A stretch of DNA of 63,882 bases, counting the filler, from Stramenopiles sp. TOSAG23-3 (lineage: Eukaryota): assembly GCA_900128585.1 (NCBI GenBank). It is 12 parts of 12 records of this genome, joined end to end, with 100 filler letters (N's around TTAATTAATTAA, not from the genome) between each part and the next. Parts side by side here need not be neighbours in the genome. Positions count along the whole stretch, not along the records: positions 16,474 to 24,603 come from LT643061.1; positions 24,704 to 32,829 come from LT643062.1; positions 32,930 to 41,047 come from LT643063.1; positions 41,148 to 49,263 come from LT643064.1; positions 49,364 to 57,475 come from LT643065.1; positions 57,576 to 58,758 come from LT646307.1; positions 58,859 to 60,040 come from LT646308.1; positions 60,141 to 61,321 come from LT646309.1; 4 more parts are not named here. One strand, written 5' to 3'. Under the pieces are notes generated by a model. That model did no database searches. It had not been told where the DNA came from and saw only the letters and a list, made by a program, of their open reading frames with translations. Below, one piece after another: positions 1 to 63,882 of this stretch. The number at the start of each line of letters is the position of its first letter. Position 1 is the first letter of the stretch. The position numbers and the translations under genes are program-made.

Positions 1-826
1 GCATACTCTTTTAACGACGCGCTTTCCAATGCGGTATTTTTCTCTGTTAACGCCACAATCTTAGCGTCCATGTTGATAGTTGATAATCACTTTATTATGA
101 TATATGTTGTATTATTTTATTGGAATAATCTCCTTCGGATTTATATTAATTTTTGTCTTCCTCCTTTTCCAAAGCCACATTGCCTCCTCCTGTGTCGATA
201 CAAATCCTTCTTAACGAGAAGGCATGAAATGCTAATTATTATATTACCTTAAACTTAACATGTTGACGTTTTTCATTAAGTAGTCATATCATAAAACATA
301 TTTATGGATTCATTGAGATTTTTAGATAAAATCTTTTATAAAAAAGGTATTTAGGTATTTAGGTATTTACACACACAGGTATTAATATTAATACCTTACC
401 GTACACCACAATACACAATGAAATAGTTTTATATCTTCCTTGCTTCATCCCCACCACACCACCATCACACCATGAGGACTTAATGTCACAGCAGCATTAT
501 AATAAATTGTAAAAAATGAAGATTCATAGAGAAGCCTATGAGGCTGCTGTGTGGTGTATTTAAACAAAAAGAATTAAAAAAATGGGGGAAGAGAATTAAT
601 GTGCAGGCGTGTTGTTTGCCAGACGACAGAAGTATTATGTGATGATGATTTTAATATAGTCGTCTAGTTAGATTTGTTCTTCTATACAATAGATAAGAAT
701 AATTTAAAAAAGAAAATTATATCTTACGGAACAACAAAAGGATTCGTTCAGTTAGAAACAGCTAAACACCTCAATTCATTTTTGCCTTTGTTTCATCGCA
801 CCAACTATTTCAGCAACTACAACAAC

Positions 827-3800
827 ATGAAGAAGCGTGGAATCGAAACTACGAAAGAGTTCGCATCTGCGAACGACGGGCCTGAACGACCAAGCAAAGC
901 CCAGAAATGCACACAACGCGCACCAGCAACTCCCGAAGGATTGAACAACCCAGCTGGCGAGAGGAAACGTACAGCAGAAGAAGTCATGCAAGTTGAAGAG
1001 GACGAAAGATTGGCGGAACGGGAACAGGTCGCGGAAACTGAAGCGAGACAAGCTGCAGCCTCGTCCGCTGCCGTGGACGCCAGGGAGCGGCCATCGATGG
1101 CATCGGATAGGAACAAGCGAAAAGCCGCTGCTAGTAAACGATCCGCCACTAAGCAAGTGAATAAACGTTCACGCGAAACTCCATTGACCCCAGACCAATC
1201 AGATCCAGGATATTGGAGCATTGACGAGTTGAAAGCTCAAGCCGAAGCGAAAGACCATCTTCCCTTGGAACTGGAGAAAGTACTGAACCGCACGCGTGTG
1301 AACAAAGCATCTTTGGACGATCTGAAACAAGCTCTATCTTCAGACAACATCACCGCTTTCTTCCAATCACACCCAGACTCCCCTGCAATACGAGAAATTG
1401 AAACACGCTTAGTATGGTGGCAAGACCACCTGGAAAATCGTACTAATGTTCAAACCAAAGCGAGAGAAAAAATCGTGGAAGCGTTGGGGGAGGAAGGCAC
1501 TCGCGCGCTCATTGAGGTCGCGTGCGGGACGGGAAAAACCCACATTGGTATGGACACCGCTGAGGAATTGGTTGGCCTTGAAGACGATTTGGGTGACGTT
1601 TTTAAAATAGTGGTGTTTGAGCCATCGTTAGAATTGATCCGCCAAACGGTTGAAAAGTGGCATTCGTTTTTCATGCAAAGCGAAATAATGAAAGAGAAGT
1701 ATGACGTGGAGGCCCGAACGGTTTGCTCTATTGATTCTCTAAAAAGAAGGGACAAAAATTTACCAGAACCATGTGATATCTCCGTCGATGATTGCCAAAC
1801 CCAGATGCCAGATGACAAAAAATGGAATCAAATTTTAAACAAAACAAAGTCAAAAAATCCCACGAATGAGATCATTAAGTTTCTTCGAAGTGAGTCCGAA
1901 GAACGGATTCTTCGGAAGGACACAGAAGAATGTGGTTCGGATGACGACGGCAAAACGAAAATCAAAGTTCGAATTATATTTGTTTGTTACAAGTCAACAA
2001 GTGTTATTAAAGAAGTCATTAATTTAAGTGATGGTCCAACGGGGAAAATCAAATTTGACTTTGGTATTTTTGATGAAGCCCATACCACGGCAACATCGAG
2101 TACAAGGCGACAGAGCGAACCGTCTGAGCACCAACAGGGACTTTATGATGAACACGTCAATATAAAGCGTCGGCTGTTCATGACTGCGACGGCAAACGTC
2201 AAATGTGCAAAAGACCTGACGGCCGAACCAGTAGCCGACGATTCTGGCGGAACGGTAAAGGAGACTCGAAAAGTCGTACTTGGAATGGAGAACCAAACCG
2301 ATTTGTACGGAACGTTGGTCTATCGATTGTCACTACAAGAGGCAATTGAAAAGAAGATTGTGTGTGACTACCAACTGGCCGTTGCTTGCGTGACAGGTTC
2401 AGAATGGAACCGGTTTGATCTGGCCGGATTGAAAGCAGACGGGCTTTCGTTGACGCTGGAAAAGGATTTGGGGTTGAGCAAGAAGGATTACCCACATTAT
2501 CATGGGGAATACCCGGGCAAATCCCACCCAACGGCATTAGAACTTGCCCAAGCGTTTGCGTTTGATCATGTATGCCGCGAAAAGGATATTAAAAAGGGTC
2601 TTACGTTCCACGGAACGATTCCTGAATGCCGCCGTGCCGCAAAGATCGTAGAGTTCGCACTGAAAGGCGGCGATGTCGACCGGGAATACCTTTCTATTGA
2701 TTCCAAGATGAGGTCAAACGATAGTAAAAAACGAAAGACAACGAACGATGGCGAAAGCAGCAAGAGCCATATCACTGGCAAGCTCGGAACAATGGACTTG
2801 TTTCGAACGTCAGACAGGGCATGGATGTCGAACCCTCAAATGCTGGCCGTGGGCATCGACATGCCAGAGATGCAAGGAGTCGCCGTCATGTCGTCCATGT
2901 CGAGCCCAGTGAACATTGCCCAGATCCTCGGGCGGCCCGTACGCATGAACCCGAACTGTCGTTTAAAAAAGGCTATCATCATGACACCATTTTTCATGGA
3001 CGAAATGGACGATGCGGACGATGCGGCGAACGCGGCATTGTGGGACTCCGGCGGACGATCCAAGGATACTGGGACGGGCAAAGACGGGAACTCCTCTGCG
3101 GGCTCGAAAGGTCAAACGTACAAATGGGAGGGTACACACGACGAAGGCCTGAAGGCGTTGAAGGAATTTTGCGAGAGCCATAGGCGTATTCCACGTCGTA
3201 GAACCTCGTCGCAGAAGAAGAAGGGCGAAACAAAGGAAGCCGTGGAGTGTGAAAACAAAGTTGCTTCGTTTATGCGCACATTGCGGAAGAAAACGTTGCT
3301 TGAAAAGCAAGAGAAGCGACGACAAGAGTCGAGCGATTCGGCCAAGTCTGATTCTGGAGCACCGGGGGTGATCGGCACGGTAGGGAGTGGTGACGAGGAC
3401 TCGACTGGCGCTCTGGGGGAGACGGGGATACCCAAACTCGTGCTAGACCATTGGGCCAAATCGTTTGGACGGAACACGGCCAGTCAGCGAAAGTTTGCAA
3501 ACTTGTGGGCCGTATTGGAATCCATTGACCCAAGGAACAAACATGTCCGCGTTCGGCAGCAGGAGGCTCTTGTTCTGAGCGAGAATAAGCTTTATACAGT
3601 ACTGTCAGCGGCAGACTTGAAGAAAATTGAAGATGCTGGCATGGAATTTTCGAAGCGAGTGTCAATATCGTGCGTAACGCCAGATGGGCGTGTAACGGAT
3701 CGTGGCGATAGAAGGGTGTTGAGTGAGAAGGATATACTTCAAATAAAACGTGACGTGAAAGCGAGGTTGGTGGACGTCAGCGGGAGCATGCAGACGGTGT

Positions 3801-4861
3801 TGGCGATGAAGCTGGTGAACAAGTTTAAGAGGATCTGTCAGGAGACGGAGAAGGAGAGACAAAGAAGAACAAGGCAAGGAAGGACCAGTGGAGAAAGGAA
3901 TTATGGAAATGTGGAAATGACACTGGACGGAAAAAAGATAAAAACGATTCCACAGAGAACACAGTACTATTTTGGGCCCCTGTCTGCAGAAGAAGACATT
4001 GATCCAAATGAAACAATATTTAAAGCCAGGAACTAAGGCCTTTAAAAATTCAAGTGGTACATATCTGGGACAACACTTGACATGGTGGAAAAAGAATACA
4101 GAAACCATATTCGACGAATCGATTCTTGATTTTTCCCCCGACGCAGATGCCAAGGCATTGGTCCGTGAGTTGAGTAGTATCTGTAACGCAACGACGGAAG
4201 AGAGACGAAGAAGAACAAGACAAGGAAAGAAAAGTAATTTGAAATATGGAAACGTCAAAATGACACCGGATGGAAAAAAGATAAGAAAGATTCCAAAGAC
4301 AACAGAGTACTATTTTGGACTACTGTCTACAGAAGGAAAAATTGATTTAAACGACTATGAGAAAACAGGAGATAAAGTATCTAATATGAAACGATATTTA
4401 AAGCCAGAAACTACGTCCTCTGAAAAGACACATGGTTTATTTTTGGGACAACACTTGACATGGTGGAAAAAGAATACAGAAACCATATTCGACGAACGGA
4501 TTCTTGATTTTTCCCCCGACGCAGATGCCAACGCATCGGTCCGTGACTTGCGTAGTATCTGTAACGCAACGATGGAAGAGAGACGAAGAAGAACAAGGCA
4601 AGGAGAGAAAAGTAATTTGAAATATGGAAACGTCAAAATGACACCGGATGGAAAAAAGATAAAAACGATTCCACAGAGAACACAGTACTATTTTGGGCCC
4701 CTGTCTGCAGAAGAAGACATTGATCCAAAAATACAATGAAAACAGCTTTGAAGCTGAAGGGTGAATATCTGAAACAAAACTTGAACTGGTGGAAAGATAA
4801 TACACGAGACATATTCGACGAATCGATTCTTGATTTTCCGGCGGAAGAAAATAATAAATAG
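827..4861 (+). CDS. SF2 DEAH helicase (ResIII / type ISP / TtrA-like) with an HA domain and C-terminal HA-like repeats; frameshifts near 4008 and 4730
   Basis: Motif I ACGTGKT, Ia PSLELIRQT, II FDEAH, III FMTATA, YGTLVYRLSLQEAI..DYQL, V LAVGIDMP, VI QILGRPVR. HA-like segment KWE..LKALKEFCESHRRIP..ENKVASFMRTLRK. First ATG 827; homologous repeats continue in other frames to TAG 4861. Confidence 0.85.
3800..4861 (+). repeat. About three tandem 378-nt (126-aa) coding repeats
   Basis: GGGACAACACTTGACATGG at 4067 and 4445 (period 378); identical 80-nt blocks at 3929-4008 and 4650-4729. Confidence 0.9.
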
Positions 4862-4968
4862 GATGATATTAGTACAAACTTTAGTAGTGTTAAATATTAA
4901 TTCTAATTTAATTTGCTCTCTTTTCTTTATTTTACTAATGATCTTCTTATTGTGTCCCTGTATTATTA

Positions 4969-5421
4969 TTAATTATTAATTCGTTCGTTTAACATTATCA
5001 GGTTGTACAACTGTGTGCTCGATTCGGCAATTTCAGATACATAAGTCTTCACGAGAAACCATTTACCATTCATATCAAAGTGTCCTTTGAAGGCAGAAAT
5101 ACGTTGCCATACAGTGAACGATTCCTCTTCGGGTTGGCGTTCGTTTTTCCAGTGCACGGTACCCTCCTCTTTAGCAAACGTTTTCCATCGAAAAAGGTGA
5201 GAAATCACCAACAAAATATTTAGGGTGGCAAGTACAAAGAACGCCCAGGCACCTTTGCGATCCAAATGTCGAAAAAAATCCGTAACTCCGTATGCCAAAA
5301 CCAAGTGCGCACCGGCGACGGCAAAAGCTAAAACGTATAGGCCCACGCCCGGCCAACCAACACTTCTGCAGAAGGACGGTCGATCGTCCTTCAATTCCAA
5401 CGACAACGGGGCAGGAGGCAT
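4969..5421 (-). pseudogene. Truncated membrane protein, resembling the N-terminal TM region of oomycete-type TM-LRR proteins
   Basis: Two hydrophobic helices, then FDMNGKWFLVKTYVSEIAESSTQLYN, ending abruptly in AT-rich DNA. Family resemblance from memory only. Confidence 0.35.
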
Positions 5422-6142
5422 GTTGGAGCGTCAACAGATACAGAAATATTGTTCAATGCTCTGAGGTGGGGAGACTTCCAAATCGATATCTTGGAGGGCT
5501 ATGAGTGTCGAAACCTGATTTATTAAACGAACGAAGGTTTCACTATTCAATGCAAAACAATCAAACGGTCATGCTGGGGGTGACCAGTATAGCCACTCAA
5601 CAACTCAGCCACTCCGTATAATATGTATCCTCCTCTTCTTGATTGTAACACCTCTACCTACATAATTTGTACAGCTATAATAGTTAACATAAGAATAGCA
5701 TTGAATACTGATATTTAATTTTTTAAATTATATATAGACATAGGTAGTATTAATATTAGTGAGCCGAATAAATTATTAGATATTTATTATAAAAATCGGA
5801 TGCATACTATTTAGCTATACACCTTTAAAAAAATAAATATTATCCTCGAATGATTTCCCTGTTATTTTGATGATGAGAATTAGTAGTAGAACTATTTATA
5901 AATATATTCTATAAAATATAGTTATGTGACGCCCAAAAGTGTTTAGATGCACGAACGGACCGGACCGTTTATACGATGCCCATTGTAATATTTATCAAAA
6001 CAATAAGTCTAGTTGTTCAAACCAGGCGTTTTTAGGAATCGTTGCGCGAATCTCCATCGATCCTTAGAATTATACTACAAAAGGAAGCGTGTAAACAAAC
6101 GAGCCTACCACTCACTCACTACTAGTACTTTTTTTTTCTTTC

Positions 6143-6736
6143 TCAGACGTGAATGTCATTATCGGCGCCAAATACGTCTAACTTCTTACGCCGTTTCTTT
6201 TCTTCTTCCTGTTCTTCCAACAAGCTTTCTTTTGCCACCTCGAGGTCCTCTTCGTCGAGAATGTCCAAAAACAACCCTCCAGCGATTGTGTGCAATTTCG
6301 CTTCTGCCGTTTCAATTAATCCCGCCACGTTCAAACGAACGTAGTCATAATTACTCTGGCTCGCGTACTTCAAAGCCGTCCAACCATCGTCATCTTCAAG
6401 GGTGGCGTCAGCGCCTTTGTCCAATAAATACTTTATAACCTTTAAGCGGTTCCATTTCGCCGCGAGAATAAGGGGAGACGAGGACTGGCAGTTTGCTGGC
6501 TGCATGTTTAAGACTTGCCGACCCCCTGGAGCCTTCAACAAAGTCTCAAAAATTTGCAAATTCTCTGTGTGGACGCAAGCAACGTGTAGGGGTGGGACGC
6601 GATCGTCCTTCCTTGAGGAAGCAATGTCAAGAGGAACTCGCACATCATATGCTTTGTCCAAAACGGCCGTTTGGGCCCGCCCGGCGTCGGACGCGACGAT
6701 CGCTTCAAAAAGTTCTCTTGCGAGATCATGCTCCAT
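6143..6736 (-). CDS. Ankyrin repeat protein
   Basis: PPLHVAC, SPLILAAKWNRLKVIKYLLDKGAD, GWTALKYA. Start assumed at MEHDL. Confidence 0.85.
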   Translation of the reverse strand: MEHDLARELFEAIVASDAGRAQTAVLDKAYDVRVPLDIASSRKDDRVPPLHVACVHTENLQIFETLLKAPGGRQVLNMQPANCQSSSPLILAAKWNRLKVIKYLLDKGADATLEDDDGWTALKYASQSNYDYVRLNVAGLIETAEAKLHTIAGGLFLDILDEEDLEVAKESLLEEQEEEKKRRKKLDVFGADNDIHV

Positions 6737-7314
6737 CCCCCCTCCCCCCCTCCCCAAAGAGCAAACGGCAAATGAAATTTCTTAGTATGCGTACGAAGAA
6801 GCAACCCCCGTATCACGATGCACAATACGCATCCCACATTTCCTTCAGCAGGGAACGAAAGAAAGAAGCTTTTAAAAAAGATGCCAAAGTGCATAAATTT
6901 TCCATTTGATGTGCTTGAAAGATAAGCAACACATTAAAAAGAAATGAAAAACTATATACATTTTGATAAATAAATTGGGCCTCCTACGCGTGCTGTGCTT
7001 GCTGTGCTGCCAGCCTACTAAAATATAGAAGATGATTGGAGGATTTTAAAAAAATAATATTTAAAAAAATATGATGAAGAATATGATGACCGTTTCAAAA
7101 AAAAAAATATGGAAGAAGCGTTATTTTACTTATTTCCTACATTTATCTGACTATATCTCTATATCTATATGTAATATGTATAATCCATCGTTTAAAAAAA
7201 GCTCTTGCAAGGCAAAACATAGGGTTGGTACCACTTTTGCAAAACATAACTATTCTTTAGTCATCATTACCTTCTTTATCTGTTTGCGTCGTTCTGCATT
7301 TCGTGTTGAAACTT

Positions 7315-8136
7315 ATGGTGGTATGGTGGAAGAAAGGAGTGGTGGTCCACTTCATCCTGGCCTTTTTTGAATTAACGTTGTCCGGTGTTGGGGGCGTTTA
7401 TAATGATTGGTGCTACACTAAACCGAGCAATGGGACATTTGAATTGATCGAAGATTGTGGGTTGGGCGAGGCCGTTGCCGTTAGTCCGTATGTGAATGAT
7501 CTTAGCCGGCTGGAAATTAAAGGTGTTCTTCAAGAACCGTTCTTTGCATTGCCACGAATTTACCGAGAAGAACTTTCCAGGACGGACCACTTGCATCGGC
7601 TGTTTACCGTCGTTGACGCTGTCTTGGTGTTGCGGAGACTAAACTTGACCAATGGCAACGTAGGCCCAGCCGAGAATGGTGGGGCAGTGTACGTCTCGGG
7701 GATGTATTCCCAGTTCGAGGTGTACGCGTCTGTGTTTCACCAGAACCGTGGTAAGCCGAGGGGTGAAACAATATACGCAATTGCGGGCAGCCAAGTGCTT
7801 ATAAATGACACGACGATTGAAGGCAGCAGCAGCGACGCCGACGTGGGGGGATTCGGCTGCCATGGCCAGGGAACGAACTGCACTGTCAGAAAAAACGAAG
7901 TCATGGTGAATGACGTTTACGACGGGGCTAGCATTCACTCCTCATTCTCTGCGAGGGTGCGAATCCAAGGCCTGTTTACCGTCTCTGGCCCTGGGTGCGA
8001 CAGCGGGGCCGTCGAATGCGATGGGGGCCATAGCACAACCCCTTGCCTGATTCGCCAGAAACAGCTTGAAGCTGTAGGGAAAAGCGACGCTCCTCGGACT
8101 GTTATGCCGCGTTGCCACTGCGAAATTTACTGTTAA
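7315..8136 (+). CDS. Secreted beta-helix / Pmp-like protein, possibly truncated
   Basis: Hydrophobic N-terminus; RLFTV..LVLRRLNLTNG..NGGAVYV motif; stop 4 nt before the scaffold end. Confidence 0.55.
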   Translation: MVVWWKKGVVVHFILAFFELTLSGVGGVYNDWCYTKPSNGTFELIEDCGLGEAVAVSPYVNDLSRLEIKGVLQEPFFALPRIYREELSRTDHLHRLFTVVDAVLVLRRLNLTNGNVGPAENGGAVYVSGMYSQFEVYASVFHQNRGKPRGETIYAIAGSQVLINDTTIEGSSSDADVGGFGCHGQGTNCTVRKNEVMVNDVYDGASIHSSFSARVRIQGLFTVSGPGCDSGAVECDGGHSTTPCLIRQKQLEAVGKSDAPRTVMPRCHCEIYC

Positions 8137-8140
8137 AATT

Positions 8141-8240
8141 NNNNNNNNNNNNNNNNNNNNNNNNNNNNNNNNNNNNNNNNNNNNTTAATTAATTAANNNN
8201 NNNNNNNNNNNNNNNNNNNNNNNNNNNNNNNNNNNNNNNN
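8141..8240. other. Artificial scaffold linker; identical linkers start at 16374, 24604, 32830, 41048, 49264, 57476, 58759, 60041, 61322 and 62603
   Basis: 44 N + TTAATTAATTAA (stops in all six frames) + 44 N. Segment lengths 8140, 8133, 8130, 8126, 8118, 8116, 8112, 1183, 1182, 1181, 1181, 1180 are sorted. Confidence 0.98.
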
Positions 8241-8862
8241 TAAAGGTCTCCCCACAATTTCTTCTCTTCATTTTCCATTTCGTAAATTTAGCAGACACCC
8301 TGTAACTTTATTACTCGTCGTAGAAAACAAGCATTTCTTTTTCACTCGTTTTCTTAATCGAATGAGTTTCACTCTCAATTAATCCAATCCAATCCTTCTT
8401 CACTCTAAAAAATCTTACATAAATCATCATCATGGTTAGAGAGGATATGACAAAAATAATAGTTCAAAATATTTTTCTTTTTTTTTTTATATTATTATTA
8501 TTATTATTAAATTTAAAATCTCATCGTCGTCGATCGATCATCAAAATCGAATCTCAAGAAGAATAAAGAAGAAGAAGAAAGAAGAAGAAGAGAATAGAAG
8601 AGAGGAGGGGGGAGGGTGGTGGTGGTTATTATTTTATTATTATTTTATTATTAAATAAATAAATTATTAAAAAACACACAAAAAATGTAAAAAGTCTACA
8701 TCATGTATTCTTATTTATACCAATCTAAAAGAAATGACTGTACTTCTCCTCTTACTTCCTACTACATACCATCGTTTAACACCGATTCCTTATTGTGTAT
8801 AGGCAGGTCAGTAGTAAGGCAGGTACGCTTTCTTCTCTAGGATTAGGGTAAGCGTCCGTTCG

Positions 8863-9534
8863 ATGGCATCGTTGCCGTTGAACCATGCGTCCGATTCGAC
8901 ACTGAGGATGATCCAACGGAGGGCGGCGATCAACACGAAGAAATTCTTGGATGTATTGGAAGAATCGTATGGAGAGTGGGAAAAGGATAGTTTTGCGGGG
9001 AGCGACGACGAGGACGGGGGGGGGAAGGGGTCGAAGAAAAGGGGACGAAAAGGCAAGAAACGAAAGGACCATGCCTTGCAGCGCAAGGCATTTGACTACG
9101 ACCTGGCAACATCAGGGTACGTTGGCGAAACGTTTGAAATCCAATGTTTTCCAAAGCTCGTGGTGAGCTTTGACCAGCTAAGCATCCAACCCAAGAAGAC
9201 CAAGTTCCTGCAAGTCCAAACGGCGTGGATAGAAACACCCGATCGCCCGATCCGTAGCTTCAAGATAAACCCTGATTCCCTTCTTGGGTCAGACAGCGGG
9301 TTGATATCGCAGGAGTTGATGGAGGAGTTTTTGTCGTCCTCGTCTGATGACGAAACGACCGATGGAGAAGGGGGCGGCGCTGCCAAGGATGGGAGGAACG
9401 GTGACGCCGAAAGCAGCAGTGGGAGTGACATAATGTCCTTGCATAGCGATGCGAGCAGCGACGACTTCAACGAAGACCAAACCCATTTGGCCGAAGAGTT
9501 GGACATTTTAAACGAAAGCTTTCATGCATCGTGA
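8863..9534 (+). CDS. Hypothetical protein, 5' end uncertain
   Basis: 223-aa GC-rich ORF in AT-rich flanks with a basic patch and acidic tail; frame stays open upstream to 8818. Confidence 0.5.
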   Translation: MASLPLNHASDSTLRMIQRRAAINTKKFLDVLEESYGEWEKDSFAGSDDEDGGGKGSKKRGRKGKKRKDHALQRKAFDYDLATSGYVGETFEIQCFPKLVVSFDQLSIQPKKTKFLQVQTAWIETPDRPIRSFKINPDSLLGSDSGLISQELMEEFLSSSSDDETTDGEGGGAAKDGRNGDAESSSGSDIMSLHSDASSDDFNEDQTHLAEELDILNESFHAS

Positions 9535-9731
9535 AAGGATGAGTGAGTGAATGAGTGGACCTGTTGAACTTATCTACTGACCAATAATAACGGTCTTCTC
9601 TATTAAATAATAATAATCATATGATAATAATATAAACAGAGCAGGGAGTATTATAGCACCAACGTTAAAAAAAACAAAATCATTCCCACCACCACTCCTA
9701 CCTCAAAACACAACAAATTCGGTCGGTCGGT

Positions 9732-10094
9732 ATGGAGGAGTCACTTCGAAACGACCAAAGTACTTAATTACTACTACCACATGAAACTACAGCGTTGAAA
9801 GTCAGTTCTCTTCTCGTTGTTTGCAGTGTACTGTATTGGGAGTGAGTGAATATTTCCTCGATTCTTTCGTCCGCGCAGTATACCTCTTTGGTGGGTGCTG
9901 AACCGATCCCGTGGGTGGGCAGCACACAGGGTACTATTGGTGGGTTAAGTATAAGTACGGCTCCTGCGTTGCTGCGCTTTCATGCTGTTTATGTCTGCCG
10001 TGGGTCCTACGGAGGTCGTACCCCAACGGTCGCCCTACGAAGGACCGAGCGGTACTTCAAGATAAATGGGCGGTGTACAAGAAGGCATCCATAA
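9732..10094 (+). CDS. Small hypothetical protein with three putative tiny introns
   Basis: Exons 9732-9759, 9793-9800, 9827-9841 and 9879-10094, joined by GT-AG introns of 33, 26 and 37 nt, give one frame MEESLRNDQTLKCTVLGYTSLVGAEPIPW... Confidence 0.4.
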
Positions 10095-10363
10095 AGCAGT
10101 AAGAGCTTCGTAGAGTCTCGTAACGCTTAAAGAGGCGGTAAAACTTATGCTTTTTCAGGAATCCCAGGTTTCTGGCCATGCAACAATTTTTTAAAACTGA
10201 TCGTGTAAACTCTCCGCGATTATCCACTGTGTAAGATTCTTTATTTTTTTAAAAAAGGTTAATGCAATTAAATTATAAAAGCTCCATATGTTTTTGAACC
10301 TACAGCACAGCGTATTTAGAAAATCAAAAAATCTTTTTTATTTTATGTTTTTAGAGGCTGTTT

Positions 10364-10402
<39 letters not shown>

Positions 10403-10432
10403 CCGGGAGAGGGAGAGAGCGAGCGAACGCGG

Positions 10433-10816
10433 TTAGATGCCTACTTCGTCCTGGAGCAAGCGTATTCGCTCCTCCAAGGCTTCGATGTATTTACGCATGG
10501 CGCCCTGCTCGTTCTTCTGCTTGACTAGCTGGTTGAGCAAGCGTTTATTTTCGGCGACCTGCAACGCGAATTTATGCTCCAAGTCCTCCTTCAACGCTTC
10601 CACCTCTTTAGTAATTCTCGAGTCGATGGTAAACACGTGCTTCCCGACGGCGTCGTTGATCCTGTCCTTTTCGCGCTCGACTTCATCGACCCGCTGACTA
10701 AGTATGTTGATGGTGGCATCCTGCTCCGCGATCTTTTGTTGCATGTCCGCAACGATGGCTTTCACCCCCGAGCCTCCACTATTTGATTTTTGGGTCGACG
10801 ACAACGCAAGAGACAT
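10433..10816 (-). CDS. Small coiled-coil protein
   Basis: 127 aa, heptad-rich, ACCATG start context. Confidence 0.75.
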   Translation of the reverse strand: MSLALSSTQKSNSGGSGVKAIVADMQQKIAEQDATINILSQRVDEVEREKDRINDAVGKHVFTIDSRITKEVEALKEDLEHKFALQVAENKRLLNQLVKQKNEQGAMRKYIEALEERIRLLQDEVGI

Positions 10817-11214
10817 GGTGGTCGGTCGGTCGTGTGTTGGGGTTGGTTACGTGTATAAAAACGATAAAAGGGAAATGAACAAACAAACAAATATGTATAA
10901 ATATATATGTGTGTGTGTGTATGTATAAATGTGTTGATATTGTGCTTTTTATTGACTAACTACTCCTAAATACCCACCTCACCCCCAAATGAACCATTTC
11001 CTTTCCTTTCTCCTAAGCCTTTCCTTTCGTTCCATTTTTTTTAATTTTTTTTTTTTTTTGTATAAATAATATATTAGAGATAAATAACAAGTGAATACAA
11101 TGAACAAATGATACGATTTCAACGAATAGATCAAATATTTATATAAATTAATAAACGAAGAGAAATAAATATAATTATTATAGGAATAGTATAGGTTCAT
11201 ACTATGAAAATATC

Positions 11215-11340
11215 TAAGAAGAAAGAAGAAAGAAAGAAAGAAAGAAGAAGAAGAGGAAGAAAAAGAAAGAAAGAAATCTAAAAAAGAAAGAAAGAAAGAA
11301 AGAAAGAAAGAAAAAGATCTAAAAAAAGAAAGAAGAGCAA
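11215..11340. repeat. (AAAG)n/(GAA)n microsatellite
   Basis: Visible in sequence, in a divergent intergenic region. Confidence 0.9.
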
Positions 11341-11837
11341 AACGCTTCTTCGTCTCGTTTTATTTTAATTAAAATGAAATAGGTATTATAATAATAACTA
11401 TACTTATTAATAATACTTATATCTTTTAAATATATATTACTATACAAATTAATCGTACTTTTATCTTTTAAAGATTGTATCATCTATTTATAACCTTTTC
11501 GGTTACAAGTTTTATAACCCTATTTATAAACCTAATTTGAAGTTGTTTTTTTCGGCGGGCGGCGGGCGGCGGAGGATCATTATTATATTTTCGAATTAAG
11601 ATTAAGATTCGGATTCTTCAGAATGAAAAGATACGAAGAAGAAAAGAGACGAAGAGAAAGAGCTGGATGATTGAATGTTTCTTTTCATGTTTTATTTGTT
11701 CAAGTTAGAAACGTATGAAAAAAACACGATTATCGTTGCAGTGTCTCCCTTTCGTTATAAGTGTTCTATTGTTTTGGTTTGTACTGTGCTGCCGTTCCGA
11801 AGACGCCGAACAGTGTGAAAATAATAATAAAATAACC

Positions 11838-12791
11838 ATGTCGTCGTCGTCTGGCAACGCCGTCGTGTTTCTTCAAGACCAAGGTATCCCTAGGGGAGAG
11901 GTTGAGTCGAAGCTTGGGGACAATGGGTTCAAGGTCTTTTGGCAGGCCGTGGAGTCCGATAGTGAATTGTCGCAAACCGATGCGAGCGAAGTATCCGTCC
12001 TCGTCACCGTGAATAAAGCGGTGGACGGTGGGGTCCTGGCAAAGTACCCAAACGCCAAGGTGCTGGCAGTGGCGTTCACTGGGTACGGCGTGCACGACCT
12101 GGAGGCGTGCTCTGCCGCTGGCGTGGTCGTCTGCAATGTACCGGACTACAGCTCTGATTCTGTCGCGGAGTTGGCAATCGGGCTTACCCTCGCGGTCTAC
12201 CGTGAAATCCCCGCAGGAAACAGCCTCGTTCGCGACGGCAAGTGGGTTCTCAGCCCGGGCGGCGTGGAGCTGCGTGGCAAAACCGTAGGCATAGCCGGGA
12301 CAGGAACGATTGGGACCCGCGTGGCCCAATTGTTCAAAGCATTTGGTTGCAAGGTCGTTGGATGGTCGCGCTCGCAGAATCCTAAGTTTTTGGAATTGGG
12401 CGGGTCGTACGTATCGCGCGAAGAGTTGTTTTCCACGTCGGACGTCGTGAGCCTTCACATACCAAACAACGCGCAGACGAGGAAGATGATCGGCCGCGCC
12501 GATTTGGAGCGCCTACGGCCGTCGTCGGTGCTCATCAACACGGCCCGGGGCCAAGTCGTTGACGAAGAGGCGTTGGTGGACTTGCTTTCCCAGGGCAAGT
12601 TTCGCGCTGGTCTGGACGTTTTCCACGCAGAATCTGCGCCAGCATGGGCGTCCAAGGTCGGCCAGAGCACAGTGTTGATGCCCCACGTGGCGTACAAAAC
12701 GAAGGAGGCGTTGGTCCGGCGTTTGGACATCACCGTCGACAACATTCGTGCGGCGTTGGGCGGTTCGCCCGTGAACCATGTAAACAAGTAA
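11838..12791 (+). CDS. D-isomer-specific 2-hydroxyacid dehydrogenase
   Basis: VAFTG, NVPDYSSDSVAE, GTGTIG Rossmann motif, SDVVSLHIP, INTARG, DVFHAE, MPHVA. Start at ACCATG 11838. Confidence 0.93.
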   Translation: MSSSSGNAVVFLQDQGIPRGEVESKLGDNGFKVFWQAVESDSELSQTDASEVSVLVTVNKAVDGGVLAKYPNAKVLAVAFTGYGVHDLEACSAAGVVVCNVPDYSSDSVAELAIGLTLAVYREIPAGNSLVRDGKWVLSPGGVELRGKTVGIAGTGTIGTRVAQLFKAFGCKVVGWSRSQNPKFLELGGSYVSREELFSTSDVVSLHIPNNAQTRKMIGRADLERLRPSSVLINTARGQVVDEEALVDLLSQGKFRAGLDVFHAESAPAWASKVGQSTVLMPHVAYKTKEALVRRLDITVDNIRAALGGSPVNHVNK

Positions 12792-12945
12792 AACGAATTT
12801 CTGGAAAAGGGGCTGCTGAATCCCGAGAGAACGGTTGGTGCAGTGTTTTGATGTGGGGCATAATTTGTTATTTGTACACGGCAGTTGAATTCTTTTACAC
12901 GCGGCGCACCTTCAAAAAACATTATGACCCCCTTTTAAAATTAAT

Positions 12946-15540
12946 TTACAAACGAAACATGAGGGCGGCGGCCAACTCGTTTCTCGCTTCCTGCTCGGAC
13001 TTTTCCTCTGTCGGGACCACCGGGGTGCTGCTGTTGGACTTCCTGGCCTTCTCCGCGTCGGTCGCCTCGATCGCAACATTTCCTTCCTTCTTTACCCCGG
13101 ACAAAAATTCTTCCCGCTCCTGCTTCTTAGACTCCATCGCGGGCAGCTCCTGCTCGAGCTTCGCCTCCGCGTCCTTGAGCGTGTTGACGGTACTCACCTG
13201 GTCGTCCGACGCGGTCGCGTTCTCGGCCTCGGTTTTCTCGCTACGGACCTCGCCGATGTCGGCCTTGGTATCGTTGATCGCTTTGTCTATGCTATGGACG
13301 GCACGGTTGGCCGCCTTGACCGTCTGGGCCAACTTTTTGTTTTCGTCCGCGTGTGACGACACGTTCCCGGCGGTCTTCGTCGCCTCGGAGGAGCGGATCA
13401 TGCCCCCCTCCGTGCTGGAAATGTTCTCTAACTTGCTAGCGTCTTCCGACAGCTTCGCGGCCATGTCCTCGGCTCGCTGCTCGACCAACGTCACGTTGTC
13501 GCTCTCTTCTAGTTTGGCGCCCTGCGCCAGGTCCACCTTCGCCTTCTCCTCGTCCTTCCTCAGGTCCTCCTCGATGGCGGAGTTCAGCTCGCTCGAGCGC
13601 TCATTCAACAGCTTCGAGGCGGCCTCGGCCTTCCCGTTCGCCACCGCCGCCTCCGACAGGAGGCCGTGCAACGTCTCCTCCATCCGTGCAAAGTTCGCGT
13701 TCGTCGCGTTGTCCCCGGCCCTCCCGAGGGCGATCGCCTGCTTCGACCCTTGCTGAAATTCCACGCGCTGCTTCTCGGCAAGCTTCTTCGTCGCGGCGAG
13801 ATTCCCACTTGCCTCGGCGACGGCGGCCTCGGTCCTGTTGACGGCCTCCATGGCGACGGTCACGTTCGCCTCACCGGTCGCTTTGATCTCCTCGAGGATC
13901 TCTTTCTGCTCCGTCAGGAGTTCCGTGGCCTCGCGGACGTTCGCGTTCGCCCGGACGGGGTCCGAGGACGTGCTCGCCTTGCCGACGGCCTCCTTCATCG
14001 CGTTGTCCCGCTCGCCCAAAAGCGTCTGGGCGGCCTTGGTCTTGTTCTGAACCTCCGCCTTCAGGCTCTCGTACGCCGCCTTCGCGGCCTCCAGGGCCTG
14101 GGTCTTCTCCGCGACCACCGCGGTCGCATTCTTCAGTTGGGCGGCGATGTTCTCCTCCGTGGCCACCTTCTGCCTCAGCTGCTCGAGTTGCACCTTGGCG
14201 AGGTTCATCAGCTTCGCCTGCTCCGCCTTCGTCCGTTCGTCGAAGAGGGCGTCCTTCTCGAGGGCGATGCGGCGCAGGGCATCCTCGCGCTTCTGCTGGT
14301 TCGCGATGACCTCGGCGGAGATCTGGCGCTGGACCTTGGTCCGCTCCGCGGTCCGTTGGATCGCGCTCAGCTCCTCGGCCTTGCGCGCGGCGTCGGCGGC
14401 GCGGGCCTCCGCGTCCGCCACGACTTTCTTCGCTTTGGCCAGGCGGAGTTCCCCCGTGAGCCGGTCCACCCTCTCCTGGGCGCTCGTCTGCTCCGTCTTC
14501 AAGAGTTTTGCCTTGGACTCCCCCTTGGCAAGGGCCACCCGCAGCTTCTCCAGCGTGGCCTCCAGGTTCTCCAACGCGGCCTTGCCCGCGTCAAGGTCCT
14601 TCTGGGCCGCCTCCTTCGGCGAGGACCCCACCTCGATCAGGGCGAGCGCCTTCAGCTTCTCCGCCAGCGCGCTGTTCGCCTTGACCAGGGGCGCGACCTT
14701 GGCCTCGGCGGCCTTGACCTTGCCCCCTAGGGCCCGGTTCGCCCCCACCTGGGCGTTGTAGGCGAACATAAGGTTCCTCGCCATCGTCGTTGCGCCCGCC
14801 AGCTCCTTCTCCAGCCGGGCGATCTTCGCGGCCAGGTCGTTGTTCTCCCCCTCGGCCGTCGCCGCCCGCCTCTTCTGGGCGGCGAGCCGCGCCGCCCCCT
14901 TGGCCTTGGCCAGGAGGGCCTTCTTCGCGCCCTCCTCGTATTTTCCCTTGTCGGCGGAGACCATTTTCCAATACTTGGTCGCCTTGGCCTTCTCCACGGC
15001 GTCCGTCCGCGGGAGGCGGTCGAGGCACATCTCCCCGATCTTCGACGTGTCGAAGGTGTGGAACCAGAGGTTCTTCGCCCCCTCGCTGTACTGGCACTTG
15101 GGGTTGCGGCGGAAGGAGTTGTCCGCGCCGACGGCGGCGGGGCGACAGGCAATTTTGCTCGGGTCTTCGGTCGCGCACCATCCGCACCGGGGTTTGCTCA
15201 GGCACTCCCCGCAGGACGTGATCGTTTCGCACTCCTCGACCTTGTCGCACTTACTAAAGTGCCACGACTTGCAGTCAAGGTCCTTGAAGGGGCCCTTCTG
15301 GGTCCCAGTGTGGCAGGAGTCGTCGTCCGCGCAGTACCCGCAGTGCGGGACGCGGAGGCAGGACCGGCAGTCCCCCCTCGGGACGTCGATCTCGCACGAT
15401 TGGGCGGACTCCATGATGGAGGAAAACGACAAGGCCTTCGCGGTGGCGGACAAGGAGGTCGCGTGAGACTCTGGGACGAGGGCCGCGGAGGCAAAGACTG
15501 CCCAGGCGGCCGCTGCCGTTGCGGACCAACGGTAGATCAT
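12946..15540 (-). CDS. Secreted protein with two PSI domains and a long Ala/Glu/Lys coiled coil
   Basis: Signal peptide MIYRWS..; CRSCLRVPHCGYC and SCGECLSKPRCGWC; about 650 aa of coiled coil. Confidence 0.85.
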   Translation of the reverse strand: MIYRWSATAAAAWAVFASAALVPESHATSLSATAKALSFSSIMESAQSCEIDVPRGDCRSCLRVPHCGYCADDDSCHTGTQKGPFKDLDCKSWHFSKCDKVEECETITSCGECLSKPRCGWCATEDPSKIACRPAAVGADNSFRRNPKCQYSEGAKNLWFHTFDTSKIGEMCLDRLPRTDAVEKAKATKYWKMVSADKGKYEEGAKKALLAKAKGAARLAAQKRRAATAEGENNDLAAKIARLEKELAGATTMARNLMFAYNAQVGANRALGGKVKAAEAKVAPLVKANSALAEKLKALALIEVGSSPKEAAQKDLDAGKAALENLEATLEKLRVALAKGESKAKLLKTEQTSAQERVDRLTGELRLAKAKKVVADAEARAADAARKAEELSAIQRTAERTKVQRQISAEVIANQQKREDALRRIALEKDALFDERTKAEQAKLMNLAKVQLEQLRQKVATEENIAAQLKNATAVVAEKTQALEAAKAAYESLKAEVQNKTKAAQTLLGERDNAMKEAVGKASTSSDPVRANANVREATELLTEQKEILEEIKATGEANVTVAMEAVNRTEAAVAEASGNLAATKKLAEKQRVEFQQGSKQAIALGRAGDNATNANFARMEETLHGLLSEAAVANGKAEAASKLLNERSSELNSAIEEDLRKDEEKAKVDLAQGAKLEESDNVTLVEQRAEDMAAKLSEDASKLENISSTEGGMIRSSEATKTAGNVSSHADENKKLAQTVKAANRAVHSIDKAINDTKADIGEVRSEKTEAENATASDDQVSTVNTLKDAEAKLEQELPAMESKKQEREEFLSGVKKEGNVAIEATDAEKARKSNSSTPVVPTEEKSEQEARNELAAALMFRL

Positions 15541-16296
15541 GGTTTTGGGTTGTTGGGTCTTGACACGTGAGACTGCTAAGCGAAGGAAGGAAACACTACG
15601 CAACAGCAAACAGATCGAACAAAACAGATCAGAACAATGAAATTGGCGCAGGCTTCCGTTTCCGCTGCCAAATCTCTTTTTCCATTTGGTTCCTTGTTTA
15701 CTTTCTAGCTTGAACATCCTATTTTTAAAAAAGGTTTTCATTGCTTATCTTATTTATTAGAAGAAAGAATAGAAAAAGAAGTGATTTAAAAAAAAGGATA
15801 TTCTATTATTACACTACAATATATAACATATAAGTATAAAAACAATGCAGTTTATACATATTATAAGTACATTAATAATGAAAACAAGCTATGAATTATA
15901 TGGTAAATTGTATTCTATAGTATTCACCTGTTAAGAAGCCTCCCCTCCCTTTTAAAATGGGAAAGAAACGAAGCCTCTTCTTCCTCGTTCCTTCCCTTCT
16001 TTTCCAGGGTTGGAGGCGTCGGGTTCGGGTTGGGGTTAATGTTAGAATTAGGGTATTAAGAAGGGGTGGGGTTAAGGATAGTGTTTGTGATAGGGTATAT
16101 TTGGCGGAGCTTTTTTTTCCCGAGTTGTTCTTTTCTTTTTTTTTCTCTCAAAAAATGGAGATTATTCTTCTGATAAAATAATATAAATAAAATGCTGTTG
16201 TGTACTGTAGCTTCTCTATATTTATAAATACGGTGCTCAGTGTGTTTTCTTTCATGTTATTTATATCTTATAATAGCTTATACCTGGTATTAAATA

Positions 16297-16298
16297 TT

Positions 16299-16373
<75 letters not shown>

Positions 16374-16598
16374 NNNNNNNNNNNNNNNNNNNNNNNNNNN
16401 NNNNNNNNNNNNNNNNNTTAATTAATTAANNNNNNNNNNNNNNNNNNNNNNNNNNNNNNNNNNNNNNNNNNNNGAAAGAAGAAGAAGAAGAAGAAGAAGA
16501 AGAAGAAGAAGAAGAAGAAGAAGAAGAAGAAGAAAGAAGAAGAAGAAGAAGAGAGAAGAGAGAAGAGAGAAGAGAGAAGAGAGAAGAAGAAGAAAGAA
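16297..16598. repeat. (TTTC)n and (GAA)n/(GAGAA)n microsatellites at the ends of two different scaffolds, either side of a linker
   Basis: Visible in sequence. Confidence 0.95.
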
Positions 16599-17040
16599 GG
16601 TATAATGTATTATTATTATTGTATTTTAAATAGGAAGGATTATGCTTATAGGAAAAGTTTGATTATTTCATTATAATTATAGTTAAATATATATGAGTGA
16701 GTGTGAATAGAGAATATATACAATAACATCGTTAAATAAAATGAGAAATTAGAGGATAGAAGGGGGGGGGGGAAAGGGATTTCTAGTTTTAAATGGATAT
16801 CTAGTACATTCTGAACTTAAAAGAGAGGAAGTTAAATTACATTTCGGTTAAATACTTGTAGATCTTAGAATCAATAGTTTGGTTTCGTTTCGTTTGTGTA
16901 CACAATAGAACAGAGAGAGTACTCACTCACTCAATCAATCGCACACTCGCAAACGGACGGGCGGACGGACGGACGGACGGACGGACAGGCAGGCAGGCAG
17001 TTAAAATTTAAACCTAAACCTTCACTTGTCTCTCTCCATC

Positions 17041-18356
17041 ATGGCGCTCCATCGATTCTTTGTCTTCGGCGTACTTCTTCTCGGCGTTTCGGTCTCCCAG
17101 GCGCTGCGGGTGGACCGCGTAGAAGAGCAGGCGGTAGAGAGTGTGGCCGGGGTCGCCGCGAGCGTGGAAGACGCTGCCCCAAAGAGGAGGCGGAACAGCA
17201 CCACGAACAGGACGTCGTTGTTGTCCAAGCCGAAAGTGGCGGCTGCGCCTGCCAGTTCGGGTGGGCGGGACGGACCTGCGCCCGGCAAGTTGCCTGCCCC
17301 GGGGTAGCCCGGGGGAAGGCCGGCTTGGTGTACGGGAACTGCTCCGGCCACGGCGTGTGCCAGCAGAACGGGATGTGCCTGTGCAACGAGGGCTGGGGCG
17401 GCGAGGGCTGCGAGGTGACCCGACGCTGCAACTCTGGGTGCAGCGGCCACGGCCTCTGCGTGGAAACCTCGTCCCCGGCGAGCAAGCTCCCGCCCATGGC
17501 AGACCCGTTCGAAAAGAAAAACGCGACGGGCAGAGGCAACGCGACCGCCGTTGCTGGTGCGAACCGGACCAACGGGACGACGGCCGCGTTCGCCGCCATG
17601 CCCAAATTCAAACGAGTCGATTCGAGCCTTATAGACGGAGACGCGGGCGATCGGAAAGAAGAGTATGTTCCATGGGACAACGTAGACAGCAAGGTCTCCT
17701 CGGCCGCTATGTTTTTAGAAGAAAGCAAGGACGGCGCGAGCCAGCTGCTCGCGGGGCAGAAGCCCAGTAGAAAAAAGAGAAAACGGAGAAAGCGACGAAA
17801 AGTTGCCCCGACGTGGTTGCCGGATACATTTTGCCAGTGCTATTTGAAATGGTACGGCGACGACTGCTCGGATCGCACGCCGCCGAAGACTCCTTCGCTC
17901 AACATAGAAAACGCCACCCGGGGGACGGCATCGAAGAACGCTTCCAACGCCTCGGTGGCGGCGCCCATCGCGAAGAAACCAGCGTCCACTTCGTCTATGC
18001 TGACCTCGGCGGTCACCATGCACCAGAGCAGTATCTTGGGCGGGGGCGTTGCGTCCAACGAGGTAAGCGGCAAAGGGTGCCCGAACCATTGCTCTTCGCA
18101 GGGAATCTGCGTGTCTGATGCATGTTATTGCCACCACGGGTTTACCGGGAACAGTTGCTCCCTGAAAATGTCCGAAGGGGCAACGTTTCAGACGTCCTTC
18201 GTTGCGTCTGGTCTGTACAAATACTCTGGTTCGTTTTTCTTTTTCGGCATTGGCGCCGCCGTGTTCTCCGGTCGTATTGCCAATTTCTATAGAAGGGTTG
18301 CTGGCATCAAGCGCAAGCTGCCGACGCACCAAATTCCCCTACAAAAGCATTGGTAA
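17041..18356 (+). CDS. Type I membrane protein with tenascin-type EGF repeats; frameshift near 17235
   Basis: Signal peptide MALHRFFVFGVLLLG lies in one frame; NCSGHGVC..C.CNEGWGGEGC repeats and the C-terminal TM lie in another. Confidence 0.8.
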
Positions 18357-18452
18357 ACCGTCGAGCGTTGTAGTGTAGGCCTGAATTAATTTTTAAAATT
18401 AAAACATTATTTAAGTTTATAATTAGTACGAATTTGGTACGCTTAGGCGCGT

Positions 18453-19040
18453 TTAAAACACGTTTAATTTGTCCATGTCGAGCTTCATCTGAAACTTCCG
18501 TGGCGATTCGGGAGCGGGCGATAGTTTCAATTGCATCCCGTCGATGCCCGATCGTGGGGCATAGTCTGGGCTGATCAGGTCGTACTTTCCACTGGTATGG
18601 TTGGCGTTTAAAATTTTCCACAAAGTGCCCTGGTACGTGACGAAGGCCCCCCGCGCAAACCTCCGAATTCGTCGAGGGCGCCCCGAGTACCGTCCGGGGT
18701 CATAAAAGCTGCTCTCTGTCTTCTTGCTCTGCGCCTCCTCCCTTTTCACGGGCTTTGTTTGAATTAATTTTTGTCTGTACATGTCCTTTTCAGCCTTCTC
18801 TCGTTTCTCCCTCTCTTGCTTCCGCTCGTCCCACGTGTGCCTCAGTTTATGCCACTCTCGATCGGCGCTCTGAAAATAGAAAAAATGGTGGTGGTCGGCG
18901 GCGATCCCCATGTCAAACGCATCTTGCAACTTATGCCCCGAATCCAGCATCGTAGATCCCTGATAACTGTAATAGATTTGTTTGTGCAAGGTCCGCGTCC
19001 TGTGCAACGCCGTTTGCCTGTTGTCCGTTCTCCTGCTCAT
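18453..19040 (-). CDS. Hypothetical protein
   Basis: 195-aa ORF with coding-like composition, bounded by AT-rich DNA. Confidence 0.65.
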   Translation of the reverse strand: MSRRTDNRQTALHRTRTLHKQIYYSYQGSTMLDSGHKLQDAFDMGIAADHHHFFYFQSADREWHKLRHTWDERKQEREKREKAEKDMYRQKLIQTKPVKREEAQSKKTESSFYDPGRYSGRPRRIRRFARGAFVTYQGTLWKILNANHTSGKYDLISPDYAPRSGIDGMQLKLSPAPESPRKFQMKLDMDKLNVF

Positions 19041-19876
19041 TATTGTTTACTAAAACGAAGCGACGAAGGACGATATGATGAAATCTAAGGACAAAAAATA
19101 CACAAACAAAGAAAAATCCCAAACACTTGGTTAAGAAAGAAATCCCGAGCATGAAAGGGAACACCTTTTTTTTTTACCTTCTTTCTCTTCTTGAACTTGA
19201 ACTATTTCTTCATTAAAAAAAACTTTCTTTTTTCTCCTCCTCCAAATCTCTCTCTCTATAAATAAATTTAATCGTTTCAATATAAAAAGGATTCAGATGC
19301 TGTGTGTATCTAAAAGAGGTAGTATTCAATTTGTTTACTCACGGAGGAAATTAATTTAAATTCTGATGATTGTTGTCATTTTATAATAGTGTTGAATGTA
19401 GGGTTATATAACCATTACAATTGTATTAAGATACACTAATATATATTAACCCTATAATATACCTATCATTAATAAAAATCTGCCTCATGTCCATTTTGTA
19501 ACGATTATTTCTATTTATAAATATTATATTAAAAGTTATTATAAGATCTATAATAAGATATTATTATACAAATAGCATTGATATTTTATTTTATTTTTCC
19601 GTTTGTTTTTTTTTTTTTTTTTTACAAAATGATGAAGAAGAAGAGAGAAGAAGGAGAGAGAGAGAGAGAGAGACCCTTTCTTCATTATAATATTAATAAT
19701 ATGAACATATTGCATTCCTTGAAGTTATAAGTGAAATTACAAATAGAGAGAGGGAATGTTCAATCAAATAAGAAGCAACAACGATTAATAACAACTAAAG
19801 CAACAATTTTTTCGTTCCTTTGTTTTCCTTCTATTTTGTTATTGTTCAACCCAATACGCACAAACAAACCAATATC

Positions 19877-21588
19877 ATGCCAAAACGACGATTCTTAGGC
19901 GGTAGACAGATGCAGACGCTGGGGGGTGCCCCTCAATGCTTTGGTGCGCCGGACGGTGCCAGGGGTGCGCGCCCGATGGCCTTGAAACAAGGGAACCAGG
20001 GCAATGGCTGGGCAGCTCGCGTGTCGGGACCTTGATGAGGCAGGACATTTTCATGGACTCCGGGAAGGCGAACTCCCCGCGACGACCGGAAGGCACCGCG
20101 AGCCGGGCCTCCCCCAAACGGAGCCAGATCCAGTCGAGCTGGGGCGTCCAGACCTACGCGCAGGCAAAGTCCGGGCCGCAACCTGCGGTTTACGGGACAA
20201 ACCCCAACCTCCCGAATATTCTAAGGCGGACGCCTGAGAAGACCCCGGACCAGCCCCCGCCCGCCCAGCCGTTGGCAGAGACCGGGTTGAACCGCCAGGT
20301 CCAAGCGTACGCAACGGTGCCCTCGCTGAACAAGATGTACTACACCGACCCGAGCCCGTTGCCAGTGCCCCGAAAGACGCAGTTCAACCGGTCCGATCTC
20401 GTCCGAAACCGGGTCGAGCATGGAGACTGCACGGACAAGTTCGTCGTGGACGGGCGGAGGCGCGAGGTGGGTTTCGGGGAAAGCATAGACAAGCCAATGC
20501 AGACCGAATTTTACCGGCCAGGCTACAATGGGAAAGTCTGCGACTGGAGCATGAGCGGGGACGCGCCGCAATGGATGCTGAAACAATCGCTGGACAAAAA
20601 TGCGGTCATCAGCGCACAGGTAGAGAAGCAGACGGGGATGGTTACCAGTTTCAAGCGGGACGGGAATCAAAAGGGCAGCGTAACGGACTGGTCCATCTCG
20701 GCGGACGGGCCCGCGTGGATGACGGATGTCTTGGAGAAATACGACAAAGAGGCCATCTTAGACCCCGTCGTGCTCAAGAAGGGGAAACAGCAGTTCTTCT
20801 CCGTGTCGAAGAGCAAAAACAATGACGTCACGCATGCGCACGCCACGCTGACGCGGACCACCTTCGACCGCCAGGCGGCAGGAATAGGCTCGATGGGGGG
20901 GCATACGATAACGGACTCAAGCACGTCTGCCGACATGCCCTCTTACCTGGCAGACCAAAGCCGCCGCATTTTGGGAAAGGGCGACGTACTCGAACCGCCG
21001 GAAAACTCAAACAAAAACTGGTACAATCGCCAATCCTACGGTAGAAAACCAAAATTCCCGCACCAGCATGCAAGCTACCAGAGCAAGAAAGAACGGTCGA
21101 TCGGGATGAACGGGGGGCTAGGGGCAAAAGCGGAGCACCATGGTGGAAACGTTATCAGCGACAGTACAGTGAGCGGGGAGGCCCCCGCTTTCATGGTCGA
21201 CATGAGCAAGCGGGTGGACCCAACCTGTGTGTACACTCGCCCAAACAACCAGCTTCATTTTGTCAACCAAGAATTTTCAACCGGGGAGAAACCGTCGCAG
21301 TGGACCTACGACGACAGTAGCGTCAGTGGGGACGCCCCATCCTGGATGACGGAGACCAGCGCGCGAATTTCCGACAACATTTTGGTAGAGCCGACGAATC
21401 GTGAATGGGTGAACTCCAGTTCAAACCCATCGTACCGGAAGTCCCCGAAGAAACCCGTGCACGAGATTAGAGCAGGCCGGAGCCGAACGAAACCAACAAA
21501 ATGGACCACCGACGTAGAGAGGCATACGATGATGAGCACAAGGAAGCCTTACGAAAGCCCGAAGAAGACGAAACGATGGGTCCGGTGA
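19877..21588 (+). CDS. Repeat protein with five D[WS][ST]xS[GA][DE]xPx[WYF][ML] motifs; probable 5' frameshift
   Basis: Long ORF 19936-21588; ATG 19877 (MPKRRFLGG) opens the GC-rich block in another frame. Confidence 0.7.
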
Positions 21589-21699
21589 GATGAAACATCG
21601 CGCGCACCCTCAAATCTTTAGAGCGAGTTGTACATAAATTTTAATCACACACGCAGCACATAACCCAACAAATATATATAAAAAAACAAGTTAGACATA

Positions 21700-22050
21700 C
21701 TTTGTACATAGTAAGATAAGTTCGCAGTAAATTTGAAGGAATGGTAACTGTTTACTTTGCCAAGATTCGAAACAGCAGGTACCCTTTGTCCGGAACACGC
21801 CAAGCTCGGATTCGGAAATCTCGAATTCTTACTACGTGCATTTTGGAAATTTCTAAATCCGTGAAGGTTGACCTTGATTTTCCACTTCAGGGCGTGTTCG
21901 TAGGTTGAAATCATTTTAATTTGGGGGGGGAGGAAAAAATACTTTGTAACTTAATTCGTACCTCTTATCTATCAAAGTAGTTTATATAAAGCAAGTAAGT
22001 TTTTTTTTATAATGCCTGGCCAAAATTAAAACAAAATTATTGTTAATTGT
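21700..22050. repeat. Fragments of the 3'-flank repeat family
   Basis: AGATAAGTTCGCAGTA near 21714; 22011-22043 is the reverse complement of about 58283-58314. Confidence 0.75.
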
Positions 22051-22113
22051 TTGATTTTGTTTGGAGATTTTGTCATAGGCTATAAATAAAGGAATTACCT
22101 AACTGTAGATTTA

Positions 22114-23289
22114 TCAATTTCGCCCACGGACTAGTGCTGCTACAATGGCCATTGAAACGATGGCACCCATCGTAGTAAATGCTGCCACGCCACGAGAGCT
22201 AAACATCGTAAGTGTTTTAGACCGAGGAGTATCTGGCGTTGGTCCCGGTGTTGGCGCTGGAGAGTCTGGTTTTGGCGGTACTTCTGCCGTGGTCTTTTGC
22301 TTGAGGAAACAGTCGTAGACGAAATGAGGCAAATAAGGCAGCGCGGGCGCCACGGTCCGCAGCGCGTTGTAGCCGGCTCCGGGAAAGAGCGCTGAGACGC
22401 CCTTGGTCATGCAGATTTTAGTGAGGCAATCGAGCACGCCCGTGTATCGGCGCTCGCCCAGGGGCCGCCGCGCATCCGAAATGAGGCGCAGGTGCATCGT
22501 TCTCACCGGGTAGGTCACGTAGGCGGCTGCGAGGGTCGTGCAGTTCCCCGCGACGAACTTGCCCCAGCCACTCTTGTAGCCCCAGTCCGCAGCGAGCGTG
22601 TGGCACAAGAAATAAGTGGCCCGATACAAAACTACGCCACCGACGGTCACGAGAAACCCGCTGTAGAGCTTGTTCGGGACATCGCCGAGTGTCTGGACCT
22701 CTCGTTTGAGGTAGTCCAGCATGCTTGAATACAAGGGCATGCCCTTCGCGTCCTTGCAGATCTTGAGCTGGAGGCTGGTGTGGTCCAGCGGGTACACCAC
22801 GGTCAACACCATCGCTGTATGGACGGTTCCGGTAAGAACGTTGTTAACGAAGTGCTTGCCCGGAAAGTCCGGCAGCTTCTTCCACAGTGCCTTGAAGAGA
22901 GTCTTCACAGGGGCCTTCAAGTTCAAGCTCAAGAACTGGGTGGGGATGTAGCGGAAGCAGTCTGGGAGGTGGCCGTGGAAAAAACCCCGCCAGCCCTCAC
23001 GCGCGTAGATGCGTTGCGCGCAGTCGAGCCCGCCATCGAGCGGCTCGGGTTCGCCAAGCTCGTCGTCGTCGTTGTATTGTAGCATGCGTTGGATCGTCAC
23101 GAACGGCGCCCACACGGTCTTTTGGACGCACGCGTTGATGCCGCCCACCACACGACTGTTGAAATCGCTCTCGGGCAACAAGTCCGCCACGAGCTGCCCG
23201 CCCCGGGCGCCGAGCCAGCCGCTGGCGATGGACAGCGCGACGACGCCGCTGGCCGCCGCGATTTCGCTGCCGGTCCAGGTGCCCGGCAT
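22114..23289 (-). CDS. Divergent ADP/ATP-carrier-like mitochondrial carrier with extra terminal hydrophobic segments
   Basis: RYIPTQ, VYPLD, LYSGF.V.VGGVVLYRATYF and YTGVLDC..I...GV.ALFPGAGYNALRTV align to AAC. Confidence 0.85.
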   Translation of the reverse strand: MPGTWTGSEIAAASGVVALSIASGWLGARGGQLVADLLPESDFNSRVVGGINACVQKTVWAPFVTIQRMLQYNDDDELGEPEPLDGGLDCAQRIYAREGWRGFFHGHLPDCFRYIPTQFLSLNLKAPVKTLFKALWKKLPDFPGKHFVNNVLTGTVHTAMVLTVVYPLDHTSLQLKICKDAKGMPLYSSMLDYLKREVQTLGDVPNKLYSGFLVTVGGVVLYRATYFLCHTLAADWGYKSGWGKFVAGNCTTLAAAYVTYPVRTMHLRLISDARRPLGERRYTGVLDCLTKICMTKGVSALFPGAGYNALRTVAPALPYLPHFVYDCFLKQKTTAEVPPKPDSPAPTPGPTPDTPRSKTLTMFSSRGVAAFTTMGAIVSMAIVAALVRGRN

Positions 23290-23879
23290 CTGTCTCTCTT
23301 GGGGACTTAGTCTGTCTACTGTCAAAGGATGCAAAAAAACAAAAGAAAAGATCTTACAGTAACAAGAAAAATGATGTACAGGAAAGAGGAGGCATAGGGG
23401 TTGGAAGAAACATTTCATTATAACATTATAATATTACTTTAATTACACTTTGCATCATATATTCAACGCGATTCTCTTATGTGGGTGAATAATTTGATCA
23501 AACAACAACAACCTCCGCCTTTGGCCATACCACCATGCTCCACTTCCCACTCACCACTCACTGGTCCACCATGATGATAAAATCTTATTACAATGATATA
23601 GTATAATGATTCTCCAATGAAAATAACTCAGTAAGAAGATGATATTGAACATAAAAGGTATATAGTAATGTTTTAATAAACCCAAAAAGAAAAGAAAAAA
23701 GAAGGTAAAACCGTTCAAGAACCCAAACTCCTCCTTGTTCCAGAATAATGAGAAGATGATATTGATATCAATCCACATATCATTTATTATTTTAGTTTTT
23801 TTTCTCAATTAAGAGTAAATATATTATATTATAAATAGTTAAACAAGCCAAGGACTGTGGGAGAGGATAGACCGCGCCG

Positions 23880-24603
23880 ACCACACCCACCATTCATCGG
23901 TCTTCCTGCTCCATTTTGCTGTTCTTCAGCATTTTGGAACTCCCGCTGGCCTTTTCCTTGTACTCGCTGCTGACGGTGCTGTCGTGGTGGCCAAACGTAA
24001 GATCCCGCCTCCCACCTGGAAGAAAATGTCCCAAGGGTTTGTTTTGTTTTGGAACCGTCGTACGCTTTTGTCTTTGTCAACTTCGACCTTCAGCACTTTT
24101 GGTGGTTGCATCACTTTCTGAAAGAAGCGGAGGGGTAGATCAGATCCTCCCCATTGTGCCAGTGTTAACACGGCCCACGGGAAAATTTGAACACGGTCGT
24201 AGATGATTGTTGCCCAAAACATCGGGAAAATCAAGGAAAAGTGCCCCATAAGGTAGAACGCTTCCCAGTTTTTTCGTCTGATCGGCGCAGACGACATTAG
24301 GACCAGCAAGCACAAGCAAACCACGCTGACTACGCCCGCGACCGGGTTGGTATCGCACATGCAGAGGTCAGACGAAAACGTTCGCGTGGTGAGCCCTCCA
24401 ATAGCAAAGAATACCCACGCAGCAATGGCGATAACAACAGACGCGTAACCATGCGCGGCATGGTACGCCACTGCGCGCTCCATTGGCATCCCCGTGAACG
24501 AGAACCAAAAGAAGTTGTTTTTCGTCCCGAGAGACACCTGGACGGGCAAGGAGCTGTAGAAGACTTCCATCAATGCGTGTGCGGCTGCACGTGCGGCTCC
24601 ACT
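23880..24603 (-). pseudogene. Ferric reductase-like protein, frameshifted and truncated; 5' end cut by the scaffold edge
   Basis: KNNF..FTGMPMERAVAYH and IRRKNWEAFYLMGH; the FAD-domain start WEAGSYVW is in another frame and similarity then stops. Confidence 0.7.
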
Positions 24604-24703
24604 NNNNNNNNNNNNNNNNNNNNNNNNNNNNNNNNNNNNNNNNNNNNTTAATTAATTAANNNNNNNNNNNNNNNNNNNNNNNNNNNNNNNNNNNNNNNNN
24701 NNN

Positions 24704-25870
24704 TGAGAATGATAGTCAAGACTAAGTGACAAGGGTATATCGATTAGTAAGACCAAAAGAGCAAAGATAAGTTCGCAGTTCAGGAAGGAATGCAAATTTA
24801 AAATGTCTAAATCTAGATTTCAGTTCGCAGTACACTAATTTTAATTACTTAAATAACAGCCAATTTTCTTGTTTAAATTTTAATTACTTAAATAACAGCC
24901 AATTCTCTTGTTTTCAGACTGTCCTCATTTTATATCAATTACGATTTCAGTTCAAACCGTAAACCTGTCTTGATGTTTTATTAATTTGATTCTTTAATTT
25001 CGTTTCGTTGGTTGTCAATCACTGAGGAATTATTTATATTCCAATGAGAAGAATTACTACCAAGTGATAATATTTCTTTTCTTGTTATAGGTGATCTGTA
25101 CTCAACAATCCGACCCAATTCCCAGTCAAAGAGTAATTAAAATTTAGCTTCCTCGTATACCGCGAAAATGAATCTACTCAGCTTTTGTTTCTTCGTTTTG
25201 TTTGATCATAGCGTGATGTTTCTACGCTATGAATATCATTGTTTTTAATGATTAATTTGAATTCTTTTTCTTGGGAGCCAATATCGTAACATGGTTACAA
25301 TTTTCTTGTTTGCATTCACTCATTTCTAGCAATATTCCCAATCCGATAATGTATACTAACAGTGTCATTTACTATATGTAACTAATATACACAGCATCTA
25401 ATTTAGTGCAGTGTAATTTTATAAAATTCTTACCTCGGGGCTTTTGAAGTAATTTAAAAACAAAAAATTGGCTGTTATTTAAGTAATGAAAATTCCCTTG
25501 TCACTTAGTCTTGACTATCGTTCTTATGTGTACTCCATGCATGATCCGAATCAGCGTGTGGAATTGCATCAACGTCAAAAGACCCATAATCAACTTCCTC
25601 ATCCAATGTCTCAATTATAGATGAATCATCCCTTGTGTAATTTTCCAAGCAGCGGCGTGAATGTTTTTACGGTGCTCGTTGTCTGTCTTGTAAACCAGTC
25701 AAGGAATTGTCATTTGTGAATTGAGGTGTCGGGAGAAGGTCGTTACGATCGGTATGCGTAATCGGCATTTGTGGGTTTTGTTGCGGTTGTAAAGGTTCGG
25801 TGGGCGGTGCTGTGGTTCTTTGGTTGGCCAATTGGGATCTCCTCCTGCTGGAGATGTTTAAAATTAAAAT
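24704..25870. repeat. Cluster of the 3'-flank repeat family
   Basis: TTAATTACTTAAATAACAGCCAATT twice forward (24841, 24880) and once reversed (~25460), plus decayed ORF modules in both orientations. Confidence 0.9.
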
Positions 25871-25935
25871 CAAAAATTTAATTTCCCGAATATGGTGGTT
25901 TAGTTTTCGCTTTAACTGTTAGTTAATCTGCCTTG

Positions 25936-27426
25936 TTAGGCGATCAATTCGTCAACAGTATCTAGGCATTTGTGCAGAATATCAAACCCCGCTTTAATTT
26001 CTTCCGGGCGTATTATTAATGGGGGGGTGCAATGGACATGATGGCCGCGCATAATCGTAACCAGGCCTTCTTCTTTCATGCGTTTCTTCAACACCGCCTG
26101 GCCTTCCGAAACCTCATGCATGTTCATCATAAAATTACCATCTTTCTTTGCAAGGTCGAACCCTGCCCCGAGACCGACAACTCGCCCCTGTTTAACGGAT
26201 GGGTGCAACTCAACCAGTTTCTCCATCTCCTTTTTCATTATGGGCTCCATTTTTTGGACGTGCCCAAGTATATCGTGCTCAAGGGTATACTTCAAAGTCG
26301 CGTACCCAGCCTCCATACAGACTGGATGCGCAAAGTATGTCGAGCCATAGCCTAGCGGATTTCCCCGAAAATGTTCATAAATTTCAGTGGTCACACCAAC
26401 ACCGCTTAAGGGCAAGTAAGCAGATGTTACCCCTTTCGCAAACGTATACATGTCGGGTACCACACCATCGTAATGCTGAAACCCGAACATTTTCCCTGTT
26501 CGGCCAAAGCCTGTCATGACCTCGTCCGACACAAGCAAAATGCCGTACTCGTCACATAATGCTCGCACGCCTTGCATAAAGGACTCGTGCGGTAGCAGCC
26601 AGCCATTTGCCCCCGTAACAGGCTCTAAAAATATCGCCGCAATAGACTGTGGGCCTTCCCACAAAATTTGGTCGTGCAAAGCGTGCAGGCATTTTTCCAC
26701 AGACTTTACGGGGTCTTCGTCCCACTGGAAATGGAAGGGAAAGGGATCCAGCATTTTGACGAAACCACTGGCTGTGGCATCGACGGCCCATGTCCGTGGG
26801 TCCCCGGTCATTGCAAGGGACGAAGTACTGCCCCCGTGATATGAGCGGTAGCGGCTGATAATTTTTGGTCTGCCAGTAAACCGGCGAGCCATCCGCTGCG
26901 CAGCTTCATTTGCTTCAGATCCCCCAGACGCAAAAAAAAAGCTATCGAGGTCCCCTGGTGAAATTTCCGCCAGCAGGGCACACAGTCGTGCCCTTGGGTC
27001 ATGAGTGGCGACATCCCCGTACACGAATGCGTTGTTGTCCAGTTGGTTAACTATCGCAGTTTTTATTGATTCCGGTACAGAGTGTCCCAAGTTTGTACAT
27101 ACAGCGCCAGCACTCCAGTCCAAGTATTTTTTATCGTTTTCATCATAGATATACACGCCCTCCGTCCGGCTGGCGTGGATAGCGGTTTCGCGCAAGGCAT
27201 CGCTTGCCCCCCAAGAAAATATAGAGTTTTTCTCGATTGCAGAGCTGACATCTTTATGGTCCCACTTTTCGATGCTGTGTTTAGCAGCATCATACACACC
27301 AGTAGAATTGTCTTTTGATTTAAACTTAGGGAAGGCATTGGTGTTTCCCTGAAAATCTAAAGTAGTAGAAAACCCGAAACCGATAGGCCGGTTCAAAAGT
27401 ATTCGCCTAGATTGTCGAAGGAGCAT
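25936..27426 (-). CDS. Class III PLP aminotransferase (omega-amino acid / taurine-pyruvate type) with a likely mitochondrial presequence
   Basis: GGSEANEAA, YRSYHG, IFLEPVTG, DEVMTGFGRTG, FAKGVTSAYLPL; Arg-rich N-terminus. Confidence 0.93.
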   Translation of the reverse strand: MLLRQSRRILLNRPIGFGFSTTLDFQGNTNAFPKFKSKDNSTGVYDAAKHSIEKWDHKDVSSAIEKNSIFSWGASDALRETAIHASRTEGVYIYDENDKKYLDWSAGAVCTNLGHSVPESIKTAIVNQLDNNAFVYGDVATHDPRARLCALLAEISPGDLDSFFFASGGSEANEAAQRMARRFTGRPKIISRYRSYHGGSTSSLAMTGDPRTWAVDATASGFVKMLDPFPFHFQWDEDPVKSVEKCLHALHDQILWEGPQSIAAIFLEPVTGANGWLLPHESFMQGVRALCDEYGILLVSDEVMTGFGRTGKMFGFQHYDGVVPDMYTFAKGVTSAYLPLSGVGVTTEIYEHFRGNPLGYGSTYFAHPVCMEAGYATLKYTLEHDILGHVQKMEPIMKKEMEKLVELHPSVKQGRVVGLGAGFDLAKKDGNFMMNMHEVSEGQAVLKKRMKEEGLVTIMRGHHVHCTPPLIIRPEEIKAGFDILHKCLDTVDELIA

Positions 27427-27753
27427 GCTTGCTAATTGTGTTTTATTTTGGAACGTGAAAAGTGTCGCGTATACAGTATTCTCTGGGGCTGTTTTTTTGT
27501 TGCTCTGGTTTATGGGACTGTTGATTCTTCAAGCCCAGCATTGTTGTTAGTTACTAAGAATTGTCGACGGGTGTAAAGACGACGTTTTGAGTTATAGTTG
27601 AACAACAACAAAATGTCTGCGGCCCGCACGTAGATGATCCTCCTGATTTTTTTATATATTTAATATTATTATATCGCTAGTAGTAGAAGGAAGAAGAGGG
27701 AGGGAGATTTTTCCAAAAATAATAAATACTATAGACACTATAGTCTAATACAA

Positions 27754-28168
27754 TTGAACTTTGCACGGAAAGTTAACAGAGCTGGGGGGGAGGGAGCGAA
27801 AAAAATTTCAGTTTTTTTTTACCATTTTTTAACCTACTGTTTTAATGCTGTAATCATATTATTAAGTGTACAATATCATCATAGCATATAGTATAATGTT
27901 ATAACATAGACGTATAGCGGAAAAAAAAGTTCTGTTCTTCTTAAAGTTTAAATTGTTATTTGTCATTTTTTTTGTTAGCAGAAGAAAGAACGAATATCGT
28001 GAAAATAAGGAATCCTCCTCCCTAACATTATACTATATGCTATGAGGATATTGTGCACTTAATAATATTGATACAGCATTAAAACAGTAGGTTAAAAAAT
28101 GGTAAAAAAATGAAATTTTTTTCGCTCCCCCCCCCCTCCTCCCCTGTTCCCTACCTTGCAAAGTACAA
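27754..28168. mobile_element. Foldback / MITE-like element with ~145-bp imperfect inverted arms
   Basis: 27758-27901 is the near reverse complement of 28023-28164, around a ~120-bp spacer. Confidence 0.75.
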
Positions 28169-28760
28169 AAAAAAAACACCTTGACGCTCTGCTCTAGCCA
28201 GCTCTGACGGGACTCTTCCATCTAAGTATTAAGGTTTAAACTATAATATAATTGTTTTTTTAACATAACATTTTGTAATCTAATTAANNNNNNNNNNNNN
28301 NNNNNNNNNNNNNNNNNNNNNNNNNNNNNNNNNNNNNNNNNNNNNNNNNNNNNNNNNNNNNNNNNNNNNNNNNNNNNNNNNNNNNNNCAACAATTAATTA
28401 AAGCTTGCCCCATACAATAGTGTTAATACTAGGTTAATTAAAAGTATTTATCATTCCCTTAAAACATTTAGATCAAGGGTTGTCGCCCGAACGGGAGGCT
28501 ATTATTATTATTAAATTATTATTATTAATAATATTTAACAGAATTAGATTCAGTTCAGTTCAGCTCATTATTCAGAGTTAGTTTAAGCATGAAGATCACG
28601 CACCATCATCCGCCGCATTTATTACAAAGTTTTATCAACTGTTCGACAAGAATCGAGCTTGTCCATCAAGCACAAAGAACCAAACCTAAATTACGCATTC
28701 CAATACTAGCCCGTCTAGTCTCTTGAGAGATTTACAATACCCTCCAACTTTTCTGTCTTC

Positions 28761-31700
28761 ATGGCCGCTATTGTTCAAATTCGGTACTCTCTTGGGCATT
28801 CTGCTCCCAAGGTCGAGGACGTCAGACCAATCGAGTTTTATAAAGTTGCCAAATTTCCTGCGCCACAGGATAACTGTGCCATAGCTACGTGCACTATTGA
28901 AGCCGGGACAAAGTTGCTAATGCCTAACAATTGCGACGTTTATACAATTTCGCATCGTATATTAGAAGGGCACAGGTTTGCGGGGACTACGATGAAAAAA
29001 GATGACGTTTTATATTCGTGGAATCTTCCGTTTGGAAAAATGATAAAAACAGTTACACCAGGGTCATACTTAGTAAATAATACAATCATTGAAGCTCTAG
29101 AACGGCGGAACGTAACGAATTTGCCAGAAGCTAATTTCGAAGATGAAATCATTCCATATATATTAAATGATGATACAAAAATCCAAGCGTGTGAACAGGT
29201 ACCTTTGTATGATAAAAAAGAAACGTTTGCGGGGTACAAAAGGAAAGGGGGGCGTGGTACAGGAACTCGAAATTATATCGTAATAATGTCCTCGTCCTCC
29301 TTATCGGCGCCGTTTGCGAGGGAATTGGCTAAAATTACGAATGAATTAACCTCTAAATGCAAAAATGTTGATGGTGTCGTACCGATCGCCCACACAGAAG
29401 GCAGCATTGAAGGTGCTAATCGCAATCTCGTTGTTCGAACTTTGGCTGGTTTCACCGTGCACCCAAATGTTGGTTGCTGCTTGTTAGTTGACTTTGGGTA
29501 TGAAGATATAACGACAACCGACATATTATCATTTGATAACGAGCACTTTCAATCCAGACTGAAAGATACTCGAAAAAAACAATTAAGGTTAACCTCTAAT
29601 ATTGAAAATGATTTGGTAATCGGTAAAAAAATTGTTGAAGACTTTATTGGAATACTTGAAAAAGACACTAGGTCTACACAAACATTTGATCAAATCAAGG
29701 TCGCGCTGCAATGCGGGGGGTCTGACGCTTTTTCAGGGTAAGTTTTCAAAAAAACCCTCTATACGAAAGAAAAAGATGTCTAACAAACTAATAATTTTTT
29801 TATGTTTCTAGAGTTAGCGCAAACCCGACCGTTGGAGCGGTTGCAAGGTACGTCATTTAAAATATTATTTGTTTACAGCAAAAAAAACATATGTCTAACA
29901 ACCAAACAACTTAAAAAATTCTTCTCAGGGAAGTGTTGAAGAACGGAGGGGGTGCTGTATTGGCCGAGACGGATGAATTGATTGGTGCAGAATCCCATAT
30001 ACTTGGAAAAGTACGCAATAGAACCGTTGCAGAAAAGTTTCTACGGACGGTACAAAATTTCAAAGATTGGATGAGCTGGCATGGACAAACCGCGGAAAAC
30101 AACCCGAGTGGTGGAAACAAACTAAGAGGAATTTACAACATTACGTTGAAAAGTATTGGTGCTGGTATGAAAAAACCAAAAGACGTGCGTTTAGATTATG
30201 TAGTGGACTATGGTGAGTTGCAAAAAGAAAATTATGGTTACACTTTCATGAATAGCCCTGGGAACGATTTGGAAAGTGTTGCAGGGCAAGTAGCAACTGG
30301 GTGTAATTTCATATTATTTACCACTGGAAATGGCGCTGTTACAAACCACCCCTTTGTACCAACGTTAAAAGTTATTACCACAACTCGCCGTTATGAATTA
30401 TTAAAACATGATATGGACTTTAATGCAGGAAGATTTCAAGATCCTTCAAGCAAAGTTCCAATCGATGTACTGGGAAAAGAATTATTCAATACTTTGAAAC
30501 AATGTGCATCTGGTAAACGCACGATAGGTGAAATAGCTGGGCATTCGCAGGTCCAGTTGTGGCGTAGTTGGCACTTTACAAGCAAAGATCAAATGAAAAC
30601 ATGTGAGGGGAGGAAACTTGATCAGGATGCGATGAAAGGTGATGCAAAGAGGACAGCATGGGACACCAACTGTAAACAGCATGCGTCTATTGATACACGC
30701 AAAGTAAACCAAAAAAATAATATCACGTGCAATTATGTTGTTGGCGGTAATAAAAATTTGAATAACTATAATGATACGAATCAATTTACAAGTGACTCTG
30801 TTGCCTTGATAATTGCAACAAGTTTATGTTCCTCCGAAGTTTCGCAGCAAATTGCAGATATATTAAATAAAAAATTGTTGCAGGCTGGGAATACTGATAG
30901 TAGTATTACAGTTACTAAAAATAGTGTGCCCATCACTAGGTTCGTCTGTTGCTCCCACACGGAGGGCTGTGGTTCAATGCACGCGGATGGCAACGCCGAA
31001 GCCAATATACCATTTCGAACATTATTAGGGCATCTGAAGCATCCAAGTGTAGCGACAGGCTTCCTTGTGGAACATGGTTGTGAAAAACATCATAATAAGT
31101 ATTTCAAGCAGCAAATGAAACGTTACCAGATGGATCCAGGTAAGTATGGCTGGGCCTCTATCCAATTAGGGGGCGGTTTGAAAAATTGTATAAGCAAATG
31201 TGTGGAATATTTTTTTCCCTACGAAGAAGAAACTATCAAAATTGGAGCAGACATTACACCAATACTCCGTATAAACAATACCTTTCCATTGCCTAAAATG
31301 AAAATTGGGGTGTATTCCATTGGGAATAGTAATCGCAGAAACGGGAAAAGTCGTATTGGCAATCAAAATACAATCCCAGAACAATTAGCAATTGGGGCAT
31401 CTGAATTTATACAGTATTGCTTACAAAAAAAAGCAGTTCCCATAATGTCGTCGCAATGTTTGCTTTTAAAATCACCATTGTTTTTAGATGAAATTTTTGA
31501 AAGTCAAAATAATACTAACCCCACTATTGCATTTGCACAAATACCCCCTGAAGAAAACGAAAATAGTTCGAATGGGTTGCATATAATGAATGCACCAACT
31601 AAGGAATTAATTGAAACGTTTACTGCATTTGCGGCAAGTGGTTGCATTGTTACAGTTATTTTTTCTCCTACGATGGTGCATGTACCAAATCATCCATTCA

Positions 31701-31852
31701 TGCCAGTTGTCTTACATAACAAATTTGATACATTAAATGATTTATTGAAGAAAATTGTTTGTGCTATTGAATGCAACAGCAGAAAATTTGGGGAAAAAAG
31801 TTTTATGGAAGGTTTTCAAATTGCCCGGGGACTGACGGGCATTAGTGTGTAA
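28761..31852 (+). CDS. UxaA/GarD/SuyAB-family dehydratase, long form; exons 28761-29737, 29812-29847, 29929-31852
   Basis: SAF-like N-terminus, GTRNYI, spliced CGGSDAFSGVSANP..AVLAETDELIGAE, NPSGGN, GNDLESVAGQVATGC, FTTGNG. Both introns are GT-AG with a TCTAAC branch site. Confidence 0.92.
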
Positions 31853-31878
31853 AACAACACCATAATTCAGTTTATCTA

Positions 31879-31956
31879 AATTATAAAGTAAATGTAAGAC
31901 AGACAATTATAAAGTAAATGTAAGACAGACAATTATAAAGTAAATGTAAGACAGAC
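31879..31956 (+). repeat. Three perfect 26-nt tandem repeats
   Basis: AATTATAAAGTAAATGTAAGACAGAC at 31879, 31905 and 31931. Confidence 0.95.
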
Positions 31957-32829
31957 AACGAGCACCTTCAAAACAATTACGCCGCTGCTTGGAAATCACA
32001 CAAGGTCTGACTCTTCAATGAGTGAGATATCGGATGAGGAAGTTGATTACGGGTCATTTGACATCGTCGAAAGTTCAAATATCCATTCGGGCTATGCATG
32101 GAGTATACCAAAGAATGATAGTCAAGACTACGTGACAAGAGTAAATTGATCGAGAAAATCACAGGAGCAGAGATAAGTTCGCAGTACATGAAGGGAGCAA
32201 ACATTTAAAGGGCAAGGAGCAGATTCACATTCGCGGTACATGAAGAAGATAAATTATAATTAGTTGTAATCCTCGAATGTCTTAATCTAGAGTTCAGTTC
32301 GCAGTTAATTAATTTTAATTACTTATTAATAAACAAGAAAATTGTTATTTAAGTAATTACTTCAATAACAGCCAATTTTCTTGTTTTTTTTTAATTACTT
32401 AATAAATAACAGCCTGTATTTTGTTTTTAATGTTAAATTAACAGCCGCCAATTTTTTGTTTTTATTAGTCTAATGTAAAAAAAAACAAATTATATAGTAG
32501 TATGTTTTAGACTAAGACTCTCATTTTAAATCAATTACTATTTCAGTTCCAACCCTAACCCTATCTTGATGTTTTAATTTGTTTTTAATGTTTCCAATAT
32601 ATTTGAGTAAATGCTTCCACTCTTGATTTGTAAACCAATGTCTCAGTCTTTAAATTATTTCTAAATTTAGAGTTCAGTTCGCAGTACATAAATTTTAATT
32701 ACTAAATAACAGCCAATTTTCTTGTTTTTAATGTATATTTACAATTTAAGCTCCCCCGACATCTCAACTCACAGATGACAATCCCATGACTAACTTACAA
32801 GGCAGACAACGAGCACCTCAAAAACAATT
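31946..32829. repeat. Cluster of the 3'-flank repeat family
   Basis: Modules GACAGACAACGAGCACC, GAGTTCAGTTCGCAG, AATAACAGCCAATTTTCTTG and CAAATTATATAGTAGTATGTTTT. Confidence 0.9.
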
Positions 32830-32930
32830 NNNNNNNNNNNNNNNNNNNNNNNNNNNNNNNNNNNNNNNNNNNNTTAATTAATTAANNNNNNNNNNNNNNN
32901 NNNNNNNNNNNNNNNNNNNNNNNNNNNNNT

Positions 32931-33008
32931 GGTGTTACCATCGCTGCCGGTGGTGTTCTCCCAAACATCCACGCTGTTCTTCTCCCAAAAAAGAAAGGCA
33001 AGCAATAA
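32931..33008 (+). CDS. H2A: Histone H2A C-terminal fragment, cut by the scaffold edge
   Basis: Translates GVTIAAGGVLPNIHAVLLPKKKGKQ*. Confidence 0.95.
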   Translation, partial: GVTIAAGGVLPNIHAVLLPKKKGKQ

Positions 33009-33087
33009 ATGTCTTGCTTGTTACTCTTTTCATAAGAAAAACAAACAACGACGAGCGTCCTTGTACGCTCGATCAATCAAAACAAAT

Positions 33088-33103
33088 GGTTTTCATAAAA
33101 ACC
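33088..33103 (+). promoter_or_regulatory. Histone mRNA 3' stem-loop-like element
   Basis: GGTTTT-CATA-AAAACC (6-bp stem, 4-nt loop) after an AC-rich leader, 80 nt past the H2A stop. Confidence 0.7.
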
Positions 33104-33532
33104 GCATTTTTCAAACAATCGAAAAGATAGAACTCTTGTCTCCTCTTCTTCACTGTACCCCCTTCTTCAACAATATATATAATTACAACCAAGTTTTTTC
33201 CTCTCTTCTGTGTGACCATGTAGAGATACTTATTCACTCACCGTCGTCGTGATTTGCTGCGTAGTAGTACTTTATATCTAAGCAATTTAACTATGGTCAT
33301 TGTGTAGTCTACCAAATGAACATAGGAACCAATGAAATATACTACGCGACAGAAATTAAAATGTACAAAGTATGTTCCTCATGTACCGCGACATAACTTA
33401 AAAATTTTATTACATTCTTTTACCCAAGCTTGAGACCACATTTTTTCACGCTTTGCCTGTTCTGTTCTGCACACTTGTTTCAACGTTTCCTGTTCTGGAC
33501 GCCATCCGTGCCCCGCCCCAGATGTTTTAACT

Positions 33533-35812
33533 TTACGAGCACCAAAACGAGTAAAAGTCGTTGAAGGCAAATGTATTCCCACGAGGCCCGCACAACGCCA
33601 ACTTCATCTCATCTAACTCTTTACTCTCCATATCGGACCCCAGGGCAGTGCAGAGCGCGGCAAGCTTCTCGGCGGGCAAGCTTCCTAATCCTCTCTCGTC
33701 AAAACGCTTCCAAATGTTGATCATGTCTTGCCTGGCGTCATCCTCCGTGCGGCTGCTTTGGGCCGCGACGGTGCCCACAACGCCAGCCTCGTCGTCGGTA
33801 ACGGGCACCGGGTTCAGTTGTTCCTCGCACGGGGCCGGCTCTTGCATCCTCGACCAGTGGTTCAGAAGGTGGCGAGTGGACAAAACTAAAAGGACTTTGG
33901 CGTGGCCTTCCGCCCTTGCCAGCTGGAAGACGGTCGCGCCAGTGTTATCCTTCGCCATTGCATCTCCACCGTTCGATAGCAACATTTCTACAATGGTGTC
34001 AAACCCACCGACACAGGCCCAGTGGAGCGCGGTTCGCCCTTGGGCGTCTGCCAGGTTGGGGGACACGCCGTTCACTAGCAAGAGGTCTACCATGTCAGCG
34101 TCCCCGTTCGCAGCAGCGCGGTGCAAAAGGGACATGCCATCGTTGCGATTGATGTTAAAAAGACTGCGCCCTTCCACCTGGATCGCTTCCTCTACCCGCG
34201 CTACGTCTCCTTCTTCGACCGCGGTCCACAGGACGGGGTCGGGGGAGATGCAGTTCAGCACGTTTTGCACGCTGCAGAGCGCGCTTTCCATCCACCCTGG
34301 GGTCGTCGAGTACGCCGAACCGCACAAAAATACTCCCTCCGACATATCATCGCCACACTGAATCTTCAGCAGCGCTTTGCTCCCGTTTACGCCGCGCTCC
34401 CACACATGAGACCCCCCGTCCCAATACTTCCAGACCAAGCTGTCCGCGTTTGCCGCGGAAATGGCAGGAATCTTGCCAACGTCATCGCGCTCGAACCCAT
34501 GGACTTCTCGAAGCTCCTGGCACAGCCCCAGGATCGCTCCCTCTGCATTCTGCTCGAACTGCTCTTTCATGTCGACGGCGTTCTGGCCCGTGCAATGCAC
34601 TGCAAGCACCCCACTGTCAAAGTAGCTGACGCGCTGGATTTTGCGGTCTGTTGTGCAGTGGTTGGCGCGCAGTCCCAGGACCGTCCACCAGGGCATTTTC
34701 CACTTCATGAAAGCCTTAAAGTGTGGCACCGGCCGAAGGCCGCTGATGGTCTCGCTCGGTTGCCAGGCGCGAACGTTCAGGCTGGTATTCCCGGACAGGA
34801 CGTCCGCCCCCTTCTTGCCAATTTCAATCGCTTGGGTAGGGCTAACACACAAAACTACAGTGTCGGCAATGACGGTCTTTCCTACGTTCCCATTTTCCGA
34901 CCACAGGCGCATGTGCTTGGAGCCGCTGCTTTTGTCTATGGCTATCCCTTCCAGTTTCCACCCAAGATTCAGCTCCGTGCCAGACTTTGCGAGCACGTTT
35001 ACGATCAGGTTTTGGATTCCACCATCAACCGTAAACCTCGAGTAGTTCGGCGCAGTCAGAAGCGGAAGCGCATGCAAGAACGAGGCTACTGCCAGGTTTC
35101 TCAACGATTCCAGGTCTTCCCCAAAGTATGCAAGCACCCTCTCGACGGTGTCGCTGCTGTTGTTGGCGAAGCTGTCCAGGACGTCGGCTATGGTGGTGGT
35201 CAGCAGGCGCTTCGAGGAGAACGGGTCGTCTACTTTGTCCTCTGGGTATTCTCGAAAGAAACGGTCCAGGGCCTCCTTTATGAACTCTACGGGGCGCAGC
35301 TGTTCTTTTTGGTTCTTCTGCTCCACCGCCGACGCTGGCCCAGACGCGCTGAAGGCGGTGGTCTTGCTCCGGAACTCGGCAAAGTTCGCGTCCGCGGAGG
35401 TGTCGATCAACGGCATGGCTTCCACCTGGACTTCATCTAACAATCGGGCGATCAGTGGTTGCTCGCCGGGAATGATGACACTTTGCGTGTGCTTTGCTGC
35501 ACTCAACCATCCCATGTCTTTGCAGTTGTTTGGGGCAGAGTACTGGTTGCCGCCTACAATCCCCGTCGCCTCGTAGACGTTGATGGTCTTGTCCGGGTAC
35601 TGGGCCTTCAGCTTGTGCGCCGCATAGACGCCTGCAAGCCCCCCACCAATAATGCCAATGTCGACCTGATCCACTTTCGGCGCTTCGGGGGCCGCCTCAT
35701 CACCTACTGCCTCCTTTTCTTCCACCAAACTCGCCGCAGGTTCATCTACCACCGATTCCTCAAAAGCCAACGCCTCGTCGTCGAACTTTTCTTCTTCTTT
35801 TCCGTCCGCCAT
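33533..35812 (-). CDS. Flavin amine oxidase-like domain fused to ankyrin repeats and an EF-hand-like C-terminus
   Basis: GIIGGGLAG..VYEA; CGSAYSTTPGWMESAL; LLHRAAANG and GRTALHWAC; FDERGLGSL..FAFNDFYSFW. Confidence 0.85.
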   Translation of the reverse strand: MADGKEEEKFDDEALAFEESVVDEPAASLVEEKEAVGDEAAPEAPKVDQVDIGIIGGGLAGVYAAHKLKAQYPDKTINVYEATGIVGGNQYSAPNNCKDMGWLSAAKHTQSVIIPGEQPLIARLLDEVQVEAMPLIDTSADANFAEFRSKTTAFSASGPASAVEQKNQKEQLRPVEFIKEALDRFFREYPEDKVDDPFSSKRLLTTTIADVLDSFANNSSDTVERVLAYFGEDLESLRNLAVASFLHALPLLTAPNYSRFTVDGGIQNLIVNVLAKSGTELNLGWKLEGIAIDKSSGSKHMRLWSENGNVGKTVIADTVVLCVSPTQAIEIGKKGADVLSGNTSLNVRAWQPSETISGLRPVPHFKAFMKWKMPWWTVLGLRANHCTTDRKIQRVSYFDSGVLAVHCTGQNAVDMKEQFEQNAEGAILGLCQELREVHGFERDDVGKIPAISAANADSLVWKYWDGGSHVWERGVNGSKALLKIQCGDDMSEGVFLCGSAYSTTPGWMESALCSVQNVLNCISPDPVLWTAVEEGDVARVEEAIQVEGRSLFNINRNDGMSLLHRAAANGDADMVDLLLVNGVSPNLADAQGRTALHWACVGGFDTIVEMLLSNGGDAMAKDNTGATVFQLARAEGHAKVLLVLSTRHLLNHWSRMQEPAPCEEQLNPVPVTDDEAGVVGTVAAQSSRTEDDARQDMINIWKRFDERGLGSLPAEKLAALCTALGSDMESKELDEMKLALCGPRGNTFAFNDFYSFWCS

Positions 35813-36733
35813 ATTGTTTTATCACGCGTTGTCGGGGGCCTCGATAGACTGGGAGAGGAAACCACTCACTATTCGTTTCAATTTTCTTGAACTGCTTTTG
35901 CAAGTACTTTTTGAACAAACAGGACGTCAAAGAACAACGAACCGTCAAACAAACAAAGGATTCAGTACCAAATAAATGTTCGCCTCTCTCTCACACACAC
36001 ACACTTAGAAAAAGGAAAACAGAAAAAGTAAACTAATAATAATTCTCACCACCCACACCGCCCGCATTGCATGCACCACCAACAACGAACCCCCCACCCA
36101 ACCCCCATCCCATTTCCCTACTATGATCATATTATATTAAATCAATCTGTTGTATTTTTTATTTAATTATTTATTAATTTTTACCGTTATCAGTTTACAC
36201 AGAAGAGGAGGAGAGCAAAAGAAGAAGAAAAATAAGTATAATTATATTTATACTTAAATTAATATATTTAAATAGGACAATAAATTCATTCACAGAGAAA
36301 TTAAAGCACATTTACCAAGTTGGTTTTACCTTGGTACTTCGAGTGTTCGAGTGTAACGTCTTCTTCTTTCTTCTTTTCGAGCGATGATGAGGAGCGATGA
36401 GCCATGAATGATAGACTATGAAGAAAAAAGAAAAAAGAAAAAAGAAGAAGAAGAAGAAGAAGAAGAAGAAGAAGGAGGATGATCGATCATCATTCTTCAA
36501 AAAAAAAAAAAATTATTATTATTATTTTATAATTTTTTAATAATCAAATAATCACTGAACTTAGAGTAGTAATTAGGAACGATTTGAAAATAAAGAAATG
36601 AATTCCTTCATGATTATGTGAATGGTCTATGATCGATTGAATGTGCGTGTGTTTGTATATACATATATATGCAAAAGAAAGGTAGGATTTCATTTTTGTT
36701 TCTGTGAGTTTTCTGTAGTAGTGAAATTACGTT

Positions 36734-37468
36734 ATGGCGACGTACTCTTCTTCCCGGAGGACGACCTCGTCGCGTTCTGGGGCGAAACGGGCGGGGGCAG
36801 CCACGGGGGGTGGGTTTTATGCGAGCTATAGGCGGCCGAACGGAGAGAAGAAGAGGCAGCCCACTCCAACGGTTCCCAAACCAGTAGAAAAACCGCAACC
36901 CGCGCCTGTGCCAGAAGAGGCCCCAAAGCCTGTGATAGCAGAGCCGGTACCTGCTCCAGTCAAAAAGAAAGCCCCGAGAATAAAGTCTTTGAGAAAGCCC
37001 AAGCCGCTGAAGCGGGCACCCCGCAAGACACGGCCGAGTCTCTCGGAACAGCTGGCAAACATAGGCGCAGGCGCAGCGAGCGTCACTGCAGACTTGCGAA
37101 AGAAGCACAATTTACACCCTGGCGAAGGAGAACCCTTGTTCACCTCGCCGTCTTTGAAGTTTATCGTCGGGCGCTTGGAGAGTAAGCTGCCGTCGCCGGT
37201 TAATTTTTTCCACGACCACTGTGGGTACATTTTTAACCACCCGTACCAAAGCAAGCAGGTAAAGATGAAGATGTATTATTCAGACATGCAAAAGGCCCAT
37301 GTTCGGGAGTCCATGGGAAACTATGTTTTTGAATTCAAAATTGGGCATGCAATGAAGCAGTATGGGATCGACTACGACCCGGGACAGCACGATCACATGG
37401 TGAAAATAGTTCTGGCGAGCCAGCGGGATGCAAAGATGATCAAGGAAAAGATCTTGAAGCGCAGGTAA
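36734..37468 (+). CDS. Hypothetical protein with a Pro/Lys-rich N-terminus and globular C-terminal domain
   Basis: 244-aa ATG ORF bounded by AT-rich DNA. Confidence 0.75.
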   Translation: MATYSSSRRTTSSRSGAKRAGAATGGGFYASYRRPNGEKKRQPTPTVPKPVEKPQPAPVPEEAPKPVIAEPVPAPVKKKAPRIKSLRKPKPLKRAPRKTRPSLSEQLANIGAGAASVTADLRKKHNLHPGEGEPLFTSPSLKFIVGRLESKLPSPVNFFHDHCGYIFNHPYQSKQVKMKMYYSDMQKAHVRESMGNYVFEFKIGHAMKQYGIDYDPGQHDHMVKIVLASQRDAKMIKEKILKRR

Positions 37469-37553
37469 ACCGCGCGTTTTGTAACTTAAAATATAAAAAT
37501 AATTCTCAAAGAAAAACAGCAGCGGGTTTTCGTAGATTTACGTATGTGCGTAT

Positions 37554-40169
37554 CTAAACGCCACAAATGCCGTGGCGAGTAGCTTTTACGTAAGAATTAC
37601 AATTTCTTATCGCTTCTTGCCCCCCCCCCCCGCCGCGCCTGGCCATCTTCATTGCAGATTTGTATTTCCTTTTGAACGACAAGGTCAAATCGTGGCGTGC
37701 GGCTTTCCATTCTTCCGTAATCTCCTCCAGGGTTTTGCTCCGCATGAACGGGTGCAAAAATGCCTCTGCAGGATCGGTTGCATCTTCTTCGGGGATTGCT
37801 GTAGAGGGTTCTTTCAATGCGAAGCTGGGAGCTGCAGCAGCATCGGTGCCTGCCGTCGGTAGACTGAATAAGCTGGAAAGTGAAAACGTGCTTGCCGCGG
37901 CCGTAGAAATATTCGTGTCTTCCTTAGTCGCTGCTTCGTTGAACATGCTCGTCCAGTAATTAGTTTTGGACTTCCAAAAGAAACGGTCTTCGTCGTTCTT
38001 CGCTTCTTCCTTCTGGTTTTCTTCGCCGTTTGCAGTCTCGTCTTCAGAGGGAGCCCCTGCGCCTTTGTTCTTCTCCGTTTCCGGGTCTTCCTGCTCCGAT
38101 TTGCTCGTGCCGTCGGATGTGCCCAGTTCACCGACTTTTTCTTTTGGTTCCAACTCAAATTCGGCCGCATTGTCCAGCAATGGGTTGTACCGTTTGTTAA
38201 ATTCTAGTCCATTCCCTTGACGACCAAGGGGCAAGTGGCGCGTAAGCGTTTGGTGCATCCCACTGCCGTTCCCTTTGTCCAATCTTAAACCATCTTCATG
38301 GGCTGGGCCCGGTTCGTCGCCCATCATTGAGTCAAACAGCGCCAAAGCCGATTGCCGTTCGTTTCTCAACTGTTCAGCATTCGCTTCCACAGCTTTCTGT
38401 GCTGCGCTGTCTTCCGCATTTTCGGCCTTGCCAGAGTACATGTAGCCAGGATATTTCTGGTCCGCCGAAGGCGCCGGGGCTGGATTCTTTCTGATATCGG
38501 GTTCCTGCGGCTTCAGCATCCCATCGGCATCGGCGTCGTCGTCTTCTATGCAGCATGGCCGTGGGTTGAAAAGGTTGCGATGGTTGAAAACTTCAACTTT
38601 TCGTTGCTTCTTGTTGAGATCAGTGCTGAGGTCTGTAGAGCTCTCCTCAACGGATCGTTTTCGTTTTGTAGATTCCACATGCACGTTCCGCGTATCATCT
38701 TCTGCGTCGCTGCTGCTGCCGCTATCGATTCCACTGTCGTCACTTTCGCGACTGCTGCTTCCACTGCTGCTTCCTCTCTGCGCCTTTTCGTTCGGTTTCG
38801 ATGGGCGCGGTAGTCCACTCTCAGATGCACCATTTCCAGAAGGCTCTTGGTCGTTCGGCCCATCGCTGTCCCAGTCTTCCTCGCTATACTCAGCTGGATC
38901 CGCGGTGTCCGGACCCCCACCATGTTCACCCTGGTCGTTACTGCTCGTCGTTTCTTCTGCGATAACGTGATGTGCTGCGCCCATTTCTTGCGACGCCGCA
39001 GGCTGACCAAAGAGGGCCCGGTGGTTGAAGCTGTTGGAACGGGGCCTCTCATTTTCAGGTTCTCTTTCGGCTACAATTGTCGCGGCGGTCCTACTTTCTG
39101 TTCGTATGGGCTGGTCGCGACCGCCCTTCTTCTCATCCCCTTCGTCCTCACTGCCCTCGCTGCTACTGCCATCGGTCTCACCATTGGAAATTGAAGAACT
39201 GTCAATTTTGCCGTCTCCGTCTTCTTCCGAATCCCACTCTTCTTCGCTGTACATATCAGCAGCAGCCTTTTCTGTGCTGGCAGGAGTTTCCAGAGCTATG
39301 CTGGTGCGACGCTTTTCTGCAAACGAGGGTACAGCGTGAGAAACTGGCGTCATCGCTACTGCCTCTTCGTCACTGTACATATCTTCTCCCGATTGCTCGG
39401 AGCTCTCAGACGACCCCGAGCTGCTTCGTTCCTCCCTAGTATTGGCACCATCAGAACCCTCGTCGCGCCCGGGTGCCTCCATCTCCGTGTCTTTCTGCTC
39501 CAACGAGGCGTCGCCCTCGCGCCCCTCAGCTGTTGTCGGCAAGTCAATCATTTCTTCTTCCTCCGACGCAGACCATGTACAGACAGGAGGCACGTCGTCC
39601 GAATCGTCCGAATTGTACACGTACTTCCTACAATACGATCGTTTTCCAGGTTTTCCTGGAAATCTGGATGGCCGTGTGTCCCACGAGGCAGGCCCGTCCC
39701 CCTTCACTAGTATGCGACGTTCCCCGGACCGGCGCTTAATTCGTAGGGCGTCGTCCCCCTCGAACAGTGGGGTAGTGTTGGCCACCATCTCTGCCCTTCT
39801 ATGCGCTTCAGATTGTTTTCTCTCTGTATCATGCAACTCCCTTTCACGCCTTATCTTTTCGGAAAAATGCTCTCTCCCCTCTTCAACAAAAATTTTAGAG
39901 CCCTGCCACATGGTATAGTTAAACGTGCGAGTGCACCTGTCCAGCACTTCCTTTTGTATTTGGTACTGGTCCCCGTGACCGCTTACGCTATTTACGGCGA
40001 ACGTCACGTGCCCGAAATTTATCCCGTTCTTTGATGTGACCGAGGCTCTCTTCACGACATATCCAAGTTTTCCAAACCGACCCTCCAGTTGTTTGTTCGT
40101 CACACCTACAGGCAAATTTCTAACAAAAACAGTCACCCCAGTCTCCGTCGAACCGTTCTCTTCGGCCAT
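37554..40169 (-). CDS. NOL8: Nucleolar protein 8-like RRM protein
   Basis: N-terminal RRM ending FNYTMWQGSKIFVEEGREHFSEKIRRERE; acidic middle; C-terminal EWKAARHDLTLSFKRKYKSA. Confidence 0.75.
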   Translation of the reverse strand: MAEENGSTETGVTVFVRNLPVGVTNKQLEGRFGKLGYVVKRASVTSKNGINFGHVTFAVNSVSGHGDQYQIQKEVLDRCTRTFNYTMWQGSKIFVEEGREHFSEKIRRERELHDTERKQSEAHRRAEMVANTTPLFEGDDALRIKRRSGERRILVKGDGPASWDTRPSRFPGKPGKRSYCRKYVYNSDDSDDVPPVCTWSASEEEEMIDLPTTAEGREGDASLEQKDTEMEAPGRDEGSDGANTREERSSSGSSESSEQSGEDMYSDEEAVAMTPVSHAVPSFAEKRRTSIALETPASTEKAAADMYSEEEWDSEEDGDGKIDSSSISNGETDGSSSEGSEDEGDEKKGGRDQPIRTESRTAATIVAEREPENERPRSNSFNHRALFGQPAASQEMGAAHHVIAEETTSSNDQGEHGGGPDTADPAEYSEEDWDSDGPNDQEPSGNGASESGLPRPSKPNEKAQRGSSSGSSSRESDDSGIDSGSSSDAEDDTRNVHVESTKRKRSVEESSTDLSTDLNKKQRKVEVFNHRNLFNPRPCCIEDDDADADGMLKPQEPDIRKNPAPAPSADQKYPGYMYSGKAENAEDSAAQKAVEANAEQLRNERQSALALFDSMMGDEPGPAHEDGLRLDKGNGSGMHQTLTRHLPLGRQGNGLEFNKRYNPLLDNAAEFELEPKEKVGELGTSDGTSKSEQEDPETEKNKGAGAPSEDETANGEENQKEEAKNDEDRFFWKSKTNYWTSMFNEAATKEDTNISTAAASTFSLSSLFSLPTAGTDAAAAPSFALKEPSTAIPEEDATDPAEAFLHPFMRSKTLEEITEEWKAARHDLTLSFKRKYKSAMKMARRGGGGGQEAIRNCNSYVKATRHGICGV

Positions 40170-40377
40170 GCTTCAGAAAACTATTGGAAAAGATATATAA
40201 CAGAAAACAAACACAAACAAATAAAAGAAACAAACAGAAAGAATGAAATGAAAGGGTACGGGTGAATTCAATGCCCAATTAAATACATGTATTTATCTAA
40301 AATGTAATTGCTTACTTTTTCTCTTCGTTTCATTTAATCGATTATATATATATTATTATATAGACATTAAAAAATAT

Positions 40378-40572
40378 AAGAAGGAAGAAGGAAGAAGGAA
40401 GAAGAAGAAGAAGAAGAAGAAGAAGAAGAAGAAGAAGAAGAAGAAGAAGAAGAAGAAGAAAGAATTAAAAATGAAGAAGAAGAAGAAGAAGAAGAAGAAG
40501 GAAGAAGAAGAAAGAAGAAAGAAGAAGAAGAAGAAGAAGAAAGAAGAAGAAGAAGAAAAAAAAGAAGAAGAA
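40378..40572. repeat. (GAA)n microsatellite
   Basis: Visible in sequence, upstream of NOL8. Confidence 0.95.
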
Positions 40573-41169
40573 AAAGTGTATAGTATTTTACGTTAAATAC
40601 CAAGGGTATTATAATTGGAATAATATCGATAATAATAATAAATCCCTTTTGTCTTTCGTCGTCGTACTTCTTTGTGGCCACAAACGATGCTTCTTTTCTT
40701 TCTTCTTCTTCTTCTTTTTTTTCGCTAACCACAGTGCTATTATACTGTACCGGTATTGATACAAGATGACACGGTAGAGCAGAGGAGAAGAAGGAGGTAT
40801 AAATACGAGGATACCTGGTCTTTTAGTGCCATTTAGAGTACCAAGGTACGGGTTCGTAGGTAGTAGGAGTAGTCTCTCTCTTCCAAAGAAGAAGAAGAAG
40901 AGTATTTATACATTTTGATTGATGGTGGTGTTCGCGCCAACTGACTCCTCTGTTTTGTATTTGTTACTGTGCTTGCCTCTTCTTTCTTTCTTTCTGCTGC
41001 ACCTGTTTATTTTGTGTATGCGTGTGTAATTTTAATAAATATTTTAANNNNNNNNNNNNNNNNNNNNNNNNNNNNNNNNNNNNNNNNNNNNTTAATTAAT
41101 TAANNNNNNNNNNNNNNNNNNNNNNNNNNNNNNNNNNNNNNNNNNNNCGAGCCCAAAACATTTATGCCG

Positions 41170-41266
41170 TTGTTTACTTGCCAATTGGAATCTTGACCAG
41201 AACTTGGGGAGGATCTGCATTAGGAGGAGATATTGTTCTTGGACAGACACCTTCTTTTTTCTTTTT
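41170..41266. repeat. Second 3'-flank repeat module, also present at 54818-55030
   Basis: GTTTACTTGCCA.TTGGAATCTTGACCAGAACTTGGGG..GACACCTTCTTTTTT shared between two scaffolds. Confidence 0.9.
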
Positions 41267-41433
41267 ATACGACATATATTTTTTTAAATACATACATATA
41301 AATAACCGCTATGAAAGTAATTTCTTTTTTATTTAACGATTGATAGCGCAGTTCTAATAAGTAATAATGACGACTATCAGCGATAATATAGCTCATCGTC
41401 TTAAATAATACGTGGCTGTACACGAATTCTATC

Positions 41434-42969
41434 TTAATTTTTTCCCTGGCATTCGATATGGTACTCGTCAAGTTGCTCGTCCGAAACGGGCCCAGGGGCA
41501 GCCATCATTATGTCCACCCCAGATGTAGATTTCGGAAATGCAATTACATCTCGAATGCTAGGAGATTTACACAGTTGCGACACTAGCCTGTCCATCCCTA
41601 GAGCTATACCTCCGTGTGGGGGGCATCCGTGCCCGAGCGCGTTCAATAAATGGCTGAAGGATTTCAACTTTTCCCCCGACAGCTCCAAGAGGTCTTCCAT
41701 AACGGCCTGTTGGAGGGCTTTATCGTGTATCCGAATCGACCCTCCGCCAATCTCGTTGCCGCCAGAAACAAGGTCGTAATGCAAAGCACGTACTTTTAGC
41801 GCTAGGTCATGATCTTTCGTTTTAATTGCTTCCCACAACATAGGCACATCATCAGGGTGCGGCGCGGTGAACGGGTGATGGGTCGACATTAGTTTTTCGG
41901 AATCTTCGTCGTACTCAAACAAGGGAAAGTCCGTTACCCATACATAACCTGGAAGATCCGGCTTGTCCGTCCCCGCCTCCGCAAAAGAGAGCCGAGGGAA
42001 ACGGCCTTGGCCCCTTTCATTGGAATTGCTGTCCGGGAGAAACGTTCCAATGTCTTCGCCCAGCACGTTGCACGCAGCCGATACCATTTCGACCACCACT
42101 CCCTCGACGACTTGCATGACATCTTCGGCAGATACAAACGCCATTTCGATATCCAGTTGAGTAAACTCTGGCTGGCGATCAGCGCGGCCACTCTCATCGC
42201 GAAAGCAACGTGCAATTTGGTAATACTTGTCGATGCCCCCCGCCATTAGGAGCTGCTTGTACTGTTGCGGGGACTGTGGCAGTGCCCAGAACTGACCGGG
42301 TGATCTACACGGCACGATAAATTCCCTTGCACCCTCCGGTGTACTTTTGAACAAGCAAGGGGTCTCAACATCGATAAAGTCGCACCGCTCCAATTCACGC
42401 CGTGCCGCCGAGGTTATTGCAGATCTTGCCCGTAGATTAATTTGCATTTCTGGCCGGCGTAAGTCTAAGTGGCGGTACTTGAGACGAAGAGTCTCGTTCT
42501 CGGTTGCAGTGTGGGGGTTGAACAGTTGTTTTTGGACAAACGGGACTTCTGACCAGTCTGAACCATTCAAAACTTTTACACCTTTCGCAGAAATCTCAAT
42601 GGCCCCACTGCGAGAGCTCTCGTTCTTAGCCTTCTCTGGGCGGGAAACGACCGTGCCGCTGACTTGAACAATGCTTTCCAAAGGAATGTCCAAAGACTTC
42701 GAGTCCACCGCAACCACTTGCATCGTTCCATACATGTCTCGAATAGTCAAAAACGACAGCGTCTTCGACGCTGCTCTATACGCCTGCAGCCACCCCACAA
42801 TAGTAACATTATGCCCCATATTGTCATTTGACAGCTCGCCGCAATTGTGCGTCCTAAAAAGAGTTCGAGAATCTTTGCGAGTGGAAAACGCACGAGCTAC
42901 CTTGGTTAGACTGAAGCCGCGCGTTCCGCTCGTCTTCCGCAGCAAACGTCGAACGTTCGTTGCAAACAT
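41434..42969 (-). CDS. DARS2: Mitochondrial (bacterial-type) aspartyl-tRNA synthetase lacking the GAD insertion
   Basis: RTHNCGEL, STPEGAREF, ALPQSPQQYKQLLM, CFRDESGRADRQPEFTQLD, HHPFTAP, EIGGGSIRIH, PPHGGIALGMDRL, IRDVIAFPK. Confidence 0.93.
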   Translation of the reverse strand: MFATNVRRLLRKTSGTRGFSLTKVARAFSTRKDSRTLFRTHNCGELSNDNMGHNVTIVGWLQAYRAASKTLSFLTIRDMYGTMQVVAVDSKSLDIPLESIVQVSGTVVSRPEKAKNESSRSGAIEISAKGVKVLNGSDWSEVPFVQKQLFNPHTATENETLRLKYRHLDLRRPEMQINLRARSAITSAARRELERCDFIDVETPCLFKSTPEGAREFIVPCRSPGQFWALPQSPQQYKQLLMAGGIDKYYQIARCFRDESGRADRQPEFTQLDIEMAFVSAEDVMQVVEGVVVEMVSAACNVLGEDIGTFLPDSNSNERGQGRFPRLSFAEAGTDKPDLPGYVWVTDFPLFEYDEDSEKLMSTHHPFTAPHPDDVPMLWEAIKTKDHDLALKVRALHYDLVSGGNEIGGGSIRIHDKALQQAVMEDLLELSGEKLKSFSHLLNALGHGCPPHGGIALGMDRLVSQLCKSPSIRDVIAFPKSTSGVDIMMAAPGPVSDEQLDEYHIECQGKN

Positions 42970-43779
42970 GTCTTCACGGATGGAAATTTTCGACGTTCCA
43001 GCGGGTGAATCGGAAACTTCAACAATAACAAAATCGGGTTCAGAAAGAAAATCATGCAGAAATAAGAATAATAGACATTTATTTTCTACCTTTGGTGGGG
43101 GAATGAATATTATATAGAAAAAATCATCACCACCAAAAAAAAGAAAGAAAAAAAAAGATAATATTATAGAAGAAAAGAAGAAGAAGAAAAGAAGTATAAT
43201 ATTATACTAATAAGAAGAAGTAGAACGGTACCACAGGTATTATCGGGTACCGGTACCTGGTACCGGTAGAAGAAGAAGACGACCGACCAACCGACCGAGT
43301 CTTCTTCTTCCTTCTTCTTCTTCTTTTCTCTTCTTTTCTCTTCTTTTTCTTTATTATTATTATTATATTTTAATACAGTACCACCACCACCACCACCAAA
43401 AGAGAAGNNNNNNNNNNNNNNNNNNNNNNNNNNNNNAATAACTACTAATAACTACTAGCAAAGACAAAGAAGAATGAAAAATTTGGTGTAGACGACTTTT
43501 TTTTTTTTTTAATTATTTATTATTTTTTGGTTGTAAATTTTTGAACATATAGACACACCATACCCAGATCATCCGTCCGCCGCCGCGTCCTCCTCCGTCC
43601 GTCCTCCACAATAATAATTGGTATTTTATGTACGAGATGATCTTTTAAAAAAAAAGGTATGATAGTTTCAGAATTGTAAGTCGAAGTTAACAGGCGAAAC
43701 ATCGAGGATTCAAAATTTAAAGTCAGCAGCCGACGTGTTTAAACCACTTCGTTGTAGTATACATACAAACATATCTTCG

Positions 43780-44805
43780 ATGGCGACAGTTTTGAGCCAC
43801 CGCCAGAAAGATGAAAGGGTGGTGAGCACCGGGAACGAACACGAGAAGGTGTATACGATGAAGGAACGGGCTGTCGCGGCACTACTTTATGGAGGCTGCT
43901 CGCTCGTTCTGGTTTTGTCGAACAAAATTTGCCTAACTTCCTTCAGTTTCCCTGATGCAATCGTATTGGCGCTTTCGCAATGCGTTACAACTATCAGTGT
44001 CCTTCTTACTGGATTTTTTTTTGGTAAGCTTGAACTGGAGTTCTCGGGAAGTATGTTCAAAACTTTATCAACCCTATGCTTTGTGAACGCTTTGAACATA
44101 GGAAGTGGTTTAATTGGAACCAAGTCGGTGAATATTCCCATGTTTGCGGCGCTTAGGCGTTTGTCAATATTCTTGACAATGGTTGCCCAAACAGTCATTT
44201 TGAAGCAAAAGCCTAGTGGAACCGTACAGTTCTCGGTTTTTCTCATGTGCGGAGGTGCCGCGTTGGCTGCAATTTTTGACCTGTCGTTCAACCTTTTCGG
44301 GTATTCGGCAATATTGTTTAGTGCAACTTCGACCGCTTTATCAAACGTAATGACAAAATCTTACTTCCAGAAAACAAAGACAAGCAAGTGGAACATGCTG
44401 CTCTATAACAATCTTGTCGCACTCCCCGTTTTCATCATCGCTGTGTATGCAAGGGGCAGCTGGCAAAAAGTTTACCATTTCCATGAATGGGACAATCCAA
44501 TGTTTGCCTCTGCCTTTTTCACATCTTCAGTCCTGGGGATAATTTTGCAATTTACAATCCTGTACGCAATTCAGGTAAATGGTGCACTAGCTCTTACCGT
44601 CACCGGTCTCCTGAAAAACGTACTGAGCTCGTATTTGGGAATGTTAGGGATTGGAGGCGATTACACTTTTACGTGGTTAAACTTTTTGGGGATTAATATG
44701 AGCATGGTGGGGGGGATGCTGTATTCGAGAGCGAAGTACCACGATGTGAAAACGAAGCCGGTTGTTGAACCAGTATCCCAAACTCCTGATGTAAAACAGG
44801 TATGA
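43780..44805 (+). CDS. SLC35D-family nucleotide-sugar transporter
   Basis: About 10 TM segments; LSNK, NIPMFAALRR, DLSFNLFGY, LLYNN, VTGLLKN. Confidence 0.88.
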   Translation: MATVLSHRQKDERVVSTGNEHEKVYTMKERAVAALLYGGCSLVLVLSNKICLTSFSFPDAIVLALSQCVTTISVLLTGFFFGKLELEFSGSMFKTLSTLCFVNALNIGSGLIGTKSVNIPMFAALRRLSIFLTMVAQTVILKQKPSGTVQFSVFLMCGGAALAAIFDLSFNLFGYSAILFSATSTALSNVMTKSYFQKTKTSKWNMLLYNNLVALPVFIIAVYARGSWQKVYHFHEWDNPMFASAFFTSSVLGIILQFTILYAIQVNGALALTVTGLLKNVLSSYLGMLGIGGDYTFTWLNFLGINMSMVGGMLYSRAKYHDVKTKPVVEPVSQTPDVKQV

Positions 44806-45273
44806 GAGAAGCATATTGTAATTCTCAGTTACTTTTACATGAACACAAATATACGACTATAAACTACTCGTCAATGGTAAACTAACCGGATACTAAAATT
44901 AGCGGCACAGAGTGTCAGGAGTGTGAAGAATTTTTTTATTATTTTTTTTAATTAATAGGACTACTATGATACTCCTCTAATGATTTAATATTTTATTTTG
45001 TTATTTTTTAACTTCACATCTTCTGTGATAATAATAAATACCCCATGCTGCCGTAGTCTCTACTAACTACAATATAATACTGTGGTACTACTACAACCGG
45101 CGGAGGAAAAAATGAAAAACAATGTAATTGAATTCAAAAATCAAATGTAATAAGAACCCAAACGACTGATGAGAAAGAAGAAAAGGAAAATTTCATGACC
45201 TAAGGATTATGCACGGACCAGCAGCATTCTAGTGTATCCCCTCAGCCCCCCCGTTCCCTGCGCACACCCTCAT

Positions 45274-45852
45274 ATGGCAAGCGAGATTGTTGTTACGCAT
45301 ACGGTCGACCCGTCGTTTGAGAATGACATCATCCCTGTCGTTACTGACAGTTGGCACGTGGAACTTATGAACACAGCAATCGCAGAGGCAAAAAAATGCG
45401 CCTTTTCGGACAAACACTACAGTGCTGGTTGTGTAATTGCAGTGGATGGTAAGCCTTTAACGACCGGTTTTAGTAGAGAAGTTGGGTTTGATAAACATGG
45501 TGCTGTAGATGCTGCCTGCTCCAAGCTGTCAGGGGAAGTCCCCCAATATTTTTTCAACTACGATATGTACTGCACAATAGAGCCCGGCGGAATTCGTTTA
45601 AACGGACGGGATACAGAAACTGAGCAAATTGTTGACTCGAAAATACGAAACGTTTACCTAGGAACTTGCGAACCTGGGTATTTTGTCAGAGAAAAAGGGT
45701 ACGAGGTGTTGAGAAAAGCCGGTATTGGCGTCTTTGTGGTAGACGAAACAGGGGTATCTCAAGGGAACCTTAGGAAAGCGTGTCTGGCACCGAACACTCA
45801 CCTTCTGTTCGATGGGACTGATACTATCAACAGGGTGTTAAGAGAAATGTAA
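45274..45852 (+). CDS. RibD/Rib2-like cytidine-deaminase-fold protein with degenerate Zn motifs
   Basis: AIAEAKKC..SAGCVI, TGFSRE..H, MYCTIEP..RLNG, VYLGTCEP..FV..GYEVLRKAGI. Confidence 0.75.
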   Translation: MASEIVVTHTVDPSFENDIIPVVTDSWHVELMNTAIAEAKKCAFSDKHYSAGCVIAVDGKPLTTGFSREVGFDKHGAVDAACSKLSGEVPQYFFNYDMYCTIEPGGIRLNGRDTETEQIVDSKIRNVYLGTCEPGYFVREKGYEVLRKAGIGVFVVDETGVSQGNLRKACLAPNTHLLFDGTDTINRVLREM

Positions 45853-46141
45853 ATTGGCCGAATGGTTGGTAGCCGCCTGTCCTGGTTATTTGCGGCTACA
45901 GTGTTTTTAAGAAGGCAGATACTTCATTTAGTCTCACTTCATTCGTATTAGTATTCGTTTTAATGAAATTTATAAAATTTGTAGACGTATATAACAGGAT
46001 TAAAAAAAAACTGTATCATATGATATGTTAAAATTTGTTTTAAAATTATAAGATAGGACGTGCGTAATTTATAAAATACTACACACGAGTATCGGAATAA
46101 TTAGTTACGCAATTAATATTTTCTACGAAGTACGAAATAAA

Positions 46142-48949
46142 TCAACCAAATTTCCCGAACCCCATTTTTAAAGCCAACTCTTGGCATTGGCTCTGTACCT
46201 GGAACGACCCGCACTCCTCGTAAATATGATACAGCCTGGCCCCATCCCCGAGTTTATAGGCGAGGTTCATTGCGTTTTCCCAATTCTTCAATTTTTCCCA
46301 CAAATCAAGTTGTTTGTATTCATCCTTAACCATTCTTACATAGTGGGCGGCTTCCCCCATTTCGCCCTTGAGCATGCATGTATTCGCAAATGGAACGTAC
46401 CCAATTGGCGACTTTCGTTCCTTTGCAAACCGCCTTAAGGCGACCCACTCGCCCCTGTCTGACAGTGCCAATAATTTGATGTACCAGAATCGTCTGTCTG
46501 AGACTTTAAAGTCAATGCGCATTGTATCGGCCATGTGTGAATATTCGGGGATCCCCAATTTCAAAAGTTTTCTCATTGTGTCAGTTACTGAAAAGTCTAC
46601 AAAGGTGCCCGTGCCAAACTTTTTTTCGAGATCTGCTTGCAAGGCCAGCAAGTTACGGTGTTCAGAGGAGACTGCGGCAGAAAATTTAGCGGTGAGCTGC
46701 CCATCCTTACCGTTAGAACTGGAACGCGCCGAAACTGCATACATTTCTTGGCAAAAATTCATTCTATCAAGGCGTTTTGACAGGGACGGGCTGTTGTAAG
46801 CTAGCTTTGCCATCAGATTGGCAGCTTTTGTGTGCTCCTCTGTGTAGTCGTACAACTTGGCCAAGAATCCATCAAACATCGATGACTCTGTGTCGGGGCG
46901 CCCGGACAATATTTTGCTATCAGCAGATTTGAGAAACGGGTCTAGAGCCTTGCGTTTAATCTCTGTCGAGTACTTATGGAGATGCGACTCCAGCAAAATA
47001 CAAGCATCTGGGACTGCAATTAGGAGTTTCAAAAAACTTTCCTCGCAATCGTTCTGCGCACCGCTGCTTTCGTCCTGCGGTATAAGCCTGCTCTTTATGG
47101 CGAACAACGTTTTGTACACCAAATTGGTATCTCTGGAATGGACAGCACTGGCAAGTGCTTTCCCGTTCTGCTGCAGTTCCAGGAGCATGTTCGTTCGGTT
47201 TGAAGCCAAAGGTTCAAATTCCAAGAGTTTAGCCGCCAGGACTGGACGGTTGACGTTGGCTGCGACGCGTGCAATTTTTCTGTACGAAATGTTCTTCTCC
47301 GAGCATAGTTTTGTTTCCAGTAGGGTGCATAACTCATCATCGCTTATATGAGATTTCGTCCGCTCTACTTTGGCGCATGCCCAATGCACTAGCACGGGAG
47401 AAGAGCTTACCCCTTGCTCTTTGCAAACCCGCAGTGCCAATCCATGCAAATGGCGTTTTGTAAGTCGGTCTACCACTAAGTCGTTGCCGCACATATGGTA
47501 CTGTTCAACTGTCATGGGAATCCCTACTTCGGGCAAGGATAGCGTCTTCAACAAGCGCAAATTCCATGCGATATGCTGCACCTTTTCTGATTCGTACTTT
47601 AACTCATCTAAGCAGAAACCATACCCATAAGACGCGGCCTGCAACACGTCAGAAGCAGTGAACGGGTGGTGATCTGGAAATTCAGCGACGGCAACTGCGA
47701 GCAAGTCTTTCACCGCCTGCACCAACTTCCCGTCGTCAATTAATGCACGGATCGAATCGTCCACGCGGGTTTCGTTGTTTGCATCGGACTGCCATATATC
47801 AAAGAGAAGCGCGGACGGTCCTGTGCCCCCGGTTTCAAATGTTTTCGATAACCTGTTCGAGTATTTTTTTAGAAGTTCGTGCTGCTCAGGCTTCACCATC
47901 CGGCAGGAATCCAATTCCTGCACCAGCACCGTGCTATCGGAAGATTCCTCAAATTTCACTGATTCCCCTTTTGGACCTATCATTAGAAGACCAAAGTTTT
48001 TCCATTCTAACAGGACCCCATGCTCACCCACCCACACCATCTGCCGAGGAACGGTTGCCGACCCCGTGTCTATTTTCATGTTCATCCTTTCCTTCAAGTT
48101 TTCTTTGAGTACAATCAAATTCCCATCCATACACCAGCACGCAACTAAGCCGCCGCCCGGTATAACAGCCATTTTCATAACTTTAGCGGGCAAAACCTCC
48201 CTCAGATTTAAGTCTGTGATGTCTTTACCACAGACATGCAAAATAGATCTATCCGATGTTCCGAAGAGCACGCGAACCCTGCCATCAGTTGGATTTAGTA
48301 CGTTTAACACTGCCATGCACGTTATAGTGCGCTTTGAGGCGCCACGAGGATCAATAAATATAGAATGCCTCCCCAACATGTATATGTCGTCCAAGGACGC
48401 AGCGGCCATATCCTCTACAAACAGAACACGCCCGGACTCACAGAGAAGAATCAGCCCTGTCTGAAAACGCTCGTCGTCGTCAAAGCTGACAAAACTGCCC
48501 GAATCAGATATGCCATCTGGGCGCTCAACGTTGCAGAATGACCGCTGGACCGGCGAACAAAGCATCACCCGATCGTCACTGGCGGGGGGCAAAATTTCAA
48601 ACACCGAAGGTCCCACGCCGTGCATGTTGTACATAAAAACTGCCCCCAATTTGGAGACTAGTATGAGCTCTTCTGAGCCTGTCCAGAATGCCCCACCTGG
48701 TGCCAATTTGAAGTGATCTGGCATTTCCCCCGAGCCGATAAGGTTGCCGCACGGAGAATATATCTCCAGCCGGTTGCCCCCGACATAATCAGTGACGCGG
48801 TTAGTATCTTGAAAAACGGCGATGGGCCCCCCAAACGGGGCTGCAACAAATACTCGTGAATCAAAATCTTCCTCCGAAAGGCCCCAGTCCATATCATACA
48901 CACGCTTGCGCATAAACGCAACATTGCCCAGGTAAAGGTCGTTTTCCAT
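46142..48949 (-). CDS. VPS16: HOPS/CORVET subunit Vps16
   Basis: VYDMDW..AAPFGGPIA, HWACAKV, ISYRKIA..LAAKLLEFEP, FKVSDRRFWYIKL, KSPIGYVPF. Confidence 0.95.
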   Translation of the reverse strand: MENDLYLGNVAFMRKRVYDMDWGLSEEDFDSRVFVAAPFGGPIAVFQDTNRVTDYVGGNRLEIYSPCGNLIGSGEMPDHFKLAPGGAFWTGSEELILVSKLGAVFMYNMHGVGPSVFEILPPASDDRVMLCSPVQRSFCNVERPDGISDSGSFVSFDDDERFQTGLILLCESGRVLFVEDMAAASLDDIYMLGRHSIFIDPRGASKRTITCMAVLNVLNPTDGRVRVLFGTSDRSILHVCGKDITDLNLREVLPAKVMKMAVIPGGGLVACWCMDGNLIVLKENLKERMNMKIDTGSATVPRQMVWVGEHGVLLEWKNFGLLMIGPKGESVKFEESSDSTVLVQELDSCRMVKPEQHELLKKYSNRLSKTFETGGTGPSALLFDIWQSDANNETRVDDSIRALIDDGKLVQAVKDLLAVAVAEFPDHHPFTASDVLQAASYGYGFCLDELKYESEKVQHIAWNLRLLKTLSLPEVGIPMTVEQYHMCGNDLVVDRLTKRHLHGLALRVCKEQGVSSSPVLVHWACAKVERTKSHISDDELCTLLETKLCSEKNISYRKIARVAANVNRPVLAAKLLEFEPLASNRTNMLLELQQNGKALASAVHSRDTNLVYKTLFAIKSRLIPQDESSGAQNDCEESFLKLLIAVPDACILLESHLHKYSTEIKRKALDPFLKSADSKILSGRPDTESSMFDGFLAKLYDYTEEHTKAANLMAKLAYNSPSLSKRLDRMNFCQEMYAVSARSSSNGKDGQLTAKFSAAVSSEHRNLLALQADLEKKFGTGTFVDFSVTDTMRKLLKLGIPEYSHMADTMRIDFKVSDRRFWYIKLLALSDRGEWVALRRFAKERKSPIGYVPFANTCMLKGEMGEAAHYVRMVKDEYKQLDLWEKLKNWENAMNLAYKLGDGARLYHIYEECGSFQVQSQCQELALKMGFGKFG

Positions 48950-49795
48950 TGGAGAATGAAATTAAACGGAAGCACTAGCGCCCCTTCCTTTTAAATACCG
49001 CCGGGCAGAAACCGTTCAACCGGTGGTTCTCTTTTCTTATCCACCCCCCACCCCCCACCCCGTTCGTTAATTTTTGGGACAGTCGTTGTTGTGCGCGGGC
49101 TTCAGCTCTTCTTTTTTGCTCATATATATTTAATTAATTTGTTAGATCGTCTTTTTCTTCGTGCGTATATTATGGTATTCGGCTGCTTACCTATGGAAAT
49201 AAAGCAATCGAATGAAGGCTTTTTATCCTATAATTCACCATGTTATTATAAATAATAATAATANNNNNNNNNNNNNNNNNNNNNNNNNNNNNNNNNNNNN
49301 NNNNNNNTTAATTAATTAANNNNNNNNNNNNNNNNNNNNNNNNNNNNNNNNNNNNNNNNNNNNATTATTATTCATTTATATTCCTTCCTCTATTTAAATT
49401 AGTAGTGATCTACCTATCCTCGTATAATAGACTCTTTAGTAGAGCTTATACGAGGAATTTAAAATCTCAGTCTGACTCTTAGAGCATCATTCATTCATTT
49501 TCATTCATGGTAGTATTAATAAACAACTTATTATTTTAATAATAAATTAGGAAACTACTTGGTAGTCTATAAGAAAGGCAATTATTTGTTCAATGGTGGA
49601 CGTCATCATAAAATGTACAAGAGTTACATAGATGCTGCACTTAGTTTGCATTAATTTCAAAAAGTTTTGAGTAGCCAATTTATGCTGTCTATCCTTTGCT
49701 CTATTTATTGCAATTTTTAACTTTTAAACGCCAGCTTGTATTTGCTTCTTTAAAGGCTTGCTGCTACAGAAACCCTTAGCACAGAAATCATCATC

Positions 49796-50863
49796 ATGTC
49801 CAACGGAGAAACGTTTTCCACCCCTCTCACAAAGTTGTTTGGTATCAAGCACCCGGTTGTACTCGCTGGTATGAACGTTGCCGCAGGGCCCGAACTGGCA
49901 GCTGCAGTATGCAACGCTGGCGGTTTGGGTGTTATTGGTGGGCTAGGGTACACGCCAAAGTTCATGAGAGAAGTTATCGCGGAATTGAAGGCCGACTTGA
50001 AGGACAAAAATGCCCCGTTCGGTATTGACCTCCTGCTCCCCCAGGTCGGAGGGAACGCAAGGAAAACGAACCATGACTACACTGGTGGGCAGCTCCCAGA
50101 GTTGATTGACGTTATCATCGAAAGCGGCGCCCGGCTGTTTGTCAGCGCGGTCGGCGTTCCTCCCCGATGGGCAGTGGAGAAATTGCACAGCGCTGGTATT
50201 ATTTGCATGAATATGATCGGTTCTACCCGGCACGTCAAGAAGGCGTTGGCTGCTGGGATGGACATTATTTGCGCCCAAGGGACCGAGGGTGGCGGCCACA
50301 CGGGGGACACGGCTACGTCTGTTCTTATCCCGCAAGTGGTTGATTTGTGCAGTGGGAAAAAGTCGGAGTTGACAGGCCAGCAAGTTCTGGTCGTCGCTGC
50401 TGGCGGCATTTACGACAGCCGCGGACTTGCGATGTCGTTGGCACTAGGGGCTTCTGGCGTCTGGGTCGGTACACGGTTTATTTGCGCCGAAGAAGCAGGT
50501 GCACCTCCAGCCCACCAAAAGACCGTGTTGGGCCTGTCCTCCGAGGGCACGGCCAGGACGATTATATTCACTGGGCGACCATTAAGAGGAGCGACCACCC
50601 CTTACGTGAAAGACTGGGAAGACAACAAGCAAGACAAAATCAAAGAGCTAACCGGAAAAGGAATATTACCGGTCGCATGGGACGTGCAGCAGCACGAAAA
50701 ACGAGGCGAGGAGCTGTCTCCAATGGACTACAGGTACTGGCTGATGGGCCAAGCCGCGGGCGGTGTGAAAAAAATTACCCCGGCCAAGGAGATCATCGAC
50801 GAAATGGTCGATGGTGCCGTAAAGATTATGCGCCACAATGTCAGCATTATCTCTCGTATCTGA
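49796..50863 (+). CDS. Nitronate monooxygenase / 2-nitropropane dioxygenase family protein
   Basis: PVVLAGM, NAGGLGVIG, QGTEGGGHTG, VAAGGI.D.RG, GVWVGTRF. Confidence 0.93.
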   Translation: MSNGETFSTPLTKLFGIKHPVVLAGMNVAAGPELAAAVCNAGGLGVIGGLGYTPKFMREVIAELKADLKDKNAPFGIDLLLPQVGGNARKTNHDYTGGQLPELIDVIIESGARLFVSAVGVPPRWAVEKLHSAGIICMNMIGSTRHVKKALAAGMDIICAQGTEGGGHTGDTATSVLIPQVVDLCSGKKSELTGQQVLVVAAGGIYDSRGLAMSLALGASGVWVGTRFICAEEAGAPPAHQKTVLGLSSEGTARTIIFTGRPLRGATTPYVKDWEDNKQDKIKELTGKGILPVAWDVQQHEKRGEELSPMDYRYWLMGQAAGGVKKITPAKEIIDEMVDGAVKIMRHNVSIISRI

Positions 50864-50927
50864 TTTCTTTTTTGGCGATGAACCTTTCACTCCCGGAAAA
50901 ACAAAATTTAAAGTTTTTACTTTATAG

Positions 50928-52190
50928 GAAAAAAACAAATTATATATAGTAGTATGTTTTAACTTTTAAATAATAATAGGAAAAAACAAATTATACTTTA
51001 TTAGAGGTATCATGAGTTATGATATTTTACTGAGTTTTGGAATTTAAATTTGACCAAAAATAAATAAAATATGATCATTGGACACATTTATGCACTGCTG
51101 TGTTATTCTAAAGAACAACATGCTAAATTTAATTACTTAAAATAACAGCCAATTTTCTTGTTTTTAAAGAACAACACTAAGAAAATTGGCTCCTGTGTTC
51201 GTTTTATTTTAAGTAATTTTATAAGATTAATGTACTTGCGAACTGAACTCTACTGGTGTGATTTCAGTAATCAAAATATACCCTTGTCACTTAGTCTTGA
51301 CTATCATTTTCAGATGTACTCCATGCATGATCCCATAAGACCCATAATCAACTTCCTCATACGATATTTCACTCATACATGAATAATCCCTTGTGTGGTT
51401 TTCCAAGCAGCGGCGTGAATGTTTTAAAGGTGCTCGTTGTCTGTCTTGTAAACCAATCAAGGAATTGTCATTTGTGAATTGAGGTGTCGAAGGGGGGTCG
51501 TTTAAGTCCGTTTGCATAATTGGCGTTTGTGAGTGCTATTCCAATGATGAAGATTCGGTAGGCAATGCGATGTGATGACCAGTGAAATTAACCGCCAAGA
51601 AATTAACGTCGCAAGGAACGTAGACCATATATAACGCTATTCCCAGTTTCACGATAGATTATTACAGAAAAATTTGTTTTGTTTTGTTGTTGTCGGTTAA
51701 AAAATGCATCTCCTTGACACAGCATCGTTTATGTGTTGTAAAATATAGGTGATTTCCCCCGATGTTATTTCTATATCCATATTCGAGGCCAGTAGTAGCA
51801 GCGCAGCGTCTTCATATTAAAACAGTTTTGGTATTTTTTTGCTTTTAAATGTTTTAATCTAATTTTCTTTTTAATTTTAAAATTAAAATGCTGTTTAACT
51901 TATTTTTACTATTAAAAACAAGAAAATTGGCTGTTATTTTTAAGTAATTAAATTTAGCTTCCTCATACCCTAAACCTAAATTGATTCTGCAATTTTGTTT
52001 CGTTGTTGGTTGTCAATCACCGAGGGATGATATAATTTCCAATGAACAATTTAATTCCTTTTGTCCGTTATCGGCCTCATCCGATATCTCACTCAGAGAT
52101 AACTCAATCCTTTTTGAGGTGCTCGTTGTCTGTCTTGTAAATCGGTCAAGGGGTTGTCATCTGTGGGTTGAGATTTTTACTAAAATCTAC
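50928..52190. repeat. Cluster of the 3'-flank repeat family between convergent genes
   Basis: End motif forward at 51128 and reversed at 51178 and 51913; two decayed ORF copies on the minus strand. Confidence 0.9.
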
Positions 52191-52245
52191 TTTTAAGTAG
52201 TGGTTTTGTACGTTCATTTGTTGAGGCAAAGAAGTGCCCCTCAAA

Positions 52246-52731
52246 TTATTCTGCAATGTCAAATATTAAACCAACACCTGCCAAGACCCATTGGTCTGGA
52301 TGGGGTTTACTTTTTACTTGAGCACTGAAGACGAATGTAGGACCACGATTTTCAGCCTTGTACACTGGTGCGCGAAAAATGCCTCCATCTTCATCCTTTT
52401 CTCTCACAATAGCTCGGCATAGCACTATAGGCATGGCGCAATACATTTCTTTTGGTTTCGATGTCATGATAGACTGTTGTCCAATATCGTATCTCGCCCC
52501 TTGCATAAAAAAACCAGACATGAAAGCCCCGTCCTTCGCATGATTCTCAATCTGATCGACTTTTTCTTTCTTACTCCACTCAGTGAGAGTAACTAGCTTG
52601 TCAAGTTCGAGGTTGTTTCTTTGTGCGCCGATCTGCTTGATGTTCCTTTACAACCCGACTCTCTTCTGTAGCTTCCATGAAAAGCTTGGACAGCTGCCAT
52701 CGTTCGCGTTCTTTTCTTCATCATCCGCCAT
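52246..52731 (-). pseudogene. Axonemal dynein heavy chain relic: short ATG segment joined in frame to the extreme C-terminus
   Basis: IKQIGAQRNNLELDKL..DGAFMSGFFMQGARYD..PVYK..RGPTFVF..WVLAGVGL is an outer-arm beta-type C-terminus; it is preceded in frame by MADDEEK..FSWKLQKRVGL and a TAA at 52650-52648. Confidence 0.85.
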
Positions 52732-54014
52732 GCTGGCCTACAACCGTCGAGTATCCGAATCACAGCACGAAAGAGGTTTGGAAATCAGTCAACCCACACG
52801 ATTATAAACAGGATAATATATATACGAACTGGACCTGCTCGTAAACACTTTCGATACAAACAAACAGGAATATCAATGCAAAACTCATACGACTAAACGA
52901 AGAGCTTCACGGAAAAAGGTAATCGTTCATTCATTGGGAAAGTAGAAGTGTGTGAGGAGAAAGTAGTAAAGTAAAAAGTCATGCAAAAAACAGAGGAAAG
53001 AAGTTATCACACACGCAGCAAGGATCATCATCACACCTTTAACATCATTATAACATAGAAAATAAAATAACGATAAAAAAAATCAACCAAACAGCGAACA
53101 GTTTAAACTACTCACAACGAAGAAGTACTTCGATTGGAAAGAAAAGGAATTAAGAAAATTGATAGAGAAGGATCATACATACATAGAGCAGGTGTTCATA
53201 AGAGGAAGTATACAGATTTAGTCGTTTAATATAAGTTTAAAATAGAATTGCCATTTTCATAAATATATACTTAATGATATATATTACACTATAATATTCT
53301 CCCTATTTATTTGAATTTTTAATTGATGCTGTTGTCTGGTGTTCCTTACCATATATTCGTTGGTTCATTTTCTTACAGGTTGTTTTCATATATTAAATAA
53401 ACTTGAAATTGGCGGGGTGCTTGCTGTATTGATGGTGTGATACTTGTGTTTTTGCTTCAAAAAGTAAGGAATTTGTATCGATCGATCGATGAGTGAATGA
53501 GAGGTTTGTTTTTCTTTAGATAGATGACGAATATATAGTATCATAACAGCTATATAATCGTCTTAGTGATAAAGAATTACGAAATATTTAAAAATCTTAT
53601 CTTAAATAAATACTTACCTTTTAAACAAGAAAATCCTTTGCTCTTTTTATATTATTCTTATTTCAACCAATCATTAAGTCTCTTTTTGAACTAGAATAAA
53701 TAATACGTAGCTATTAATATAGGACACAAAACTCATTAATAATATAGATAAGGGAATACTACAGTATAATAATAAGCAAAAAATTAAATATTATTAATAA
53801 TTTTACAGGTACATACAATATAAAATGCCTAAAATGTGCCAATGGCCCAACTTCGAAATGATGGCTTTTAATGTTTCAACGATAGTTTCAGTTTCAGCTT
53901 TACGCAAATAGAACAAACTAAAGAGACATTTCAAGTGCATGGATAAAAGGTTTGATAGTAACTCTTGTTAAGACCCCCCCCCCCCGCATGCAACGTATCC
54001 AACACCATTCAACG

Positions 54015-54801
54015 ATGAAACAAATACACCATATTGTTTGCCTAAGTCTACTGCTGGCTTCCATTTTCAGCGGTGCTCGAGGACAGGATTGCTCCGTGGA
54101 AGACTTTTGTTGTACATTTCCTGAAGACACAGAGGATGGTTCGTTCACCAAAATTGCTCACCATAGGTCGAATGGATATTGCTTTATACAAGGCTCGGTG
54201 GTAGAGAGTGATTGCCCAACAGGTTGGCATTATCAACCGGATTACTCGCAATGTATTCACAACCCTTCAGCGTGGAGTACGAATAGTTTCTCTAACTTGA
54301 AATCATGCGCAGAATCATCACACAGTTGCCCAAGCGTTGAAGATTTATGCGGCAATCCAACATTACGCAGTGGCCAACGTTTGATGCTCAATTGCCACGT
54401 CCAAGCGGACGAAGTCATTCATGCTTGCCCCCCCCGGATGGCAAAACCAGGGTCACCAATGCGTAAAGAGTGTACTCGCAGGCATGTCTTATTATAAGAG
54501 ACCCGAACAAGAGACCGAACACGAGGAGAACGCGTTTGAGAAATGTTTTAAAACAAAAAACCTACATGAGTGCCCACATTATGCTTCTCTTGAGGGGGAG
54601 AAATTTACGCAACTAACGGGGTTTGATGGAACAAGATGGGGTTCTGATCTTGAATGGGCGGTTGGTTTCCTGGATCAACACTTGAATGCCAAGGAAATGA
54701 TAACTTGCTACTGTAATGGATGCGAGGTTGAGCTGAAGACTTGCACAAAGGACCACGGGGGATTGGACTGGTCATGTGAACTATTATCATCGTGCTCTTA
54801 A
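54015..54801 (+). CDS. Secreted Cys-rich protein; 1-nt frameshift in a C run near 54430
   Basis: Signal peptide MKQIHHIVCLSLLLA; CPTGW..C repeat restored as CPPGWQNQGHQC by removing one C. Confidence 0.75.
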
Positions 54802-55188
54802 TTAATTGACCGCCGCTGTTTACTTGCCAGTTGGAATCTTGACCAGAACTTGGGGGAGACATACGAATACGCCCTGAAGTGGAAAATCCANNNNNNNNNN
54901 NNNNNNNNNNNNNNNNNNNNNNNNNNNNNNNNNNNNNNNNNNNNNNNNNNNNNNNNNNNNNNACTTGGGGAGGATCCGTAATAGGAGGAGACATTGTTCT
55001 TGAACTGACACCTTCTTTTTTTCTTTTTAATTTTAATTACTATAAAAAATAACAGCCAAATTTTTCTTATAATTAATTGAAAACTGCACGCGTGTTTACA
55101 AAAAAAATATTTTACACTCGTAATTATTACTCGTGCGAAGTATATAACGTATAAGAACTATAAATAACAAATTATATAGTATAAGAAC

Positions 55189-55377
55189 TTACTTAGAGAA
55201 CCGGAGGCCAAGGGATTTGCGTTCGCCCTTCGCGCACTTGAGACCGTAAAGCGGGCATTTGACCACATACTCGTCGGCCTCGGGACCATAGTCTTCAGTG
55301 CGGTATTTCCAAGAGAACGGACGGATTATCTTCACTTTTTGCCCAAGATCATTGGTAAAGGGTGGGCCTGGCCCGCC
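55189..55377 (-). pseudogene. Possible Ty1/copia reverse transcriptase relic
   Basis: Startless 62-codon frame ..KVKIIRP..EDYGPEADEYVVKCPLYGLKCA.. in a GC-rich island. Confidence 0.35.
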
Positions 55378-55863
55378 TCAGTCGTCGTCTCGTTTCGAAC
55401 CTAGGTTTGCACGCCATTGAGCCTGATGACTTCTATATAGACACACCATTATTATTATTAATTTAATAAAAAAACAAAGTTTTAGCTAAATAATAATAAT
55501 GGAAATGACTAAAAAAATTTGCACTGAAACCAAAAGTTAGTGCTATCTTTATGTTATATTTATTTATAGTTGGTGCATGGTTCCTCGGTACGAACGAGGG
55601 ACGACGAGAGGGACGGAAGGGAGGAGAGAAAAAAAAAGAAGTAAGAGAACCAACAACAAAAAAGAAAAAACAACAAAAAACAAGAAAATGAATTATGACG
55701 CAAACGCACGGCACGCACAAAAAAACGACGAAGAACAAATGTGGGAACAGCAGAATAATGATACGAACTTTTGCTGCGTAAAAATTATACAAATAAACGA
55801 GATTCGAACACCTTTTGCTTCGGAACAGAGACTTCCATTTTTGAAGGCTGAAGCGACCAGAAA

Positions 55864-57028
55864 ATGTCGGCGCCCAACGGAGAAGAAGGCATTCCGCCGG
55901 TAAGCACAGACGATGCGAAAGCGGCAGGTGGTCCGGTGCCCGACCAGGTGGCGCTGAAAAGGTCGGATGTAATAAAGAAAAAACTTCTGAAGCACCATTT
56001 AGTTCTCGGACTTTTGTTGGGGCTTGTCTTTGGCTGGACGGTGCCTTCGCCAGGGTTGTTTTGGGGATCGATAATTCCAAAGAATGAGTGGGTGTCAGTG
56101 TCAAACCTTCACGTTTTCGGGGCTAAAGACAACTGAAATCAAAAAGGCCTTATCGGAGTGGAAAGCTGTCATTTATGGAATATTCACCATTCTAATTTTG
56201 ACGGCGTGTATGGGTGGAGTAATGACGAGGATTCCTTTGTCTATGCCGGAGCTGGCGTACGGGTTGGGGGTATTTTGTTGTGTTCCAACGACGATGTCGT
56301 CTGGGGTCATTTTGGTCGGCCAAGGCGACGGGAACACATCGTTGGGGTTGCTACTGACAGTTGCGACAAGTTTGTTGGGGGTGATTACCATCCCGTTCAT
56401 GCTGTTCCTCGCATTCTCAAGCCTTGAAGGGGATACATCTATAAATATCAATGTGGGGACAATGGTGTACAAACTAGCCTTGTTCGTAGCACTTCCCTTG
56501 GGCATTGGAAAGTGTGTCCGTCATAGCCACCCGAGGGTCCCCGTATTTCGAACCGTGAACAAGTTAAAGTTCAAGCTGACTTCTTCGCTACTCCTAATCA
56601 TGATCCCGTGGATGAAGGTTTCCTCTTCAGTGGACAAAATGAACTTGTTAAGCGTAGAACTTGTGGTCGCTTGTATCTTGCTCGGCGCATTAATGCATCT
56701 CGTGTTTTTGGCGGTAAATTTATTTGTGGCGAAATTTTTATTGGAGCTGGAGCAGCCCGAGCAAATTGCACTGACGATTCTTGGATCACAGAAAACGTTA
56801 GGAATAACCGTCACCGTCGTCGATTTTCTACCGGACAGCTTGGGGGCAAAAGGTGTAATTCTTGTGCCTTGCATATTTGCTCATTTTGTTCAAATTTTAA
56901 TTGACGGTATTTTGATCTCGCACACCGACAAAATATTTTGGAAAGGGTCGTTTAAAGACTGTTTGGCGAAGAAGCGAAAGCAAGCAGATACGGACGAGGC
57001 CGGAAAGAAGGAGATAGAAATGATTTGA
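55864..57028 (+). CDS. Sodium/bile acid (BASS4 / SLC10A7-like) symporter; frameshift near 56110
   Basis: GLGVFCCVPTTMSSGV.L..GN..L.LLLTV..LLG, LGSQKTL, PCIFAHFVQILID; TM1 is in the upstream frame. Confidence 0.88.
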
Positions 57029-57135
57029 ACGAGAGAGACCATGCACATTTTTTTTTTATTTGAGGTCGAACTCGAATCACGTGCGCATGTCATGCCCCGG
57101 AGAAAAGTTACAACGCACACACATGCTGTTCTATT

Positions 57136-57475
57136 TAAAAAAAAACAAATTATATATAGTATGTTTTAAGACTCTCATTTTAAATCAATTACTATTTCAG
57201 TTCCAACCCTAATCCTATCTTGTTATTATATTTTAATTTGATTTTTTAATTTCTTAATTTCGTTTCGTCGTTGATGGTTGTCAATCATCACAGAGGAATT
57301 ATTTTTATTCCAACGAGAAGAATTATTACCAGGTGATAATATTTCGTTTCTTGTTAAAGGCGATTTGAACTCAACAAAACGATCCAAATCCCAATCGTAG
57401 TCCGTGATAATATCACCCACCTTTGGAGACTCTTGTGAGTAGATCACTTCTTCGCTGAACTCATCAGAGTCATTT
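57136..57475. repeat. 3'-flank repeat family, GLGLELK module (also reversed at 59125-59320)
   Basis: Matches 24915-25130, 32478-32580 and, reversed, 59125-59320. Confidence 0.9.
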
Positions 57476-57575
57476 NNNNNNNNNNNNNNNNNNNNNNNNN
57501 NNNNNNNNNNNNNNNNNNNTTAATTAATTAANNNNNNNNNNNNNNNNNNNNNNNNNNNNNNNNNNNNNNNNNNNN

Positions 57576-58360
57576 TACAGAATCAAGTTAGGATTAGGGT
57601 ACGACGAAGCTAAATTTAATTACTTAAATAACAGCCAATTTTCTTGTTTTTTAAATTTAGAAGTAATCTATCTTAAAAAACAAAAATTGGCTGTTATTTT
57701 TAATTTAGCTTCCTCATATACCGCGAAAATAAATCTACTCAGCTTTTGTCCATTAGAGGTTTACGTTCCTTCATGTACTGCGAACTGATCTCTACTGTTG
57801 TGATTTTATTTCTTTCTATCATGTACTGCAAACTGATCTCTACTGTTGTGATTTTAGTAATCAATATACCCTTGTCACTTAGTCTTGACTATCGTTTCTA
57901 TTGTGTGCTCCATGCATGATCCGAATCAGTATGTGGGATTTAATTTAATTAAATTAATTAGTATATATTGAATGTTTAGTAGAGTTCAGTTCGCAGTACA
58001 TTAATTTTAATTACTTTTAAATAACAGCCAATTTTCTTGTTTCTATCATATTATAAAAAAAAAACAAATTATATAAAAACAAGAAAATTGGCTGTTATAA
58101 AAAACAAAATTATATATATGTTTTTATTATATATTTTTTGATCGTAGGAACGACAAAGGAGGCACCGACCGACTTTAAGTGATATGAATTTTAGCAGTTG
58201 CAAAATTAGATCAGTTTTACAATTGGGATAATCTTGAGAGTCTAAAAAATATTTTGATTTGACACAAAGTCAAATAATTACACAATAATTTTGTTTTAAT
58301 TTTGGCCAGGCATTATATAATTTTGTCTTCATACTATATAATTTGTTTTTTTATAATTTT
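57576..58360. repeat. Cluster of the 3'-flank repeat family
   Basis: End motif four times in alternating orientation; the first ~75 nt are identical to 62703-62778. Confidence 0.9.
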
Positions 58361-58369
58361 GTCTTCAAT

Positions 58370-58758
58370 TTATGACGAGGAAGACTTATAAAAATCTATG
58401 TCAATCTCAACTCTGGGCAATTCGACCTCCTTCTCTGCTAACTGTTCCTCTTTGTCTCTTTTAAATGCAATTTTTTGAGCGTGAATTTTCTGTGCACAGT
58501 CCAAACCATGGCCTATGTCTTCCATGGAATCAACAGTTTCTAGCCAATTAGTAATTTGGTCCCGCTCCTTTCCTTTCGCACCTTTTCGTACTAAGAACCT
58601 CAACACGTGGAAGTGCCCGTTTGCTGCCGCCATGGAAAAGCCTGTTCTGCCACGCTTGTCCCGGAATTGCAAATTCACGTTTGGGCTTCTTGCCAAGACC
58701 TGGATTACTCCTAAATGCCCTTGCTGACATGCCAGCAGCATCGGACTCCCTTCCTCCA
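58370..58758 (-). CDS. Ankyrin repeat protein, 3' part
   Basis: LACQQGHLGVIQVL; RGRTGFSMAAANGHFHVLRFLVRKGA. Confidence 0.85.
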
Positions 58759-60642
58759 NNNNNNNNNNNNNNNNNNNNNNNNNNNNNNNNNNNNNNNNNN
58801 NNTTAATTAATTAANNNNNNNNNNNNNNNNNNNNNNNNNNNNNNNNNNNNNNNNNNNNTGTAGACACACCATCAGCTAGTTATTTTTAAAATAACACACA
58901 AACAACAGTTGAAAAAAAATGAATTATTATTTATAATTAAAAATAAAAATTTAAATACAGGTTATTAGCAAGGACTATAGTAATAATAAAACACAAAAGA
59001 AATAAAATAATCCAAAAAAAATCTAAAATTGTTTTTAGTCTGGATATTTTTATTATAATTTGAGAGCTTTGGTTTTGGCATGCTGTGTTGCTATGTTCTA
59101 ACTATCCTTTCTACTCATTGGTCATTGGAATAGGAATAAAAATAATTCCTCTGTGATGATGATTGACAACCATCAACGACGAAACGAAATTAAGAAATCA
59201 AATTAAAACATCAAAAGATAGGATTAGGGTTGGATTTGAAGTAGTATTTGATTTAAAATGAGAGTCTTAGACTAATTAAAAAAACATATTTTATATTTAT
59301 ATATATTTTGTTTTTTTTTCTACGATAAAACAAATATGAAATATTAATGATGGGGAGTGGGGAGTCTAAAAAGATTGATGATATGGTCGCCAAGACGACC
59401 AATGCAGTCAAGCCCTGTTTCAACATATTGCCTTCCTTCTCTAGTAGTCTAACACTTTTACAATAATATTGCAATACCTTTACTTTCAAACTGATTATGC
59501 TCGCTCTTTTCGTCACCGCCATAGTTTCAATTACTCTTTCTCTTTCAGTCGGACAACCAACACGCACACCTTCTTCGTTTGTTGGATAAGGCATGGACGC
59601 GTTCAAATCCAAATATTCGATTTAATCAAATATTTGTTGAGTACATAAAATGCATGTTAATTAGAATCTATTGTAATAGATGCAAATAAAATCCATTTAA
59701 TAAATATAATACGTAATGTTGTGCTTTCCTTTTATTATGAATAAACAATACAAGTACTATTTATGTATTCTAATCTTATATACCTATGAAATACCATCCC
59801 CCTTTTTTTAGTTTCCAGTCCTTTCTCGTTTCGCTTCATTGCTTCTAATAATGTCCATTATTAAATAATAAAAAATAAGGAAGAGGAAAGAAAAACGAAT
59901 TAATACTTATTTCTTTCCCTTAATTATTATTTCAATGGATGTATCTGTCCAATGGTTATAACTAACATATTTGTCTGTAAATCTTTCACACTTTACAGTT
60001 CGTCACCTCCCCCCCCCAGCTTACAAATTCGACACCATTTNNNNNNNNNNNNNNNNNNNNNNNNNNNNNNNNNNNNNNNNNNNNTTAATTAATTAANNNN
60101 NNNNNNNNNNNNNNNNNNNNNNNNNNNNNNNNNNNNNNNNTCCTCCTAAAATAGATAACGGTTACAGTACTACGAATACTATAACCACACAACAAGTACA
60201 ATGAAGAATTGAAAAAGAAGAATGAATCCAAATTTTAAATAATAAATACACACCGAATAATAGCCCCATACATATCACACTCTGAGAGTGGGTAGTAGAC
60301 TTACTATAAGATAATCCCTATAAAATTATGCCAGTTCGCCGTACTAAATTAGTTCCCCCTCTTTAAGAAAAGTCCAAAAAGATGTGCCTCTTTTTTAAAT
60401 ATAGAAAAGGGGGGGGGTGGACCTCTAGAATAAAATGTATTACTATAGGAAACTTAATATAAATAATATATATGCGAGCGGGTGAAAACGCGCCTGTTCC
60501 TTCGCTGGGCGCGGGCCCAGGTCGAGAGGGAGGCTGCGGTTGCCAACAAGAGGGGGGGGAGGAGTCCGATGGACTTTTTGTTAGGGCGGTGAGTGAGCGA
60601 GTGCGAGTGAGAGAGAGGCAAAAGAGTCTTACGCACGAAATA

Positions 60643-60782
60643 AAAGCAAGAACATTGGCTGTTAATTAAGTAAATTAAAATTAATGTACTGCGAACTGAA
60701 CTTACACACGAAATATTAATATAAGAAGTATGAGGAAGCTAAATTAAGTAAATATTTAAATAACAGCCAATTTTCTTGCTTA
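60643..60782. mobile_element. 140-bp MITE-like unit bounded by inverted copies of the repeat-family end motif
   Basis: AAGCAAGAACATTGGCTGTTA at the left and TAACAGCCAATTTTCTTGCTT at the right. Confidence 0.6.
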
Positions 60783-61251
60783 TATAATATCATTAAGAAC
60801 AATTTTATGATAGTTTGAATGATGAATACCAGAAGTTTTATTCTGGAACAAGGAGGAGTTTGGGTTCTTGTTTGTTCATATATCATAAGAAGAACGTATC
60901 ATACTATATATAATTTGTTTTTTTTTTTCATAAGAAGAACGTAGTCGCACAAAATTCTATCCTGCAAAACCACCCAATACCACTGGAATGAAGAGGATGT
61001 TCCTACTACATGTACAGCCGAAGTATACCCCTTTTGTTCATTGTCTTGTACTTTCTTCATGTACTTCGTTTGTCAATTCGCCTATCCGATATGTTAAATT
61101 GTTTTTGTTCATCCTGTTTAAATGTAATACTAATTCTTTAATCTACCTATGTAATGAATAGAAAAGAAACCAACGGGGAGGGAGACGATGATGGAGTCAG
61201 CACAAAAAAGAGCCGATCGATGATCGACCGTTCGTTCGATCTTTTTTTGAG

Positions 61252-61321
<70 letters not shown>
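61252..61321. repeat. (GAAA)n microsatellite at a scaffold end
   Basis: Visible in sequence. Confidence 0.95.
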
Positions 61322-61421
61322 NNNNNNNNNNNNNNNNNNNNNNNNNNNNNNNNNNNNNNNNNNNNTTAATTAATTAANNNNNNNNNNNNNNNNNNNNNNN
61401 NNNNNNNNNNNNNNNNNNNNN

Positions 61422-62601
61422 CGCATGCGACGTCTTGCGCTGCCAAGAGTTTCGGAAGCACGGACTTGTCCTCGAACTTTCTCCGGTCGACGAGCCACGA
61501 GTCGCAGGAAATCGAGGACTCCCCGTTGACGAGCTTCACCACGGTGGAGAGCAGGTGGCTCATCCCGTTCCCGTGCGGCCGTTCAAACTGAATGCTATCC
61601 GGCGTCATTTTGGTGCACTTCCAGCCGCAGAACTTGCTCGCCAGGGCGTAAATGTCTTGCATGGTCGCGACTTCCACTTTCAGCGCTTCGTAGCGGACGA
61701 CGAGGTCCTCCCGCTTGGCAATTCTATTTTGAAGCTGCTCCCGCTGGGCTTTCAAAAACCTCGCAGACTCCTGGGCGTTTGCCAGGCTCCGCCGGGCCTT
61801 GTCGAACCGTCCCTGAAACACGTCTACCGTCTGCTGCTGCTGCTTGACCTCCTCCTGTAGCGCCACGAGACGCTGGAACGCGGAAAATTCGGCTTTCAGC
61901 GAGATCTCAACGTTCTCCGCCCGCTCCATCTCTTCCTCCAGCACGCGCTTGTCGCTTGCCATCTTCCCGTTCAGGTCGACGTAGTCCTTCTGCAGCCGCT
62001 TCTCGATCTGCACCTGCCACAGGCACCACTCCTTTGCTGCCGCCAAACGGTTGATCTCCGTGCACTGCTGTGCCTTGGCGCGGGTGTCGTCGTCTGCCTG
62101 GGCGCCCGCCTCGTCCGAAAGGTTCCCGACGTGGCGAAAGATGGCGGGCTGGTCGGCCTCGAGGCGGCCCACCTTAGCCCTGTACTCCGCGGTCGCTTCA
62201 CCAACGACGTTCCGCATTTCTCCGCACGCCCACTCGTGGATCGCGGCGTCGGGAACCGTCAGTAGGAGGTGCATGGCCCTGGAGGCAGCGTCCAAGCCGT
62301 GGCGCGCGCCGTAGTCCCCGGCGGGGGTGTTCGCTGGAAGGGGGAGCGCGCTCGCGGGGGTCTCTCGAACGAACCGCTGGACGCCCAGGGCGCGGGCCAC
62401 TTCGGGGAGAGTGACGTTGCGCCCCGACGACCGGAGAATCTCCCCGACGTCCTCCGTGAGGTCCATCGACTCGTTCAGCACGATGCTCCCGCGGCGGTCC
62501 CCGCCAAGGGCCCCGGGCCGCAGCACCGGTAGGTCTGGGTTCATGGTGTAGTCGTCGTCCTCGCTGTCGAGCTGCTCGCTGATCAGGGCGCCCAGGCCGC
62601 C
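61422..62601 (-). CDS. KNL1: Kinetochore scaffold KNL1/Spc105/Spc7, internal fragment
   Basis: MELT-like NESMDLTEDVG; Spc7-like W.C.E..LEADQPAIF..RLAAAKEWCLW; coiled coil; start of an RWD-like domain (GWKCTKM). Open at both ends. Confidence 0.65.
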
Positions 62602-62702
62602 CNNNNNNNNNNNNNNNNNNNNNNNNNNNNNNNNNNNNNNNNNNNNTTAATTAATTAANNNNNNNNNNNNNNNNNNNNNNNNNNNNNNNNNNNNNNNNNN
62701 NN

Positions 62703-62780
62703 TACAGAATCAAGTTAGGATTAGGGTACGACGAAGCTAAATTTAATTACTTAAATAACAGCCAATTTTCTTGTTTTTAA
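62703..62780 (+). repeat. Repeat-family end abutting a stop codon
   Basis: Identical to the start of the 57576 scaffold; ends directly next to the minus-strand TAA at 62781. Confidence 0.92.
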
Positions 62781-63701
62781 TTAATCGTCATCGCCCCCAG
62801 CATATTTCCTAGTGCATTTTGCAAGGCACTTGATGCGACTTTCGTAGGTAGGTTTACCTTTCTGTCGTAAACGTTTGGCCGTTCGGCATCCGTATTGACA
62901 GGTATATGCCATGCTCCCGCACATGGCCCTGCAGTTGGTCCTTTCTGGGTTCAGGATACTATCCCGCGACAAGAACGTTATCTTTTCGCAGCCGTCCTTG
63001 CATTGTTTAAGCTTGGGGATCGTTCTGTGGGAACGAATCACGCGGCCTTTCCCGTTTAGCACTTCGTCGCGAGTGGTGTATGTATCGTGGCATTTCAACT
63101 CACAATCCTCTACCCCAAGTCCAGGCTGTCCCATACCTCGCTTACTGCACCTATCCTTTTCTTTCCGAAACAATACGTTCTGGTGGCATCCGAACTGGCA
63201 CGCATTCTTCGCGTCGTCTTCCAACCCTGGCACGGCGTCACACTTGTGCGTGCACACGTAGGAGTGCTTGCCGTCCATGCAATGCTTGTACCCCCACTTG
63301 CAACCTTCTCTGCAGGCGCCTTGCAGATTTTTCTTTGCCATGGGGCGCCCATGAAACGCTGTCAAATCCGTCTGAAAGTCTTGTCGACCACGTTTTCGGC
63401 CCTTCTTCGGGCTAGGGGAAGAAGGACGGGACACTGAACACTGCAAGGTCTTCTCCCCGTAGCACATCACTTTGCTCGACAAGCAGCGAGGGTTGGGTTC
63501 CATGTCTCCCTCCCCGGTCTCACCGTGGCACCAGACACAATGTTTTTTCGTAAAGAATCGGCCTATTATGGACGACTTCTGTTCCACACAAGCCGAGCAA
63601 CTCGTGGGGTTAGCAAAGAATTTGCACTCGTCCAGTCCGTTCACCCCACCGAACGCAGCAAGGAAGGCAGCAGCAAAACACAAGACCCCTCCTTTCATCA
63701 T
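62781..63701 (-). CDS. Secreted Cys-rich protein with a PSI-like N-terminus and CxxGC repeats
   Basis: Signal peptide; SCSACV..CVWC; CREGC, CQFGC, CKDGC, CQYGC. Confidence 0.8.
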   Translation of the reverse strand: MMKGGVLCFAAAFLAAFGGVNGLDECKFFANPTSCSACVEQKSSIIGRFFTKKHCVWCHGETGEGDMEPNPRCLSSKVMCYGEKTLQCSVSRPSSPSPKKGRKRGRQDFQTDLTAFHGRPMAKKNLQGACREGCKWGYKHCMDGKHSYVCTHKCDAVPGLEDDAKNACQFGCHQNVLFRKEKDRCSKRGMGQPGLGVEDCELKCHDTYTTRDEVLNGKGRVIRSHRTIPKLKQCKDGCEKITFLSRDSILNPERTNCRAMCGSMAYTCQYGCRTAKRLRQKGKPTYESRIKCLAKCTRKYAGGDDD

Positions 63702-63882
63702 AACAAACTATCAAAACAAAAGAACTCTTAATGAAGTCTACAACTCTACGGAACGTAGCAGATTTCTAAGAAATAGACAAAAATAGACAGGGATGAAGAG
63801 GCAAAACTAAGAATAAGTTCACTTATTTACAATAATAATACCGAAATAAAAAAAGAGAAAGCAACCCCCCCCCCCCCCCCCC

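Follow-up and report, generated by a model that had tools for sequence, protein, structure and literature searches.

The window analysed here is a 63,882-nt stretch of DNA from the uncultured marine protist Stramenopiles sp. TOSAG23-3 (GCA_900128585.1), and consists of 12 contigs with N44-linker-N44 joints. All the stop codons listed in the preliminary description proved to be ORF ends, most of those genes being matched by Pfam, and the repeats reported behind them are real. The exact 36-mer end motif was present in only two copies in the window, but its 23-nt core occurred 14 times (at most three edits, both strands), in agreement with the more than a dozen copies claimed, and was absent from each of 100 shuffles of the window intergenic DNA. 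The other three modules named were also found. Family pieces were located on 8 of the 12 contigs, namely the seven independent scaffolds already described and, as an eighth, the contig that begins at 41148.

All these modules derive from the 3′ portions of sister non-LTR retrotransposons. Their mosaic look has several sources: the families number about five, there are three different T-rich tails, the 3′UTRs exist in alternative forms, and insertions are nested. Rfam gave only two chance matches in the window, both on a microsatellite; neither a SINE head nor a ribozyme was seen, and the search for tRNAs was negative. The tail pattern was missing from the viral contigs searched, and its single match in prokaryote genomes was a family-F copy on a small MAG contig, which we read as contamination.

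Distribution of the family pieces

A short internal fragment of the family-F 3′UTR (21713–21743, plus strand; blastn to library) lay in the convergent spacer 21588/22114, followed by a fragment of a G/I-family ORF end (21876–21905, minus). A tandem spacer held an I-family 3′ stub (23663–23748, minus) whose T-rich tail is of the third, G type; this stub also lies 244 nt ahead of a start codon. A family-F type-B 3′UTR with its A tail and a second A-tail stub (24704–24914, plus) preceded a family-E 3′ part that has lost its tail (24916–25135, minus) and a family-F copy of about 400 nt (25451–25858, minus), which comprised the ORF end (P0001 aa 1651–1746, 46% identity), 3′UTR and A tail and had its 5′ edge about 80 nt beyond the stop at 25936. 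Past the stop at 31852, a family-F copy with ORF end, type-B UTR and nested A stubs in both orientations (31948–32392, plus) was followed by a family-E 3′ stub with E tail (32476–32589, minus) and by a B+A stub (32654–32730) together with an F ORF-end piece truncated at the contig boundary (32654–32829, plus). On the eighth contig, a G-family 3′ end that finishes in a G tail was located beyond the stop at 41434 (41148–41267, plus), a feature absent from the preliminary description.

An E-tail stub (50929–50962, minus), a 44-nt A-tail stub (51121–51164) with flanking 12-bp target duplications at 51109–51120 and 51165–51176 (51109–51176 in all, plus) and two family-F copies were found next, one with ORF end (P0001 aa 1669–1733, 57% identity) and type-B UTR (51208–51572, minus) and the other with ORF end, type-C UTR and A tail (51913–52174, minus), its 5′ edge lying about 70 nt beyond the stop at 52246. 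In the tandem spacer past the stop at 54801, a G-family 3′ end extended across an N gap and carried a G tail and a degenerate A stub (54812–55068, plus). A family-E 3′ end made up of ORF end, UTR and E tail and truncated at the contig boundary (57136–57475, minus) was 86% identical to a long protease-encoding copy in locus L007.

The interval 57576–58122 was a pile in both orientations of an E stub and F stubs at 57576–57651 (plus), 57677–57931 (minus), 57969–58045 (plus) and 58074–58098 (minus). The family-J 3′ end at 58141–58260 (plus; RLE and Ulp1-like, no OTU) was 98% identical over 94 nt to the L012 copy that encodes the P0115/P0116 C-terminus. Beyond it lay a 20-nt E-tail stub (58332–58351) inside 16-bp target duplications, 3 nt from the stop at 58370 (58316–58367, plus), a family-E 3′ end with a degenerate tail (59122–59319, plus), a cluster of a B+A stub (minus), an A stub (plus) and an I-family piece (plus) at 60640–60870, and a 29-nt E-tail stub (60899–60927) inside 16-bp target duplications (60883–60943, plus). 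Finally, a family-F type-C UTR with A tail (62703–62780, plus) abutted the stop codon 62781 of a minus-strand gene. The 76-nt copies at 57576 and 62703 are identical, and each begins at a contig end; they are therefore not independent 5′ truncations.

Family F encodes a reverse transcriptase and a restriction-like nuclease

L025, a near-complete copy cut by its contig end, has a 1748-aa frame bearing RT, CCHC and restriction-like nuclease (RLE) motifs. The last codons of this frame contain the GACAGACAACGAGCACC module, and its 3′UTR matched window positions 57576–57650 exactly, the F stub there being identical to it over 75 nt. Five window copies were matched by tblastn with the L025 frame at aa 1651–1746. 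Family F is one long frame (RT, CCHC, RLE, disordered tail) followed by a short 3′UTR, which exists in alternative versions and ends in the T-rich A motif. Neither a 5′ end nor a full-length element was seen among the copies examined.

P0001 gave no Pfam match, nor any PDB match when used as a single sequence; it is divergent, with PHN in place of RHN and a long insert between the catalytic acids. The RT domain PF00078 was detected in 26 of 30 homologues, P0003 matched RVT_1 in Pfam at 1e-11, and a profile of 22 relatives from which P0001–3 had been left out scored P0001 at E 2.8e-59. RT motifs were placed at aa 448–640, with the CCHC finger and a PD-(D/E)xK nuclease C-terminal to them. Among PDB profiles, the best matches of profile A3 were R2 proteins, from RT through RLE (E 2.6e-49), and C1296, H1305, C1309, H1319, D1384 and K1460 were almost invariant in it. 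The dN/dS ratio between L025 and L043 was 0.18 in the CCHC/RLE region.

Protease-like domains in a sister lineage

The tail beginning CAAATTATATATAG belongs to a sister lineage whose frame appears to run past the RLE into an Ulp1-like domain, to which an OTU domain is added in family E and not in family J. P0116 holds RLE and Ulp1-like domain in one protein, P0002, which is 86% identical to it, holds RT and RLE, and P0037 bridges to L007; the frame-shift fit in the E/J lineage was 28/30 vs 13–16. RT, RLE, Ulp1 and OTU were not all present together in any single record examined.

In P0032, a search found no long relatives, the single-sequence fold reached a pLDDT of 38, and the Atlas provided only Peptidase_C48 leads below 0.9. 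Its aa 277–436 aligned with yeast Otu2 (Z 12.9, rmsd 3.3, 138 aligned) and include D293 (conserved in 12/12), C296 (14/14) and H429 (13/19), so that the modelled region has the OTU fold with an Asp-Cys-His set and is a predicted protease. Residues 35–240 gave a profile match to Ulp1 (1euv, E 1.1e-6), with a structural match limited to 1euv 438–559 (Z 5.3, rmsd 4.1, 108 aligned). There, a conserved Cys (14/14) lies 160 aa ahead of the His, and the domain may be circularly permuted; a profile of the Cys-motif region did not match the C-terminal half of Ulp1. Families G and I share the third tail, and a weak C-terminal similarity hints at a link with the other families.

Fixed 3′ ends, target duplications and allelic differences

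The 3′ end was fixed, and the 5′ extent ranged from 0 to 2634 nt in 56 loci; the median stub length was 56 nt (n = 98). Of 43 loci, 26 had the A tail at +237 to +412 from the anchor, and the other 17 had none in that range. Three window stubs carried 12–16-bp target duplications and, over the 150 tails from which the tail statistics were taken, duplications of at least 12 bp occurred at 8, compared with a mean of 1.4 and a maximum of 5 in 200 flank swaps; the remaining 142 tails had none of that size. Filled and empty alleles were paired twice (L060/L061 and L068/L070), both for E-tail stubs. A 4.1-kb difference between L014 and L029 was rejected as an insertion, being a gene deletion or a chimera. 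When contigs of four runs were aligned, no clean empty site was present among the listed joints, and summed depth amounted to tens of thousands on the A tail vs about 5 on the flanks, values that give no copy number.

The combination of a fixed 3′ end, a variable 5′ extent and 12–16-bp duplications points to retroposition rather than to a TIR or Helitron element. The earlier suggestion of 5′-truncating retro-mobility from one fixed end is thereby upheld. Its rolling-circle option is not supported, the modules being the ORF end and 3′UTR of an RT+RLE element, and neither is its TIR option: single stubs have their own duplications, and the "paired inverted ends" are therefore independent insertions. 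A TIR (MITE) or Helitron-type DNA element is scarcely credible, being refuted for family F and largely for E. Opposite-facing tails do share spacers, and proteins of Ginger1, Mutator and Helitron elements are described in PMC2836005 as having Ulp1 and OTU domains; against this, long copies encode RT and RLE, a single protein (P0116) has the protease domains after an RLE, copies have one fixed and one ragged end, and duplications of 10 to 16 bp surround single stubs.

Copies lie behind stop codons

In the window, tails were present in none of the 7 divergent and none of the 10 start-side open spacers, as the preliminary description had stated for divergent 5′ spacers, and in 6/9 stop-side open, 2/5 tandem and 1/8 convergent spacers; in the window alone, convergent vs divergent was not significant (Fisher p = 1). 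Counts beyond it cover 59 loci plus the window. Outside the window, tails occupied 21 of 40 stop-bounded vs 0 of 76 start-bounded spacers (p 2e-12), the latter count using a gene-score cut-off that was lowered after looking; under the original cut-off, four tails fell in one of 32 divergent spacers, beside a weak ORF. In tandem spacers, 21 of 23 tails were in the stop half, and the median distance of tails from the stop was 105 nt. One F copy lay 319 nt upstream of a start (L064). An apparent excess of "antisense" tails near stops was rejected as geometric, distance having been measured from the tail.

Copies thus lie, in both orientations, within a few hundred bases downstream of stop codons. 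This bears out a mobile element enriched downstream of genes, but "only" there was an overstatement, since copies also occur in tandem spacers and the majority of window convergent spacers are empty. The further statement that divergent spacers hold GAA/AAAG microsatellites stands as a tendency: in the window and loci, these were present in 4/34 divergent, 8/46 start-side open and 0/44 convergent spacers.

Discussion

We consider it highly probable that these repeats are 5′-truncated copies of a small radiation of RLE non-LTR retrotransposons of R2/CRE type, recently mobile in this protist, and that they form mosaic piles behind stop codons. The preliminary description's "unrecognised mobile element" is thus a mobile element, but one represented by several sister families of a known class, and as truncated LINE tails the repeats are in themselves ordinary. 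By analogy with the known TPRT mechanism, the RLE would nick an AT-rich site, the freed 3′ end would serve as primer on the U-rich end of the RNA, and synthesis aborted early would leave mostly stubs of about 20–60 nt with 10–16-bp duplications; mosaic piles would build up as further copies inserted into spacers already in use and into older copies.

The RLE elements treated in the consulted part of PMC4640811 are CRE, R2, R4, NeSL and HERO. Our families share with R2/RLE elements, as described there, a single ORF in which RT is followed by CCHC and, at the C terminus, an RLE, a precise 3′ and variable 5′ boundary and target duplications; they differ in lacking a multicopy target gene, in their many tiny dispersed stubs and T-rich tail, and in being confined to DNA behind stop codons. 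The strict R2 clade, which inserts in 28S rDNA, was rejected, as copies lie in spacers of protein genes and no rRNA match was found in the window. The RT motifs and the consensus of 25 relatives appear CRE-like. CRE-group elements include CRE1/2, SLACS, MoTeR, Cnl1 and FoTeR, and the REL motif is given in PMC12857005; its order CCHC-(R)HN-E-(R/K)PD/RAD-D is kept here and, as in that group, truncated copies exceed full ones in number, whereas PHN replaces RHN, QAD is present, the catalytic acids are about 55 aa apart (a longer spacing), and copies are neither telomeric nor spliced-leader-specific.

A Ulp1-like cysteine protease domain in an RLE LINE is also described for NeSL-1 and Utopia-1_TSP in the consulted part of PMC4640811, where it is N-terminal; here it follows the RLE, with the Cys motif before the His motif and an OTU in family E. 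In the literature searched, with Repbase and subscription journals outside it, Ulp1 in LINEs was N-terminal only. Ginger1 transposases resemble our proteins in having C-terminal deconjugase-like domains (OTU or Ulp1) but are DNA transposons with TIRs and, in the table of PMC2836005, have one domain per family, never both in tandem. The Entamoeba EhLINE/EhSINE elements are likewise protist non-LTR elements with no fixed target gene and a nuclease that nicks a short motif; the part of PMC1635306 consulted states no 5′-spacer exclusion, and the short copies here are truncations, not SINEs. The accessible text of PMC8163842 has no passage on repeats.

We are inclined to attribute the niche behind stops to preferential access to 3′/terminator DNA. 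Insertion of the same elements blind to gene ends, with the pattern made by purifying selection only (compact genome, large population) and by pile-up in tolerated copies, is a quite plausible reading that falls short of being probable. It agrees with a weak target preference (A follows the T-run in 125/150 tails vs 43–46% in background), with the 46/150 tails that run on into other element DNA, with a single tail of 150 in coding DNA, at an ORF end, and with EhLINE, an RLE element without targeted insertion in the relevant passage of PMC1635306. Divergent spacers, however, are long, with a median of about 1.2 kb, and accommodate microsatellites as well as other repeats of 119–450 nt (the latter in 4/34), yet no 20–40-nt stub was found in 67.8 kb of start-bounded spacer.

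It is improbable that the T-rich motifs serve the host as cis-signals in termination, polyadenylation or mRNA stability, whether as signals of its own or as stubs domesticated in the manner of Leishmania SIDERs. The median distance from the stop would suit such signals, and two oligo-dT contigs that run from gene into stub weakly hint at 3′UTR inclusion; both orientations are used, however (15 co vs 8 anti in tandem spacers), 7 of 8 window convergent spacers have no tail, stubs differ between alleles and carry target duplications, and the 3′UTR has no significant or unusual fold (z +0.74). SIDERs, according to the part of PMC2323293 consulted, are also short retroposon remnants enriched behind stops (73% overlap 3′UTRs), but they are extinct, of ingi/L1Tc-type origin and regulate mRNA, whereas the copies here are polymorphic.

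Promoters are also targets of well-known site-selective retroelements. Repeat targets named in the consulted section of PMC4640811 are rDNA, snRNA, spliced-leader and tRNA genes and telomeres. A further reading, which we put forward as a rather unlikely possibility, is that an RLE LINE radiation dropped fixed-sequence targeting and homes to RNA polymerase II termination zones, one lineage having appended SUMO-/ubiquitin-removing proteases (circularly permuted Ulp1-like and OTU) downstream of the nuclease, where their plausible substrates would be modified chromatin or repair proteins at those sites, with the stubs as a standing source of 3′UTR variation. An RLE-Ulp1(-OTU) protein would extend the known LINE domain architectures, and the polymorphic stubs make targeting vs selection testable in ocean metagenomes. 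If homing to Pol II gene ends is true, it would represent a further safe-harbour strategy.

Repeat Modules and Their Parent Element

The window holds 12 contigs with an artificial linker at the joins, and its eukaryotic host has compact genes with few introns; the labelled runs among the best matches were marine or seawater metagenomes. The repeat feature recognized in the preliminary description is real. Its 36-mer end motif had only two exact copies in the window, while the 23-nt core of this motif occurred 14 times on both strands at up to three edits, versus none in 100 shuffles. Family pieces made up approximately 3.9 kb and were spread over 8 of the 12 contigs, instead of the seven scaffolds initially counted. 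Additionally, a 57-nt repeat (93% identity) was located directly past a stop codon at both 22005–22060 and 58264–58320.

In the longer window copies, the GACAGACAACGAGCACC module encoded DRQRAP in an open frame. A 19-nt pattern taken from this module retrieved 72 metagenome loci, of which 59 were kept after removal of five chance matches and eight allelic or overlapping duplicates. One of the metagenome loci, L025, carries P0001, a 1748-aa frame with RT, CCHC and RLE (restriction-like nuclease) residues. P0001 is open at the contig end and followed by about 110 nt of 3′UTR, the last 75 nt of which were identical to window positions 57576–57650; five window copies aligned with its residues 1651–1746. 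P0001 itself had no Pfam match, and a single-sequence PDB search gave none either. Of its 30 homologues, 26 carried PF00078, and a profile made from 22 relatives, with P0001-3 left out, scored P0001 at E 2.8e-59. The RT, CCHC and RLE residues were invariant or almost so, and dN/dS between L025 and locus L043 was 0.18 in the CCHC/RLE region, against 0.46 upstream and 0.70 over the disordered tail. The window repeats are very probably elements of a known class, the RLE non-LTR retrotransposons; the term 'unrecognised' was not upheld. R2 proteins were the best match of the joint profile from RT through RLE (E 2.6e-49; L1 ORF2, ~1e-22). A further copy of the P0001 family (family F) was present in a bacterial MAG (L073, a contig of 4 kb), probably as eukaryotic contamination.

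The mosaic look arises because there are three kinds of T-rich tails (in window and loci, 102 A tails of family F, 38 E tails of the E lineage and 10 G tails of families G and I) as well as alternative UTRs, and because tails run into other element DNA, which directly followed 46 of the 150 tails. The frames ending families G and I were weakly similar to the F end (best E 0.002), and their status therefore rests on shape and weak similarity.

Signatures of Retroposition

The proposed fixed 3′ end with 5′ truncation was borne out: the A tail lay 237–412 nt past the anchor, the module used to find loci, in 26 of the 43 loci with enough sequence (through the alternative 3′UTR types C in 14 and B in 10, and otherwise in 2), and the 5′ extent varied from 0 to 2634 nt over 56 loci. 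For the 98 tails not serving as anchors, the median length was 56 nt. A T-run followed by A was observed in 125 of 150 tails (background 43–46%), a weak preference for AT-rich insertion sites.

Both target-site duplications and empty sites were found. Duplications of at least 12 bp surrounded 8 of 150 tails (mean 1.4 and maximum 5 in 200 flank swaps), including those at window 51109–51176, 58316–58367 and 60883–60943. Two allele pairs represent filled and empty sites: a 22-nt E stub (a short copy of the element's 3′ end) was present in L060 and missing in L061, and L068/L070 carried differing E stubs at adjacent positions. Going by the known mechanism of this element class, insertion would proceed by TPRT. 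A tandem duplication of ~26 nt was also seen at the 5′ junction of a family-F copy (window 31895–31966).

Position Relative to Genes

Genes were called as long ORFs, with a hexamer score trained on the same data and three manual fixes in the window. At the first cut-off, with the spacer that brought in each locus excluded, tails were present in 10 of the 23 convergent spacers, in 8 of the 36 tandem ones and in just 1 of the 32 that were divergent (p = 3e-4). As this single divergent spacer contains a weak 207-aa ORF whose end adjoins the tails, the gene-score cut-off was lowered in a second count so that this ORF was included. Tails then occurred in 10 of 23 convergent and 11 of 17 stop-side open spacers, in 9 of 39 tandem spacers, and in none of the 34 divergent or 42 start-side open ones (p = 2e-12). 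Expressed as density in window and loci, there were 49 tails in 16.3 kb of stop-bounded versus 0 in 67.8 kb of start-bounded spacer. Within tandem spacers, the stop half held 21 of 23 tails (11 of 12 contigs, p = 0.006); 15 of them were co-oriented and 8 anti-oriented. The first element base lay at a median of 105 nt from the stop codon (n = 115). The claim that the repeats lie only downstream of gene 3′ ends has exceptions: L064 (a copy 319 nt ahead of a start codon, with a gene visible on that side only), L004 (ORF strand ambiguous) and window 23663–23748.

Targeting has, in our judgement, slightly better than an even chance of explaining this niche behind genes, and selection alone, by which insertions elsewhere would be lost, a chance just short of even. 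Against the latter, other repeats sit in 4 of 34 divergent spacers, one being a 415-nt foldback (window 27754–28168), and microsatellites occur there too, as previously described, which disfavours blanket intolerance of such spacers; however, these repeats fall short of proving targeting to gene 3′ ends.

The foldback, whose arms show 94% complementarity over 88 and 33 nt, is MITE-like and has no relation to the LINE tails; L069 carries a related hairpin. A non-coding repeat of 520–690 nt (~80% identity; L039 5430–6120, L001 2030–2710 and L005 4840–5360, coordinates here and for L067 as oriented in the analysis scripts) occupied convergent, start-side and tandem spacers, with no 3′-end restriction. 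On L067, near 2950–3000, a host ORF takes its final codons from an A tail, a possible exonisation or broken gene end.

Regarding host genes, an RNA contig had ~150 extra letters at window 54734, where the match to contigs from two other runs breaks off, and therefore the window may lack part of the gene there. A 1120-aa ORF with a ResIII/DEAD-type helicase domain, then a frame with ~170-nt internal repeats, spans 674–4739. The two-exon gene at 28761–31852, with two GD_AH_second domains and one GD_AH_C domain, is a fused or rearranged altronate/galactarate dehydratase, and a small gene at 45232–45852 is deaminase-like, with matches to Inv-AAD and dCMP deaminase.

Protease-Like Domains in the E Lineage

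At locus L007, a 2.26-kb E copy was flanked by a 13–14-bp duplication, and its 3′ end was 86% identical to window 57136–57475. A profile of the 82 relatives of its 535-aa frame (P0032) matched yeast Ulp1 at E 1.1e-6 and OTUD5 at E 0.06; Peptidase_C48 and OTU were each weakly touched by 6 of 57 family members. The P0032 model (pLDDT 66) matched OTU folds, with a Foldseek E of 7.6e-5 and a Z of 12.9 against Otu2; within Ulp1/SENP folds it matched the half that contains the His (Z 5–6). The frame is continued upstream by P0037, and the sequence added there shares 40% identity with the part of P0001 that follows the RLE. P0116 combines CCHC, RLE and an Ulp1-like domain in a single chain, without OTU; it was 86% identical to the RT-bearing P0002, and its end was found in L002, L012 and window 58141–58260. 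Since P0037, P0116 and P0002 each cover parts, the putative RT-RLE-Ulp1(-OTU) architecture is pieced together from overlapping records.

In the Ulp1-like domain, the sole conserved Cys motif (14/14) lies 160 aa N-terminal to the His, and the structural match ends at Ulp1 residue 559, short of the catalytic Cys at position 580. The domain may be circularly permuted; profile searches for such a permutation gave no confirmation.

Comparison with Known Elements

A literature search with Repbase and most subscription papers outside its scope found nothing on this family, nor any paper describing LINEs directed to gene 3′ ends or RLE LINEs with Ulp1/OTU at the C-terminus. RLE elements form five, mostly target-specific clades, and in NeSL and Utopia-1_TSP the Ulp1 domain sits at the N-terminus (PMC4640811), whereas the Ulp1-like domain here is C-terminal to the RLE. 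The REL motif is defined for the CRE/SLACS/MoTeR group (PMC12857005), Ginger1 carries OTU or Ulp1 at its C-terminus (PMC2836005), SIDERs are located in 3′UTRs (PMC2323293), and Entamoeba LINE/SINE elements offer a further comparison (PMC1635306, PMC2875222). The element class was already known; the very narrow niche behind genes and the protease-bearing sister lineage set these elements apart as a variant.
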